A DNA stretch of 63,348 nucleotides, filler included, from Trichosphaerium sp. ATCC 40318 (lineage: Eukaryota; Protista; Tubulinea), in the NCBI GenBank assembly GCA_038496445.1. It is 4 parts of 4 records of this genome, joined end to end, with 100 filler letters (N's around TTAATTAATTAA, not from the genome) between each part and the next. Parts side by side here need not be neighbours in the genome. Positions count along the whole stretch, not along the records: positions 23,246 to 49,826 come from JALMLS010000468.1; 3 more parts are not named here. One strand, given 5' to 3'. The position numbers and the translations under genes are program-made. A model generated the notes under the pieces. It saw only the letters and a program-made list of their open reading frames with translations, was not told where the DNA came from and did not search any database. Shown here in pieces: positions 1 through 63,348 of the stretch; within the stretch, counting starts at the first letter, position 1; every line of letters starts with the position of its first letter.

Positions 1-262
1 GGAGGATCAGCAGCGGCATCTGGTTGAGGGTTGGGCTCATGTGGTGGAAGATTAGTAGTGGCATCTGGTTGAGGGTTGGGTTCATGAGGAGGATTAGCAG
101 TGGCATCTGGTTGAGGGTTGGGTTCATGAGGAGGATTAGCAGTGGCATCTGGTTGAGGGTTGGGTTCATGAGGAGGATTAGCAGTGGCATCTGGTTGAGG
201 GTTGGGTTCATGAGGAGGATTAGCAGCGGCATCTGGTTGAGGATTGGGTTCATGTGGTGGAC
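1..262. repeat. 42-bp tandem repeat, ~6 copies
   Basis: The unit ggaggattagcagtggcatctggttgagggttgggttcatga is directly repeated and is in frame with the minus-strand ORF. Confidence 0.95.
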
Positions 263-641
263 CATGTGCATCACGCTGACGACGAAGACGATGACGATGA
301 TTAGGAGGGGGTTGGTTATTGTCGATAATAGTGAAACGAAAGTCAGGATTGCTCAGCCTAAAACGTGCAAGAGCAGCATTGAATGAAGCATTCATATGCC
401 GAGTATCACGAGACCCATCAGGCATAATCCGTTGCTTGTGAATAACATCTAGATCATCAGCCATCATATGTTTCTCATCGCTATCAGGTGTACTATAGTC
501 CTCTGAACTGTCGGAACTGTCGTCACTGCCTCCCTCGATGATAGGTGGGTCAACATAGCCTGAAGGCATGTCTCCATCCCACTGTGGGTATTCATCAATG
601 TGTTTTGTTGACTCTACCATCCTTTTAATGGTGGCTGCCAT
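1..641 (-). CDS. Acidic/Pro-rich hypothetical protein with 14-aa tandem repeats (HEPNPQPDATANPP); runs off the window
   Basis: ATG at 641 (MAATIKRMVESTKHIDEYPQWDGDMPSG...) is open to position 1. It is absent from the ORF track because there is no stop inside the window. Confidence 0.6.
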   Translation of the reverse strand, partial: MAATIKRMVESTKHIDEYPQWDGDMPSGYVDPPIIEGGSDDSSDSSEDYSTPDSDEKHMMADDLDVIHKQRIMPDGSRDTRHMNASFNAALARFRLSNPDFRFTIIDNNQPPPNHRHRLRRQRDAHGPPHEPNPQPDAAANPPHEPNPQPDATANPPHEPNPQPDATANPPHEPNPQPDATANPPHEPNPQPDATTNLPPHEPNPQPDAAADP

Positions 642-738
642 CGTTTTTGATGTGGGGAGTTTATCACGGTATCGTTCTCTTCTTCGTTTCCCAAAAAAAT
701 CAACTACAAAAAAAAAAAAGAGAGTTAGTTACAAAGTT

Positions 739-3211
739 TCAAACAGTATTTTGTGGTGACGTACGCATATTATTCTTGCCTCCCAAAGGATAAAATACAT
801 GATCTACAAAGCGAGCTACACTCACTAGGCTTACATTAGTGAAACTAGCCTCAAATCTTCCACTCCATATGCCCGTTGCAAACAACAAGTCCAAATTAAA
901 GCTTGCAGCATCTCGATACGCCCGTGAGCGAATTATTTCCATGCCTTGGTACGTCTCACCCAAACGAAACTCTTCCATAATGTTGTGTATCTGCGTGTAC
1001 AGTTAGGCCAAAAGAGAAAGATCGGTTTTGGGTTTGTTTAATCTACGTACATTGTCCAGTATGTGGTCACAACAGATAAATTTTCGTACAACAGCCCCTG
1101 CGTTTGACTTAACACGTCCTTGTCTAATTGCAAGCAACAGCTATAACCTTTATGAGTCCAACAAAGGGTGCAAAGGTTAAATAGAAACATACTTGGCTTG
1201 CAGCAATTGTGTTGTGACAGAACACTCTATTGGCAAATATCTTGTAGGGAAAGCCTGCCACCTTTACACCGTTTTCGAAAAGCTAAAAGAATGTCAGTCA
1301 ATGTCAATGAACGTCCATAACGTACAATGTCCAACTTTGCTTCATGCTCTTTAAACAAGGTGAGGTTTTGTATCACAAAAAAACACGATTTCATAAACAG
1401 CTTTATTCCCTGTGGTTTAAAGATCTTGGATGCCTGTGAAATACACACAACATGTTTCTTTAGCTATAAACATTTAAAAGACTAAAAATACCTAGAGTGA
1501 AACACTGTACATACCTCGTGCCAGCGTTTATCATCAAGCAGATATTTTGGCTTCCAGTCTCTCCAACGTGGACGTGGTACTGTTTTGCCTTCTGCTTGTT
1601 GCTCTTTGGTGTAGTCTGCATGTAACCTTCTGAACTTCTTCCACAGCCTTTGTACCTTAATGCTGTATGTGTAGGGAACTACACACAAATTAGCTTTGTA
1701 TAAAAGGGCAGCTCTTGTTAGTTCACCATACCGACTTGTTGCTGTATGTCGTTATCGTGTATAATCTTGTCTAGCGCATTATGGTAGCCAGTGTACGGAT
1801 TCAAGAAGGTGATGTTTTTCAGTACCACACCGTACGCTTTGCATTTAAGGCTAATACATCTTGTTTAGTAGGTATTTGAGAAGAAGGCTACGCACGCAAA
1901 GTCAGCCAAACAGCAGTGTGCCCCATCTCCCAGTATGAGTGCGTCTGTACCTTTAACTTTCACCCACATTGCAGTATACGCTTTGTCAATGAACGTGGAG
2001 TCTAATAAGCAAGTGAGTGTACACACTAATTGCAACAAAAGAACGTACCTGAATTACGAACAAAATTAACTTTCTGCAGAAAGTTTTTCAACGTGTAGTC
2101 TCTCACAGACAAAAAGCCAACCACATCAAAGAGATACCAAATCATATGCCGCATATATCTTTTGAGTTTTGGGGTTCTTGTTTTGTGTAAGGCGTAGTAA
2201 TCGTCTTTTTTCAACTCTTCAAAGCTTAATAAAGATGTTAGAACTAATTTTTATCTTTCAAATTAAAAACAATATGTTGTACGCCGGTATAATGGCCTTG
2301 TAATTCTGTAATGATTCCAATATCAGAGACATTTTATAATACTTTGTGGCAGCATATTGGTGTACAGGAGGAGTCAGTTGTTTGAGACAAAAGGCTCTAG
2401 CCAAGCGCCCTTTTTCAGCCAATATTCTGTATGTAAAAAACTTGGTGGTGCGCTCGTGAATGAAGGTCTCTGTCAAAACAGAAAGTTCGTCGTCCTTAAC
2501 ACGTTTCAAATTGATAACCTTGAACCAGTCGCGGTTGGGGTCTTGCAAAATGGTCAATGCATCGCTAAGAGTGGTTTGTTCCTAACATTAAATTAAAAAC
2601 AATAGCAATCAAAAAAATGTAGTGTAGAAATGAGAAATATTACTTATGTACGTACTGCTGTGCCAGCGTCATGGCCACGTAGCTCTTCCTGTACCTCTTC
2701 TGTCAAACGGTTACGTAATATTTCTTTTATCTCCACTGGGTCGCGCAATTTGCCGTATGCACCGTGCTGTGTAAGTTTTAGCTCTCTAAAGGTGAGTTAA
2801 CGTTAAAAATACAAAATCGAGGTTTTCAAAGGGCCAAGTTATACAAAACAACCACGTACTTGTAGAGCAAGTTTGTTTCTCCCTTCTTTGTTATCAAACT
2901 GTTCAAGTTTTCTGCATTCCAATGATTTAGCGTGTCCCCAGCCACAAACCTGCGTATGCGATAGTGGGTTTCCAAACAAGCTAATACAGGTAAAATACGT
3001 TAGTTTGTTAAAAAAAATAGACAAAACTAGACAACAGTGCAGTTTTTACGCCTGGCACGTTGTAAAAAGTTATAAAGTAGTGAAAAACTGACGCACGTGC
3101 GTTGCTGTCTATAATCCTCTCCTTATCTTGTTTGTACCAACTTGCTTCCAATGCAAGCCTACTAGCAAAGCACGGTACATCCATAGCATCTAGATTAACA
3201 ACCGTTGACAT
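739..3211 (-). CDS. Multi-exon hypothetical protein; C-terminal half homologous to the family at 14.9-22.6 kb (family member A)
   Basis: Chain of ORF-track exons separated by short GT-AG introns. The motifs VIQNLTLFKEH, LLLAIRQ and YRDAASFNLDLLFATG match VIQKDVDAFKQH, LFLAIRQ and YKAVTSFDLDLLFNRG in the downstream paralogues. Confidence 0.65.
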
Positions 3212-3479
3212 ATACCTCTTTATTTTTGAGTTAAGTCACCCTAGCACTCAGTACAAGAAGCAAAATTCCACATTTACCATTTCCTACCAATAAAAGCGCT
3301 TACATGTACCTTTAGCGCTGAAACCGAAAAAAGTGCTCACGTGAATTCACTTCAGTGAATACTAGCCTCGAAAACCGAACTTTTGCTAGCAGCGCTGAAT
3401 CTTTCTCAGGTACTTTGTTTTAGTCTTACGAACGTTTTTTAACCAGGTATACCATTCATAGAAAGTTAAAACGGTTACC

Positions 3480-5980
3480 ATGCCCTAAACACACTGCTTC
3501 CGTGCAAAAACGGTGTGAACATGTGGAGACAAAAATTTTTGCACACAGGGAAGCCACTTCGCTTTGTATTAAGTGAAAGCTTACCCAACACACCCAACGT
3601 GCCATACAGCGTACGCCTGTGTCGTTACCTCAAACTTTGCATTTGTTGATGGCACGTGGAAAATGTTTTTCACTGAACAGGTTTCTGGCTGGAGACGTGT
3701 TCAGTGAAACTGATATTGTGAAACTTGTGCTGCACAAAATTGCATGGTTGATGAGCGTGGCGCTACAAAACTGTTTTTGTTGTAACGCCACGCTCACCAA
3801 CCATGTTTTATTTTGTTTTTCAAGCTCATAAAGCTTGGTCAACAATATTAAGCACTACGTTGGACCTTAAAGCAACTATGAAGTGTGGTGAGCATGATTT
3901 ACAAGCAATTACAGCTTGTACCGCATATTTGCGGCGAAATGCGAAAAAACAGGTACAAACAAAGCTGAAACATCACGCAATGAGATGAAATCAACGCAAA
4001 GTGGTGAACCGGTACGTTGTAGCGCAATCCATCTTTTGTTGTCACTTGTGGTGGCAGTTTTGTACGTAACTAACCTTAGAATAGGCGCAGAAGCGCAAGG
4101 AGCAACAAACGGTACGTACTTTGTGCTAACAAGCAAATTTGTTTTTTTTTTGCTGATCTGCATTCGTTTGCATTGTATCCATCCTCTAATCACTAAATAG
4201 AAGCGTTTGCGATCATTGTGTTTAAGTTGATACCATCTTAACACAAACTTCATTACAAACACGGAGAACGCAACCACACACACCTTGGGGAGCTTAATCG
4301 AACAAGTACGTTGTTTTTGAGCGCGCGAGGGCGCAAATAGCGTATTGCAGCTCTAAACGCTCAACTTTAGCTAGAAAAAAGTGCTGTGACCTCGTCTTTG
4401 CATATTCCGACGAGTTTGCGTTTAAAGATGGCTGAAAACCCACCTGTACGATCAACGCGTTAGAAACCATCTCCTATTCATTCTTAACTCTTTTTTAGGC
4501 ATGCAAACGCCAAATGGGACTACAAAACTGTACGTAATTCTCTTTTCCGTTTTTATCGCTTTTACGGCGTCTACAACTCTAAAAAAAAGCAACAGCGCGA
4601 AAAAAACCAACGGTTAGTTTTTTATTTTGTGTTCGAAACAAACTGTACACCATTTCTTCTACTTTTTCATTTCAGCGCCTTCTTGGCCGTTTTCAACGCC
4701 TTTTTCATCAAATTTACACACAATAGGCTAAAAACGCTTATTTCTGTTTTAGATTTTACAGGCGTGAGTTTAATCGCTACACAAGACCCTGTAATCAACA
4801 GCGCCAACTCAATCGCAGAAAAAGATGCTTTGCTGTTGCCCATGGACATTGTACGATTAGAGGGCTTCATAACGTCCAGAGATGTCCTGTCCCCTGAAGA
4901 AAAACAGTAATACCTTTGCTACTGCCTTCACTCACTTGTTTAGGTTAATTGGCCCTTTTCATGGCAGTTCAGACCTAGTACTAGCTCACGAAGGTTCAAA
5001 GTTGTACGTACAGAGTTTTATTTTCCTTCTTCTTTTCTTGTTTACATGCGTTATTACAATTACACATTTCTGCTGTGCTTGCAGCTGTAGTTAGCGTGAC
5101 ATTGATTATCTCTCTGTTGCACGTTGCCTCACTGATTATTCTTTGGGGTTGAATCTACGCTGTGTTGCTTGTAATGGCTTGAGTGTTTTGTTTTCTCTCT
5201 TTTCTGCTTTTGAATTGCCTTTTGGATGTCACCCAACTACATTGAGCAGGACATTGATCATCTCTGTCCTGTGTTGTGCCCATTGATCATCCTCTGGGAC
5301 TGAACGTGTTCGTCTGTGGTGGCGTTGCATTGGATAATTCAATTCATTTTTCATTTCTCTTTTTTTTTTATCCTCCTTTCTTGCAACTACCCTTTGAGCG
5401 TCGCCCAAACAACTCTGAGCAAGACACTGATCATCTCTGTCCTGTGTTGTGCCCATTGATCATCCTCTGGGACTGAACGTGTTCGTTGTGGTGCCGTTGT
5501 AGAGTATTTTTCAAGTTGGCAACATCATTTCTTGTTTTATTTTGCGTTTTTCTTCTATTGTATTTCACCTACCGCTTTCTTATTTACTTTATAGTCCTCT
5601 GCAACAATTTAAAGACCAATTGGAAGCTATAAACCCCTCATCACCGACCTCACTGTTGAAAGCCATAAGCGACGTGTTTGATATGTTTGATGACACACGA
5701 GATATGCCTTTGGAAAGTGCAGTAATAGAAGAGTTGATGATACCGATGAAAGCAGAGCAAAAACAGTTAATACACCAAACATTGGTACGGTAGATGTATC
5801 TCCTGTAGCCACGGTGCTTATTGTTTGAGGTAGAGCCAACATTTGGACTTTTTATATGCCAATTACAACGCTTGCTACTACTCTCCTAGCCAACGTAAGC
5901 GCATGTTGGCGGCCTGTTTTCTTTTTTATCGGTATTGTTTCGATTTCTAAAGTGAATAGATAGATACTTACTGTATTTTT
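3480..5980 (+). CDS. Multi-exon hypothetical protein, possibly the 5' part of the UDG-fold gene
   Basis: Short open exons flanked by gtacgt...ag introns (e.g. FLAGDVFSETDIVKLVLHK, SLIATQDPVINSANS, PLQQFKDQLEAINP). No recognisable domain. Confidence 0.35.
5243..5499. repeat. ~85-bp direct repeat pair (5243-5327 and 5416-5499)
   Basis: tgagca(g/a)gaca(t/c)tgatcatctctgtcctgtgttgtgcccattgatcatcctctgggactgaacgtgttcg occurs twice. Confidence 0.9.
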
Positions 5981-5983
5981 AGC

Positions 5984-7307
5984 TTGTTGTATAAACCTGG
6001 CCTGACATCTAGACACAGAAGAAGTAGAAAAGTGAGAGAGAAAAAGAAGCAGCTTGCAGCTTGGGTACTGACAAACAGTGCATTCTATTCTTTATTAGGA
6101 CTTTTTGTGATAACACTACGCTTTAGAGCCATTTCCAAGCGGTGTATTTTTTACGTGTCAACTGCAGTTTGTGCAACGATTCCGCCAAAACGGTTCCCTT
6201 TGGCAACAAGGTGGCCGATAGCGTCTTTTTTAACAACCACTATCCCATATGCACTTACGGTTATGGCGATGAGGACAGTTACAGGCAAGCACCACGCCAT
6301 TCGTCAAACAGATGCTTACTTTTGGTAGCAAGTCCAAGTTGAAGATAATCACCGTTGGTTACAATGGCTCTCTAAGAGATAATCGCCTCAAAGGTGATTT
6401 AAAAAAGTTGCACAAAGGTTACGTGGACGACTCTAATGGCATCTCACTGGCAGCTGCTGCGGAGCTGAAGCGATTGGCCAACCACTACTTCGATGAGGTA
6501 CTAAAGAGATGCTGCAACACAACGCGTATACTAACACCTGTTACAAGCCATCACCGCCAAGTATGTATGGAAGGGAAAAACCCAAAAGGTACAGCACTTT
6601 GGGTCACTCCTATTACCGCCTTTACACCTTGGGTTTGGATCTGCTGAATTGCAGTTATGACACTGAGAAGGAAAACAGAGCGTTACACTTGGATTTGCTG
6701 TGTGCATACGCTACCAATCCTCACTGGGGCAAGGTCTCGGACGCTTGGAAGATGAGCGACAAATCCACGAAAGCCTGCAAAGCATTTCTTCAGAACAAAG
6801 GTGTGCTTGCTTTTCTTTTTTTTTTTGTTTTGTTTTATTTACCATTTCAATCACCAACCCCTCTTCAAGGAGCAAGAGAGTACCTGGCGCAGAGATTTCA
6901 CCCATTGGCAGTCAACAGGTTACGTCAATTGAACCCTCACGTAATGTTCACTGGCCTTCATGAACAATGGCTTAAATTATTGCCAGGCACTCCTGTCTAC
7001 AAATGGAAGCATTTGATCATGGTACTTGCACATTTTTGTGGCTTTAAACTGCGTGTATACCCAAAAAACTCATTCCATTTAGATCCAAAAAGAAGTGAAA
7101 TCTATACAAGTGCTTTGTACAGTGTTGCGCTGGCCCGTGCTTAGCGATCCCAACCAAAAGAAACAACACCACTGCATAGTGTTCAACATAGCGCCTTGTC
7201 AACAACCTTTTGGATGCATGAAGTACGAGCAAATACCTTTTCTAGTGCGAACATACTACAAGCCAGAGATTGAAAAGTTTTTAAAAGAGTACAACTATAC
7301 TAAATAA
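5984..7307 (+). CDS. Uracil-DNA glycosylase (UDG) superfamily-like domain protein, spliced
   Basis: The spliced product reads YPICTYGYGDEDSYSKSKLKIITVGYNGS...NHYFDE...LLNCSYDTEKENRALHLDLLCAYATNPHWGKV...LRQLNPHVMFTG. This follows the order of UDG-fold motifs (hhhhGxN; hDh...AT; LxPxhhhhG). Recognised from memory, not searched. Confidence 0.5.
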
Positions 7308-7813
7308 ATACATTTCCCCAAAAAAAGTGCTACTTTAGTTTTTTTAGCCTACAAAAGCTGCATAAGAGACGATCTATGACTTGAACACATTTATTTACTA
7401 CAGGTGACTATTTTACAGAGGCTACACCACGACACACAACTATTATGGAGCGTACGTATAACGATCAGCAAAAAAATTAACGGTTTTTTTTAAAATTATT
7501 TTCAAAAAACGATAAAACGCAATAATACCGTTTCGTACCGTATTAGCGCTACAAACCTTCTTTTTACCTTTTAAAATTATTAGTTTTTTGCCCCTTTTTT
7601 CTAAAAACATGTTTTTCTTTTCATTGTCCTGTTAAAAAGTGCACTTACTGGTGTTTACCTACAAGAGCGTGCTTAAGAGTCGTATGTACATACTAACAAC
7701 TTCTCCTTGTAGGTGATCCCCCACCAAATGTAAATTTCTCAAATCCTGGATCTTTGAGACTCGTCTTCAAAGTAATAGATGGTCATGTTACTGTATCCTT
7801 AGTAAAACACAAC

Positions 7814-8813
7814 ATGGCACAATTTTCCTATAGCGAATCTGGTATAGACGATTCACAAATGGACATAGATGACCCTGGCTCAGACTCAGACTCAGACTTT
7901 CGCTCAGACTCAGACTCAGACTCAGACTTTCGCTCAGACTCAGACTCAGACTTTCACTTTGACTCTGACTCAGACTCAGACTCAGAATCAGACTCAGACT
8001 CTGACTCAGACTCAGACTCAGACTTTCACTTTGACTCTGACTCAGACTCTGACTCTGACTCTGATTCTGACCGTGACTCTGACTCTGACTACGTACCGTC
8101 AGGTTCTACAACTTCGGACTATAGCCAACTTCATGGAGATGACTCCGACTCTGATGACACACCGTCAAGTTTTACAACGGTTTCGCCTATGTCTACAGCT
8201 ACACCAAGTACTACGTACGTTTGGTAAGACAGAACACTGTTCTTACTTTCTTGTCAGCACAGAAGATGCCAGCACAGAAGATATACAAGAACACCTGCGG
8301 AAAAAATTTGCAAATGCTCCAGAAGCGTACATCAAAGTTGACCCAGTGTTCCCTGGGTTTTATGAATTAATAGCTCATCTAACAAACGCTACCCCTACAC
8401 CTACACCTATAACAGATACTGCGCACGTTTGGTAAGACAGAACAATGTTCTTACTTTCTTGTAGTGGATCTGACAGTGCAGAAGATTCAGATGAACAGCA
8501 ACTTTCAAATGCTCCAGAAGCCTACATCCAAGTTGATTCTGACTCTGACGCCAATAAGACACCCTCAGGTGCTACAACGGTTTCACCACCTAGACAAAAC
8601 ACTACGCACGTTTGGTAAAACGGAACAATGTTCTCATTTTCTTGTAGTGGATCTGACGACGCTTCAAGCTTTGAAATTACAATTCTTCACTCAGGTGACG
8701 AAGCAGAACCAATGCAGGGACAAGACCATAGCCCTGACATTCAGTCACAGGAGGAGGAGGAGGAAGAAAAAGTAGTTGACTTCTCTGTATTTTTATATTC
8801 ACAATCAGAATAG
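7814..8813 (+). CDS. Ser/Asp-rich (SD-repeat) acidic low-complexity protein, 4 exons
   Basis: [28 protein letters not shown]... Three near-identical 42-43 nt phase-2 introns (8215-8257, 8423-8464, 8606-8647) keep the frame to the stop at 8813. Confidence 0.65.
7877..8090. repeat. (GACTCA/GACTCT)n hexamer repeat encoding Asp-Ser dipeptides
   Basis: Directly visible microsatellite. Confidence 0.95.
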
Positions 8814-8943
8814 AAGAAAAAAAAAAAAAGCTACACAACAATAAACTTTTTTTTAAAAATTAATTAGCTTTACTTTTTATTGGCATAGATTTACACTTAT
8901 CACATTGACCAACAGGTGAAGCTACCACAATCTATCACTCACT

Positions 8944-9891
8944 TTAAGCCCTATCATCTTCCTCCCAACACCTCTTACTCTTCCGTGCGCCTTTCTCGTA
9001 CTCGTCCTGCCTCTTTAAACGCCCACTTTCATACCACTCGGTGTACTTGCCATGTGGTCTACCGTAAGCGTACGCACACTGTGAAACCAGGTTGCCACCC
9101 TCATAACAAAATGACCATCCATGTCGCTTGTTGTACCGGTACTGTTTTATATATCGCAGCGTTTGGTCGTTGTTCCACTTTGTGACCAATCCGTGTTTGC
9201 AATCGGTAGAATGTTGCACAGACCTTGCACCTATTTTATTGATACAACCGTAGCATTTGGGTGAAATGGCATTTTCTAGCAAACTGGAGATCATCTTTCT
9301 GTTCATTGGGTGTGGAACAACAACTTCGCTATCTGTTGGACGATTGTATATCAGCTCTTCGCGCCCACCAAGATGGTTGAACAGGTGCAAAACCTTCACA
9401 TACATCTTACCACCATCTACACAGATTTTGTACGCGCAAGTGACTTCTTGTGACTTTATCTCATACATCTCTAGTTCAATGAGATAGCTGGTATCGTTCA
9501 TTGTTTCTGTTGGATACGTTACTCGGAAAGCGCTCAGCATTCGCCCTTTGTAGTAACTCACAGCCAGGTCCACACGCTTGAATCCATCGTAAGTTATACA
9601 ATCTCCATGCATTTGCCCATTTACAAAGTTGAATAGCCTACTCTCAGATCTCCACATGCCGTGCTTATTCCAGTTTTCGTCAAAGCGTAAAAAGGAAAGC
9701 TGGCTATCCAAAAGCGGCCACACTTCGTTCACTTTCAAGTCCAATTCCATTATCATCATCTTTAATTCTGTTGGCAAAGTCAGCAGTGTTCGAGCCTACA
9801 AAAGACGAAAAAACAAGGTAAGGATTCATAGCAAGCCAAAATCTCTCCATCTCACCTTGGTGTTGCCGCTAAACCTCTTTTTAGCTGCCAT
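8944..9891 (-). CDS. F-box-like motif + MORN-variant (MORN_2/YwqK-like) repeat protein
   Basis: MAAKKRFSGNTK, then a 60-nt intron (9796-9855), then ARTLLTLPTELKMMIMELD (F-box-like). Repeats such as HGKYTEWYESGRL and HGLVTKW follow. Confidence 0.75.
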
Positions 9892-10215
9892 CTGTGATGT
9901 TCAGTGTTATAGATGGGTGTTTATTAATTATAAACAATTGCTGCAACTAAGAATGATGTAATTCTTACATAGTTTTTTTGTAGATTTTCTGGATTGTACA
10001 TTGGAGTTTTATAGGAAAAGCCACGTGATAGTATGTTTTTTTTTTTCCTTTTAAGTCAACACTAATTCACCACAGTGTAGTTTTATTAACATATAATCGA
10101 TCGATTCTTGCGCTAGAAGGCTTCAGGTATGTAGTACTGGTATCTCCCTTCTTTTCTTTTACCTTTGCGCTTAATACCAGTAAATTAGACTTATATGTCG
10201 TTCTTTAGTTACATT

Positions 10216-13200
10216 ATGAGCAAAAAAGTATATCCCACAAGGCTGTGCCCCATGTGCCACAAAGAATTTTCAACACACAACTTTTCAGCACACTTGCATA
10301 CAAAAAGTCACCAGGCAAACGTTTTGGCGAAGCTGTGGGAAGTGCGCTCATCCAATAGAGAGCCACCGAACAAAAAAGCACGCACCAGCGATGATGTTGC
10401 TTACGATGAAGTGCTACATGCCAGTGAACAAGTTCAACAACAACAATTGATGCAAAATACCACAGAACCAGAACCTCAACCAGAACCTCAACCAGAACCT
10501 CAACCAGAACCTCAACCACAACCTCAACCACCGCTGCCATTAATGGAGCAAACATTCGTACAGTCAGACATGCTTTACGAAGCTGGTGATCTACTAATGG
10601 AAACGGAGACACAGTGTGTAGATAGGTGTTTAGCCGTTGGCAGGCCATTTCTCTCTATTAGCACTGCTTCATCAGAAGAGAAGGTCTTGTACCTTGCTAA
10701 AAAACTCCAATTGGAACAACAGCTGTCTAATGAAAACATGCAACTCTGGTTCAAATTTATATCGTCCGTGTCAACGCTTGTGGGAAACGCAGAAAACACA
10801 GAAGGTGAAAAGGCCTTCAATTATGAGCATTTGACAAACGACCGAGCCAACAAAGCCTTCAATCTGGTACTTCTCATGACCTCTTTTCCTCTTTTAGCTC
10901 ACTTGCTTTACCAGTACACTCCTACGATAGAGCTCAGCACCATGCACGTAAGGACCAGTGCCACAAAAACCAAAGAACTCTTATATGTGCAGCCGTCCCA
11001 GTATGTCAAGCTGCTCATGTCTCACCTGGTAGACAGAAATGCTATAAACGACACATCCAAGTATGGCTGCACTATACCTAGAGTGAATATGGACGGTGAG
11101 GAAGAGCAAATCCACGTGGTGGCCGGTCCAGAAACGGGAAAGCGCTATAAAGAACTTTTTGATGACGTTGAGAAGATAGAGGAAAACATCAGACTTGCAG
11201 GTACAACTTTTGTTGCAGTTTTTTTGTTCCCCTCCTCAAGCCAATGACCGTTGTGTAGCTTACCTGTGTCACGACAACTTCACTTACGATAAGAGAGACA
11301 GTCTAGGACCCTTGTATTTTGTTATATGGAACTTGCCTAACAGTGAAACAATGCAAGGGATAATGCCTTTGATGGTATTGCCGGCACAAGTGAACATGGA
11401 AGACGCTGCAAAGTATGTCGTTGACGATTTGAAATCGCTGTACAACGGCATAGAGTGTTACTCACAACCCTTGGAAAAGGTGAAAAGCACGTTTATTTCT
11501 TTCTTTTAACGACAAAATAGACTTTCAAAGTGTACGTCAGGTTGGAGAAGATATTGGGGGACATACCTGGAATATGCAAACTCTTGAGTACGGTCTTGTT
11601 ATTGTGTACTTTGCGTGCCATTCACCTCATTTTCTCAAAGGTATAAAGAACCACGCTTCGAAGATGCCTTGTAGAGTTTGCAAAGTATCCAGCAAGAACA
11701 TCAAACTAGGTATCATGGATGTTTGCGAGGATAGAAATATGACGGACACCAGAGTGTTGAAAGCTAGACTGAGTCAGGCGGAAGAGGAAAAGCTCAACAT
11801 CCTCTGTTTGAGAGCTTGGGTAATGGAACTTGTTTTTTGCCTCTGCAATTTATGCCCGTTTTCTTCTAAAGCTTGCATTTTAGAGTCCATTTTTGGATTT
11901 ACCTGGCTTTGACATCTACCATCACACCCCTTATTGTCCTTTTCACAATATCATTCTGGGAGTGTCTAAAGCTATGATCAGCGCCACTGTAGAACTGCTG
12001 CAACAGCGTATGGTAGATTACAAGAAAAAGTTGAGAGAAAAAGTAGCCTGGTACTTGCACCAAAAGCACGTGCACGTCATCAAGTAATGCAAACGGTTTG
12101 GTTGCTTTGCGCTCATGCGACTGTAGAACTAAGGACCTTTGGGACAGCCATGGAGAGCTTGATACTGAGCGTGGCTGGGATGGTACTGACTTCAAATCCT
12201 TTCTGCAGATGGCTTTGTTCGTTTTAAAACCGTATTGTACCAAGGACGAGATGTCCGTGTGGTGAGTGTAGTTTTTTGGGTTTTTTTGGCTGGAATGTTT
12301 GTGTGACCTTCTATTGAAGGAAAGTTTTCTTGGGTTATGTGGCCCTGATTTCTAAGGACTTTTTGCGTACAACGAGGTTGAACGAGTTCACGACCGAGGC
12401 TGCGAGGTTGTTGGACCTGATGCAAAAGCATTTGCCAGGTACCTGTCATTATTGTGGTGATTGGCTGCTATCTAACTCTATCTTCCATAGGAGCAAAAAC
12501 CTCTATACCCAACTTTCACGCGCTGTTTCACCACTCGAAACACGTCGAGATGTTTGGCATGCCCAAACACTACAGGTAACGGCATTCTGTTTGTTGGGTG
12601 CTGACTGGGTTTTTTTAAAGCACTTACGCTTGTGAATCCAGGCACAAAAGGATAAAGAACTGGAAGAACTCCACCAATGGCTTGCACAAAGAAAAGTGAG
12701 AAATATTAGGTCCGTGTTGAGCTGACGCCGATTGCTAGTGACATCATGAAGCGTGAGGCGGCTTTGTTTGCCTCTAATGTGGCTGCGGATCTGGCCACCT
12801 CATTGGTGAGTGTAGGAAAGCCACCTGCTGGTAGAAAAACGTACTTTGGACACGAGGTGACCGTGCCCAAGTTTTACAACATCCCACAGGCGTCTTGGAC
12901 TTTGCGTGAGCGCCCTATTCTCTCATTCTTTTGTTTGCTGATCTGTTTCACGCAGATAACGCTAAAAAAGTGCAACTCACAAAGCGACTGAGAGACATCT
13001 GGTTGAGGGACATTGCCCAGGAGCATCACAGACAACTGGATAGCAGCGTGGTGATGTATAAATCGGCCAAGTGCGAATCTAGAGAGATTGCTCTGTTTAC
13101 AAACACTGAGACTTGTTTCAAATCCTGGAGACCTATTCATGGTGAGGACAGAAGTAACTGCATTTATTTGGAGACGACCAACATTATAAGGATGAAAGAG

Positions 13201-13513
13201 GAAATTTACGTGTTTGGCAGGTAAAGTTGCTGTGCTTTTATTATAATCACATTGCTGCTGATAAATCTCTTTACAATGTAGGTTGTATAAACTGGTAAAT
13301 CAGATAGATAGGTATGACAAACTCACTGACTTGGTTATGTGCGTTGAGTGGTGTTTTCTTGGTTTTGTTGACATCAGTTGCAGGTTGGAGAGAGCTGGCG
13401 ACCTTGCTTGTGTACCTTTGAGCATGGTGTTTAGGCTTGCTTGTGTTGTGCCTGATCCTTGTGAACCTGAGCACTATTTGGATAACTACTATCAGCGTGC
13501 AATACCAAATTGA
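10216..13513 (+). mobile_element. CMC/EnSpm (CACTA/Plavaka-like) DDE transposase gene with N-terminal C2H2 zinc finger, multi-exon, apparently intact
   Basis: C2H2 finger CPMC...HLHTKSH. Catalytic-type motifs in order: YLCHDNF (D1), LGPLYFVIWNLP, VDDLKSLYNGI, ILGDIP (D2), PCRVC, LPGFDIYHHTPYCPFHNIILGVSK (C/DxxH), GTDFKSFLQM, PNFHALFH..HVEMFG, YACESRHK (E). Confidence 0.85.
10465..10530 (+). repeat. 12-bp tandem repeat encoding (EPQP)n linker in the transposase
   Basis: gaacctcaacca is repeated. Confidence 0.9.
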
Positions 13514-13579
13514 TGGCGATAGCTTTGTACATGATTACATGTAAGTTTAGAATAAAATTTCATGAGGCATGTTTTATTT

Positions 13580-13800
13580 GCCAAAAGTCGAATTCCATAT
13601 GAATTTATATTTTGACTTGGGGTTTTGTAAATGACCTATATTCTGATTCGATATGAAATCCACTAATCTGTGTATTTCCACAAGATTTCAGATAGAATTC
13701 ATCATGAATTCCATATTTGAAATTGGTACTGTTTGTCTTTCCAACGCCAGTATCACCAATAGTAATGACTTTGTACGATAGTTCTCTACAACTCAATGTA
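13580..13800 (-). pseudogene. Truncated Ras/Rab-family small GTPase fragment
   Basis: P-loop YKVITIGDTGVGKT, then an in-frame stop, then IHMEFDFW. The expected D-x-x-G (G3) and everything after it are missing. Confidence 0.5.
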
Positions 13801-14926
13801 AGCTATGGTAACAAGCCTAAAACCGAATGTACTGTTCTACATTCGACGTCTTAGTATTCGCTGGAGGGTTTGAAGGGGCTACAAATGCGTAAGTCAATCA
13901 ATTCATACACTTGATAGCCGCAAGGGTGGTGTACTGACTTACCTTTAATTTTTGTATCTTTGCTGCTTTTACTTCCCATTTATTTGATTTTAGTAAATCT
14001 TTGTTTTACGTTTCCAGTTTAAGATAATTGTTGGCTTGTTTAAGACAGGCTTCCAAAGAGTCCTCACTATTGGAGGCAAGAAGGCGCTCCTGTACATTAC
14101 AGGACAGTTTTATGATTTTCTGATACAAATTGGAAAAGCAGTTTTGTCTTCTAGCCCAAAGGCTAGTTTAACACGTGATTCAGAGGCGCAGTATTTTTTT
14201 TTGCACCATTTACCTTTGTAAAAATCGTTATCAAGGCTAGCGTGTGTATTGACATTTCTCTCGTCCGTTTTAATGTGCTGCTGTCGATTGTATCATCTAT
14301 TTTGGATTGATATTTATTACGGAATAACGAAATTGTTTGATAACAATAGCATCCTTCCTTCTCAAAGTGCAAACAAACAAGGACTACCATTAAATTGCAC
14401 TTATAATTTCCTGACAATGATCCTGATATATTCTTTTCAATGTGCACATCCAGATAAACTGAACAAAGTCAGAAAATGAAGTATTCCGTAATGTGAATCA
14501 AATGTATGTTATTAATAACCTGTAATGCTACTCAGAAGCGTTGTGAACACCGCCCTGCTTATAAGTTAACTTTATTCCACGTGATACTTGTATCAACCAC
14601 CAAACAAATTTTGACCAAGGCCATGTATGAGAACACTACCAACAGATGAAAAAAAAATACTGTGAACAAAAATGTAAGCCATTTGGCTGACTTTGTTTTG
14701 TTCCATTTGGCACGCAAATAGTTTTTGCTAAGCCATTAGCCGACAATCACAGGTATAGAATTAAAATTTATTACAGTAACTACACCTTGATGTGATTGCT
14801 GACAAGCGTTGATGTTTGATGTGATGCAATAAACTAATTTGATGAGCATGTAAGTACTACCAATGATGTACTTGGAAATGAAGCAGACTATTTTTTTCTT
14901 ATACTTATACTTGCGACATTTTTAGG

Positions 14927-16825
14927 TTACAGGCGATTCTGGTTTGCCTCTGGTAGTCGTTGAGTAGGCAGAGACGTAAAGGTTGGCAAGCTGGTTATTA
15001 TAGGTAGTGTTACTGGAGGAGCTTGTGGCTTCAATCCTGGTTGTTTTGCCGATTCAATAAATCCTGCTTGTAGCAATTCTGTTTGGTTTCTGGTCAGAGA
15101 AGGTGCTGTTACGCTTGGTTTTAATCGGGAAGGAATTGTTGGAGTATCTATCTTTGATTTGTTAGTTGGTTTGTCCTGTATATACAGGGCTACTGTATCT
15201 ATAGGTATTGAAACAAGCAGGTTTGGTGCATCAGCTATTTTTCGGTGTTTCTTGTTCGTTGTGGGTTGAGTAGTTGTATTATCCACTCTTTTCCTTTTGA
15301 GTGTTGGAAGTGCGTATTGGGTGTCAATGGCAGATAGTTCGTTTCTAATACGTTTCAGTTCTTCTTGATCTTTCTTATACGCAGCCATGCGCTGAAAAAT
15401 AGGACTACACTTGTGTTCTGTATGAACTCGAAATGTTTCTTTTGTTTCTTTGTCAACGCATTTGTCCTCACCGTCTTCATTGTGCTGGTTTAATGATTTG
15501 CTTTCATTGCCTATGGTATCAATTACTATGAGTGTTTGGAACAATGGTACAAATGAGAAAGGTTTCAAAGAATTATAGGATTGAAGAAAAAATGTGAGAA
15601 AAATAAGTTAATTGTCATTATTATTGTTCGTCTCACCTTTTGCATAGTCTTCCTTGTGACTGTCTAGATTATTTTGTAGTTCTTTTATTATAGAATCAGC
15701 TACAGGTATTTTATTCTTGCGTCTAGCAGTTTTGAGTGCTTTTGAGTACAAGTTGGCCAGTTGCATTGCTATTATATGTTAGTCGTAAGAGGCACCCTTA
15801 AAATAAACTCACATACCCAAATCGAATCGTGTTGGGTACATCTCTAAAAGCATTGCTTGAGCAGTGTACCCACAATGCATACAATTCCAATAGTATTTTG
15901 AGTAATTGATCTCCAGCCCATAGATGGTATCTTCAAATACACCTTTATTGAATAAAAGATCTAATTATAATTAAAATTCATCACAGCGTTGTAAATGCTT
16001 AGATCTCCCACGTGATCAGGTTTTTTGAACTCAAGACCGTTCTTTGATAAAAACTGTTTCAGCTAATTTTTTTGTTAGAAGCATTGTTTGTTATTTTCCT
16101 TTACCTTTTCCTGTACTTTGTAGGCATTAGAAAACATAGAAACGTGACTCTTTGCCCCAAAATTGTGCGAGAAAAAACGTTGGCGCATGGCCAAAAAGAG
16201 CTTGGAACAGGAACAATTATTCAAGAGAACAAGAAGATAATGAAAATAACATACTTGGTTTCTTGCCTTTTTGTTTTCTATGAAAACCATCGTACTATAT
16301 ATATACTTCAGTTCTGTGACCTAATACTTCACCCCCAACTCGTTCCATCTAATTTGTAATCAGTAAAAGATAGCAAGCCTCAGTAACACAACGCAGCATC
16401 ACGCTCGTAGGAACTAGTAAAAAAAGCATACTTCCTTTATGGCTGACAAATGCTGTTTAAACGCATCCACATCTTTCTGTATTACAATGTATGTTTTAAA
16501 ATACTCCTTGGCGTGTATATCAGAATGTACCTAGATTCCCTTTATTACACTCAGTGGCGAGCTGCTTCCATTCAGTTGCGGATAAAAAATCACGTGGAAT
16601 GAACTTTGTAACAGACTTTAGATCAATCTTGTGCTGTCGCGGTTTTGAGTGGTGTAACTTTAAGGCTTTATGAGCAAACTCGGTGATCTCTTCTAAAAGT
16701 CTACTTCATCTAAAACTCAAAATAAGACAGAAAGCACAAAAGAAAACAAAAAGCTAGCCTGAAAGTTCGCGTGACGACCCATCCGAGGCACACAAACTTC
16801 CATTCGATTCTCTCTCAATATCCAT
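14927..16825 (-). pseudogene. Unknown family member B; inverted, disrupted duplicate of the gene at 20415
   Basis: Near-identical stretches to 20415-22430 (RMAAYKKDQEELKRIRN; KGVFEDTIYGLEINYSKYYW). It has an indel/stop near 16690 and a 5-nt insertion near 15965. Confidence 0.7.
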
Positions 16826-17626
16826 TGTGGCTTTACTGTTTTTTGTCTGAGAGCAAGTTTGGAACAAGTGTACTTGGTTTGTCTGTATCGTATTAATTCA
16901 AGTTGTTACGCCTGAATATGAGTGAGTCAGTTTAAAATAGCGTACAATATCGAAATTACGTAAATCTCATTCGTACCTCTTTTGTTTGTTCCACAGTAGT
17001 TAATAAATTTAATGTGGTGCTGGTCGCAAAGATAATTACATGGTTTTTCTTATTAAATATGAAATGTCGCTTAACAACTCACGTTTACAATAAAACGTGT
17101 ATCTACACCAGGCCATGCAATTGTACTTATTACCTATAAAAACGAGGAGGTCATATGTGGTAGCAATCACGTGATTTATTTGACATGATTGGTCAACTTA
17201 CTGCAGTGACACAATCTTTTTAGAAATGACATTCTGGTATCTTTTTCTGAAAAACATTTTGTGTTTTGTAGCGTTGGCAGTAACGACAATAATCACGTGG
17301 TGCCTCTACCAATCAAAAAGGTTTTCAAATCGGAGCTTGCAACAGTCGCTTTTTGCCGTGCCTATTTTATGATGACTTAGCCATATTGAGTAATAGTTGA
17401 ACACTCTTGCAGGGCATGGATCGGTTGTTTAGTACAGGATGATTGCCTTTAAGTTGAGTTAAAATTTTTGCGTTTTTATAAAAACTACTATAATAACACG
17501 TGGTACCATCTCATCGCATCTAGCTACATAGTTTGTGTTCAGTAGAAACTAAACAATAAACGGTAGTGCAACAGATTCATTCAACGACGCTACTGTGCAC
17601 TTACCTGGTACTAGGCCTATTAAATA

Positions 17627-20013
17627 ATGGACAACAACAACAAAAACAGCAATAAAAACGTACACCAATCAGTTTTTTTTCTTTTTTTCTTCATATTAAT
17701 GCTGTTCAGGATGTAGATCACGTGATTCCATTACCAAGCCGCCAGTGTTGGATGATCAAAGTGCGTTTTAAATTTTAAACGAGTACAGTTTCCCTGGACT
17801 AAGTGTTTGGCCTTCTGTTCGCGAAACTGGGCTACAGCGTGTTGTATTTCGTAGAAACACGTGTGTTTTGGCGCCATTTGTCCGACATTTCCATTAAACA
17901 GCTCCTTCAAGTTGAGCTATAACTCTATAATTGTGAACGCTCAAAACAGTTCTAACCTTTTTTACAGGCAATGACCAGTTGTTTAACGAAGTTATGGCTT
18001 TTGCTAAAAAGGCCATAAAGATGCACAATTCGAAACCCAGGAATCCCCAGATTAACCTAAATGATGCCACACAATTCAAAGCATGTGAGTATTTATCAAA
18101 GGGAGAATGGAAAGAGCTTGTTAACAGTGATAACAAACTAAGTAAAAAAACTGAAAGACGAAGGTAAAATTTTTGATTTGTTTTGGTTTGGATTGTTCTT
18201 ATTTAACCTTACACGAAAATGAACTTAGTATACGAGATGCTGCAAATATGGTTAAAATGTATATCGTAATACAAAAAGATCTACAAGGGTTTAAAAAGCA
18301 CCTGAAAGAACTGAATGCAGTACACTTTTTTTTGTTATCACAGTGATATGGACACATTGCTTATGATTTTAGACTCGAACAAAAAGGGGAAACAAAGTAC
18401 CAGGACACTTTTTGAGAACCTATTCTGCAGCAGTCTTTATGAAAAATGATACAGCGAGAAAGCAGGTAGTGTTGGGTTTTTTTTTAATGTTTTACAAATT
18501 TATTTGTTTTTTAAGTTACTCGTTGCTCTCTGTAGATGCTTGTTCTCAGGGATAAATGCCCGCAATGGCGGAATGTTTTCCAATGCTCAAATGGCACAAG
18601 ATAAGGTACAGATAAGGAGGTTTTAAGTAGTGTCTTCAAAGGTATTGACGAAAAAATTAGTTGAAAGAGTTTTTGCACATGAACGGCCTTGTATTCAAAG
18701 AGCCTGAACAATTCAAGCCAGATAGCATATACAAGGCTGTTACAAGCTTCGATTTAGATCTGTTATTCAATAGAGGTGGCTTTAAAGACACTGTGTATGC
18801 GTTGGAGATATACGACACGAGAGTGTCTTGGAAGTCGTTACATTGTGGGTACATTGTTCAAGAAATGCTACTAGAAATGTACCCAACGCGATTTGATTTA
18901 GGTACTAGCCTCACGTGTTTTTTTCCCATCTTGTTTGCCTCATCTAAATAAACGTAGCAAAGCAGTTGCTTGAACATTACAAAAAAGCACTGAGTGTAAC
19001 GGATTGCAACAAAATGAAGACAGCTATCTTAACAAAAGAAAAACTACTAGCGCATGCGAAACATCAAGCAGAAGACTATGCTCAAAGAGAAAAAATGTAT
19101 ATAGCGAAAAAATCAATCAAACGAGAGAAGGAAATACAACAGGAGGGTAAGAACCGTGGTGACACAGAAGTTACACTAAATAGGAGATCATACATTGGTT
19201 TTTTTCCCTCTTTTCTTTCTTGATCCAGAAAACAAAACTAACAAGTTGTAGATCCTATGGACTGTGAAGATTCTAGAATAGGTGATCCAATATTGAGTCC
19301 TCCTGTTATTAAAGACAATCAAACTGTTCATGCTTGTTTTGAGTGGCTTAAACAAAATACAGGTAGTTAGTTTTTTTTTGTTCTTAAATGACTTCTAATA
19401 ATGGTTTGCAGTCATGGGTGAAATTTACAACTCTAAGAACCTGCAACAAAGTAATGAACAAGGAGAAGATCATGATGATTCAAGAATGAATGATTTGGAA
19501 CCTGAGCAAAATGTCTCTGAAGAAAAAAATGCAGAAAAGTCAGACCAAGACATTGTGATAAGAAAAAGAAAATCAAGAGTTACGGCAACTACAAGTACCA
19601 AGAAACAGCGAAAAAAACCACCATTGCGGTATACATTTGATGTAAATCACAAGGCCGCTGTACAAATTAAAACAGAAACGCCAGACACAGTACCAATTGC
19701 ATTCCTCGCAAAAGAGCAGTTGCCATCAACTCAACCAACAAATAATGACTTTGGCAATGGTACCTGGGATATATTGTTATTCTTTATGAATAATATCTCT
19801 GTAGATGGTTTACCCGACAATTTTGAAGAACTAGACACGGATTATATAATGGTAGTTCGTTTTAGTAAGTCATTCTTCTTTAATCACTGTTTTTTTATTA
19901 AAAAGTTGGATTAGGAGGCAAAAGCTATTTCAAGACACCAGCAACTAAGAAGTTTATTAAAGAAAAAGATCTACCGAATGTCAGGATCTAGAGACAAAAA
20001 GATTTATCAGTGA
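17627..20013 (+). CDS. Unknown family member C, multi-exon
   Basis: Exons EVMAFAKKAIKMH..EYLSKGEWKEL, MYIVIQKDLQGFKKH, SFDLDLLFNRGGFKDTVYALEI..SLHCGY..LLEMYPTRFDL, with a basic NLS-like stretch RKRKSR. Confidence 0.75.
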
Positions 20014-20414
20014 TAGCAATCGATCATGTCAAGTAAATCACGTGATTGTTATATAAACGTGGACTTCCCATCACTTTTCTTGAGCTTGCTATATCCGGTT
20101 ATCACCTTGCGTATGTTTGCTAATTTTTCCACTTTTGTCACGTGATCACTGTGTTTTAAATACAAGTTGTTAAGCGACAAATTGACAAGAATAAAACATT
20201 TCATAACGTTTACTCAGCGCATCACCTATTATTAAGCTATTATCTCTCTGCTGTAAGGTACACATGAGATTTATCTAATAGCAACACTGTACGCTATTAT
20301 AACTCACTCACTCAGTCAAATTCAGGCGTTACAAGTTAATAATTAAGAGGATACAGCAAACTGTCATATAGGAAAAAACCGTTGGTGTGAATTCTCAAAC
20401 AAAGTTAAAAGACA

Positions 20415-22635
20415 ATGGATACGGAAAGTTCGCGATCTCCTGATGAGTCGTCATGCGAATCTAAAGGCAAGTAACTGGTTTTTCTTTTGTGCGTGCTTAA
20501 GTGTTTGTGAGTGGTTTTAGGCGAAGCAGACTTTTTTGAGGACGTAATTGAGTTTGGTCGAAAAGCCATAAAGCTACACCACTCGAAACCGCGACAACAT
20601 AAGATTGATCTAAAATCCGCTACGATATTCCCAAGAGAATACTTGTCATCACGTGAGTGGAGGGACCTTGCCTCTGCATGTAATAAAAGAAAAAAATCCG
20701 GGTAAGTACAAACTGCTTGGGTTCTTACTTGCTAAATGGTTGCTAGTAAACCTAACAAGAACGACGCCAAGGAGTATTTTAAAACATATATTGTAATACA
20801 GAAAGATGTGGATGCGTTTAAACAGCATTTGTCCGCCATAAAGGAGGTAGGCTTTTTTGTTAAGCCATTACCAAAAAATCTTGCTAGTTTTATGGAGCCA
20901 CCCTCACTTCACGCTTACTGTTTTAGATGGAAAGTGATGGTAGTATATTTTACGGTCACAGTACTGAAGTTTATAGTAAGGCAGTTTTCTTGGCTAACAA
21001 GAAAGCAAGAAACCAAGTAAGTGCATTCTTTTATTTTTAGTGTTTTTGGGTATAATGTTTTATTAAAGTTGTTCTTGGCCATACGTCAAAGATTATTCTC
21101 AAAAGGTAATAGACGATGCAATAGCTCAATGTTTACAAACGCCCAAAACATACAAGACAAGGTACTGAAAAGTCATATAGCAACCCAGTTTGTAATTGAC
21201 AAAAAATTAGCTGAAACAGTTCTTAACTTCGAACGGTCTTGAATTCAAAAAACCTGATCACGTGGGAGATCTAAGCATTTACAACGCTGTCATGAACTTT
21301 GATTTAGATCTTTTATTCAACAAAGGTGTATTTGAAGATACTATCTATGGGCTGGAGATCAATTACTCAAAATACTATTGGAAGTCGTTACATTGTGGGT
21401 ACACTGTTCAAGCAATGTTACTGGAAATGTATCCAACACGATTTGATTTAGGAACTTTGTATTTTTCTTGTTCCTCGTTTGTTTTTTTTTGGCACTTACA
21501 AGTAATAGCAACGCAATTACTCGACATGTATACAGACGCATTGAAAACTGCCAAAACCAAGAATAAGTCAGCTGCTTTGATAATAAAAGAACTACAAGAT
21601 AATCTGGAAAGTCACAAGAAAGACTACACGCGAGGCAACGTGAAGAATACTGAACGAGCAATTACACCAAAAGGTAACTTGGTTTTTCTCACTTTTTTCT
21701 TCATATACGCATTTATAATATTTCCTAACACTCATAGTACCTTACTTCAGATATGAATCTGAATCATTAAGCCCACATGATGTTGAAGAAAGTGAGGACA
21801 AAAGTGTTGATAAGGATGCGAAAGAAATCATTTGTATTCACACAGAACCCAACTGGTACTATTTCTGAGCGCATGGCTGCGTACAAGAAAGATCAAGAAG
21901 AATTGAAACGTATAAGAAACAAACTGTCTGCCATTGATACCCAAGACACACTTCCAAAACTCAAAAGGAAAAGAGTGGTTAATACAACTACTCAATCAAC
22001 AATCAACAAGAAACAAAAAAGAGCACCGAAAATAGATATGCCTGCTACTTCAACGAATATTGTTGATTCAATGCAAGTTGATACAACACTAGCTCCTCAC
22101 ACAACTAACCAAGAGACCAACATAATAGACCTACCAGCAATGCCTCCCTTGATACAACCAAAAATTCCTCAAACAGTAAACAAATCAGCAAGATTTGAGC
22201 CAATGTTGCTTCCAAAATCACAAAATAAGACACCATTGCCTCCACTCACTTTGCCAACATTATCACCTCCGAGCATTCAACAAGTAATACCAGAACCAGA
22301 ATCACGTGTGACAGAAATACAACAAATGACAGAAGTACAACAAATTTCCTTAACAACCTTAAATGATGATAGCTCAAGTGAAGGTACAACATTTAGTATT
22401 ACACGCTTACTATACCTAATAAGTCTATAAAGAATTACCTGAAGACTTTAAGGATATTGGAGAAGATTATGTGATGATTGTTAGTTTCAGTAAGCAGCTA
22501 CTACTCTAGGACTAATCCATTGAACCATATTTTGAAAAACTGAAACTAAAACTTTGTTCAGGAGGCAAGTACTATAAACAAACGTCAAAAACTGGAAAGT
22601 ACATTGAAGAATGCATTAATCTGGACAAATGATGG
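20415..22635 (+). CDS. Unknown family member D, multi-exon
   Basis: Same exon and motif series as member C (NFDLDLLFNKGVF..SLHCGY..LLEMYPTRFDL). Has KLKRKR and a Pro/Thr-rich tail. 3' end approximate. Confidence 0.75.
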
Positions 22636-23145
22636 TAAACCACTGGACATGTTGTATTTACATTGTACTTAATATTAAGTATTGTGACTGTCACAAAGAA
22701 TTGCTTATAAAACCTTCAGTTTATTAATATTGAATTACTATCTCGTTATGCAAACACAAATTGGTTGGTCTACGGAATTGACCCGCTGGAGTAAGTTTAA
22801 CTGGTAATCTCAATTTTGGCACATTGTGGCCACAACCGTAGCTTCAGAAGACTGTTTGTATATCGAGATGCAAAAGAGACACTGTCTTCAGCGTGTGCTG
22901 CGTTTGAACTTTACCGTAAATCCTGGTAACCAAAAATATGAGTTAACATGATGCATCACATGTTTTGTATGGAACTTCAACACTTTGTAGGCACTCAATG
23001 TAGGTCATGGAGTTGACCCGGATTAGATAGAGAAAGAAGAGACGAGCAAAACAATTTATTGTTTGTGAAGAGCTAATGAGCTATTCCTCCCATACCACAC
23101 CATTTCTCTCATAATAACAGGATCAATTTCCTGGGCGTTATCACA

Positions 23146-23245
23146 NNNNNNNNNNNNNNNNNNNNNNNNNNNNNNNNNNNNNNNNNNNNTTAATTAATTA
23201 ANNNNNNNNNNNNNNNNNNNNNNNNNNNNNNNNNNNNNNNNNNNN
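23146..23245. other. Artificial contig spacer (N44-TTAATTAATTAA-N44)
   Basis: 100-nt N block with a six-frame stop linker, identical at three sites. Confidence 0.97.
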
Positions 23246-23848
23246 AGATTACGCTTTCTATGTAATCAATATGGTACCTCTATTGTACGTACAACATAAT
23301 GAAGCTAAGAGCCATACAAACCAGCAAGAGAAAATGACAATGACTGCCAAAGTTTAGGCTTTGTTCTTCATATTTTCTTACTATTATTTTTCGCACATCT
23401 GCTAGCACAATACTGCAGCTATTATTAAAGCATTGCTGTAGTTTTCTTGTGGCAGTATATGCGATGCTTTCAGTAGAATGTACTCATGCTGTTCTGTTAG
23501 ATAAACTGGAAGAAGACAATAATAAAAGTTTCCTCACAAGAAGCAGAAGAAATTGAAGTATTACCTCTGTTACATGCAGCAATTAAAGAAAAAATATAGA
23601 ACTAATACGCTTTCTACTTGCACGTGATTGTTAAGTTTTGGTTTTTTCTATGTTCTTTTTGTAGACACCTATTGTCTAACAGGGTACTGTAGGAATCAGG
23701 AGTTAATTTTTATGCGAAAAGAAAACGCCATGTAGAAGTCTGCGGTGAAGTAATTATAGATCTGAATGACGACGCACTTGAATGGGCTAAGGAAAGTAAA
23801 TTTCAATTAGGTATTACTTTGTTGGAAGAACACAATGCAAAGCAGTAA
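23246..23848 (+). CDS. 3' part of F-box/ankyrin-repeat gene (inverted-repeat copy)
   Basis: PLLHAAIKEKNIELIRFLL|ESGVNF...DALEWAKESKFQLGITLLEEH are ankyrin-like repeats. Mirror image of 30579-31183. Confidence 0.6.
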
Positions 23849-26800
23849 CCAAAGTTGTAACCTCTAATCAATAAACACAAAGGAATCATGGAAGACGATA
23901 GATTTATTGCTAGCTCTACAATAAGTTTGAGAATTACTCCCTTTTGTAATTAACCCTTAAACATGGACATGCATCAAGAAATGGAATTTGCTATTGCACA
24001 GTCCTCCACGGTATTGTGGTAGCCTCGTGCTACTTTGCAAGCTATATACCACTAGCATATCCTTATGGAGTACTTTACGTGTGCATAAGAACAGAAAGTC
24101 ACGTGCGTACTACAAATCGTGGCTGTAAAAAAGTAGGCTAAACAAGTCACGTGGCATGATATTTTCAGGATGTCCTACAATCACTGCAGGCTCACAGAAA
24201 CGTCTTAGCATACAAACAGACAATAGCGGAGTTGGAAACCGCTCTATTGGCTGTAAAAGTTTACGAAGGTCACGACTAAAATAGAATAACAAATGACAAT
24301 GCGCCAAAGACTAAAGCTGCAGCAATCTGTTTGATGGAATCTCATGGTGTCCATTTAATTGGAAGTAACATTGTAATTTTTTAGTTTAGTTATCTTTCTA
24401 GTAGTAGTTATTGTACACATTGTGGAATTCTTTTTTTTTCCCCTATACATTAATTAGATATTGTCATTTCAGAAATAATGCATTAGGTAACTCGAGTGAA
24501 ACAAACAATACACTAATCAACCATTCACTACAGTGAACATTGTTGTTAAACGACTTTGGATCGAACGATAAATCATCTCAAACGATAAAAATTTGAACTT
24601 GATTGAAACGATTTCAAATAAAAACACTTGATCTTGAATCTAGTTTTTAACCTTAAGGTAAAAGTCTCAATCAAGACCAAACGTTTCTCGATTGAAATCA
24701 TGTATCTCATCTAGCGCAAACGGTTTCAATCAAGATCAAATGTTTTTTTTTTGAAAGCGTGTACCTTATTCACTAGTTGTTTGGCAAAGTTTGATACGGT
24801 ATAATGTATAGCACTGTCAGTAAATATGGTATTTTGCAACACCTTGCTTTGGTATGTCTGCAAACATTTCATGTACGTTATAAACCTTTACAAAAACAAG
24901 AGATAGCAAGCACTATAAATGGACTGCTAGGTCCAATGATTTGGCCTAATCTCTTGACGTTTAGAATGAAAGTAATGAATAGTGTTCTTATTTGAACACT
25001 TCCTGTTCGCTGAACATGAAGACATATTACTTAATAATCTGGAACTGGTTATATCCCTAAAATTGCCACCTGTAGCACTGAGATTCACGGATTTTATGAG
25101 TTTAGAGTTAGAAAAGTTGAGATTTTGATCACGTTCGCTTTAACTTAAGGGAGGCGCTTAAGTTGGTCGGATAATTCACAACAGTATTGTCCGTTTCGCC
25201 ATTTTAAAGTAATACTACCCTTGCACTCAGTCTGTACCAACGAACACTGACACCCAGGGACATTTTCGACTCTCGCCTATTGTCACTTCTAATTCAAATA
25301 ATAGCCAACTTTTGTTGAACTCAGTATGTTCAAATTAGCACTTACTCAATGGTAAGAACATTACTCTACTACAAATCAAAGGTATGTTAACAAACAGAAA
25401 ACAAAATTAATGAAGTCTTGAACTCTACGTTTGCTGACACTACGCGGGTGAGTTTACTTGTATTTGATGTAAAAAAAAAAGAAATGTTGCATTTTACTTT
25501 TATTTGTGTGACCCAATATCTACATTCCATGCTTCTGGAGCATGGCTTATGCAAAAGCTATTGCAATCGCCGACTTGAATTCATACTTTGTAGACAAATG
25601 TATACTTGCTGTGCAACGTCAATGTTATCCTGAACACTTCCAAAAGAATCACTATCTGAATCATAACCATTTTTTTCAGCACATTTGAATTCTTCCTGTC
25701 TTTTTAGTTCTTGTAGAAAGATAACAACACTATTTGATATGTAACGCCTTTGCTTTGGTTGGTCTTTCAAATATGATCTGTAAAAAACCAGTGAGATTAG
25801 GTACTATCTAACCAACAATGGGATGAAGTATTAAATGCTCAAAAAAAACGTCAGAAATGCCCACATAAAGAAAGTGGAGATTGTAACTTTAAAAACATGT
25901 CCACGGTTTAGAAAAGGATTCACGTGTTGTAGTTATCTTTTCAAAGATATAGGAGTTTTCACAATGCTAGTGTAAACGTCTCAATGTAAAAACAACAGAA
26001 ACTGGTTTGCTCCAAAACACTTGCCTGAAACAGTCTATGGACAGTAATGTTTCTAGAGCAGTAACCTTAACTATATCCTGATCACTATTCGATAGTACAT
26101 ACTTTATGACAGTGATAATACTGCTTGCATGCTTGATAGCCAGTGTTTGGGATGCCTAAGACAAAAATCTCAATATTATCTTAACTTTAAGATAGTTCAA
26201 TAGTTCAATGCAAATATAATGGCTAAGTAGCACTATCTAGTATTGTGAAGCTGTAAATAAAGATGATGATGGATGAATGTACCTCTACACCACATTGTAT
26301 TAGTTTGATAGCTTGGAGTTGTTTTCTGGTGTTGTTCACACATAACTTAAAACACTTTGGGATAATGATACCAAAGAACTCTGGCCATTTTCCATTTGCT
26401 AATTCAACCCTTGCAACAGCTTGTAATGGCATAGATTTTGACCTCACATAGTTTGTATCACAATTCCATAAGTATAGATCAACAGTCTTTTAATTAGAGC
26501 GTCAGATTGTATTATGTTGTAAAAAGGAAAAAGAAACAACATGTACTTTTTTTTTTATATCTTCCTTGACCTTCTGATCAAGCATGTGCCATTTCATCTA
26601 ATTAACTATTTAATATGACTAGCATAGTAGTTATTTTAAAGTGTACTGTAGCTTGTATAAGCGAGTTCTTGAAACTGATTGAAGACATTAACATAATTTC
26701 TTTGGGTAAGCTGTTGTTCATTGTTAAGCGTAGAAACGCTGTTAAAACCATTCCCTTAGAGAGATAAAAGTTAGTCAGTACTTAATAAATTAATAAGTTG

Positions 26801-27061
26801 CAGAAAAAGCATTGATGTGCAAGGCTATCAAGGTCCAACAAAAAAAATGTTGGTAAAACACGTGATCTCTACTAAAAGTCACCGCCAGAGAAATATGTTA
26901 ACAAACTTTAGTAGCCGATATGAATCAAGTGTTAATTCTAAAACAGCGTCACAGTCTTTTTTTGGTTCCACTTTTCAACGATTGCTACAGTAACCCCAAT
27001 AAAAAAAATAGTTACAAAAATATTTCTACTCTGTTCATTGCAACCGAAGTGTTGAAAGCTA

Positions 27062-28870
27062 ATGTTGTTGTCTTTTTACAAGATTAGTTCTCTAAAACTG
27101 TCATCCATTAATGCCCACCTCTACCAACGAATAATTGATCGATTAGTGAAAAGAAAAGCAGTGCCAAGGCAACTATATAAAAGAATGCTGGGTGTCATGG
27201 CATGTGCATTGTACGACAACAGTAACTTAACATATTTGTTAAGCCGTATACTGTTTCTTCGCAGTACAAGAATGGAAGTAAGCGATGAACAACTTATTAA
27301 TATACTAAGTGGTTGTAAATGTAGGTACGTGGCATTACTGGATGTTTTAGATGATAATCTTGTAATAAGACAACAACATTCGTCAACAGGCAATGAGAGA
27401 GCTAGAAGAGTTCCAAAACAAAGAATTGGTACGATTAAAACCGCCAATCGTTGAAAGTAACCAAAAAACTGTCTGTGACGCTGTTTTGTTGCTTCAACAA
27501 GTAACACATATCGTTTACTAAAGTGGTTTGCAATTTCTCTGCGGTGACTTTTAGTAGAGATCACGTGTTTTACCACCATTTTTTTTGTTGGACCTTGATA
27601 GCCTTGCACATCAATGCTTTTTCTGCAACTTATTAATTTATTAAGTACTGACTAACTTTTATCTCTCTAAGGGAATGGTTTTAACAGCGTTTCTACGCTT
27701 AACAATGAACAACAGCTTACCCAAAGAAATTATGTTAATGTCTTCAATCAGTTTCAAGAACTCGCTTATACAAGCTACAGTACACTTTAAAATAACTACT
27801 ATGCTAGTCATATTAAATAGTTAATTAGATGAAATGGCACATGCTTGATCAGAAGGTCAAGGAAGATATTAAAAAAAAAGTACATGTTGTTTCTTTTTCC
27901 TTTTTACAACATAATACAATCTGACGCTCTAATTAAAAGACTGTTGATCTATACTTATGGAATTGTGATACAAACTATGTGAGGTCAAAATCTATGCCAT
28001 TACAAGCTGTTGCAAGGGTTGAATTAGCAAATGGAAAATGGCCAGAGTTCTTTGGTATCATTATCCCAAAGTGTTTTAAGTTATGTGTGAACAACACCAG
28101 AAAACAACTCCAAGCTATCAAACTAATACAATGTGGTGTAGAGGTACATTCATCCATCATCATCTTTATTTACAGCTTCACAATACTAGATAGTGCTACT
28201 TAGCCATTATATTTGCATTGAACTATTGAACTATCTTAAAGTTAAGATAATATTGAGATTTTTGTCTTAGGCATCCCAAACACTGGCTATCAAGCATGCA
28301 AGCAGTATTATCACTGTCATAAAGTATGTACTATCGAATAGTGATCAGGATATAGTTAAGGTTACTGCTCTAGAAACATTACTGTCCATAGACTGTTTCA
28401 GGCAAGTGCTTTTTGGAGCAAACCAGTTTCTGTTGTTTTTACATTGAGACGTTTACACTAGCATTGTGAAAACTCCTATATCTTTGAAAAGATAACTACA
28501 ACACGTGAATCCTTTTCTAAACCGTGGACATGTTTTTAAAGTTACAATCTCCACTTTCTTTATGTGGGCATTTCTGACGTTTTTTTTGAGCATTTAATAC
28601 TTCATCCCATTGTTGGTTAGATAGTACCTAATCTCACTGGTTTTTTACAGATCATATTTGAAAGACCAACCAAAGCAAAGGCGTTACATATCAAATAGTG
28701 TTGTTATCTTTCTACAAGAACTAAAAAGACAGGAAGAATTCAAATGTGCTGAAAAAAATGGTTATGATTCAGATAGTGATTCTTTTGGAAGTGTTCAGGA
28801 TAACATTGACGTTGCACAGCAAGTATACATTTGTCTACAAAGTATGAATTCAAGTCGGCGATTGCAATAG
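27062..28870 (+). CDS. Fragmentary multi-exon hypothetical gene running from the spacer into the right arm (mirror copy on - strand in the left arm)
   Basis: Open exon-like segments (27062-27454, 27979-28203, 28658-28870) with splice-like boundaries. No domain recognised. Confidence 0.3.
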
Positions 28871-30578
28871 CTTTTGCATAAGCCATGCTCCAGAAGCATG
28901 GAATGTAGATATTGGGTCACACAAATAAAAGTAAAATGCAACATTTCTTTTTTTTTTACATCAAATACAAGTAAACTCACCCGCGTAGTGTCAGCAAACG
29001 TAGAGTTCAAGACTTCATTAATTTTGTTTTCTGTTTGTTAACATACCTTTGATTTGTAGTAGAGTAATGTTCTTACCATTGAGTAAGTGCTAATTTGAAC
29101 ATACTGAGTTCAACAAAAGTTGGCTATTATTTGAATTAGAAGTGACAATAGGCGAGAGTCGAAAATGTCCCTGGGTGTCAGTGTTCGTTGGTACAGACTG
29201 AGTGCAAGGGTAGTATTACTTTAAAATGGCGAAACGGACAATACTGTTGTGAATTATCCGACCAACTTAAGCGCCTCCCTTAAGTTAAAGCGAACGTGAT
29301 CAAAATCTCAACTTTTCTAACTCTAAACTCATAAAATCCGTGAATCTCAGTGCTACAGGTGGCAATTTTAGGGATATAATCAGTTCCAGATTATTAAGTA
29401 ATATGTCTTCATGTTCAGCGAACAGGAAGTGTTCAAATAAGAACACTATTCATTACTTTCATTCTAAACGTCAAGAGATTAGGCCAAATCATTGGACCTA
29501 GCAGTCCATTTATAGTGCTTGCTATCTCTTGTTTTTGTAAAGGTTTATAACGTACATGAAATGTTTGCAGACATACCAAAGCAAGGTGTTGCAAAATACC
29601 ATATTTACTGACAGTGCTATACATTATACCGTATCAAACTTTGCCAAACAACTAGTGAATAAGGTACACGCTTTCAAAAAAAAAACATTTGATCTTGATT
29701 GAAACCGTTTGCGTTAGATGAGATACATGATTTCAATCGATAAACGTTTGGTCTTGATTGAGACTTTTACCTTAAGGTTAAAAACTAGATTCAAGATCAA
29801 GTGTTTTTATTTGAAATCGTTTCAATCAAGTTCAAATGTTTATCGTTTGAGATGATTTATCGTTCGATCCAAAGTCGTTTAACAACAATGTTCACTGTAG
29901 TGAATGCTTGATTAGTGTATTGTCTGTTTCACTCGAGTTACCCAATGCATTATTTCTGAAATGACAATATCTAATTAATGTATAGGGGAAAAAAAAAGAA
30001 TTCCACAATGTACAATAACTACTACTAGAAAGATAACTAAACTAAAAAATTACAATGTTACTTCCAATTAAATGGACACCATGAGATTCCATCAAACAGA
30101 TTGCTGCAGCTTTAGTCTTTGGCGCATTGTCATTTGTTATTCTATTTTAGTCGTGACCTTCGTAAACTTTTACAGCCAATAGAGCGGTTTCCAACTCCGC
30201 TATTGTCTGTTTGTATGCTAAGACGTTTCTGTGAGCCTGCAGTGATTGTAGGACATCCTGAAAATATCATGCCACGTGACTTGTTTAGCCTACTTTTTTA
30301 CAGCCACCGATTTGTAGTACGCACGTGACTTTCTGTTCTTATGCACACGTAAAGTACTCCATAAGGATATGCTAGTGGTATATAGCTTGCAAAGTAGCAC
30401 GAGGCTACCACAATACCGTGGAGGACTGTGCAATAGCAAATTCCATTTCTTGATGCATGTCCATGTTTAAGGGTTAATTACAAAAGGGAGTAATTCTCAA
30501 ACTTATTGTAGAGCTAGCAATAAATCTATCGTCTTCCATGATTCCTTTGTGTTTATTGATTAGAGGTTACAACTTTGG

Positions 30579-31450
30579 TTACTGCTTTGCATTGTGTTCT
30601 TCCAACAAAGTAATACCTAATTGAAATTTACTTTCCTTAGCCCATTCAAGTGCGTCGTCATTCAGATCTATAATTACTTCACCGCAGACTTCTACATGGC
30701 GTTTTCTTTTCGCATAAAAATTAACTCCTGATTCCTACAGTACCCTGTTAGACAATAGGTTGTCTACAAAAAGAACATAGAAAAAACCAAAACTTAACAA
30801 TCACGTGCAAGTAGAAAGCGTATTAGTTCTATATTTTTTTCTTTAATTGCTGCATGTAACAGAGGTAATACTTCAATTTCTTCTGCTTCTTGTGAGGAAA
30901 CTTTTATTATTGTCTTCTTCCAGTTTATCTAACAGAACAGCATGAGTACATTCTACTGAAAGCATCGCATATACTGCCACAAGAAAACTACAGCAATGCT
31001 TTAATAATAGCTGCAGTATTGTGCTAGCAGATGTGCGAAAAATAATAGTAAGAAAATATGAAGAACAAAGCCTAAACTTTGGCAGTCATTGTCATTTTCT
31101 CTTGCTGGTTTGTATGGCTCTTAGCTTCATTATGTTGTACGTACAATAGAGGTACCATATTGATTACATAGAAAGCGTAATCTGTCAACTTTGGAGTTCT
31201 TTACATGAACAAATACAAACGGCTCAATAGTCTTTGTTATCCTCACATAATGAGTTCTTACTATTTTTGCCACGCTTAGATTAGACTCAAATATGACTAT
31301 GCTCCAATACACACTAACACAGCTAGCTGCTTGTATTGTTTTATCGTCCATTCCTTGGAATATAATCACTAAAATCTAAAATAACTATTAAAGAGGTTAT
31401 TAATGCTTATTGATTACCTCAGGAAGCTTTAACGGATTTAATGTTGTCAT
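30579..31450 (-). CDS. F-box + ankyrin-repeat protein
   Basis: MTTLNPLKLPE|ILVIIFQGMDDKTIQAASCVSVYW (F-box) followed by the ankyrin exons. Confidence 0.65.
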
Positions 31451-32719
31451 CAAAAGGTATGCTTGCTTTATACGTTCAATACTATGAGCGCATTTAAGTC
31501 TATTTCCATTTATCTGTAAACCGTTCAATGAATGTTATGTTCTAAGATACCTTTTGAGCACATTTAATTTCGACATCAAGCTAGTGACTAGTAGTTGTAA
31601 GTTGTTTAATCGGTAATAATACTAAAATACAGTAAAAGCAAAAAAATAACGTAAACGCATTGTCACGTAACAAAAGGCGTACAGTTTTTGGAATTTAAGA
31701 TTCGTAAAGTTGAATACAAATTATGTTGTTGAAAAGCTCGCCACCATTTACCAGACATGCTTCTACCTCTTCGTCATGTCCTGCTACTGAGCATACAAAC
31801 ATCAAGACAACAGAAAGAGTGGTCAGTGATAACATAGTCGTTGGAGAAAAGGTGTTCATTGTGAGTAAAATAGTTCCTTTGTTCAATCATAGATATTATT
31901 TCAACTGGAAAGAAATTTATGAGGTAAATTTGGAATGTACAATGTTGTTCCTATCATAAAAGCCTTTGTCAAACAACATGGATCCTTGTGCTTGGATTGT
32001 CTTTACAAAAGCTAAACAAATTACCGTTAGAGAATTTTTCTCTAAGCAGTTGAAGAAAAAGTAAAAAATGTGTCAGTGACACAGCAGTCAGCTACTCACC
32101 TGAAACTGCCGTATGCGATAGGTTAAGGTTTGTATTTCAAGGGGAAGATCTTAACAGAGATGCACAATAAGTACATTATATGCAATTATCATAGGAAATA
32201 TGTGCCTTGCTCTTTTCAGCAAAAAAGGAACTTTTAATGCCTTATTTAAGAGCAGCAACACCTTTTTCTGTCAAATGAATGGGCCAGATCTGCTTAAACA
32301 GTAATGTACTACTTATCCCTGATATCCGCAAACAACGCCGTTTAGAAACAATTTTGTTCACTATCTTATGCAACATCCCAAACAGCCAAAAATGATGCAT
32401 ACATACTACACGTGCATGTTGAATACAATACATCATTTCTGGCTGTTTGGGATGTTGCATAAGTTAGAAAGAGGAAAAAAACTGTAAACATTTTTGGAAA
32501 AAGTGCACTACAACAAATGAAAAGCGGTTAACTCGGTTTTATATCGCTAATCAAGATCAATAAGCTGAACTTGACGTTTTTGCGGAGCCACGACTAACGT
32601 TTTAGTGTGCACAATCATGTTCGATGCACTACTACTCTTTATACACTTTCAAGGTATAAATGATGAACAAAAATAACCTAGCTAGAAGATTTTCACATTT
32701 TACAATAACGTCATACCAT

Positions 32720-33200
32720 AAAAACAGTAAAACGTATTTATTTTTTCTCACGGCTACAGGTTTATATTAAGCTCTCATACTTACTGTGTAGATTCAAAGC
32801 ATGCAGTGCTTACACCGCAGCACATTCAACTGCTTAGCGAAAAATTCTCTATAACTTTGAGGCTACAGTAAATATGCATGACGTCAAGCTATTTGGAGCT
32901 AATTAACCCAGTACTAAAAGAAAACTGTTCTGATTTATTTGAAGAACGCGTAATGCTGACTTTTTGTACCTGTACAAATCAAAGATCAATGGTATGAACA
33001 CCAGACTGTGCCTTGATATGTTACACAACATCCATACAAATTGTAAAGCTTGATTGAATGAACACCAGCAAAATGCTTTGACAATATCATCAGGTTTGAG
33101 AAGCCGCTAAACGTGCTTGATTAGTATGGCGTAGGATGTATTCTAAAATCTCTGTTGGGAAGTCTAATATGCTTACCTGTGCACAATTGGATATATTAGA
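32720..33200 (-). pseudogene. F-box-containing gene, apparently disrupted
   Basis: SILDFPTEILEYILRH (F-box start) followed by in-frame stops. Confidence 0.4.
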
Positions 33201-33487
33201 ACATAGTAATAAGTGTAAGAACTTACAAAACTTAAGGGACCCGTCAGATCTGACTATACTCGAAAACCAAAAGGCACAAACAACAGATTGGGCTGGATTA
33301 CTTCTTATGTTAGTACACGTAAAATGATATTTGCCTTTGCGCAGAGCATGCACTTTCATGCTCTGCCGTTTTAGAACCAAGGTTCTACCAAAAATAGACA
33401 GCAACGTAGTTTGTAGAAAAAAAATGTAGCCAGTAAAGTACATTAAGGAAAGTCACATGACTAACAGTTGCCTAGTTACAAAATACC

Positions 33488-36400
33488 ATGGCTGAAGAAG
33501 CATCAAACGCTATTGTGACAGTCACCATTGTTGGTAATGATACGAATAATATAAAACAAAGGTTACTCGACTCTTTCGAATCAGAGTATTGCTTTCTCAA
33601 AGGAGGTGAGAGTACTGGATTAGATTGTACAAAAATATCTGATACAGGCACGGGTTTCTCGCAAACCAATGCAAGTTGAGTCTAAACTAAACGTACTTTA
33701 GAGCGACACTACAACGAGCGTTCGGTGCTGAAATGGAGGCTAATGGTACTAGAGATTTACGCAAGCAGCTAATTACAATTTAAGTAACTTTACCTATAGT
33801 ACAGTTACGAATCAGACCCAAAAAGAAACCTATCCTACCCAGTACGAGCTAGAAACTTTTATTGTTGTTAGCGAAATCAGATATAAATTTGATAAAAAAA
33901 AAACCGTTTTGTTTGTAGGTAGCTGACGTGTTCATTCTCATCTTCTCAATTGCTGATCCGAATAGCTTTCAAAACATAAAAGACAAGGTTTGTTGAGTAC
34001 GATTAAAAGTTGTCCACTGTGCTAACACAAAAGGTGTTAGTGGATACCAGAAATAAGACGCTTTGCTCCTTATACACGTTATTTGCTGGTTGGCTGTGAG
34101 CGAGAGCTAAGGTGTGATGCAAGATTAGTAAAAAATCTTGCTGACAAAGGATTACATACGGTTACTAATGCTCAAGGTTTCTCACTAACGCCGCAGTCTT
34201 TTTTCTAATTATCAAAAAGGTGTTAAAATGGCACATGAAATCGGTGCTTTTCAATACACAGAGTGTTCATTCACTGAGACTCAAACCAATATTGATAAAG
34301 TGTTCGATACTTGCATGTTTAGGACATCAAACATCAGCAGAGTGTATAATGGTGTGAAATTACTTATCCTTGGACATGGCGGTTCAGGTATGTCACGCTT
34401 ACAGGCAGCCTATTAAACCCTTTCAGGCAAAACTACCCTGCTTGACAAAATAGATGAACAACGAAACAAAGATGTCTTGAAATCCACAATATCTTTAGAT
34501 ATGCGCTCATTGAAGCTTGTTAAGAACATGTCAATCAAAGCATACGATTTTGGAGGTCAAATCGAGTATCTGACGAGTCATAAATCTTTCTTTTCAAACA
34601 AAGATTCGCTCTATATTATTGTGGTAATGTTAAAACTTTGCCAAAAAATTTTCATTAATGCTCACGTGATTTTTACAAGGTTGATGTGTCTGCAGATTTA
34701 AAAAACCAAACACAACAAATAAAACACTGGCTTGAGGTTCTTGATTCCAAAGGGTTACTATATGCAAAGCACCTAAGGCATTTAATAGTTGTCGGCAACA
34801 AACTTGATCTTGTTGTTGATCATAAAAATGATCTAAGCAAAATTGCAAGCAACATATCGAAGCAACTGCAGTATGTATCAAAAATACCAGGAAATAAGAT
34901 ACAAGTTATTTTCAATAGGGATACAATCTTTTCATCTCTATCCAGTGCGTTAAATTCTTTGTTGTGGTGTTTTCTAATGAAATTAATAGATAAAAGTGTG
35001 GATAAATTCAAAAAAGTGCTAGTAAGTTGTATACAGTCACTCAAAACGAATGTACCATACCTGTGGAGAGTCTATGAATTTATTCTTGTCGAATCAACCT
35101 TATTTGATAAATATCAAGTACTTTGGAAGCTGTAAGACATTGCTATCTTTCTTTTTATGTAACAGTCTGCATAGAGAAGATCTGTATCAATTTCTTGAAC
35201 GACACAAGGGTTTTGTACGGCAAATTATGCAGACAGATGGTAGATATAGTGAAGCATGGGTAAATCATATGCTAGGAGAAGAGAGAGAAAGCAACGACAA
35301 GCTGTTAGTACTTGCTATTGAATACTTGCATTGTATAGGGAAAATAACATACAATAAGGTATTTGCAGTTTGTTAATAGCACTGATTGATTACTCTAGCA
35401 AACACAATGGGTTTGTTTGAGGCCAGAAATGATTGCCCAAGTTATTGCCAGTTTTGTAGGTCCACAACAACATATCAACCGAGTACACGGATATACCAAG
35501 ACTCTCAAGACACATAGAACAGCGATTGTAAGCTATTTTGTTGCCAAAGAAAAAATCAAGTCCATACCAGGTCTTAGAGCAATTACTGATAAAGAGTGTG
35601 ATACCATTTTATCTTTTATGGAAGCACTCAACATATGTTACAAGCTCAATACAGCAGAAGTGGTACAGCATTGTGTAAGTATTAGAATTTCACACTTAAC
35701 TTGTTGGCTAGGAAAACTATGGTCAAAACGGATACTTGTTTTATAGCTTGAGACCTGAAGCTGAGATGATGTATCTACCTCCTCCAATGCCCAACGATCA
35801 CAAGGAGGTGTTTATAAAGGATAAGAGGAAAAAGAACAAAAGCATGAGAGTTTGTCACGTGACCAAAGGTTGTTAAAAGAACTTATAGAGTACCTTTAAT
35901 TTCTTTTAGGCCACAAAGATAGACGTGGTGGGCCAGTTTCAGAAAAAAAAGAGAAAAAGCAATTAATAATCACTAGTGACCTACCGAAATTATCTGCAAA
36001 GAAAACTTTGGTGTTTCACTGTTTGGATCAGAAAAGAGGCAATATTAAAGTACAAGTGAAACACTCTGAACGGGCTTGCTTTTCCTTCCTCAAGACCGTT
36101 CGAGTACTAGCTTTCAATTTAAAAATAGAAAACAAACGAATTACTGTTGACGTTTTCAATGAACTTCAAGGGAAGCTACGAAGTATGGCCAAGGGTTGAT
36201 GTATTTCTCATTTTTTTCTTGTAGGGTTTCAAGATAGTAGATACAAGTTGTTTAGTAACTCTATGATTCTAAAAGATACGGATGGGAACGTCATGTGTTT
36301 GTACTTCAATAATGAAAATATAACTATTGTTGTCCGTGGCCTTGTTCCCGAGACTTGGAAGGTACTGTTCCTAATGTTCCATTTTATAACTTATTAATTA

Positions 36401-38459
36401 CTAGCAAAATCTAGCAACAGAGTGTAATGAGTTAGGTCTTAGACAATATCCAATTTGCCCTTGTGCTGTTCAAGTGGGCGAGATAGTACGGTTATCAAAG
36501 AGTGAACTTAAAACCGGTAGAAAGTGTACCTTTACAGGGCTTCAAATAACCGCCAAAGAAATAGCCCAAGGCTTTCCTTGGCAGCCTAGTTTTCTCAATC
36601 CTCTATGGTGCACAACCAGTAGATATTCAATCATTGAGAAACGCCTAACAAGGCACAAACATCTATGGAAACGAAAAGGAGCTCTGGAGTATACTGATCT
36701 TACACCCGATGAAGCTTTTGATGTATTTAAATAGTCATTTTCTTGCACTTACACTTAATTAAGGATCGCAAAGATGAATACCTTCGTGTTCGTGATATGT
36801 TCTATAAGTTTGTGGGAAAGGACGGAAGTTCCTTGTTTGAGATAGTAAAGACTACTGTGCTACATAATCAGGTTCTTGAGAGCAGTTTTACTAAAACCTA
36901 CAACAAACTAGTACAAAGGCTGTTAAAGTCCAGTACTAGCGCGCCATTATGCTCCGGTGGGTCCTAACATTATGAATTACACTTCAACTTATACTATTTA
37001 GGATCAGATAAAAAAGAAACAGAAAAGCAACAGTGGCAGCAATGGTGAAACAAACATTTGGATTGCGTTTTACTAACTAAAGAGTAATGGTAGGATCCTA
37101 TCTCATTTGGAGCAATACACCATGCGTGTCTCTGGTAATGAACGTATTAACCTCGTAACAGCTTTTAGTGGCACTTCTGAAGTACGTTCAAGCTTAAATT
37201 TAGCTCGAATTTCTATTGGTGTTTGTAGGATACATGCTTCAAAATAGCCGAAAACAACTTTTTGGATGCAAAAGACAAAAAACGGATGGGCATCACAGTG
37301 ACTGATCCAGGATACTTTGGTAAGTTTTGCTGTTCTATTTAACGTAATTATCATCTAGGTGATGGCATATACTTCACACAGTATCCTTCTTATGGTACAC
37401 ATACTTAAGAAAGTCATTATACATAACCAAAGATTGCAGGCTCATTGTATGCTGAAAAGGCTGAAAAAAAACAAGTTCAATGTATGGTTATCTCTTGGGT
37501 CATGATGGGCACGTGTTTTTTATTGAAGAGGGAAAAAATTATTTTGCTATCTCACATGCGTATAAGGTGACCCATATCCTGTAACTGAGGATCCTTTCAA
37601 AGATGGGGCTTCATCACTTCTTGGGAAAGGCTTAGTTGTACAAATCTTGTTTGTAGCCAGTGTTTAATCTTTTTGGTGTAGGATGGATACGACTCACATT
37701 ACGTTGTCACAAGAAGTGCAAATATTAAAGATCTTCAAGTTCCTTGTAAGCCGCACGAGGATCCTGAAGCTGATGAAATAGTTATTTTCAACAAAGATCA
37801 GGTACTTTTACAAAGGTTTACTGTTGAGTCTTTACTGTTGACTAGATCTTACCTCGATACATTGTGTACTATAAACGTGTTGATACAGCTATTGTTAACA
37901 ACAATAATGGAATGGTGTTTAGTCAACTTAGAGATAAAAACTTGGAATGGCGTGATGCGGAGAAACTTGTTCTTTGGGTTGATAACAATTTATCCAATCA
38001 AAACAAACAATTGAAAAAAGAAATAGAAAAATCAAGCAACTCTAGAGTTCACGTGCGGTTTGTGTATTTGAGTATCGTATCTTGACTTTATTAGATAATA
38101 AATATGACATCATCCACAGAGCTTAAAATATGGCTTGAGACTATTGCAAGACATTTACAAGGTAAGAAGTTGATGGTTATGACAAATAGATATCGCAAGA
38201 ATGATGGTAAAGAGAATGCAGCGTACAATCTTATACTGTACGCCCTCGCTACTGTTGCACCTCAGTTAAGCTCATGTGGTTGTATAATAGGCTTTTACGT
38301 AAACACAAGGAATGGAAGAGTATTCCTATTGTCGTTTTTTGCGGTAACGCCAAAGATGCAACGCATCTTGAAAAGTTGAAGTTTACAAAAGTCACTGACA
38401 ATGCCACTCAAGTTTTTACGTGGTGTTCAACACTAAAGAATAACCCATTTAAGAATTAA
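33488..38459 (+). CDS. Roco-family protein: degenerate Rho/Rac-like domain + Roc GTPase + COR + PARP-like ADP-ribosyltransferase + receiver-like domain
   Basis: Rho-like: ADVFILIFSIADPNSFQNIKDKWIPEIRRFAP...MAHEIGAFQYTECS. Roc: KLLILGHGGSGKTTL, STISLD, YDFGGQIEYLTSHKSF, IVVGNKLD. COR: IEYLHCIGKI..VCLRPEMIAQVIASFV. ART: AFSGT, TDPGYFGDGIYFTQYPSYG, WVMMGDPYPVTE, GYDSHY, ADEIVIFNKDQILPRYIV. C-terminal LVLWVDNN...IPIVVFCG. Confidence 0.85.
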
Positions 38460-38657
38460 TAAAAAATCTTTCAACATAGTATTTTCTATTTTGTGAGAAC
38501 AGCCTGGGGGACTAGGGAACAAAGAAAAAGGCTACATGGCTTAGACAAAGAGGTTACTCATTCATATTCATGTCCCGTAAATAACATTGACAAGGAAGGG
38601 TTGACTTATTTAGCCTTTCTTAAGAAGGCTATTAATTTTGCTGGAAAATAGGAAAAA

Positions 38658-40265
38658 ATGCTCATCCCCTTCCTTTTTGTATCTTTAGCATGTTTTGTAT
38701 TGCTGTCATGCGCCCAAACGGATCCATGTTACAATCGGCATGAAATAAACGTTAAATGCTATGGCTTTAACGCCAATGACTCTACACAGTACCTAAAACG
38801 CGCTTTCTCTCAAGAAACTTATAAGGTAATCTATAACTGCTTTTTCCGCCATTTCTGGCATTACGCTTTTTCCTGTCACGTGCCTAATCCAAAACAGAAT
38901 GTTGTTCTGACTTTTCGGTTTTTTTAGGTCATTGTGCCATTCATGGGTAAACCATGGATAACTCAACCACTCCATATCTCCCAAAGCAACCAGACTATCG
39001 AATTTCAAAATGGCGTTGAGGTTCTAGCGAAGGAAAATGCTTTCAAACGTGAATCTGATTGTCTCTTTACAATCTCTCATGTTAAAAATGTTTCGTTTGT
39101 ATCCTCTGGAAAGATTGCAACATTTCGCATGAGACTCTCAGATTATGCTAACGCGTCAAAGTACAATAAATCAGAACATCGTCATGGTATCGAGATTATG
39201 TCATCCTCTAGCATAAGTATTGTAGGACCACTGTTGATCACTGAGACTGGTGGAGATGGTGAGTACTCAGTATGCATAAAACTTACACTAATGATAGGTA
39301 TTTATATCGGCGAAGGTGATAGTAGTCAAGTGCTAATAAAGGATGTAGTCTCAGATCGGAATTATCGACAGGTTAGCTGTATCAAATTCGTTTTTACCTT
39401 ATTTTTGTTAAAGGGAATTACTGTTGTTTCTGCCACTGACTTGGTTGTGGAGGGATGCGTCTTCTCACATACTAATGGAACACCACCACAAGGCACGTGT
39501 TGTTTATAGTAAATATGTCTAAAACGTGGTAGCGGGAGTTGACATTGAACCAAATACACCGCTTGATAAGCTTGTGAACATTACGTTTTCCAGTTGTTCG
39601 TTTATTAATGTACACGATACTGTCGCATCTTGAGCTTATTGTATTTGTAGAATACAGGTGAAAATATTCATATGTACTTGGGAAAGCTTGACAAAACTGC
39701 TGATATTTCCATCTTTATGACTGATATAAAAGTTATTGGTGGTTCCTCGTATGGTGTGTCAATTGATATTGGTGATGAGGATTTAACAGGGACTATTGCA
39801 ATCACAGAAACAAGTATAGTAGACTCTTCTAGAGCAGGTTTGTACAGAGTTTGGTATTGATACAAACACGCCATTTAGGAATTTTTGTTTCACACAAAAA
39901 AGTTACATCAAATCTGTTGTTCAAAGATGTTGTGTTATCGAATGTAGCATTGGATGAACAAAATCCAATATTTCTTTTTGATGATAGATTGATGGGTAAT
40001 ATTAGTTTCGTTGACATCACAGTATACGATTCTCAGGATAGGTACATCATCTTTAGAGCGTTGACTTTAAATTCAAAAAACCAGCTTATTAAAACTGTTT
40101 TTGCTGATTTGTAAAAGGCATTTTTTCGTTGGCAATGTGTCAACAGTCGAAAATATCAGTGGAACTTTTACAGTTTATAATGAGGTAAACAATTATGGAT
40201 GTATTCCTCAATGGAACTCAAAGACATTGACTAATATTACAATGAATGTGGATTGTAAAGCATAA
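38658..40265 (+). CDS. Secreted right-handed parallel beta-helix (pectin-lyase-like) protein, bacterial type
   Basis: Signal peptide MLIPFLFVSLACFVLLSCA. Motifs GFNANDST, VIVPFMGKPW, EHRHGI, GGDGIYIG, DRNYRQGITVVSA, TNGTPPQAGVDIEPN. Confidence 0.85.
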
Positions 40266-40329
40266 GTCATAACAAAGAGTCAGCATAACGTTCTTCAAAT
40301 AAATCAGTTAACTTTTTAGTATTGGGTTA

Positions 40330-40540
40330 ATTAGCTCCAAATTGCTTGTTGTTTAACAAATGTTCTATCTTGCGTACGTTAGTTGTTGGAGGAATCGTTG
40401 TTGGCACTTCTATCGGTGGACTAGTTGTTGGTGGATTTGTCGTAGGTGAGACTGTCGGAGATAGTGTGTAGGTGAACTGGTTGTAGGTTGAAGTGTTGTA
40501 GGCGGTTCGGTTGGAGGCCAGAGTTGACCAGACTAACGAT
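40330..40540 (-). pseudogene. Pro/Thr-rich (PTTSSPT / PTTNPPT) mucin-like exon with frameshift
   Basis: Reads WPPTEPPTTLQPTTSSPT..SPTVSPTTNPPTTSPPIEVPTTIPPTT with a frame change. Confidence 0.35.
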
Positions 40541-40985
40541 AAAAGTTAACTATTACCAAAAGTCAAAGCATATTGACTAAGGCGCAATATGCGCTGCCGT
40601 TAAAATGTCAATCAGACGTTTGATGATGTATACAACACGAGTCAACGTCGGTACAACCATTGAATAAAAACACGTGCAACCCTTTCAACTTTGCTTTCGT
40701 TACGCACTCACACTACATACCTAAAGCTGGATGTCAAACAACAAATTATACACTACACCGCATCGGTAAGCGCTATATTATTACCGGTACTGCTACACCT
40801 TTGGCAAACTTGCATGATAGGGACTAGGTCCCCAAAGCCAAATTTATTTAATGTGAACACAGTACATTCCCTCATCAAAACTAGTAATCATCATTATATT
40901 GCCTGATCATAAAACCTCCTTGAAAAATGAAAACAAATAACAAGCTAATATTGCTAACTTTGTAATTGACCATGGCAATAAGTTT

Positions 40986-41720
40986 TTAATTGACCGTTTT
41001 CACTCTACTTCTCCTAATTTTACCAGCGCTATAATGTTCATGGCTCCATAGCTGTCCATTAAAAGACCAACGCTTGCACTCGCCATGATATTCTGCTTTC
41101 TTATAACTACAATGTAACATAATTTGTCCATTAGGATACCAACGCTTAAACTCTCCGTCACACAAGTTATGTACATAGTTACACTTGATCTTCAAGATAC
41201 CAGTTTCATACCATGCATTGTATTCTCCCTCGACCATGCCATTGACATAAGTGTAGAGACAAGACAATTTACCATTCTTGAAGTAAAACTTGTACACTCC
41301 ATGTTCATTACCAGCGACATAGGCACTATGTTTCCTTATTGTCCCATCCCTATACATATTCTTAAATTCCCCATCTAGTTTACCATCTTTATAATTACAT
41401 TGTGATTGTAATTCACCAGTATTGTACCAACTCTTGTAGACTCCATGTCGTTTACCATTATTCCAAAACAATTGGCAAATTTTATTGTTTTCGCGTCTTA
41501 GTTTCTTTATCCATTTGCCATGTTTCTTCAGTTCTATAGTAAACCTCGTTGATGTAGCCCCGCGTTTTGATAAGAGAGGCCACTTTACATACACTTCATA
41601 GTCTAAATCGACAATATCAAGCTGTAACTCGACAGGAAGATGTAGGATGTTAAAACCATCTGATTTTTTGTCAGTTACTGTTTTGCCAATACCACTAGAT
41701 ATATTTCTTATGTTTCTCAT
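40986..41720 (-). CDS. F-box-like motif + MORN-variant repeat protein
   Basis: ILHLPVELQLDIVDLD followed by ~7 repeats of [HD]GxYKxWYxxGxL. Coding region is intronless. Confidence 0.85.
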   Translation of the reverse strand: MRNIRNISSGIGKTVTDKKSDGFNILHLPVELQLDIVDLDYEVYVKWPLLSKRGATSTRFTIELKKHGKWIKKLRRENNKICQLFWNNGKRHGVYKSWYNTGELQSQCNYKDGKLDGEFKNMYRDGTIRKHSAYVAGNEHGVYKFYFKNGKLSCLYTYVNGMVEGEYNAWYETGILKIKCNYVHNLCDGEFKRWYPNGQIMLHCSYKKAEYHGECKRWSFNGQLWSHEHYSAGKIRRSRVKTVN

Positions 41721-42953
41721 TGTTATAACTCTATGGAAAGGTACTAATGGTAGCGTACTCAATTTAACGTCTTTGTGTTTTGACCGTCCTTTACTTTGCG
41801 AGATCAGAGTTCATAAAAACACGTGTGGTATTTTGGATAGTTGCCGTGTTTTGTTTCAGGCTTGAACCGCTACTTCATTGCTCTTTAACACGGAAACTTG
41901 ATACATAACGGACTCTAATATATGATAGGAACTAGAGCGATTTTTAGCAAGCAGTTCCTTTTAAAAAATTCACTGAATGCTCAACAACAACAAAAGCAAT
42001 TTTTTTTAAATTCCTTATGATAGTCTGTCTATTACGTGTCCCAAAGTTGGGACCTTTCATATCTTATCCTATCATAACATTAGCATCACTACCATTTTTT
42101 AATACCAACGCATCACCAACATTTTCGTCAAAATAACCTTACTTTAATTAGTGTTTTGGCTATTATTATACTTCTCATCCACTACAAAGAAAAAAGGTAC
42201 AAAAAATCAGTTTTGTTTTTCAATATCCTGTGTAGTCCTCTTTGGAAAACGTGGGACCCTCGCCGGAACAATGAGCGGTTATTTAGTAGGCACCCAATTA
42301 CCATCTGCATCTACCAAGCATACGCTTTGGCTGGACTATAGGACAATCTCTTCTGATGATATGTCAGATGTTAAATAAGACCAACTCATTCTTGCAAGGT
42401 GCATCCTCCAAAAAAAAAGCACCACGTTCCTTTGCGTTGTTAGAACGTGCAACTACAATAAGGAGAAATAGAAACCTTTACTACACAGGTTTGTTGAAAT
42501 GTCAAATCAACCGTTATCGCCTGTATCTTGTAAGTTGTGAAGTATTTTGAGGTCTCCGTGTTTTGCCAGGGAGCTGTATCTACTTTTATACAAATACCCG
42601 TTTATAGAAGCGTCATAAAATCGTCTCTTCGCTAAAGCGACCATAATGCGAGCGAGATGTAGTTTAGGAGGATGCATCTATAAAAACTATCTTGGGTAAC
42701 TTCTCAAAGAGGCTGCCAAAACGAGTCTACATGATTTCTACAAGGTGGCCATACTGATTGACGATAAGTCAAAGGATAATTAAAACGAATCAACTTGTAT
42801 AGCTAGCACGTGTTAGCTACACATATGAATAAACTACCAAGTACGTTGCATGAATGCGTGTGTCGTGAATTCACTACACAGAGACGTACGCTATTGAAGT
42901 ATGAACTACTTTGACTTATATCGATTGTATTTTGTTGTGACAACGACTTCGTA

Positions 42954-43383
42954 ATGAACAGGTTATCCAGGACTGGCGCTAGGGGTATAACCAGTCGAAA
43001 GCGAACTAGTTTGCGACAAAAAACAAGGTGTACACCAAACAAAGCGTCAAAACCTCAAATAGCTAAAGTTACCAAACCTGCAAGCGGTTTTAATTGGAAT
43101 ACAGGCAATTGGAAGTGGCAAACGCCACAAACAGTCGCTTTACCAAAGTACGCACTAAAATAACCAATTACCTAATATATATAGCGCGCGAGTACTCGTT
43201 GCTGGCCGTAGTGGATTTATGAGCTTATGTTTAATGTTTGCAACTTGGATGGCTCTTTTTATTGGTATGTACTACCACACGCGCTGTTATGTAATTTATA
43301 TGCGTAGATCCCATTTAGTAGCGTGTCAGAGGCAGAAAACAGTCAAAGAAAATGAAATCGCTTGCGTTGTGGCCTACTAGATA
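42954..43383 (+). CDS. Small protein with Arg/Ser/Thr-rich N-terminus and one hydrophobic segment (possibly mitochondrial)
   Basis: MNRLSRTGARGITSRKRTSLRQK... spliced to GFMSLCLMFATWMALFIG. End approximate. Confidence 0.35.
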
Positions 43384-43493
43384 ACAGTCGTAATGGCAAG
43401 ACATGTAACACAATAATTTTGTATAGAACAAGCATAAAAAAAAAACCTGAATGAATTTTGTTGAAATGCGTTATTCTCTTTTTAAAAGACAAC

Positions 43494-44869
43494 ATGCTTG
43501 CTCTACGGGCAAGAGGTGTAGTAGCCCGAAGCACGTACACCGCAAAGCGTACTCTAAACCACAAACAACGCGTTCGTACAATAATCAATGGCGAAAGGCT
43601 GAAAGGCGACACAGTTGAAGTAATAAACCCAGGACCAAAGTTGGTAGAGATTCCAGACGATTATGCTGCTAAACAGCTTCAACTCGATTGTCAAGAAATA
43701 ACTAAGGCGTGGTTCCCAATAGACACCATGCGCTCGGTCGGTGAGGGCATTAAAGACCTAAAAATGAAGAAACGATGGGACAACGCTTGTAAACTCGCAG
43801 AACTTGAAACCAAACAAAAAGCGATGGAAATGTACAGGTTCGTAGCAATTACAAGCAAAAAGGCTTGAAATCAAAAACAAGCGATGTAAAACACTCAAAT
43901 ATAACGTATACACAAGGGACATGAGGAAACTTGAGCTACCAAAAGAAGAGCGGGCAGATATTCATCCAAACCAAGATTTTAAGAGCTGGAGTGAGGTTTT
44001 ACACGCGTTTTTGAAAGTGTTTTCACGTTCTAAAAACTATGACGAAAGAGACGAGGTACATCAAGTCATTTTCTAACCTTATTACCCATTTAATTGTATT
44101 CTAAACGCGTAAAATAGGATGCAGCTCTTGGTGCTGGATGGGTTATTTCACCAACAATCGATAAAGAGTACCTTGAACCTCTACACCATTGGACAGAACA
44201 AGATGAAATTATGTTACTCTTCCAACAAGACACAGAGTATGTGTCAAACTCGTGATATTATTTTTGCGCCTTTTTCTCAACAACAACGCGTTTTAGACGC
44301 CCACTGCAACCATTACAAACGCTTTTCTTTTTTTTTTTTTGAATTCGACATCACAAACACTTATTCCTGTTTGCTTGTCGTCAAATTACTTACTACGGTT
44401 TAGGCCACATCCAGACCAACCTGCAAAGAACATTACTTATGGTAAAATCGCTGTAATCAATTTCTACGAGCGCATTATGATTTTGCGTGCTATCGCTCAT
44501 TCTGAGCGTTCGACAATTAAAGAAAGACGAAAAGAGCACGCGCTTGAGAAAAAGCCAGAATTTCCAGAAGACATTTTAGACCGATTTCCAGAACAACGAG
44601 CATCAGAGGAGCTTGATGCTACAGTTTATGGTCAAAGACACAGAGTAATCGATATTCCACCTAATTGGCTACTTGCTTTCAAAAAACAACTGTGGCCTAA
44701 CTGCCACTCTACTTTTGACGAAACAGAGTCTCTCTACACTTTTATTAAACAAAGGTCTGATGGTCCTGTTGGTGTTTCATCATGGAAGGCAGATATTGTT
44801 GATGTCTATGATAAGGATCAACCTACTTTAAAAGCAAAGGATGTTTTAAAGCAAATGCCTCCACAATAA
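43494..44869 (+). CDS. Hypothetical protein with mitochondrial-presequence-like N-terminus, 4 exons
   Basis: MLALRARGVVARSTYTAKRTL (basic, no acidic residues). Long open exons at 43494-43835 and ~44400-44869. Confidence 0.6.
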
Positions 44870-45209
44870 GGAGCACGTAAACGGAAAAAAAAAAATAAAA
44901 TATCTCAAAATTGTAACTTTCTCGTCTACTCTTTGCATTTGTGGCCTTGCACGCGTATGATTCTACGCTTGCGACATGCGGAGCAGAGTTGCTGCGATTG
45001 ACTTGTTTTTCCTGAATTGTCGGCCATTTAAAATGCCCCAAATGTACTCATTGCTGATATCTAGTGAAGCGTTTAGGACGCGTTTGGAGTGAAAATGAGC
45101 TCTTTTAAGTTTCACCGTTAAGCAATTGTTAATTAGCAAGTAATTTTTGGGGTTGTGAAGCGTATAACTGGGTGTGGACTTAATTGAAGTCGTGGTCAGC
45201 CACCAGGAA

Positions 45210-47932
45210 ATGAAACGCAGTCAAGAAAATGCTGTAGGACAGAAGAAGGCCAAGAGACAGCGTACTAGTACCGCAAAGAGAGCATGTGTATTATGTAGAG
45301 CTAAACATCAAAAATGTGACGGAGACTTTCCCTGTGGTCGTTGCAAGAAAGGTAATCGTCAATGCGCATATCCAGCACCAAAAAAACGTGGACCTATTCA
45401 AGGTAATTGTTAACATCAATTACAAAACGTTCAACGCTTATTAGGGCGTAGAAATGCACTCACACAAGAGCTCAGTGCTGTCAAATGTCAACTTGAACAA
45501 CAAAAAGCTGAAATAAATCACTGGAGAGCCATGTATGAGCGTGCTACGCGATCACAGGTAATAAAAGAATCCGTCAATTATTCCTCGGACCGTTTAGATG
45601 AAAATCAGTATTTTCTCCTATTTTACGAACTCACTGGTTTACAGGCAACTCTATGGAAGCTGTCATCACACCTTGGCTTGTCATCAAGTATTTCAACGTA
45701 TTTATCAACATACAAAGATTACTTATACCCATGGACGGTACGTACAAATGTTTCATTGTCAGATCATTTTTGGGTAAAAACAACACGTGGGTGTTTTTGT
45801 GAAGCTTAAAAAATGTTTCAAGGGTATACCGTTGCATAATTGGACTGCGAATAATGTATTAGATGTATTCAGGGAGAATACAAGTACGATAATTTTCAGA
45901 AATTAGGCTAAGAAAACGGCGTTATTTTTCGTAAAATATCAAGAAGGATTGCTAAAAAAAAACTCTAAAGCATGGACTGCCGATCCACGTATGTTAGAGA
46001 TACTTGGTATACTAGCTCTGGGGTCTAATATAAATGGTATTGATGGACATACAGATCATTTCAACCAAATGGCGAGGCAGGTTTTACGTAACTTGTATGA
46101 TACAAGACACCCTTGTGTAGCAGGTGCATAAATTGTTTTCAATGTGCACTGAGTGACTTTTAATCTAGCTGGTTTGATACTTCTTGCAACACAACAATTT
46201 AGCTACGGTGATTTTGCTCTAGGTTCATATTACGTTACAATGGCGAACCGTAAGTATCTTTTGTTTGCTCAGTAAATATTCATTTGTTCTTTTTTTTAGA
46301 AATGTTGATGACACTCTTGTCAAGAAGAGGTTGTGATGAACAACAAAGAAAATACTTGCTCCTACTCAAGAGACAAGTTTCTTTATACCTAGCTGATGTA
46401 GCAAGCTCAAGGTACAATCCTATTTTTTAAAGCATTATTTGCGTTCGAAGTTCAACCAGAAATTGAACTGACTGTTGTTTATACAGAGAGCACTCTATGC
46501 AATTGTTTATTGAGGTCAACAATGAAACTGATCCAATGCTTAAGCAAGCACGGTTTGATGATATGGATTCCGCCCAAGCAATACAGATAATGTGGGCTGC
46601 AGTTGGAAAGGTAACACTCATAATTTTTTTGTTGTTATCGCACTACTACAATATTTAATTTCTTTTCAAAAGGTTTGGCTAAAGATATCACAACCTGTAT
46701 TCATGGCACAACTTTGGGGCCTAGAAAACCTCAAAATGCGTACACTGGTAATCAATAATAAGTCATTTTTTTTTCTGTTTATCGTGTTGTTGATCTTTAT
46801 TAGACAGCTTCAGAGTATGCACAAGATATGACAAGACTTCAAGAGATACAAGATTTTGCGAACATAACGTTTAAAGATGAATGTCAAATGCTAAAAAATA
46901 GTGTTAAAGTAATGATTTGTTCTGTGAAGTCTGTTGTTCACTTTGCTGGAAACAACCTTCAACGAGCAATAGAGGTAACCTCTTTTTTTTCTTTTATTAT
47001 TATTCAGTCCGAAAATCACGTGACAGTACTTTTTTTGTACTTACTAACGTATCTTTGTTTAAAAGGAAGCAAAAGCGATTTGGCAAGATTTTAAAAACGA
47101 TTGGTTGATGCAAAAGTACTTTCCTGGTGCTTTATGCTCTTTACATGATAACTGCTTTATTGCTATTTATGCAGGCGACGTTCAATTTTTTGAGGAGGTA
47201 CCACCATAGCAAGCAGAAAGCGAATTTTTTCAACTTTTTTGTAATTCTTTTTGCTAACATTTTTGCCTCCTGTAGTGTATGCTGTACTATATTAATTTTG
47301 CGAAAACGTGGCCCATAGCAAATATGGTAATTAAGTACGTAATTAAAAGATTTTTCTTTTGACAGACGTTTGTCAGAAGTTATCGTTTTAATTTATTGTT
47401 CGCTAATAATGTTATTAAGGGCACTACTGAAGCAAGCAAAGTCTGTTTCACTTCCTTACAGCTCTACTCTTGATCCAATAATTGATGCACTGGAAGATAC
47501 TCAATGGCCTTGTTTCTCTAATATGAAGAAAGAACAGCACAACGAAACGTATGTTATTTGATAACGATTTTTGACGAGTTCCAAAAAAAAACTTGACACA
47601 TACCTCTAGAGATGGCGAGGTAGAGTTTTTACCTCTACCTGATAACACATTTAATCTTGACGCATTTAATAATGGTGTACTACAGCGTAAGGCTATATTC
47701 TAACTTCAAAAACAAAAAAGAATCAAAAATGTACTGACGATCTTTTTTTTTTGCAGTGCCGATAAGTGACGACATCTTGACGCTACCTCCTCAACAGATG
47801 CCTGAAACGCTAAGCCCTGGTTTGGATATGAGTGATATAGTACTCGAAACACCTTCTCCGAACAGCATGTTCAGTCCAGTAGCGAGTGATGAAACTAATC
47901 CGTTTTTTAATGATCAAATGTTTGTATTGTAG
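45210..47932 (+). CDS. Zn(II)2Cys6 (Gal4-type) transcription factor, multi-exon
   Basis: RACVLCRAKHQKCDGDFPCGRCKKGNRQCAYPAPKKRGP is the canonical binuclear cluster. Coiled-coil, helical middle region and acidic tail follow. Confidence 0.9.
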
Positions 47933-48550
47933 CCCAAAAAAAAGAGAAAGATCTTTTTCAAAAAAAAGGCAAACAGGCCTGCCGTTGTATATAAATGACC
48001 TTAAAACTGCGTGGGCGTATTTTAAGTTTTAAATGCTCAACGTAGATTGGTGTCACAAGATAATGACAACGTGTCATACTAATGATTCAACGCGTACCAA
48101 GACAGTAACAGCGTTTGTGGTACTATTAGTAACCTCAAAAGTAGTAGAAGTATCAAGCCTTCTATGGAAACCGTGGTAAAACGACCTATCGTGAGGCATT
48201 CAACTTTTGATCAAACAAAACACAATGGAAGTGTGTACACTTCAGTCTAGTTTACGAACCGTAGAATCTCAACCCAGGCGCGTAACTTGATGTACCACTC
48301 AATACCGCAGCGTGGTTTTCAAAACGTGACCGCACACAAATAAATCGACCGCAAGTGAGCCACAACCCTTCGTACGAGTTCTGGTTGTATAGAAACATAC
48401 ACGCGAACCTTATGCGCTACGGTAGAGGCCACCACTGAGTGATTTTACACATTCAATATAGGTCCTCTGGTAGAAAGTTGCATATTATGGCAGCAAATTC
48501 CAGTATTCAAAGCGCACAAGTCGGTTAGACGCATGCTAGTGTAGCGAAAC

Positions 48551-49826
48551 ATGACAACTGACAACTTTGATGACTTTGTAGAGGGTCTACTACGCGATCA
48601 ACCTAATTTTAAATTGGCAAAACAAATTTGCTTTTCCGAGCTTACAACCGACTTTTATGATGATCACGTTGTGCGACGAGGAGAACCGCTTGTAGTAACG
48701 GGCGTAATGGAAAATTGGGCGCAAACCGAAATGTTCTCAATAGAGTGGCTGCGAGCTAACTGGGGCGACACTGAGTTGGTCAATTCACCACGGGACGTTA
48801 ACACACTGGAAGACCTAAAAGGCTGGAATTTGGAACGCTTCATACGCTATTTGACAGGGTAAGCGTCTCTAGGGACACTCACGCGCGTGAAGAAAGTACT
48901 CATGATGTTTAGGGAAGACGAGGACGACAGAGAACTGTATGGTAAGTCCGCACTTCTTACACGCACTGTACGCCAGTAAAATCAATCTACGTTGTAGGTA
49001 AAGACATCGCTTGCGCTCCTCAATGGAAAGAATACTTCTCTGAGGTTTTACAAGATTATTTTTGTTATCAACCAAACGACCTCGTCTCTTGCTTAGATCC
49101 GTGCGTATACCCATGAGCGCCTTTATGTATCACTAACACTCCTTCCCAGCGAATTGCAGCCGTTAACCCTGATGACGTATATTGGCAAACAGTACGTTTT
49201 ATTTGTAGTTTAGCGCTTGTTTATCATTGTAAAACAATGTGGAAAAAACGTAAAAAAAAATGGTGCCACAGGAAATTTCTTTTATTCAGCACTTAGCACA
49301 ACGCTTGCTTTTGGGCGTTTAGTACCAAAAATGAGCGCGTTGAGAAACTGTACTGTTTTCTATTTTTTTGTTGTACAAAAGGGCGCAAAAAGCCTACATA
49401 AAGTCTTTTATCAACCTCGCGATCGTAAACGTTACGCGAGGAATGAGCGACTTGACCATTGAAGCGAGAAAATAGCACGTTTCGTAATTTCTCAAAAAAT
49501 GCACAATTCCGACCTTTCTGAGCGTATCAACCTCTTACAAACATTCAAAGCGCCTAAACAACAAAAAACGCTCCTTTTTTTACGTACTGGTTTTTTTTTG
49601 CTAACACACGCATAGACTCACTTACACGCCCGGTCATACAGATGTGATGGGTTCATTAGGCCATAATTTGTTGCTGTCAGGCGAAGAGGGCGCACATGCG
49701 TACTGGTTTATGATGAAATCAGGTGATGTAGAAAAAGCGTCGCAATTGTGGAGAGAAAACAAAGGGCCGCTCTCCCATGATCTTCACTGGCTTCCTCCAG
49801 AATTTTTTGTTGGTTGTGGCTTTGAT
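48551..49826 (+). CDS. JmjC-domain dioxygenase, 3'-truncated by the contig end
   Basis: GEPLVVTGVMENW..FSIEWL, LYGKDIACAPQW, LMTYIG..TPGHTD (HxD iron motif), SLGHNLL..AYWFM. Confidence 0.85.
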
Positions 49827-49926
49827 NNNNNNNNNNNNNNNNNNNNNNNNNNNNNNNNNNNNNNNNNNNNTTAATTAATTAANNNNNNNNNNNNNNNNNN
49901 NNNNNNNNNNNNNNNNNNNNNNNNNN
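49827..49926. other. Artificial contig spacer
   Basis: Same N/TTAATTAATTAA/N linker. Confidence 0.97.
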
Positions 49927-49932
49927 ATTTAT

Positions 49933-50386
49933 TCAGTAACTTTTTTTATTAATAAAGGGTGACAAGCACTGATTTGGGAGGCTCTTAGCAACTCCACATG
50001 CTGCTTCACTCCAGCAACACCATTTATCACTTCTGATACGGAAACATAATGGAGATCCTGGGTAGCAGTATGCAGTTGAACCTTGAAAAAACGAAAAGTA
50101 AGTACAACCAACATTCGGATACCTGTTGTCATTGTTACGTACATTGACCGCGCTTTTCGCGACCGCGTTTACGCCATCCAGGAGGACACCATCCATTTGT
50201 GTCACAGGTTTCGCCACAGAACAATGGTCCTTGCTAAAGAAATGGTGTGAACAAGAATTCTATGTGGTAAGGAAAGGGGTGTACCTCAGTTGCTCTTTTA
50301 GCTCTTTCGTTGAGCTCATTAGATTGGACCGCCAAGGCGAAAGTTAAAGCCGCAAGTACAAAGACAATAAGAGTAGTAGTTTTCAT
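49933..50386 (-). CDS. 113-aa secreted Cys-rich prepropeptide (signal peptide, RAKR site, 10 Cys)
   Basis: Exons 50386-50285, 50233-50143 and 50081-49933, with GT-AG introns of 51 and 61 nt, splice in frame to MKTTTLIVFVLAALTFALAVQSNELNERAKRATEQGPLFCGETCDTNGWCPPGWRKRGREKRGQCSTAYCYPGSPLCFRIRSDKWCCWSEAACGVAKSLPNQCLSPFINKKSY. Confidence 0.8.
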
Positions 50387-51799
50387 CAGGGTTTATGTTG
50401 AAGAATTCGTGAGGTGTTGTTTACGTTGGATAGTTTTGAGTTTTGTGATATTTTGAGAAGTGAACTAAATCACATTTATTCTTCTAGATTGCTGTTTCGC
50501 CTAAATATCTCATAGAGAAAAGTGATGCTGAAAAAATATGGTTAGAATATACCTAGAACGTTTAGTAGTTAAACTACAATGATATTTCGAGTACTTCTCT
50601 TTGCTCTTTGGTATGTATTTCGTGAAAAATTCCAAGTTTTTTGGTTTACGGTAAAGTTCTTAGCATAAAAAGTATGTTGTGATCTTGTTTGTAAAAATAT
50701 GTGATGCAACAGTGACGATATAAAAGTAGGTAGCACAGTGCTGGTTTTGTCTTAGCCCATCAACAAAAACCAGGTAACCTTTTGTCTACTTCAACTACAA
50801 GTCCTATGTCCCTTCTGCGTACAAACCCTATTACAGCGAAAATAAGAGTATTGATGACTTCTCGCAGTATGATAAAGCACAAAAGCTGTTGTGACTTTGT
50901 AGCGAATCAATACAGTCAAAATAATACATTCTCTGCGCTCGCTAAGTTGTATGATGATCTCTCTAATAACTGCGAGAAGTACACTGATCACAAAGCATAG
51001 CTCTTGTTTAACGGGGTGTAATGGGGAAATCAACAACTCTGAGGTGAAGTGTTGACGCAAACAATTTTCATGTTAAGATCATAATTTCAGCCGACTTCAC
51101 GATGGCTCTACGTGTGAAGTGAAAAAAAGAGACAACTTTTTTTGAGCGCCTTGCCACTGTTTAACCATTGGCGTGTACTCTAACTTATTTTTAACAGTTC
51201 ACTGAAATTTTTCAGATAAATTGCATAGGTTTCAAAAAACAAATGTAAGTTGTGATGTTGTTGACTTTGTTTACAACAAAACAAGGATAGAAAACGAATA
51301 CTGTGCAAGCTGATATTGTGCTTTGCGTTTTTATTCTGTGGTCAAACTACACATGGTGGTTATTACGCGACCATTACTTTTTCTTATGAGGTATGGCTTC
51401 AGTGTTTGTACAAGTAGCATTTTTTATCTCTCAGCGCCTATTCGTGATAATCACTGCGCTTGCAATCCTGTGGGGTGTCGTACATGTCATGTCATTTTAT
51501 ATGGACCAAGTGTCGAGAGCAGGAGTTGTACCGTTTTGTAATTCATTAAGGCTTATAAAGTTGGTCTTTACAGCAACATAGTGCCATCCATGGTACACTA
51601 CACAAAACCTGCTATTGGATTCGCTATTAATACTAAAGGCGTTTAGTAGTCGCCGCGATACAAGACCCTCAAAGTATAGTTTGTGCTCCTGATATGAGAA
51701 TTTATTCAGAAAGCGAAAAGTTGCGTGGTTTTACAACCTACACGTTGGCATGATTTAAGTGAAAACTTCAACACAATTTTGTATACTTATAACACAACC

Positions 51800-54700
51800 A
51801 TGGCAACTCCTAGAATTATGTTCAAAACGCAGTTTAAGGGTATAAAAATTACAAGGGCTAAAAAAACGCCTATTGGCAAAGGATTTTCAGCGTCTATTGT
51901 TGGAGCAACTATTGATGGCGTAGATGTTGCTATTAAGGTGATTTTAGTAAACGTTGAGCTAAATTAAAAGTAATTATAGCAAACAAACCTTAAAAAGGTG
52001 TCTAAACTCTCCGGAGGTGTTCAATACTCCCATTTAGTACGTGGTACACTTTGTTAGCGCATTAGATCGTATTGAATCTCTAATTCTAACCAGGACGAAT
52101 TTAAACGAGAGTTGCGCGTACTGGAAGCTTGTTCTCATCCAAATATCATCAAATACTATGGTGGTTGTGTCGTTTCCCAAAAAATGGGTTATCTTGTTCT
52201 AGAACGATCAAAAACTGATGCATTCCGCGTATTAGAAGCGACAAGACGCTTTCCAGTGTAAGTAACACGTTTAAAGTTGAGTTTCCATTAACAGCATCTA
52301 GTGCTCACAGCGTATCGAAAAACTGGCTCTCGATACTTCTAGAAACGGCTGTAGCGCTTCAATACCTCCACGAGTAAGCGAGAGTTCGAATGATTTTGTT
52401 TCTAAAAACAATCTAATTGTAGCGTTGTCGGCGTGTATCATCGTGATCTTCACTTGATGAACGTACTTTTATTCTCTCACCCTGAAGGAGGTTTTACAGC
52501 GAAACTAGCAGGTACTTTTTTTGGTTTACTTTTGACAGTGTCACGTGGTGATAAAGGTTGTTAGTAACTTTAGTTTTTAGACTTTGGTGGCAGTTTATTT
52601 AAAGATGATGATCCTTTGTCTTTTACTGGCCATATGAGAATGTCAGCGCCAGAGGTTCTAAGACCACGTATTGAACGTCTTCCTATTGAAGGTTATACCA
52701 CAAAAGCTGATGTATATATGTTCTCTATGTGCCTTTATGAAGTGCTAGAAGGGTTCAAAGGACCAAAGTGCGATTTTCTTATTTTTTTGTTTGTTTGTTG
52801 TTGAGTGTTTGCTGGTGTTCTAATTGTGTTTCTCAAGGCGGGTTTTCATTGATACAGGCAATGTAAAAGATGTTGCTTTCCGTATTGTTAGCGGAGAAAG
52901 ACCTGAAGTTACTCAAGTAGAACAAAAAGACTATTGCAACCTTCTATATAATTGTTGGGATCATGATCCTTCTAAGCGCCCTGAGTTCTCAGAAATTATT
53001 GCGCGTCTTCAAAGTTTGATCGAAAAACGAGAACAAGTACGTCATCACTTGATTATTATTATAAAGAGAATCACGGCTGTCAACGCTATTCATCACGTTC
53101 ACAAAAGATTTTTCTTTGAAAAAGAAAAACAAAGTAAGAATTAAATAAGATTAGACACATCCTGAAGATAAACCGATAGAGATACATACAAAAAATGAGT
53201 TTAGAAGTGTCACTGGTACACCTACTATTGTTGGTAATACAAAGCCACGTAACCTAAAGAATAATCATACTTTACATTTATACAGGACAGATGAGGTACG
53301 TTTTGTGTGGTTTAATTTTTTTCGAAAGTTCACACGTGTGTTAGGTAATGTCTTGCCTACAAAAAGCTATTAGACGTTCGGATCCAAAAAGTGCTTGTTA
53401 TTGGGCTGCTGAGTTTGATCAGTCTGGTATGGGTAGGCGAGCTATAGACAGATTAACAGTTATTGCATCTGAAGGTATACAATATATTTATTGTTTCTTT
53501 TACGAGCCTTGTTAATGTTGCGTTATAGACTTATCCCTCACTGCTGTTTCTTTGCCTACAAAGATGCTTGATTTCCATAAAAGATGGTTGCAATTAAACT
53601 ACCAAGCTGGAAATAAAGGATACGAAGATAACGACGCAAGAACAGTGTTATTAAGAGCAGCTCATCTTCTTGCAAGTCTGCCAAAATGTCGCGTTACTAA
53701 CGATGTACGTCAATCATCACCATCAATGCTCTTAGCATTAATATGTTTCTAGGTATGTGGTATGAGTTTATTACAAGTCAGAGAAAGAATTAAAGCAGTA
53801 GAAAACGGCAAGATGTCTCTCAAGGAAGCCTATTTGACGCCAGTTAAGCCACAAATGATACTTCAATTAAGTGGTTTGATTCTCGAAGCTCAGAAAGACT
53901 CAAAGAAAGAACCAGATGCTATCTATTTAGTTCAACGTATTTATATGGTAAAAGATGCTAAAGGAAACTCTATGTGGGAGGAACACTTGTGGAAAGTATA
54001 CAGAAAGATGGAAGCCTCTGAAGCTTCAAAAAAAGCAATAGATGCCCTCTATTCAATGAATAAAAAAGCGATTGGTGGAGGGTCTGGATGTCGTCTACGT
54101 GTATTTCACGCACTGTTGCTCCTTACTAGACAAGCTTACCTTATCGATGAGCCTCTTACAGAGGTACTTAAAGTGTAGTGGATTGAAACTTAGTTTATTT
54201 AGATTAATGTGGCTCCTTCATTGATGTCATTTTGTTATCCTCCTGAAGATGATATATTAGCTGGTAGACATCCTGAAGGTATACCAATGTATGCTATAGA
54301 TAGACACACAAAAAGAGGTACGGTCAACACGCATTAAAGAGATCAGTATTGGTCTCTAGACTTCTACCACCAGATGTTGGTTTTTTTCTTATTTTATGTT
54401 TAGGTAAGGGTGGAAAAGAAGATGATACTTATAAGTATGGCATTGACACCACACATGATATTGTCAATGTTGCTTCAAAACGTGGTATAGATATTAGTTC
54501 TTGGTCGGATGAAGAACGTGCTAAATCACATGGTCCAGCTAGAAAATGGTTTAAAAATGAAAAACTTGGATCGCCAACTGTATGTTTTTCACGTGTTTTG
54601 TTGAAGACTTTTTCTTACTTTTTTAATAGCTGCTCCAACAGTTTTTTAATGAAGGTCAGTTGGTTACCAATGAACGTATTCCAGGAGACTATCCAGAGCA

Positions 54701-55100
54701 TAATAACTTGGCTCCAATATGTCCTTATCATGAACTTGCTATAAAGCTTTATATGGTAGTAGAGGAAGAAAGAGGGTAAGTTACAACAACTTGATGTGAA
54801 CTTTTTTTGGAAAACCAAGAAACACTTTTTTTTTCCGTGTAACCAAAACTGATGCTAACACTCCGGCACTTAGTTCTACGTCGTCAAAAAGTACATTTAT
54901 GATGAAACATCATATGGAGTTAGTAAAGGCGTTGAGGCTTAAGAATGTGACTACCAATCAAAAAGAACCCCAACCTTCTTCAACGAAAGTTCCAGAGAAA
55001 AACAAAACTGGTAAGAAAAAAAAAAGATCTAGAGTTCAAGGTGCTGGATGGTAATTACTAAAACTGTCTGTATCAGATCAGTAGCCTGAAAGTTCAATAA
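51800..55100 (+). CDS. TKL-like protein kinase, probably fused to an MgsA/RarA C-terminal-like helical domain
   Basis: Kinase: IGKGFSA, VAIK, FKRE, HRDLHLMN, DFG, SAPE, DVYMFSM, CWDHDPSKRP. Then DEVMSCLQKAIRRSDPKSACYWA..RLTVIASED..LASLPKCR..IPMYAIDRHTKRG. A phase-0 intron at 53037-53154 joins the two parts. Confidence 0.75.
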
Positions 55101-55395
55101 AATTACTAGTGAAGAACCAGTCTACTTTAGCCGCAAATTAAGCCATTATTGGAACGAAAGTGACATGTACATCACATGACCATAGACTTTTGTAAATTGT
55201 TATGTCACGTGTCACGTACCAGGTTAGCTCAAGTAAGTCAGTTACATAGAAACATCTACATTATAGAATTCAAGCATCAGTGGTGAAAACACTGAGTAAC
55301 GTTGTTCCATAGAACTGCAGCACTAAACTTCGAACAAGTTTGTTTTTTAAGGCGTTGCTTTATGTTTTTTCGTTTAGTTTCTTTTTTTACATTAT

Positions 55396-56440
55396 TTACA
55401 AGTCATCGTCAGATTCTATCAGTTCTGTCCAAGAAGTTATCTCCTTAGGTTCAGGTAAAGGTTTATCATCGAATTCTTTAGGTGGTGCATCAAAGCTAAG
55501 TGTTGTCATACGAGACTTTTTAGGAGCTGAAGGGCTGTTTGTCTTTATATGCTTCGGTGCTTTTGGTGCTTTTTTTTGCGCTAAAACATTAAAAGTGTTT
55601 TGGTCTTTTTGCCAACTATATGTAGGCTTCCAAACAGTTGGCATTGCTGGTTTTCTAGCTCTTGGTGCTGTTCTTGTATTTTGCTGTCTAGTTGGTCGTA
55701 GAGATTGTGTATCTTCAAAAGGCTAGTAGAAAGAAGGTGAGGAAAAACTTTTTCGAGAGAATAAAGTCGTTACCTTGAACCTAAATTTAGCAGCTCTTAG
55801 TCCATGTTCTGCGTGCTCCAAGTATTGCTTATCATCAAGAATAACAAGTGCACTATTATCATCTAACCATTGCAACATAACGTGAGCTTTTATGACAGCT
55901 AAAGCATCAAGAATGTGTTTGCTCTTAACCTATTTTAAAAAACAATCAGTAAACACTTTACGAGCGCCAAGTTTCTTTCTTGGGTAATAGATCTAATTTC
56001 GTACATTTTGTTGTAAGCCATAGACCATAAGTGTGACTCGTTTTGGTTCAAGTGATTGTGTAACAACATCAGCGCTAGAAAAAACAATGAGAAACACAAA
56101 GCATTTTGTATTTTTTTTTTTGAACTCTAAACTTACCCTCTTTTAGCTGCCCAAGGATTCGTTGGTTTAACAGGAGGTGGAGCTGACATTGACTCTGAAA
56201 GTAATACAGCAGGTCTATAAACAAATTAAGAATTTGCACTAAATAATGAAGGACTGACAGGTCAAGAAACAACAAAAAAAAAAGAGTTACCTTTCACTTC
56301 GTGGCGTTTTCTCAACAAGGAGTTTTGATGTCACAGAATTATCAGTCTTTCTTATTTGAATATTATAGTATCCAGCTAACTCATATAATATAGTTCTATG
56401 AATCTTTTGAAGAGGTGTAGTCTCAGTACGAAGAGCCATC
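55396..56440 (-). CDS. R3H-domain gene fragment (NFX1/R3H-type C-terminus), lacking its 5' part
   Basis: PLQKIHRTIIYELAGYYNI..KLLVEKT (R3H-like) and LQWLDDNSALVIL (RRM-like) exons. Starts directly at the MORN gene stop. Confidence 0.5.
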
Positions 56441-57196
56441 TACCCAAATGCACTGTGACTTTTGTTGTCCATTCTCATACCATTCTGTAGTTATACCATG
56501 CCGTCTATCATCTACCCACATGGATTGTGACTTTTGTTGTCCATTACTGTACCATTTCGTAGTTGTTCCATGCCGTTCATTATCTACCCACATGGATTGT
56601 TCCTTTTGTTGTCCATTATCGTACCATTTCGTAGTTGTTCCATGCTGTTTATCATCTACCCACATGCGCTGTGACTGTTGTTGCCCATTTTTGTGCCATC
56701 CTTTACTTTCACCATGTACTTTACCATCGACCCACATAAGCTGGTACTCAAGTTGACCATTTTTGTACCATCCTTTACTTTCGCCATGTCTTATACCATC
56801 GACCCACATAAGCTGGTGCTTAAGTTGACCATTTTTGTACCATTCTTTACTTTCACCATGTACTTTACTATCGGCCCACATAATTTGTGTCTGAAGTTCA
56901 CCACTTGCATACCATTGTTTGCGTTCACCATGTTGCTTACCATTGATGAGCGTATATGAGTACTTTAATTGTCCGTTTGTATACCATTCTTTGCCAGGGC
57001 CATTCACTACATGCTGATGTAACTGAACCTTTCCACTTTTGTACCATCGTATCCACATTCCTTTCTTTTGTAATGATTCATCATAATGAGTATTAATTGC
57101 AGCTCTCTTTGATAGAGTATGGAATTTTGTGAATGCTCCAGCGTTGAAAGTACAAATGTACATCTGAAGCTCACGTGGAATATCCAATAAATTCAT
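56423..57196 (-). CDS. F-box-like motif + MORN-variant repeat protein with near-perfect 24-aa repeats
   Basis: MNLLDIPRELQMYICTF, then ~7 copies of HGxxKxWYxNGQxxxQxMWVD. The 72-bp DNA repeats are still visible. Confidence 0.9.
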   Translation of the reverse strand: MNLLDIPRELQMYICTFNAGAFTKFHTLSKRAAINTHYDESLQKKGMWIRWYKSGKVQLHQHVVNGPGKEWYTNGQLKYSYTLINGKQHGERKQWYASGELQTQIMWADSKVHGESKEWYKNGQLKHQLMWVDGIRHGESKGWYKNGQLEYQLMWVDGKVHGESKGWHKNGQQQSQRMWVDDKQHGTTTKWYDNGQQKEQSMWVDNERHGTTTKWYSNGQQKSQSMWVDDRRHGITTEWYENGQQKSQCIWVDGSSY

Positions 57197-58646
57197 AGTA
57201 CCCAATTTACTTGATTTTTTCGACCTCTTGGCTGTTGAATACAAATAAATGTTAGAATACAAAAATAATTTATGGGTTAGCAAGAGAGCTCCAAATGGTG
57301 AAACGCTATCTTTGCTTGAATTTAATTCATACAGAAGCAAACACTGTCAGTGTTAAAAAAGCACCAAAACACGTGATTTCTGAGAAATAGAACACATGCG
57401 AAAACATCACTAAATTTCTTGAAAAGATAAACTCATTGAAAGTGGCTTTTGAAAGAGTGGATTTGATGTGTTTTACTTAAAATCGTGTTATTTCAGGTCG
57501 AACCTGAACTAATATTTGTTTTTGTAGCTAATCCACTTGTAAGTTTGTTAATTTCACTGTAACGCAACTAAACTTGTTGTATGCTGTGTTTTACGTACCA
57601 CAATTACTACTGGACCGATTACAATACGTTCAATAAGGAGTGGCACTACAAGACCTCCAGCTCTTATTGAGAAGAAATCTGTGCAACGTTGACTGTTTTC
57701 GAAAATTGAACGGCTTGTGTTGAAACGTTGAAGGGCACGAAAGATGAGAATATGTGTAAGAGACGTGGCCTTAGTTGTGGATATTACCGTATTTATTAAA
57801 GGTCATTATATAATTCAGAGAATACATAGTAATGTCATTATTGAGATAACATTAATCAGAGAATAGTAACGTATGCTGTTGCACGCTACATGTACCTACA
57901 TCGAAGTATCTTCTCTCGGAAGCCGGTGTTCTATCAAACCTGGTGAATGCGCTTATTGTCTTATTGGACGGACTTTATTACTCAGCCGCCTTTATACCTG
58001 TGGAAGCATGTGTGCTTAATTTTTTGGATAAGAAAGTTCTTGCAAGCACTTGACAGCATGTTATTTTTTAGACATTTTTTCATCACATAGTATTTTTGAG
58101 CCTTCTACCACGTCTGATGCGGTTTGCTACTGCCTCAGTCTTTTTGTGGTATATCTTTCTTACGAGCGTATCTCCAAGAGCAGTTGAAAGATTAATCGCA
58201 ACTAGTGCATCTTTGTGAGCTTGAGATCTGAATAGCGGAACTTTTACATGTAGTTACACTGTGTTTGATTCAGAATTTGTGTGGTCTTACCCAAGATGTT
58301 GCATAACTATAATACCATATTTATTTTTAAAGTGCGCCTTTAACATAACTATGATAGTGATTGGGGCACATAACAAGAAACTTGTATGACTTTGACCCTT
58401 TTGACAAATATCTACATTTTTTTTGTCGCCGTTTTGCTTTTGTCTGTTCGTAGGCGCTGTTTAGTCCGAAACGAAAACAATAGTACTAGAGCGCTGACCC
58501 GGTTTGTAAGTGGTAGTTTTGGAAAACAGAAATAATAGAAGTGGTTCGTGCGTGGACTTGTCCTTTATTTATAATTATACAATTTGTAAAAACGAACATC
58601 TTCTGTACAAGTTTAGATGTTCGAGTCTACTGAAGATGTTTCCACG

Positions 58647-59090
58647 TTACATGTCAACACCGTGCGCTTCACAAATGTCCAACCACCATTTGGGACCAAC
58701 ACTCTCCATTTCACGTGTGTAGTTTTCAAATATCTCCTCGCCGGCTTCAATGTCTTTCAAAGCGTACATACGTCCTAGTTTCTCATCGTAAGGCATAGTT
58801 TCATCATGACCAATGTTATTTTTAGTGTCATGGTGGTTTATATTACGACTTCCGTTCTTTTCATACATCACAATGCCATATGAAGCGTAAGTGTAACCCA
58901 GGAATGTAACTCTTTCTTCCTCCGGCATTGTTTTAAGTTTGTTCAAAAGTTGTTCTTTTGTATTGAAGATAATGTTGTCTCGAGGCCTCCAAACCCACAT
59001 TAGAGTACCCTTCGGTATAAAATGAGTTGCGAAAGCGCCATTACCGGCGTTTGGGATTGTAGATTGCTTGATGTCGAAAGCTATTTGCAT
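58647..59090 (-). CDS. Intronless stand-alone SET-domain protein (bacterial/viral-like minimal SET)
   Basis: STIPNAGNGAFATHFIPKG, RNINHH and YALKDIEAGEEIFENY are SET signature motifs. 147 aa, no pre-SET or post-SET zinc cluster. Confidence 0.9.
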   Translation of the reverse strand: MQIAFDIKQSTIPNAGNGAFATHFIPKGTLMWVWRPRDNIIFNTKEQLLNKLKTMPEEERVTFLGYTYASYGIVMYEKNGSRNINHHDTKNNIGHDETMPYDEKLGRMYALKDIEAGEEIFENYTREMESVGPKWWLDICEAHGVDM

Positions 59091-59578
59091 TTTTATTTGG
59101 GATGTGTTGTTGGTGATGTGTGTTTCAGTTTAACAAAAGGGTTTATGATATGTAACTATGTTGACCCGTTGGAGAACGTTATGTTCACAGTGCGTGATTG
59201 GTTGTGTTCCCGTGTTTAAGTATTATTCAGTGAATAATTCTGACCTTTCAACTGCTTTTGTTAACAATGGTATTCTAAAGGTGTATATAGCAATAAAACA
59301 TCTATGGCGAATTTAGTTTTTTGGGAGTTTTTGAAAACGCCTTTCCATTAACACTTTTCTTCAACTTTCCCCTTTCACCGAGCCTATCCTGTACATGTTG
59401 AACTTGTAACTTGTTGAACGGCCTTTTGGTGCTCTTACCTGGTCATGTTCTCTAGCGGAGAAATGGCGCAAAGAGTTTCGAAGAGTCGCTACACGTGTTA
59501 AATATCTGCTGTTTTTTCTGCACAATCACGTTTGAGCTTTTATGGTGACAATAATAGACCAACAACTAATTACACACT

Positions 59579-61123
59579 ATGGAGGATCTACCAATAGAAA
59601 TGGTTGTAGAATCATAACGATGCCAGCTTCTAACCTAAATTTACGTCATTAGGTATCAGAAATACTGTCACACGCGCGTAGCATTGCTGATATGGCTAGT
59701 TTCAGTAGTGTATCAAAAGTTTGGTTTGATGTAGTTTACTCAAATACAAATCTCATCAAAAGGCTCGCCAAGGAGCGCTACAAGGTTGGTATACTTGAAA
59801 CACCCAATGTTGGCTTACCAGGTCCTGTACGTACAATCAAACTAGTAGAAATTCGCCCTTACGTAGTTTAACAGCATAAATGGTGGCATATATTGCGTAC
59901 TATGGCGTCTGCACGTGTTTTGTTTTTAACCACCAAAGCAATTAGCAATCGTGTACTAGAAGACTTGAGACAGCGTATGATTGCGTATGGATTCAGGCAC
60001 GTGACGAGCGCAAAATAACGTCATCTTGTTGGACCAACTGACCCTAAAAAACAGATACGTTGACACTCTTGAGTTCAACCCTATTATTGCAACATATAAT
60101 ACAGAAGAAATTATTAAAAGGACTAAAGAGCAGGCATCTCTGATTTCTACTTATGACGTTGTTGTCAACTTCGCTGATGGAGATTGGCGTTATGCTGGCA
60201 TAGTAAGACCAATAATTGGCGATGTGTTAAGTGATATGGTTGATAGAGGATGTGGAGTTATTCAAGGGGTCTTCTCACACTGTAGCTTGCTGGAGAATGT
60301 TGGAGGCAGGTGGGATACGGGAAAATATGACCCGCTCTTTCCTTTAATGGCACATCTGTCTGGTAGACATCAGCTAAGGTTAACATAACACATGTTATAA
60401 CTTTTTACCAAGGTTTTCTTTTTATTGACTTTATTTTTAGAGGCTCGCATGAAATGAATGAAATTTTAATACCAGAGCATTTTGTCATGACAAACGTAAA
60501 GAATATTACATTTCACTACACAGGTAAATGATTTTATTCGACCCGTACTAAGAAAACAATGAGAAAAAAAATCATGTTTATTTTACTTCAGATTTCAATA
60601 CTGTTTTTGACTTTTATTCCATTGCAAAGCCTCTTTCTTCTACTACAAAGAGTCACCTATTATCCAGCTATCGCTTTCGACATAAAATATTATTATTACT
60701 TACTTACTACGCCCTTTACAGCACCCAGTGGTACTTTAAATCCAAAGGCTAAAGTGATTGCGAACGCAAAATTAGATGCTCCTTTCGCTGAACAGAATTA
60801 TATTATAGCTCCTCTAGTTATTGAACTCGATTGCTTTAAAGGACGTGTCATGTGTCTTAACTACTACCTTGCTTCAACTGATGGGTACAAACAATCTTCA
60901 TTAGTTCAAACAGTTCTACAAGTTCAAATCAATTTTTTTCCTTCTTCTTCCTATGACCGCAAGACACCTTTCCCACCATGGCACTAGAACTGTAATATTC
61001 TTATTTTATTTACGCTTGTTTAGGTACTTTACTGGATGGGGTACTAATACAGATGGAGGACGTTTAATTGCTAATTGTATAATATCTTGTTGTCCTTACA
61101 AAAAATTACCATGCCTGGCATGA
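59579..61123 (+). CDS. F-box protein with alpha/beta C-terminal domain, multi-exon
   Basis: MEDLPIEM|VSEILSH..SFSSVSKVW (F-box). YDVVVNF..GDVLSDMVDRGCGVIQGVF..GGRW suggests a class-I-GATase-like fold. Confidence 0.7.
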
Positions 61124-61276
61124 ATAAAAGCTATCAAAACTTCCTCCACAACGTGTCTTTATGATAGCCACTGTTCTCGTTACCAACACTACTCATTGGT
61201 CATGTCAGCGTTACCTGATAAACCACATACTACGCATAGTTAAGACGACAAGTTAATTTACTAATTTATTTTATTA

Positions 61277-62161
61277 TTATTCTATAACGACTACATGTTC
61301 CAAAGGTGTATTACTTGTTAGTAAGTCAACAACTTTTTCTAGAGTAACTGTTTTTAAAGAATCATGATGTTGTATACGTTGAGAAGATATAGACTGTATT
61401 ATATCACGCATAACGTCTTGTTCAATCATTAAAGAAAAATGGTAATCAAAATAGGAAAAAAATAGGAAAAGAAAGAACAACTGGTTTTTTGGTAAGGATA
61501 CGTAGATATTTCCCAATTTGAGTACTTGATAAAGCCCAAGTTGGTGAGAATAAAAAAGATATCGACGCTGACTTCATACGAAGAAGTTTTGCATCAGGAG
61601 GATCAAGCTATGAAAAAAAGAAAATTAATCCACGAATTATGTTATTCTTCTTTGACTTTTTAATAAAATCAATAAGTACCTGTGCGTCTGTTGTTGTTAT
61701 CCAACGAGAAAAAGCACCAAGTACATTTATCGTTTTTCGTCTGTTGAGCACTTCAAGAGGAGTTAACTACAAATAAAGTCAGACAAGAACATATAATACT
61801 AGCTTAAGATATACAAACTCACTTCAATCAAAATATCAACTCCAACGCCACCAGTATGTGCTAATATAGCTGCTTCAGGTTCTTCATTCTCCGCAGCAAT
61901 AACAACAACTTATAATTATTTCATTAACAGCACGGTTCAAAGAAGAAAAAGATTGTTGAAATTCAAAATTTTACTTTGTTTGGAAGTTTTGCTGTTAGTG
62001 TGCTCTTATCTTCTTCTTTATAACACACGACCATTACAGAAGCATTACTTTCGGTAGCCAAACGAGCAATAAAGCATGCTTCCTAAGTAGTCAGAAAGTC
62101 AACACTTCATTGAAAGCAAGTTCTAACGCTTACATTAGAGCAACCAATGATAGCAACTTTT
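61277..62161 (-). CDS. CRYZL1: Quinone oxidoreductase-like protein 1 (MDR superfamily), 5'-truncated
   Basis: HTGGVGVDILIE, INVLGAFSRWITT, QLDPPDAKLLRMKSASISF and VMRDII match the CRYZL1-specific QLDPPD..LFLKGATLAF segment. Confidence 0.7.
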
Positions 62162-62261
62162 NNNNNNNNNNNNNNNNNNNNNNNNNNNNNNNNNNNNNNN
62201 NNNNNTTAATTAATTAANNNNNNNNNNNNNNNNNNNNNNNNNNNNNNNNNNNNNNNNNNNN
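62162..62261. other. Artificial contig spacer
   Basis: Same N/TTAATTAATTAA/N linker. Confidence 0.97.
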
Positions 62262-62337
62262 GCTTGTAAACCGTTAATTTATGCGAAATTTCTCATTTTT
62301 GGTTGCCTCTTTGACTGTTTTAATTGTGTAAACGCTC

Positions 62338-62810
62338 ATGGATAAGAAGCGAAAGGGCCCGCCAATGGAAAAACAAGAAAACAAGATCCAACGAACAAGT
62401 ATGGCGTTTTAAATTAGATATTCAACAAAGCTAGGTTGTTAACGTTACGTAATTGCAGGCTTACTCAACAAGGCGGATTTTGACGAGACAATTGAAACTT
62501 TTGCTTTAGCAGTGCCAAAAAAGCTAACTGGCCCACTGTTGAAGCTTATTCGAAAGTGCGCGGCGTTATATAACCTTTTTGACTTGTTAAAACATTATTA
62601 GATGTCTATTTTCTCGTAGGGACCTCAGAAACTTCAATTACCTTGTAAAAGGCGATGTAAACAACACTCTCATACTTAAACAGTCTATTGGCGCAGGTAA
62701 AAGCGTTATAGTAGATTAACTCCGCTAAATCTATTTTTTTGATACATTAGATGGTAAAGGCTTGCCTCAGGAGGTTTTGGCGTATATTACAGAACACTCT
62801 TTAGGAAAAA
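62338..62810 (+). CDS. TRM5: N-terminal part of tRNA (guanine-37-N1) methyltransferase
   Basis: LLNKADFDETIETFALAVPKK..LLKLIRK resembles the Trm5 D1 domain. Lies next to the Trm5 catalytic part. Confidence 0.55.
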
Positions 62811-62879
62811 CGCCAATAAATGCATCTAATACACATAGTAAGCAAACAACAAATACAAAGACCTAGCAGGTGATGAACA

Positions 62880-63348
62880 CGTGCCTACAAACTCATGCGC
62901 TGTCATTGGTAAGTTCATAAAGACTTGGGTGATTGGCTTGTAGGTGCCGTCCACAAAACATTCTTTAGATACAACTTGTTTGATAAAATCACGTCCATCA
63001 AGGTTAAACGCCTTTAACATGGGCCTTTTTCTCTTTCTACAACAAAGTTTAGCTACCATGGCACAATCCAAATAGCAATTGTACCCAAGGTTGGCGTCTG
63101 CATTAGCAATCATAGCCTTGTGACAGTACGGATTTAGATCATTGCAGTACACAAATATACCCTTGCGTGCAAGCGGTACAGCAAAAGGACCCACACCTGC
63201 AAACACATCACCTATGTAACAATTATTATTTAACACTTGTTCAATAACAATATCACTACACGTACAAACTATGTCTGATGCAGAGCACTTCTTAATGAGT
63301 CGCATGTGCTCATTTTCTAGTCTGGAGTTCCAAAAAACCTCTCTAAAA
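62880..63348 (-). CDS. TRM5: Catalytic part of tRNA (guanine-37-N1) methyltransferase
   Basis: FREVFWNSRLENEH, DVFAGVGPFAVP, NDLNP, FNLDGRDFI and VFMNLP are Trm5/Met10+ signatures. Confidence 0.92.

Follow-up and report, generated by a model that had tools for sequence, protein, structure and literature searches.

Does the region from 739 to 22635 of this contig form one large, cargo-carrying CMC/Plavaka-type transposon, as a sequence-only reading had proposed, or several unlike parts? The window, that is, the whole stretch of DNA that was analysed, is a 23.1-kb contig (C448), and it splits sharply at 13731/13732. Window positions 1-13731 probably hold most of element A, an autonomous DNA transposon of 17.9 kb that moves by cut and paste. 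The remainder, segment B, is a host-like inverted-repeat segment and is not part of the transposon. The proposal of a large transposon with cargo holds in that A is bounded by terminal inverted repeats and carries extra genes; its extent does not, since A ends at 13731 rather than near 22.6 kb and 13732-23145 is a separate segment. The two parts are as follows.

1 to 13731 (+): transposon A, right 13.7 kb, defined by copy alignments in which identity ends exactly at 13731
13732 to 23145 (no strand): segment B, defined by copies on other contigs; more AT-rich, host-like and repeated

At full length A measures 17,919 bp, a figure put together from C412 on the left and C448 on the right, which overlap by 10.5 kb. 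Its left end lies at G000:C412:10918, 4,187 bp to the left of window base 1, and the earlier expectation that this end would fall outside the window was correct. No inverted repeats had been recognised by eye; the alignments reveal perfect 22-bp terminal inverted repeats (CAGTACCAATTTCAAATATGGA) of the 5′-CAG...CTG-3′ type (CAGTACC...GGTACTG). A perfect match to these 22 bp occurs seven times in the 70-Mb genome, every time at a copy boundary (a control search with the reversed pattern gave one match at ≤3 mismatches), and a further pair of end sequences, spanning 277 bp, is found at C286:17717/17993. GAATTC-centred repeats are clustered near both ends: of the 16 that the 17.9-kb element has as GAATTC sites, 14 are subterminal, with 11 GAATTC-centred sites within 450 bp at the left, beyond the window. 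The features at the right end are these.

13590 to 13711 (no strand): right subterminal GAATTC-centred repeats, three sites
13710 to 13731 (−): 22-bp terminal inverted repeat of the right end, matching the left end perfectly in inverted orientation
13731 to 13802 (−): P-loop exon, truncated, of a small GTPase in the Ras family, read from its translation; the insertion cut it right after GDTGVGKTN

The GC content steps exactly at the right end of A, from 41.5% in 1-13731 to 36.2% in 13732-23145 (surrounding genome, ~36 to 37.5%), which confirms the earlier impression that the region from 1 to ~13.5 kb is richer in GC. The interior of A is not built of other high-copy repeats. One further copy (C412:15106-25601) is 99.99% identical to C448, and another (C165:839-14347) is 97.7 to 99.3% identical, with ~60 substitutions relative to C448 in 13.7 kb. 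C412, C184, and C560 have the left boundary in common and differ in the sequence that flanks it. The assembly contains no more than two right ends of A and a few of its left ends. Derivatives with internal deletions or rearrangements were also seen.

The ends of A lie in three unrelated targets: the Ras-family GTPase exon, the pol open reading frame (ORF) of a long terminal repeat retrotransposon (RVT_1 and aspartyl protease, running into the C412 left end), and a Tc1-like ORF (DDE_3, at the C165 right end). The first of these is also found as an empty site, the Ras exon being uninterrupted in C181, C271, and C379 (Pfam Ras on the intact C181 exons, 54.7 and 26 bits). Flank duplications of 2 to 3 bp were observed in C184 (AT/AT), C84 (TA/TA), and C270 (TAA/TAA). 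Among the full-size A ends (C412, C448, and C165), the left flanks (AGA and CAT) and the right flanks (TTT and AAG) do not pair as target duplications. The assembled ends therefore come from more than one copy, or recombination has taken place between copies. Judged from its copies, A appears to have been mobile recently and is apparently still mobile.

A sister family of 7.9 kb, A2, holds the transposase, a MORN-repeat gene, and ORF-L, all three as in A, in which ORF-L is the third gene and sits beyond the window. A2 is bounded alike at two different loci (C270 and C84); it ends in 13-bp inverted repeats and has its terminal 11 bp (CAGTACCAATT) in common with A. The second shared gene lies within the window.

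8947 to 9795 (−): MORN-repeat gene, with a weak Pfam MORN_2 match and an A2 orthologue

Its product is 32% identical over ~280 aa to the product of the ORF adjoining the A2 transposase (C270/C84). The MORN_2 score is 17.6 bits in A versus 38.9 bits in the A2 orthologue, at a cutoff of 29.6 (MORN families PF07661/PF02493), and an AlphaFold2 model of the protein shows beta-hairpin repeats in its C-terminal part, at residues 210 to 278 (pLDDT 55 to 78), with low confidence elsewhere. The gene had been described as F-box/MORN. The MORN-like ORF is present, although Pfam detects it weakly here; the F-box profiles (PF00646/PF12937) matched neither the window ORF nor its A2 orthologue at E values up to 0.1 to 1. 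By eye only, the N terminus has an F-box-like pattern of the LPxEL...L type. That a sister family, at ~32% protein identity, keeps the MORN-like gene and ORF-L alongside its transposase argues that these predicted accessory genes of A are real. These two recur in A2; the UDG-like, SD-repeat, and LDLLF genes are absent from it.

Some 11 kb occurs in A alone and not in A2, including a PHEPNPQ-repeat gene, a 225-aa three-exon ORF, and SD-repeat ORFs.

1 to 1002 (−): A-specific gene, with an LDLLF-like motif exon at 742-1002 and a long ORF from 728 down to −1038 (589 aa)
6312 to 7144 (+): three-exon ORF (“UDG-like”), ~225 aa, A-specific, splice sites read
7697 to 8810 (+): serine/aspartate-rich repeat ORFs (7697-8224 and following), A-specific, absent from A2

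The 589-aa ORF contains PHEPNPQPDATANP repeats encoded by a 42-bp tandem repeat at 1-261, and the gene to which it belongs has no Pfam match. The serine/aspartate-repeat ORF (7697-8224 and following) is present as the earlier reading had it, and partial paralogues lie at C595 and C87 (78 to 90% DNA identity). The three-exon ORF had been taken for a cargo gene with a uracil-DNA glycosylase (UDG) fold, an idea that failed in every test available: Pfam, PDB sequence, word, and Atlas searches were blank, and no canonical UDG motif (GQDPY / GE[AG]PG / GINPG, HPSP-type) occurs in any frame, where only FHPLA was found. A single-sequence AlphaFold2 model of exons 2 and 3 reached a pLDDT of 39 and is unusable for fold assignment. 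None of the ORFs scanned has a TET/JBP domain.

The chances are about even that this ~11 kb represents captured host gene fragments, carried passively by Pack-type transduplication and without function for the element. The ORFs concerned are missing from A2, the SD-repeat region has the partial paralogues noted above, 1.8 kb of the A-specific region is deleted in derivative C560, no A-specific ORF has a recognisable domain, and most substitutions and indels between copies of A fall at 3 to 5 kb, all of which would fit passive capture. It fits less well with the clean splice signals of the three-exon ORF, a TACTAAC branch site included, and with the state of the ORFs that align over their full length with C165 (the LDLLF-motif exon, the three-exon ORF, and 2261-2581), all of them open and identical there; the copies are too young, however, for this to show selection.

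The transposase itself is as the sequence-only reading described it, a spliced DDE transposase with its D-D-E, CxxC, and CxxH motifs intact, read on the plus strand in open exons.

10195 to 13513 (+): transposase gene, ~13 exons, ~930 aa
11243 to 11479 (+): D1 motif (CHDNF)
11521 to 11589 (+): D2 motif (LGDIPG)
11640 to 11819 (+): C(2)C motif (PCRVC, CxxC)
11884 to 12084 (+): C(2)H motif (CPFHN, CxxH)
12493 to 12576 (+): H(3)H motif (FHALFHH)
12619 to 12696 (+): E motif (STYACES)

The introns are short (41 to 66 nt, GT..AG), and the exons contain no stops. Introns this short are of the fungal type. A C2H2-like zinc finger occupies the N terminus, and a PEPQ repeat is also present. Transposase exons are 97.6 to 100% identical in the C165 copy, and 10 or more contigs carry paralogues. 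Within this one genome, the exon structure is retained in four diverged lineages, as are D, D, C(2)C, C(2)H, H(3)H, and E; CHD(D/N)F, LGD(I/M)PG, and STYxCES are invariant across them. By analogy, D, D, and E are the putative catalytic residues.

The CMCT clade of DDE transposons comprises EnSpm/CACTA, Mirage, Chapaev, Transib, Plavaka, and ESTA, as well as Lanisha (Kojima 2025, PMC12730594), and its traits include 5′-CA..TG-3′ termini with inverted repeats and target site duplications of 2 to 5 bp (PMC12730594). We infer that the A transposase is a very divergent member of this CMCT (EnSpm/CACTA-Mirage-Chapaev-Transib-Plavaka) clade. PCRVC and H-x3-HH (FHALFHH), conserved in all four lineages, fit the published definition (PMC12730594), and the termini carry inverted repeats as that definition has it, of 22 bp in A and 13 bp in A2. 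The nearest Atlas clusters to the transposase are Plavaka (0.87 and 0.86), Transposase_21, and RAG1, a sub-threshold lead. The assignment rests on motifs, termini, and this lead because significant similarity to known members appeared in none of the exon-wise Pfam, PDB, and word searches nor in the HMMER search of exon 1. All of these searches used single short exons, an insensitive approach. Exon-by-exon scans gave no Pfam match for any transposase exon of the window or the paralogues, Plavaka and Transposase_21 included; the PDB profile search with the exons gave none either, RAG1/Transib chains included; the word-indexed protein search with an exon-2 profile was blank; and HMMER with exon 1 only, against 1.84 billion proteins or representatives, returned low-complexity matches only. 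A genome-wide search with Plavaka PF18759 and Transposase_21/Tnp2 PF02992 found nothing, which is weak evidence, as its own controls were silent too.

It is therefore the CMC/CMCT motif architecture that stands from the original “CMC/Plavaka-type” label. For Plavaka proper there is no PF18759/PF02992 match, no TET/JBP gene was seen, and the termini are others: Plavaka elements end in TGT..ACA (PlavakaA) or CATCA..TGATG (PlavakaB) and EnSpm in CAC..GTG (PMC12730594), while A has CAGTAC..GTACTG. The same silence of Pfam Transposase_21/Plavaka and of the PDB RAG1/Transib chains, the lack of relatives for exon 1 among the 1.84 billion representatives, and CAGTAC termini distinct from those of EnSpm and Plavaka A/B (PMC12730594) would also be expected if A were a genuine terminal inverted repeat transposon whose transposase formed a new superfamily-level lineage or belonged to a DDE superfamily other than CMCT/Plavaka. 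We regard this as unlikely. The way in which D, D, C(2)C, C(2)H, H(3)H, and E are ordered and spaced fits CMCT, as do the GxP...YxCE(S/R) context that follows H(3)H, termini of the CA..TG type, and the flank duplications of 2 to 3 bp. Every nearest named Atlas cluster is Plavaka, Transposase_21, or RAG1, and a search by single short exons has low sensitivity.

On the CMCT reading, the transposase would bind the inverted repeats, excise A, and reinsert it with target duplications of 2 to 3 bp. ORF-L, the MORN protein, or both may play the part that TnpA-type accessory factors have in CACTA elements, with the subterminal repeats or host factors as examples of what they might act on. The ~11 kb of A-only DNA would be a passenger, its function putative, picked up after the split from A2. 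A itself has landed within a Ras-family GTPase gene of segment B. A more ambitious version holds that A represents an undescribed CMCT lineage, that ORF-L and the conserved companion with MORN repeats, and possibly an F-box, make up an accessory module of a new kind, and that the A-specific genes, the 225-aa ORF included, are functional cargo; we consider this combination improbable. If it were true, the MORN/F-box companion might, as an adaptor, direct the ubiquitin-ligase machinery of the host at a silencing factor, a role parallel to that of TET/JBP cargo, which is thought to counter methylation.

The original reading of 739-22635 as one Plavaka/CMC element of at least 22 kb, with UDG-fold DNA-base-processing cargo and a four-copy LDLLF accessory protein, is very improbable in light of segment B. 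Three LDLLF paralogues lie within this segment, and Ras-GTPase genes lie in the arms of its inverted repeat.

14927 to 16075 (−): LDLLF paralogue 1
18661 to 19914 (+): LDLLF paralogue 2
21262 to 22430 (+): LDLLF paralogue 3

Paralogues 1 and 3 form an inverted duplication (15246-16978 versus 22015-20256, 70 to 77% identity). Copies of segment B (C181:610-10150, C271:43422-52651, and C379, the last at 98%) continue leftward past the junction without A and have flanks in common on both sides, so that the right 9.4 kb is found without A and with its Ras exon uninterrupted. The transposase motifs are real, A is large and has extra ORFs, and one exon in A has the LDLLF-like motif of the right-hand genes, as a single 22-kb element would require. 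Yet that exon, 742-1002 (−), has only a 16- to 18-residue motif in common with the family (pairwise E values of 4e-4 and 2e-3), which leaves three clear paralogues of the supposed four, all in 13732-23145. Because the clear members lie outside A and A2 has no LDLLF gene, an accessory role for the family is unsupported. The right terminal inverted repeat at 13710-13731, beyond which C165 and C448 diverge completely, the absence of UDG-like, SD-repeat, and LDLLF genes from A2, the failure of the UDG idea, and the lack of a Plavaka Pfam match likewise speak against a single element.

Also very improbable is an immobile A (a segmental duplication, or one locus assembled repeatedly as haplotigs, with incidental inverted termini). 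In its favour, the assembly holds redundant near-identical contigs (C181, C271, and C379 with both flanks in common; C412/C448 overlapping at 99.99%) and few assembled ends. Against it, identity between the copies ends on both sides precisely at the perfect inverted repeat of 22 bp, the flanks are unrelated with three different ORFs interrupted, the Ras insertion has an empty site, A2 has the same terminal 11 bp and is likewise bounded at two loci, and a pair of ends spanning 277 bp lies at C286.

Element A, then, resembles EnSpm/CACTA in being a large cut-and-paste element with inverted repeats, CA...TG termini, and clustered subterminal repeats, in encoding a transposase and at least one other conserved ORF, and in its capacity for extra DNA; short flank duplications (2 to 3 bp where both flanks are available) may be a further likeness. 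It differs from EnSpm/CACTA in its CAGTAC termini (versus CACTA/CAC..GTG), in that no transposase exon gives a Pfam match to Transposase_21, DUF4218, or Transpos_assoc, and in its companions, the MORN-repeat protein and ORF-L, which are unrelated to TnpA. With Plavaka (PlavakaA/B, Agaricomycotina) it shares the transposase motif architecture, its nearest Atlas clusters carry PF18759, the 2- or 3-bp target duplications of PlavakaB are such as the bounded copies here may have, and some Plavaka elements also carry an extra gene (TET/JBP). Unlike Plavaka, A has no PF18759 match, its termini differ, and its cargo is different, with no TET/JBP domain in the scanned ORFs. TET/JBP genes are carried by fungal DNA transposons of the KDZ, Plavaka, EnSpm, ESTA, and other groups (PMC12730594). 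A shares with them the concept of a co-mobilised nontransposase gene possibly countering host silencing; no DNA-modifying enzyme is demonstrable in A, however, and its conserved passenger is a MORN-repeat protein. Such TET/JBP-carrying fungal elements were reportedly treated by Iyer et al. in 2014. Plants, for their part, have gene-capturing CACTA and Pack-type elements. Like these, A has an autonomous, A2-like backbone enlarged by ~11 kb of ORFs, of which some have paralogues at other genomic sites; unlike them, its captured ORFs seem to be whole and spliced, not evident fragments.

The window, the entire contig C448 (23,145 bp) of a 70.3-Mb assembly of 642 contigs, falls into two units when compared by BLAST with the other contigs of the same assembly. 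Positions 1 to 13731 (unit A) matched C412:15106-25601 at 99.99% (a single mismatch across 10,497 bp) and C165:839-14347 at 97.7 to 99.3%, and positions 13732 to 23145 (unit B) were matched at about 98% in C181, C271, and C379. Copies of the two units together were not found by BLAST at any other place in the assembly. The sequence after the C165 copy of A is unrelated to the window, and leftward of the junction, C181, C271, and C379 carry sequence absent from the window. The GC shift noticed by eye in the sequence-only reading is real (41.5% for positions 1 to 13731 versus 36.2% for 13732 to 23145, unit B being the AT-richer), with the step exactly at junction 13731/13732; GC content of the local genome is about 36 to 37.5%. 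The contig is eukaryotic; its gene introns were of the GT..AG type and 41 to 66 nt long, one with a TACTAAC branch site. Scans for tRNAs and Rfam families were empty, and none of six window ORFs had an exact match in a collection of 15 billion proteins. For annotation, the genes in 1 to 13731 belong to the transposon, and a copy of a Ras-family gene is interrupted at 13732.

The leftward extension of the window was supplied by C412, where the resemblance to additional copies, on C560 and on two arms in C184, has a sharp onset at position 10918. The same 22 bp, CAGTACCAATTTCAAATATGGA, form a perfect inverted repeat at this left end and at the right end, window 13731. Across the 70-Mb genome there are seven exact matches to the 22-mer, each at a copy boundary, and the flanks differ at all ends of element A. 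Given the 10.5-kb overlap of C412 and C448, element A is 17,919 bp long. Its interior is not made up of other high-copy repeats, and of its 16 GAATTC sites, 14 lie in repeated motifs close to the ends, no more than 450 bp from the left one or 141 bp from the right one. A derivative on C560 lacks positions 717 to 2515. The large, gene-carrying CMC/Plavaka-type element proposed from sequence alone stands as a large, recently mobile, CACTA/Plavaka-like (CMCT-type) transposon; its proposed extent, to 22635, does not, the right end being at 13731.

Other arrangements of the same sequences were observed. At C184:6791-19938 (L016-L017) lies a 13.1-kb rearranged A derivative, both ends of which are "left" ends, inverted, on arms (6791-10369 versus 19938-15438) that are 99% identical; a third left end, at 14488, follows a copy of the same flank, and the outer flanks are AT/AT. 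C286:17717-17993 holds a facing pair of the 22-bp inverted repeats, with one and two mismatches and a spacing of 277 bp, probably a miniature nonautonomous derivative. Three contigs (C448, C412, and C165) are broken inside A, with C448 beginning in a 42-bp coding tandem repeat; the cause of these breaks is the presence of near-identical 18-kb repeats in the assembly.

The right inverted repeat of the window copy adjoins minus-strand sequence whose translation reads ...KVITIGDTGVGKTN. The intact, uninterrupted site is present in C181, C271, and C379, where the exons match Pfam Ras at 54.7 and 26 bits. From the junction peptide, the uninterrupted site, and the Ras exons, we conclude that the window copy interrupts a Ras-family GTPase gene in its P-loop exon. 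The left end on C412 splits a 1,504-amino-acid (aa) ORF with aspartyl-protease and RVT_1 domains, the pol of an LTR retrotransposon, and the right end on C165 splits a DDE_3 (Tc1-like) ORF. The C448 and C165 copies differ by about 60 substitutions in 13.7 kb, and their ORFs are identical or near-identical. These three unrelated targets, the number of substitutions, and the near-identity of the ORFs argue for recent transposition of A. Among the full-size copies, left and right flanks were searched for a matching pair and none was found; the assembled full-size ends therefore come from different copies or from recombinants. For single copies with both flanks available, the flank duplications were AT/AT (the rearranged C184 copy), TA/TA (C84), and TAA/TAA (C270), the latter two belonging to A2, a 7.9-kb sister family of A; a target duplication of 2 to 3 bp is likely.

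The sequences around these insertions have relatives and neighbors of their own. The pol ORF (C412:6454-10917; L007/L005) has diverged copies (71 to 81%) on C255, C322, C187, C120, and other contigs. At C165:14333-17150 (L002:4333-7150), the cut DDE_3 ORF is followed by a 525-aa F-box and leucine-rich-repeat gene, and a reprolysin-like metalloprotease fragment lies farther on.

The features of element A and unit B are as follows (window coordinates; negative positions lie left of window base 1).

-3339 to about -1433 in A, minus strand: ORF-L, multi-exon, left of the window
1 to 5.9 kb: poorly defined ORFs
742-1002, minus strand: exon with an LDLLF-like motif in an A-specific gene, with a 589-aa ORF from 728 to -1038
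6312-7144: clean ORF in three exons, about 225 aa, termed "UDG-like" in the sequence-only reading
7697-8810: SD-rich repeat ORFs, with partial paralogues on C595 and C87
8947-9795, minus strand: MORN-like ORF, 32% identical over about 280 aa to an A2 ORF of opposite orientation
10195-13513: transposase gene, about 13 stop-free exons, read from DNA
14927-16075, minus strand: LDLLF paralogue
18661-19914: LDLLF paralogue
21262-22430: LDLLF paralogue

Exon 1 of the transposase gene encodes a C2H2-like finger (weak Pfam matches) and a PEPQ repeat; the (PEPQ)n tract corresponds to a 12-bp tandem repeat at window 10466-10530. The downstream exons contain the motifs CHDNF, NLP, LGDIPG, PCRVC, CPFHN, FHALFHH, and STYACES. 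Transposase paralogues were present on at least 10 contigs, and all of these motifs, together with the exon boundaries, were kept in the three diverged lineages compared (A2 in C270/C84, a second lineage in C84, and C445) at exon identities of 30 to 77%. These features fit the published description of CMCT (PMC12730594), the clade that includes EnSpm/CACTA, Mirage, Chapaev, Transib, and Plavaka. The nearest Atlas clusters to the C-terminal half of exon 1 were Plavaka (0.87 and 0.86), Transposase_21, and RAG1, scores that lie below the Atlas 0.9 level and serve as a lead only. All transposase searches were run exon by exon, on separate exons. Pfam assigned no family to any transposase exon here or in the three paralogous lineages, and genome-wide searches with PF02992 and PF18759 found none, the controls being likewise silent. 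HMMER comparison of exon 1 with 1.84 billion protein representatives matched only the PEPQ low-complexity repeat; with exon 2, a word-index profile search gave 0 matches and a PDB profile search returned no RAG1 or Transib chain. Against a CMCT placement, none of the single-exon sequence searches was significant. We conclude that the transposase works like, and probably belongs to, the CMCT clade. Plavaka proper was set aside because its termini (TGT..ACA or CATCA..TGATG; PMC12730594) differ and PF18759 was not matched. C445 begins (1-7517; L026) with another lineage of this transposase family, in the form of two inverted copies arranged tail to tail (1-3381 versus 7517-4138, 99.97%), and no MORN-like ORF was detected in the 20 kb read there.

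A2 occupies 7.9 kb at C270:18952-26874, with a 99.9% identical copy in C84; its inverted repeats are 13 bp long and have terminal CAGTACCAATT in common with A. By tblastn and tblastx, A and A2 have three genes in common: the transposase, the MORN-like ORF, and ORF-L. Against Pfam MORN_2, the A2 orthologue of the MORN gene is above threshold at 38.9 bits, and the window copy scores 17.6 bits. An F-box had also been read into this gene, but Pfam detected no F-box domain in either the window ORF or its A2 orthologue. The word-index search with the A2 MORN ORF gave one weak match, and AlphaFold2 modeling of the MORN ORF from a two-sequence alignment had an overall pLDDT of 39.6, with beta-hairpin repeats at residues 210 to 278 (pLDDT 55 to 78). 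A domain search with ORF-L found none. The two conserved nontransposase genes are real parts of the family. In C84 (149745-160359; L024/L025), the A2 copy has a 1,455-bp internal inversion relative to C270 and directly adjoins a 5′-truncated third-lineage copy whose terminus, at local position 15359, is of the CAGTAC type; this arrangement resembles nested insertion of one family member into another.

About 11 kb of A, between ORF-L and the MORN gene, has no counterpart in A2. Here, the 589-aa ORF contains PHEPNPQPDATANP repeats, coded by the 42-bp tandem repeat at 1 to 261. The three-exon ORF at 6312-7144, previously proposed as a UDG-fold cargo gene, gave a blank in every test, and that assignment is unsupported. 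Pfam found no domain, the word-index search found 0 homologues, and the Atlas had no match. All frames were checked for a set of canonical UDG motifs; none of the set was present, and only FHPLA was seen. Against PDB sequences, exons 2 and 3 matched nothing even at an E value of 10, and exon 1 matched one non-UDG chain (E = 0.59). AlphaFold2 gave an unusable model of exons 2 and 3 (pLDDT 39). These searches and the folding were done on separate exons. Two LDLL-type tetrapeptides in this ORF (LGLDLLN and LHLDLLC, window 6600-6720) are reminiscent of LDLLF, probably by chance.

Unit B is of a different nature. The C181 copy belongs to a structure of about 16.7 kb whose inverted arms exceed 2.5 kb, with a Ras-family gene on each arm. 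An end of B at 13732, the common alignment start, was dropped because other B copies run on leftward by local BLAST, and B as a transposon with long terminal inverted repeats was rejected because C181, C271, and C379 are flanked left and right by common sequence and Ras genes lie on the arms. These common flanks therefore indicate that B is a host-like locus, multiply assembled or recently duplicated, and no transposon. Two of its three LDLLF paralogues lie in an inverted duplication (70 to 77% identity), and a genome-wide protein search found the LDLLF family confined to B copies; the A exon matches it over only 16 to 18 residues. Of the four genes counted as one family inside the element, three sit in the host segment that the insertion disrupted. 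The B locus (window 13732-23145, C181, C271, and C379) exists in three to four near-identical versions (96.9 to 99.6%) with common flanks, which suggests uncollapsed haplotypes or a very recent segmental duplication. This redundancy should be considered wherever copies are counted in this genome.

If the CMCT assignment holds, A represents an 18-kb family of DNA transposons that is young and probably active and has precisely mapped ends, its transposase has diverged beyond the reach of present profile libraries, and the known diversity of CMCT elements is extended. The autonomous copies, deletion derivatives, sister family, and empty and filled Ras-GTPase site would then offer a clean natural case for the gain and retention of passenger genes. 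The clustered GAATTC repeats of A are of the same kind as the subterminal repeats of CACTA elements, which TnpA binds; the companion genes may act, for example, by binding subterminal repeats in the manner of TnpA. The conserved companions of A are unlike both CACTA TnpA and the TET/JBP cargo of fungal elements.

Follow-up and report, generated by a model that had tools for sequence, protein, structure and literature searches.

Roco proteins have been studied mainly through LRRK2. In the Roco kinases (human LRRK2 and LRRK1, and Dictyostelium Roco4 and GbpC), Roc, COR and a C-terminal enzymatic output lie on one polypeptide, and the output is presumed to be controlled by nucleotide and dimer state. 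Minimal Roco proteins (MFHAS1 and the Chlorobium tepidum Roco) and the AP-GTPase-COR proteins of conflict systems combine a Roc-COR core with swappable effectors, usually behind N-terminal LRR sensors. How the nucleotide state of Roc-COR controls the kinase of LRRK2 is still debated (PMC6337361). Modules of Roc/AP-GTPase and COR with variable C-terminal effector domains occur in prokaryotic or invertebrate conflict systems (PMC8195603; PMC6337361), and invertebrate Roc-COR modules are found fused to TIR or Death domains (PMC9334734). Neither a PARP-type effector nor a Rho-like N-terminus is reported for Roc-COR proteins in these three papers.

The window analysed here is a 63,348 nt stretch of DNA from Trichosphaerium sp. 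ATCC 40318, in which positions 23246-49826 are a single 26.6 kb piece (JALMLS010000468.1). Within this piece, from a compact genome with tiny introns, we find a single gene, apparently intact and rich in introns, that would encode a Roco-family protein with several domains and ~1264 residues (Table 1). Judging from the sequence, we consider it reasonably probable that this Roco-family protein consists, in order, of a Rho-derived pseudo-GTPase domain, Roc, a COR-like region, a PARP-like ART-fold domain with an S-Y-E triad and a C-terminal domain, and that it has a GTP-controlled output. On the model of LRRK2 and its fellow Roco proteins, the Roc domain would bind and hydrolyse GTP within a COR-mediated dimer, and its nucleotide state would control the C-terminal output module, which here would be an NAD+-binding or mono-ADP-ribosylating PARP-like domain replacing the kinase.

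Table 1. Predicted features of the Roco-family gene, in positions of the window.
Feature	Position	Strand	Remarks
Whole gene, ATG to TAA	33488-38459	+	manual model, 23 exons, 3795 coding nt
Exons 1-6	33488-33674; 33923-33987; 34041-34176; 34220-34387; 34427-34623; 34680-35131	+	
Exons 7-12	35166-35358; 35399-35674; 35712-35868; 35910-36182; 36225-36361; 36405-36722	+	
Exons 13-18	36764-36956; 37002-37044; 37094-37181; 37229-37319; 37359-37394; 37440-37514	+	
Exons 19-23	37567-37637; 37682-37801; 37846-38052; 38095-38237; 38291-38459	+	
Rho/Rac-derived pseudo-GTPase domain	33488-34330	+	exons 1-4
IVGNDTNNIKQRLL	33527-33568	+	lacks P-loop GKT
GNDTNNIK	33533-33556	+	in place of P-loop; direct reading
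GCERE	34092-34106	+	CERE (34095-34106) in place of G4 (T/N)KxD
Roc GTPase domain	34351-34980	+	from the end of exon 4 through exon 5 and ~100 codons into exon 6
Roc G1 GHGGSGKT	34372-34387 and 34427-34434	+	split by 39-nt intron at exon 4/5 junction
Roc G3 DFGGQ	34546-34560	+	sequence reading
Roc G4 NKLD	34797-34808	+	sequence reading
COR-like region	34981-36722	+	end of exon 6 through exon 12
PARP-like (ARTD-type) domain	36764-37881	+	exons 13-21; motif evidence
FSGT	37164-37175	+	Ser (37167-37169) at triad His position
GIYFTQYPS	37364-37390	+	GIYF at 37364-37375
EIVIFNKDQ	37775-37801	+	last codons of exon 20; DEIV at 37772-37783
ILPRYIVYY	37846-37872	+	first codons of exon 21
C-terminal domain	37882-38456	+	~190 residues; rest of exon 21, exons 22-23

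The predicted protein shares with the Roco kinases the placing of Roc, a COR-like region and a C-terminal output on one polypeptide, and presumably the logic of a nucleotide- and dimer-controlled output. By contrast, it has no LRR, ankyrin or WD40 repeats, carries a PARP-like domain at the position of the kinase and a Rho-derived pseudo-GTPase domain at its N-terminus, and has very low sequence similarity to these proteins. It resembles the minimal Roco and AP-GTPase-COR proteins in its predicted core and effector, but has no N-terminal LRR sensor. We regard the architecture as an unusual domain shuffle rather than a new kind of system. If the reading is correct, a Roco protein with an ART-type output would indicate that the Roc-COR switch is transferable between effector chemistries; it would be an independent system in which to study Roc-COR/effector coupling, and it would add to the partner domains and triad variants known for PARPs. 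What the locus can contribute to these questions is limited because the protein has no detectable relatives and its PARP assignment comes from motifs, without a profile or structure match for any exon.

Exon 5 by itself (65 residues) matched the Pfam Roc profile (PF08477) with E=1.9e-7 and a score of 31.7 bits, above the curated cut-off of 27, and the Roc domain of LRRK2 was a weak match in the PDB (E ~0.4). With the G1, G3 and G4 motifs all intact, profile and motifs confirm a Roc domain, as the earlier note had claimed in calling the second GTPase fold a normal Roc. That note also placed a COR after Roc. Single-exon queries gave Pfam COR-A matches for exon 8, over profile positions 96-132 (14 bits), and for exon 12 (13 bits), which fall in the correct order and lie below the cut-off of 35.3, and the look-alikes found for exon 6 in the ESM Atlas contain Roc and COR-A. 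The region also contains IEYLHCIGKITYNK/QTQWVCLRPEMIAQVI, which we take to resemble the COR-A core of LRRK2. No Roco protein was among the PDB sequences matched by exon 7 or exon 8. The COR is thus weakly supported, by look-alikes and by matches that stay sub-threshold. Overall, an intact-motif Roc followed by a COR-like region supports the prediction of a Roco-type protein.

The PARP-like domain has a colinear signature in common with the mono-ADP-ribosylating PARPs (PARP10/14/15 type), PARP9 and PARP13, consisting of an N-terminal EY..V...F element, an xGT strand (here FSGT), GxGxYF, YDS (in exon 20) and E-x-V-V-F...Q..P.Y-hydrophobic-hydrophobic-x-Y/F. It differs from these PARPs in having Ser as the first triad residue and no macro, WWE or zinc-finger partners. 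Triads are variable within the family, with Q-Y-T in PARP9 and Y-Y-V in PARP13. PARP13 is generally held to be a pseudo-enzyme, and PARP9 was first described as one. The triad here, read by motif alignment, is S-Y-E, and with the His absent it is neither H-Y-E nor H-Y-hydrophobic. The triads listed for fungi and humans are H-Y-E, H-Y-I, H-Y-L and H-Y-Y, a list from which a Ser-first variant is absent (10.64898/2026.07.25.740670). Aligned without gaps, the domain has Gly where PARP1 has Ser904, and Ser residues at +6 and +9 relative to the stacking Tyr; with this change and the Ser at the triad His position, the predicted NAD+ pocket is altered. The equivalents of PARP1 Tyr896, Tyr907 and Glu988, whose roles have been described (PMC4157409), are kept, as is the Gly after the His position.

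Catalytic activity of the PARP-like domain is, in our judgement, somewhat less than evenly probable. An alternative that we consider unlikely, although a serious one, is that the architecture is as described and NAD+ binding or catalysis has been lost, so that the domain serves as a scaffold or as a sensor of ADP-ribose or nucleotide and the protein as a GTPase-regulated adaptor. The replaced triad His and the Gly at the Ser904 equivalent are consistent with such a pseudo-enzyme, as is a divergence too great for a Pfam PARP match in any exon; retention of the catalytic Glu, both pocket tyrosines and the flanking signature would be unexpected in a domain long freed from catalytic constraint. 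The fullest version of an active output, a GTP- and dimerisation-gated NAD+-consuming or ADP-ribosylating effector with a previously unseen S-Y-E triad, possibly in cell-autonomous defence, we regard as decidedly unlikely; it would be a natural case of a LRRK2-family Roc-COR switch driving a non-kinase enzyme.

Improbable, in our judgement, is a Roco protein with some other C-terminal region, in which there is no ART fold and the PARP-like motifs are due to chance or convergence. Such a reading would agree with the failure of every single-exon search to find a PARP: single exons of the PARP region (11-69 residues) drew no PARP match from Pfam (E up to 10), PDB sequences or the ESM Atlas. PDB sequence searches with exons 13, 20, 17 (with flanks) and 21 returned nothing relevant, exon 13 (64 residues) had no PARP look-alike in the ESM Atlas, where recognition was below threshold, and Pfam searches of stop-to-stop segments and exact exons (E up to 10) found Roc, Ras/Arf and weak COR-A only. 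Exons of 11-69 residues are, however, shorter than HMMER's filters pass, such that profile matches are not to be expected. Patterns for GIYFTQYPS, EIVIFNKDQ and ILPRYIVYY, which were composed after the sequence had been seen, each had a single occurrence in the six-frame translation of 23246-49826, the chance expectation being 0.010-0.020 per shuffle. These three independent signatures follow one another colinearly, correctly ordered and spaced, inside 510 nt, and the predicted junction of exons 20 and 21 falls exactly between two of them; the FxGT strand, YDS and the EY..V...F element also argue against chance. We retain a PARP-like fold with an S-Y-E triad as plausible: the FSGT, GIYF and DEIV motifs of the earlier note are present and colinear, and the per-exon searches added no profile or structure match to them.

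By eye, the C-terminal domain shows an alternation of hydrophobic and polar residues like that of a strand-helix fold. The earlier suggestion that it is receiver-like was not borne out: neither a receiver nor any other family was found in Pfam with exons 21-23, PDB sequence searches with exons 21 and 23 were also negative, and the position expected for the phospho-acceptor Asp, at the end of the third strand (MVMTN), appears by eye to be Thr-Asn.

All predicted domains are very probably on one transcript, because exons 4 and 21 span domain boundaries and a 41-nt intron is the sole separation between the COR-like region and the PARP-like domain. Exon 4 carries the Rho C-terminus together with strand 1 and the P-loop of Roc, and exon 21 runs from the C-terminal strand of the PARP-like domain into the C-terminal domain; with domain junctions inside exons, the pieces cannot be separate genes. 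The motifs quoted in the earlier note were all read on the + strand of 33488-38459 in the order given. In the manual model, whose splice phases were verified one exon at a time, the 22 introns are without exception GT-AG, and 21 fall within 34-56 nt. An in-frame stop lies within the intron, in the frame of the upstream exon, in 16 of the 22, and the remaining six have lengths that are not multiples of 3 and would shift the frame if retained; read-through was thereby excluded for every intron. The junction of exons 1 and 2 is uncertain, with a possible extra in-frame intron of 42 nt at 33606-33647; a shorter exon 1, with a donor at 33605 joined straight to exon 2, was dropped as the sole model.

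It is very improbable that this frame-preserving model is over-fitted, with the locus an artefact or pseudogene that is not expressed as a single protein. The model was made by hand, its donor sites are degenerate with GT alone constant, and homologue searches gave no relative with which to validate it. On the other hand, the exons run for 3795 nt (1264 codons plus stop) with no in-frame stop, 22 junctions follow in succession with all but one intron in the same narrow range of lengths, homology motifs run across junctions (the P-loop at exons 4/5 and the PARP C-terminal signature at exons 20/21), and a similarly tiny intron is apparently needed in a neighbouring gene (38652-38924 / 38928-39506).

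Exon 3 matched residues 97-140 of Rac3, Rac1 and RhoD in a PDB sequence search (E=4.3e-5), and the 60 PDB matches to residues 2-32 of exon 4 all came from the Rho family, aligned near residues 144-175 (E ~0.1). The Pfam Ras profile matched the domain with E=0.015. These PDB matches indicate a Rho-type G-domain sequence that retains the Rho insert region. The switch I/II region is shortened. Neither G1 (GxxxxGK[ST]) nor G4 ([NT]KxD) is present. Because these motifs are absent, the N-terminal domain is, as predicted from its sequence, a pseudo-GTPase that could not bind nucleotide in the canonical way, and not a functional Rho; the earlier description of a Rho/Rac-like fold with no P-loop and with GCERE for G4 is thus upheld. 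Miro and RhoBTB likewise begin with a Rho-type G domain that is followed by other domains, and Miro, like the protein here, has a second GTPase domain as its partner; here the partner is Roc-COR. In contrast to both, the domain here lacks the P-loop Lys and Ser/Thr, G4 and most of the switch regions, and is predicted to be non-binding. Its most likely role is in protein interaction or localisation.

The residues of Rho proteins known as targets of bacterial toxins (Rho Thr37/Rac Thr35, Asn41, Gln63/61 and Tyr34/32) are all in switch I and II. The earlier proposal that the pseudo-Rho is an integrated decoy, which baits Rho-modifying toxins and on modification triggers the Roc-COR switch and ART effector, would suit a Rho-derived, non-catalytic domain, the existence of integrated decoys in plant NLRs and the presence of Roc-COR modules in immune-type proteins, but is highly unlikely because the switch segments that the toxins modify are the parts that are shortened, degenerate or missing here, the stretch being unrecognisable (EYCFLKGGESTGLDCTKISDTGTGF) and part of it possibly spliced out.

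Exon 6, the largest exon with 150 residues, had no relatives in a HMMER scan of 1.84 billion representative proteins, in which the only two matches had many matched stretches per protein and were taken as repeat matches, and none were found in JGI metagenomes. An AlphaFold2 model of exon 6 alone was unusable (pLDDT 41.5). Neither an Rfam nor a tRNA scan gave a match in the 26.6 kb piece, and a neighbouring MORN ORF had no exact match on record. The gene is flanked by a divergent F-box-like ORF, whose end lies ~40 nt before the ATG, and by a signal-peptide gene that begins ~200 nt downstream of the stop; no additional exons are therefore expected. A Zn2Cys6 gene is also present, and together with the tiny introns it led us to reject a human origin of the DNA. 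The two segments of the neighbouring gene noted above are in the same frame, with one stop codon between them.

The Roco gene lies on the plus strand of a ~26.6-kb piece of the window (23246–49826, from JALMLS010000468.1) with a GC content of ~36%. An ORF scan of this piece found no long ORFs across the gene, and short open segments on the plus strand are densely spaced along it. We built the gene model manually from the DNA, verifying phases for each exon and keeping the exons separate. The resulting model has 23 exons, from an ATG at 33488 to a TAA at 38457–38459, with a total exon length of 3795 nt (1264 codons plus the stop). GT-AG borders are found in 22 of 22 introns, 21 of which are 34–56 nt long, and CTAAC- or TACTAAC-like branch sites are present in several. 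Sixteen introns contain a stop in the frame of the upstream exon; the lengths of the remaining six are not divisible by three, such that retention would shift the frame. GC content is 37.3% for exons versus 33.5% for introns. The exon 1/2 junction is the weakest point of the model: the donor chosen for exon 1 (GTTGAG, at 33675) is poor, and the 248-nt first intron is atypical in size for this gene. An extra intron may also lie within exon 1 (see table). The stretch concerned encodes GESTGLDCTKISDT, and the reading stays open whether or not it is spliced; splicing would drop 14 residues, among them DTG, which is what remains of switch II.

The gene is bounded tightly by neighbours on both sides, and its exon structure makes it very unlikely that the domains belong to separate genes. 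Two domain boundaries fall within exons: exon 4 (34220–34387) carries the last Rho-like helix followed by VKLLILGHGGS, which forms strand 1 and the P-loop of Roc, and exon 21 (37846–38052) opens with the final strand of the PARP-like domain before running on into the C-terminal domain. Moreover, nothing but a 41-nt intron lies between the COR-like region and the PARP-like domain, whose conserved EY..V lead-in sits 5' of the first Met in exon 13.

Features in and around the Roco gene
Feature	Position	Strand	Details
Divergent ORF	33093–33452	-	Weak F-box-like match (FPTEILEYIL); ends ~40 nt upstream of Roco ATG
Possible extra intron, exon 1	33606–33647	+	42 nt, in frame; strong GAG/GTGAGA donor at 33606, CAG acceptor at 33646–33647
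PARP-like signature	exon 13	+	DEYLRVRDMF...LHNQVLESSF
PARP-like signature	exon 15	+	NER...AFSGTSE
PARP-like signature	exons 16–18	+	GDGIYFTQYPSYGSLYA
PARP-like signature	exon 18	+	CMVISWVMMG
PARP-like signature	exon 20	+	GYDSHYV and EADEIVIFNKDQ
PARP-like signature	start of exon 21	+	ILPRYIVYY
Gene with signal-peptide-like start	38658–40260	+	MLIPFLFVSLACFVLLSCAQT; weak right-handed beta-helix match; begins ~200 nt past Roco stop
MORN-repeat ORF	40989–41810	-	Intronless; Pfam MORN_2, 1.3e-23
Multi-exon gene	45168–47930	+	Zn(2)-Cys(6) binuclear cluster at start; Pfam Zn_clus, 4.5e-9; downstream of Roco gene
JmjC/cupin-like gene fragment	48545–49826	+	Weak Pfam JmjC match; reaches piece edge

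The earlier note had read a Roc domain followed by COR, and the Roc assignment was confirmed. Searches throughout used individual exons as queries. Exon 5 alone (65 residues) scored 31.7 bits against Pfam Roc (cut-off 27, E=1.9e-7) and also gave weak alignments to LRRK2 Roc. The G1 (GHGGSGKT, interrupted by a 39-nt intron), G3 (DFGGQ) and G4 (NKLD) motifs are all intact, and GTP binding would therefore be expected. The match to COR was weaker: Pfam COR-A reached 14 bits with exon 8 (profile positions 96–132) and 13 bits with exon 12. Among the language-model neighbours of exon 6 are clusters with Roc and COR-A annotations, the top scores (0.95 and 0.93) being to unnamed eukaryotic clusters. 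Relatives of exon 6 were found neither among 1.84 billion representative proteins nor in JGI metagenome contigs, and AlphaFold2 on this exon alone was uninformative (pLDDT 41.5). The PDB matches of exons 7 and 8 included no Roco protein.

At the N-terminus, exon 3 matched PDB sequences of Rac3, Rac1, RhoD, Cdc42 and RhoE, with the best match (E=4.3e-5) aligned to Rac3 residues 98–140, a stretch that includes the Rho insert. Colinear with this match, residues 2–32 of exon 4 matched residues ~144–175 of Rho family proteins in 60 of 60 PDB matches (E ~0.1), and Pfam Ras matched the same stretch of the Rho-like domain with E=0.015. As previously proposed, the P-loop is missing, its position reading GNDTNNIK, and G4 is replaced by CERE, aligned to TKLD of Rac3. 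Neither switch I nor switch II is recognisable between these two positions, which are closer together than in Rac. With no P-loop, G4 or recognisable switches, the domain is predicted to be a Rho-derived pseudo-GTPase. The suggestion that it serves as a toxin decoy is disfavoured, since the switch segments modified by Rho toxins are degenerate parts of the domain.

The PARP-like domain proposed in the earlier note is supported by signature elements colinear along exons 13–21, but not by profile matches: Pfam, PDB and Atlas searches, run one exon at a time, gave no PARP match for any single exon, which is weak negative evidence for exons of only 11–69 residues. With the 26.6-kb piece translated in all six frames, three signature patterns each occur exactly once, where shuffles expect 0.010–0.020, figures that overstate significance because the patterns were written with the sequence already known. 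Two of the three adjoin the predicted exon 20/21 junction. A chance origin of the signature seems unlikely. The PARP1 pocket residues are His862, Gly863, Tyr896, Ser904, Tyr907 and Glu988 (PMC4157409). By comparison, the Gly, both Tyr and the Glu are matched, and His is replaced by Ser; the Ser904 position is Gly in an ungapped alignment, with Ser one residue after and two before. The predicted triad is thus S-Y-E and the nicotinamide pocket appears altered, making catalytic activity uncertain. For the C-terminal domain, Pfam and PDB searches gave no support to the proposed receiver-like fold, and we assign it to no family. On visual inspection, its sequence switches between hydrophobic and polar stretches in a strand-helix-like manner, and Thr-Asn occupies the position expected for the receiver phospho-acceptor.

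The best reading of this architecture is a Roco switch protein with a PARP-like output module. GTP binding and hydrolysis by Roc, with COR dimerisation, would control the C-terminal PARP-like module, and the dead Rho-like domain most likely serves as an interaction module. This mechanism is modelled on the behaviour of Roco proteins, as described in a review (PMC6337361), and on AP-GTPase-COR proteins of immune-type systems, in which the C-terminal effector varies (PMC8195603, PMC7159879, PMC9334734). According to the same review, Roco proteins were discovered in Dictyostelium and later listed from prokaryotes, metazoa and plants; a term search of it returned no mention of fungi. Term searches of a PARP survey across all domains of life, and of one covering 534 fungi (10.64898/2026.07.25.740670), returned no Roc or GTPase partner domain. 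Triads listed in the fungal survey are H-Y-E, H-Y-I, H-Y-L and H-Y-Y, with S-Y-E absent. That this limited literature search contained neither the Roc and PARP-like combination nor S-Y-E is not proof of absence.

Among the neighbouring genes, the position of the F-box-like ORF implies a very short promoter region shared with the Roco gene. Two ORF segments of the gene with the signal-peptide-like start are in the same frame with a single stop between them, so a very small intron seems needed. The MORN ORF has an F-box-like LPVELQLDIV motif close to its N-terminus, and its exact sequence is not on record. Its best relatives are transcriptome proteins with ~40% identity, one belonging to Trichosphaerium sp. 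ATCC 40318, an amoebozoan, and the other two top matches being MMETSP transcripts; some of the weaker matches carry the name of bacterial YwqK-type MORN proteins. The Zn(2)-Cys(6) domain is mostly fungal and also occurs in some amoebozoans. Judged from the sequence, the source would be a compact, intron-dense eukaryote, perhaps amoebozoan or early-diverging fungal but not human. Elsewhere in the piece, a large near-perfect inverted repeat spans 23246–31183, with arms at ~23246–26885 and 27541–31183 and a 655-nt spacer. The arms comprise five blocks, each 100% complementary, and the left arm is truncated at the piece edge; the repeat could be genuine, as a palindrome or foldback element, or else an assembly artefact.
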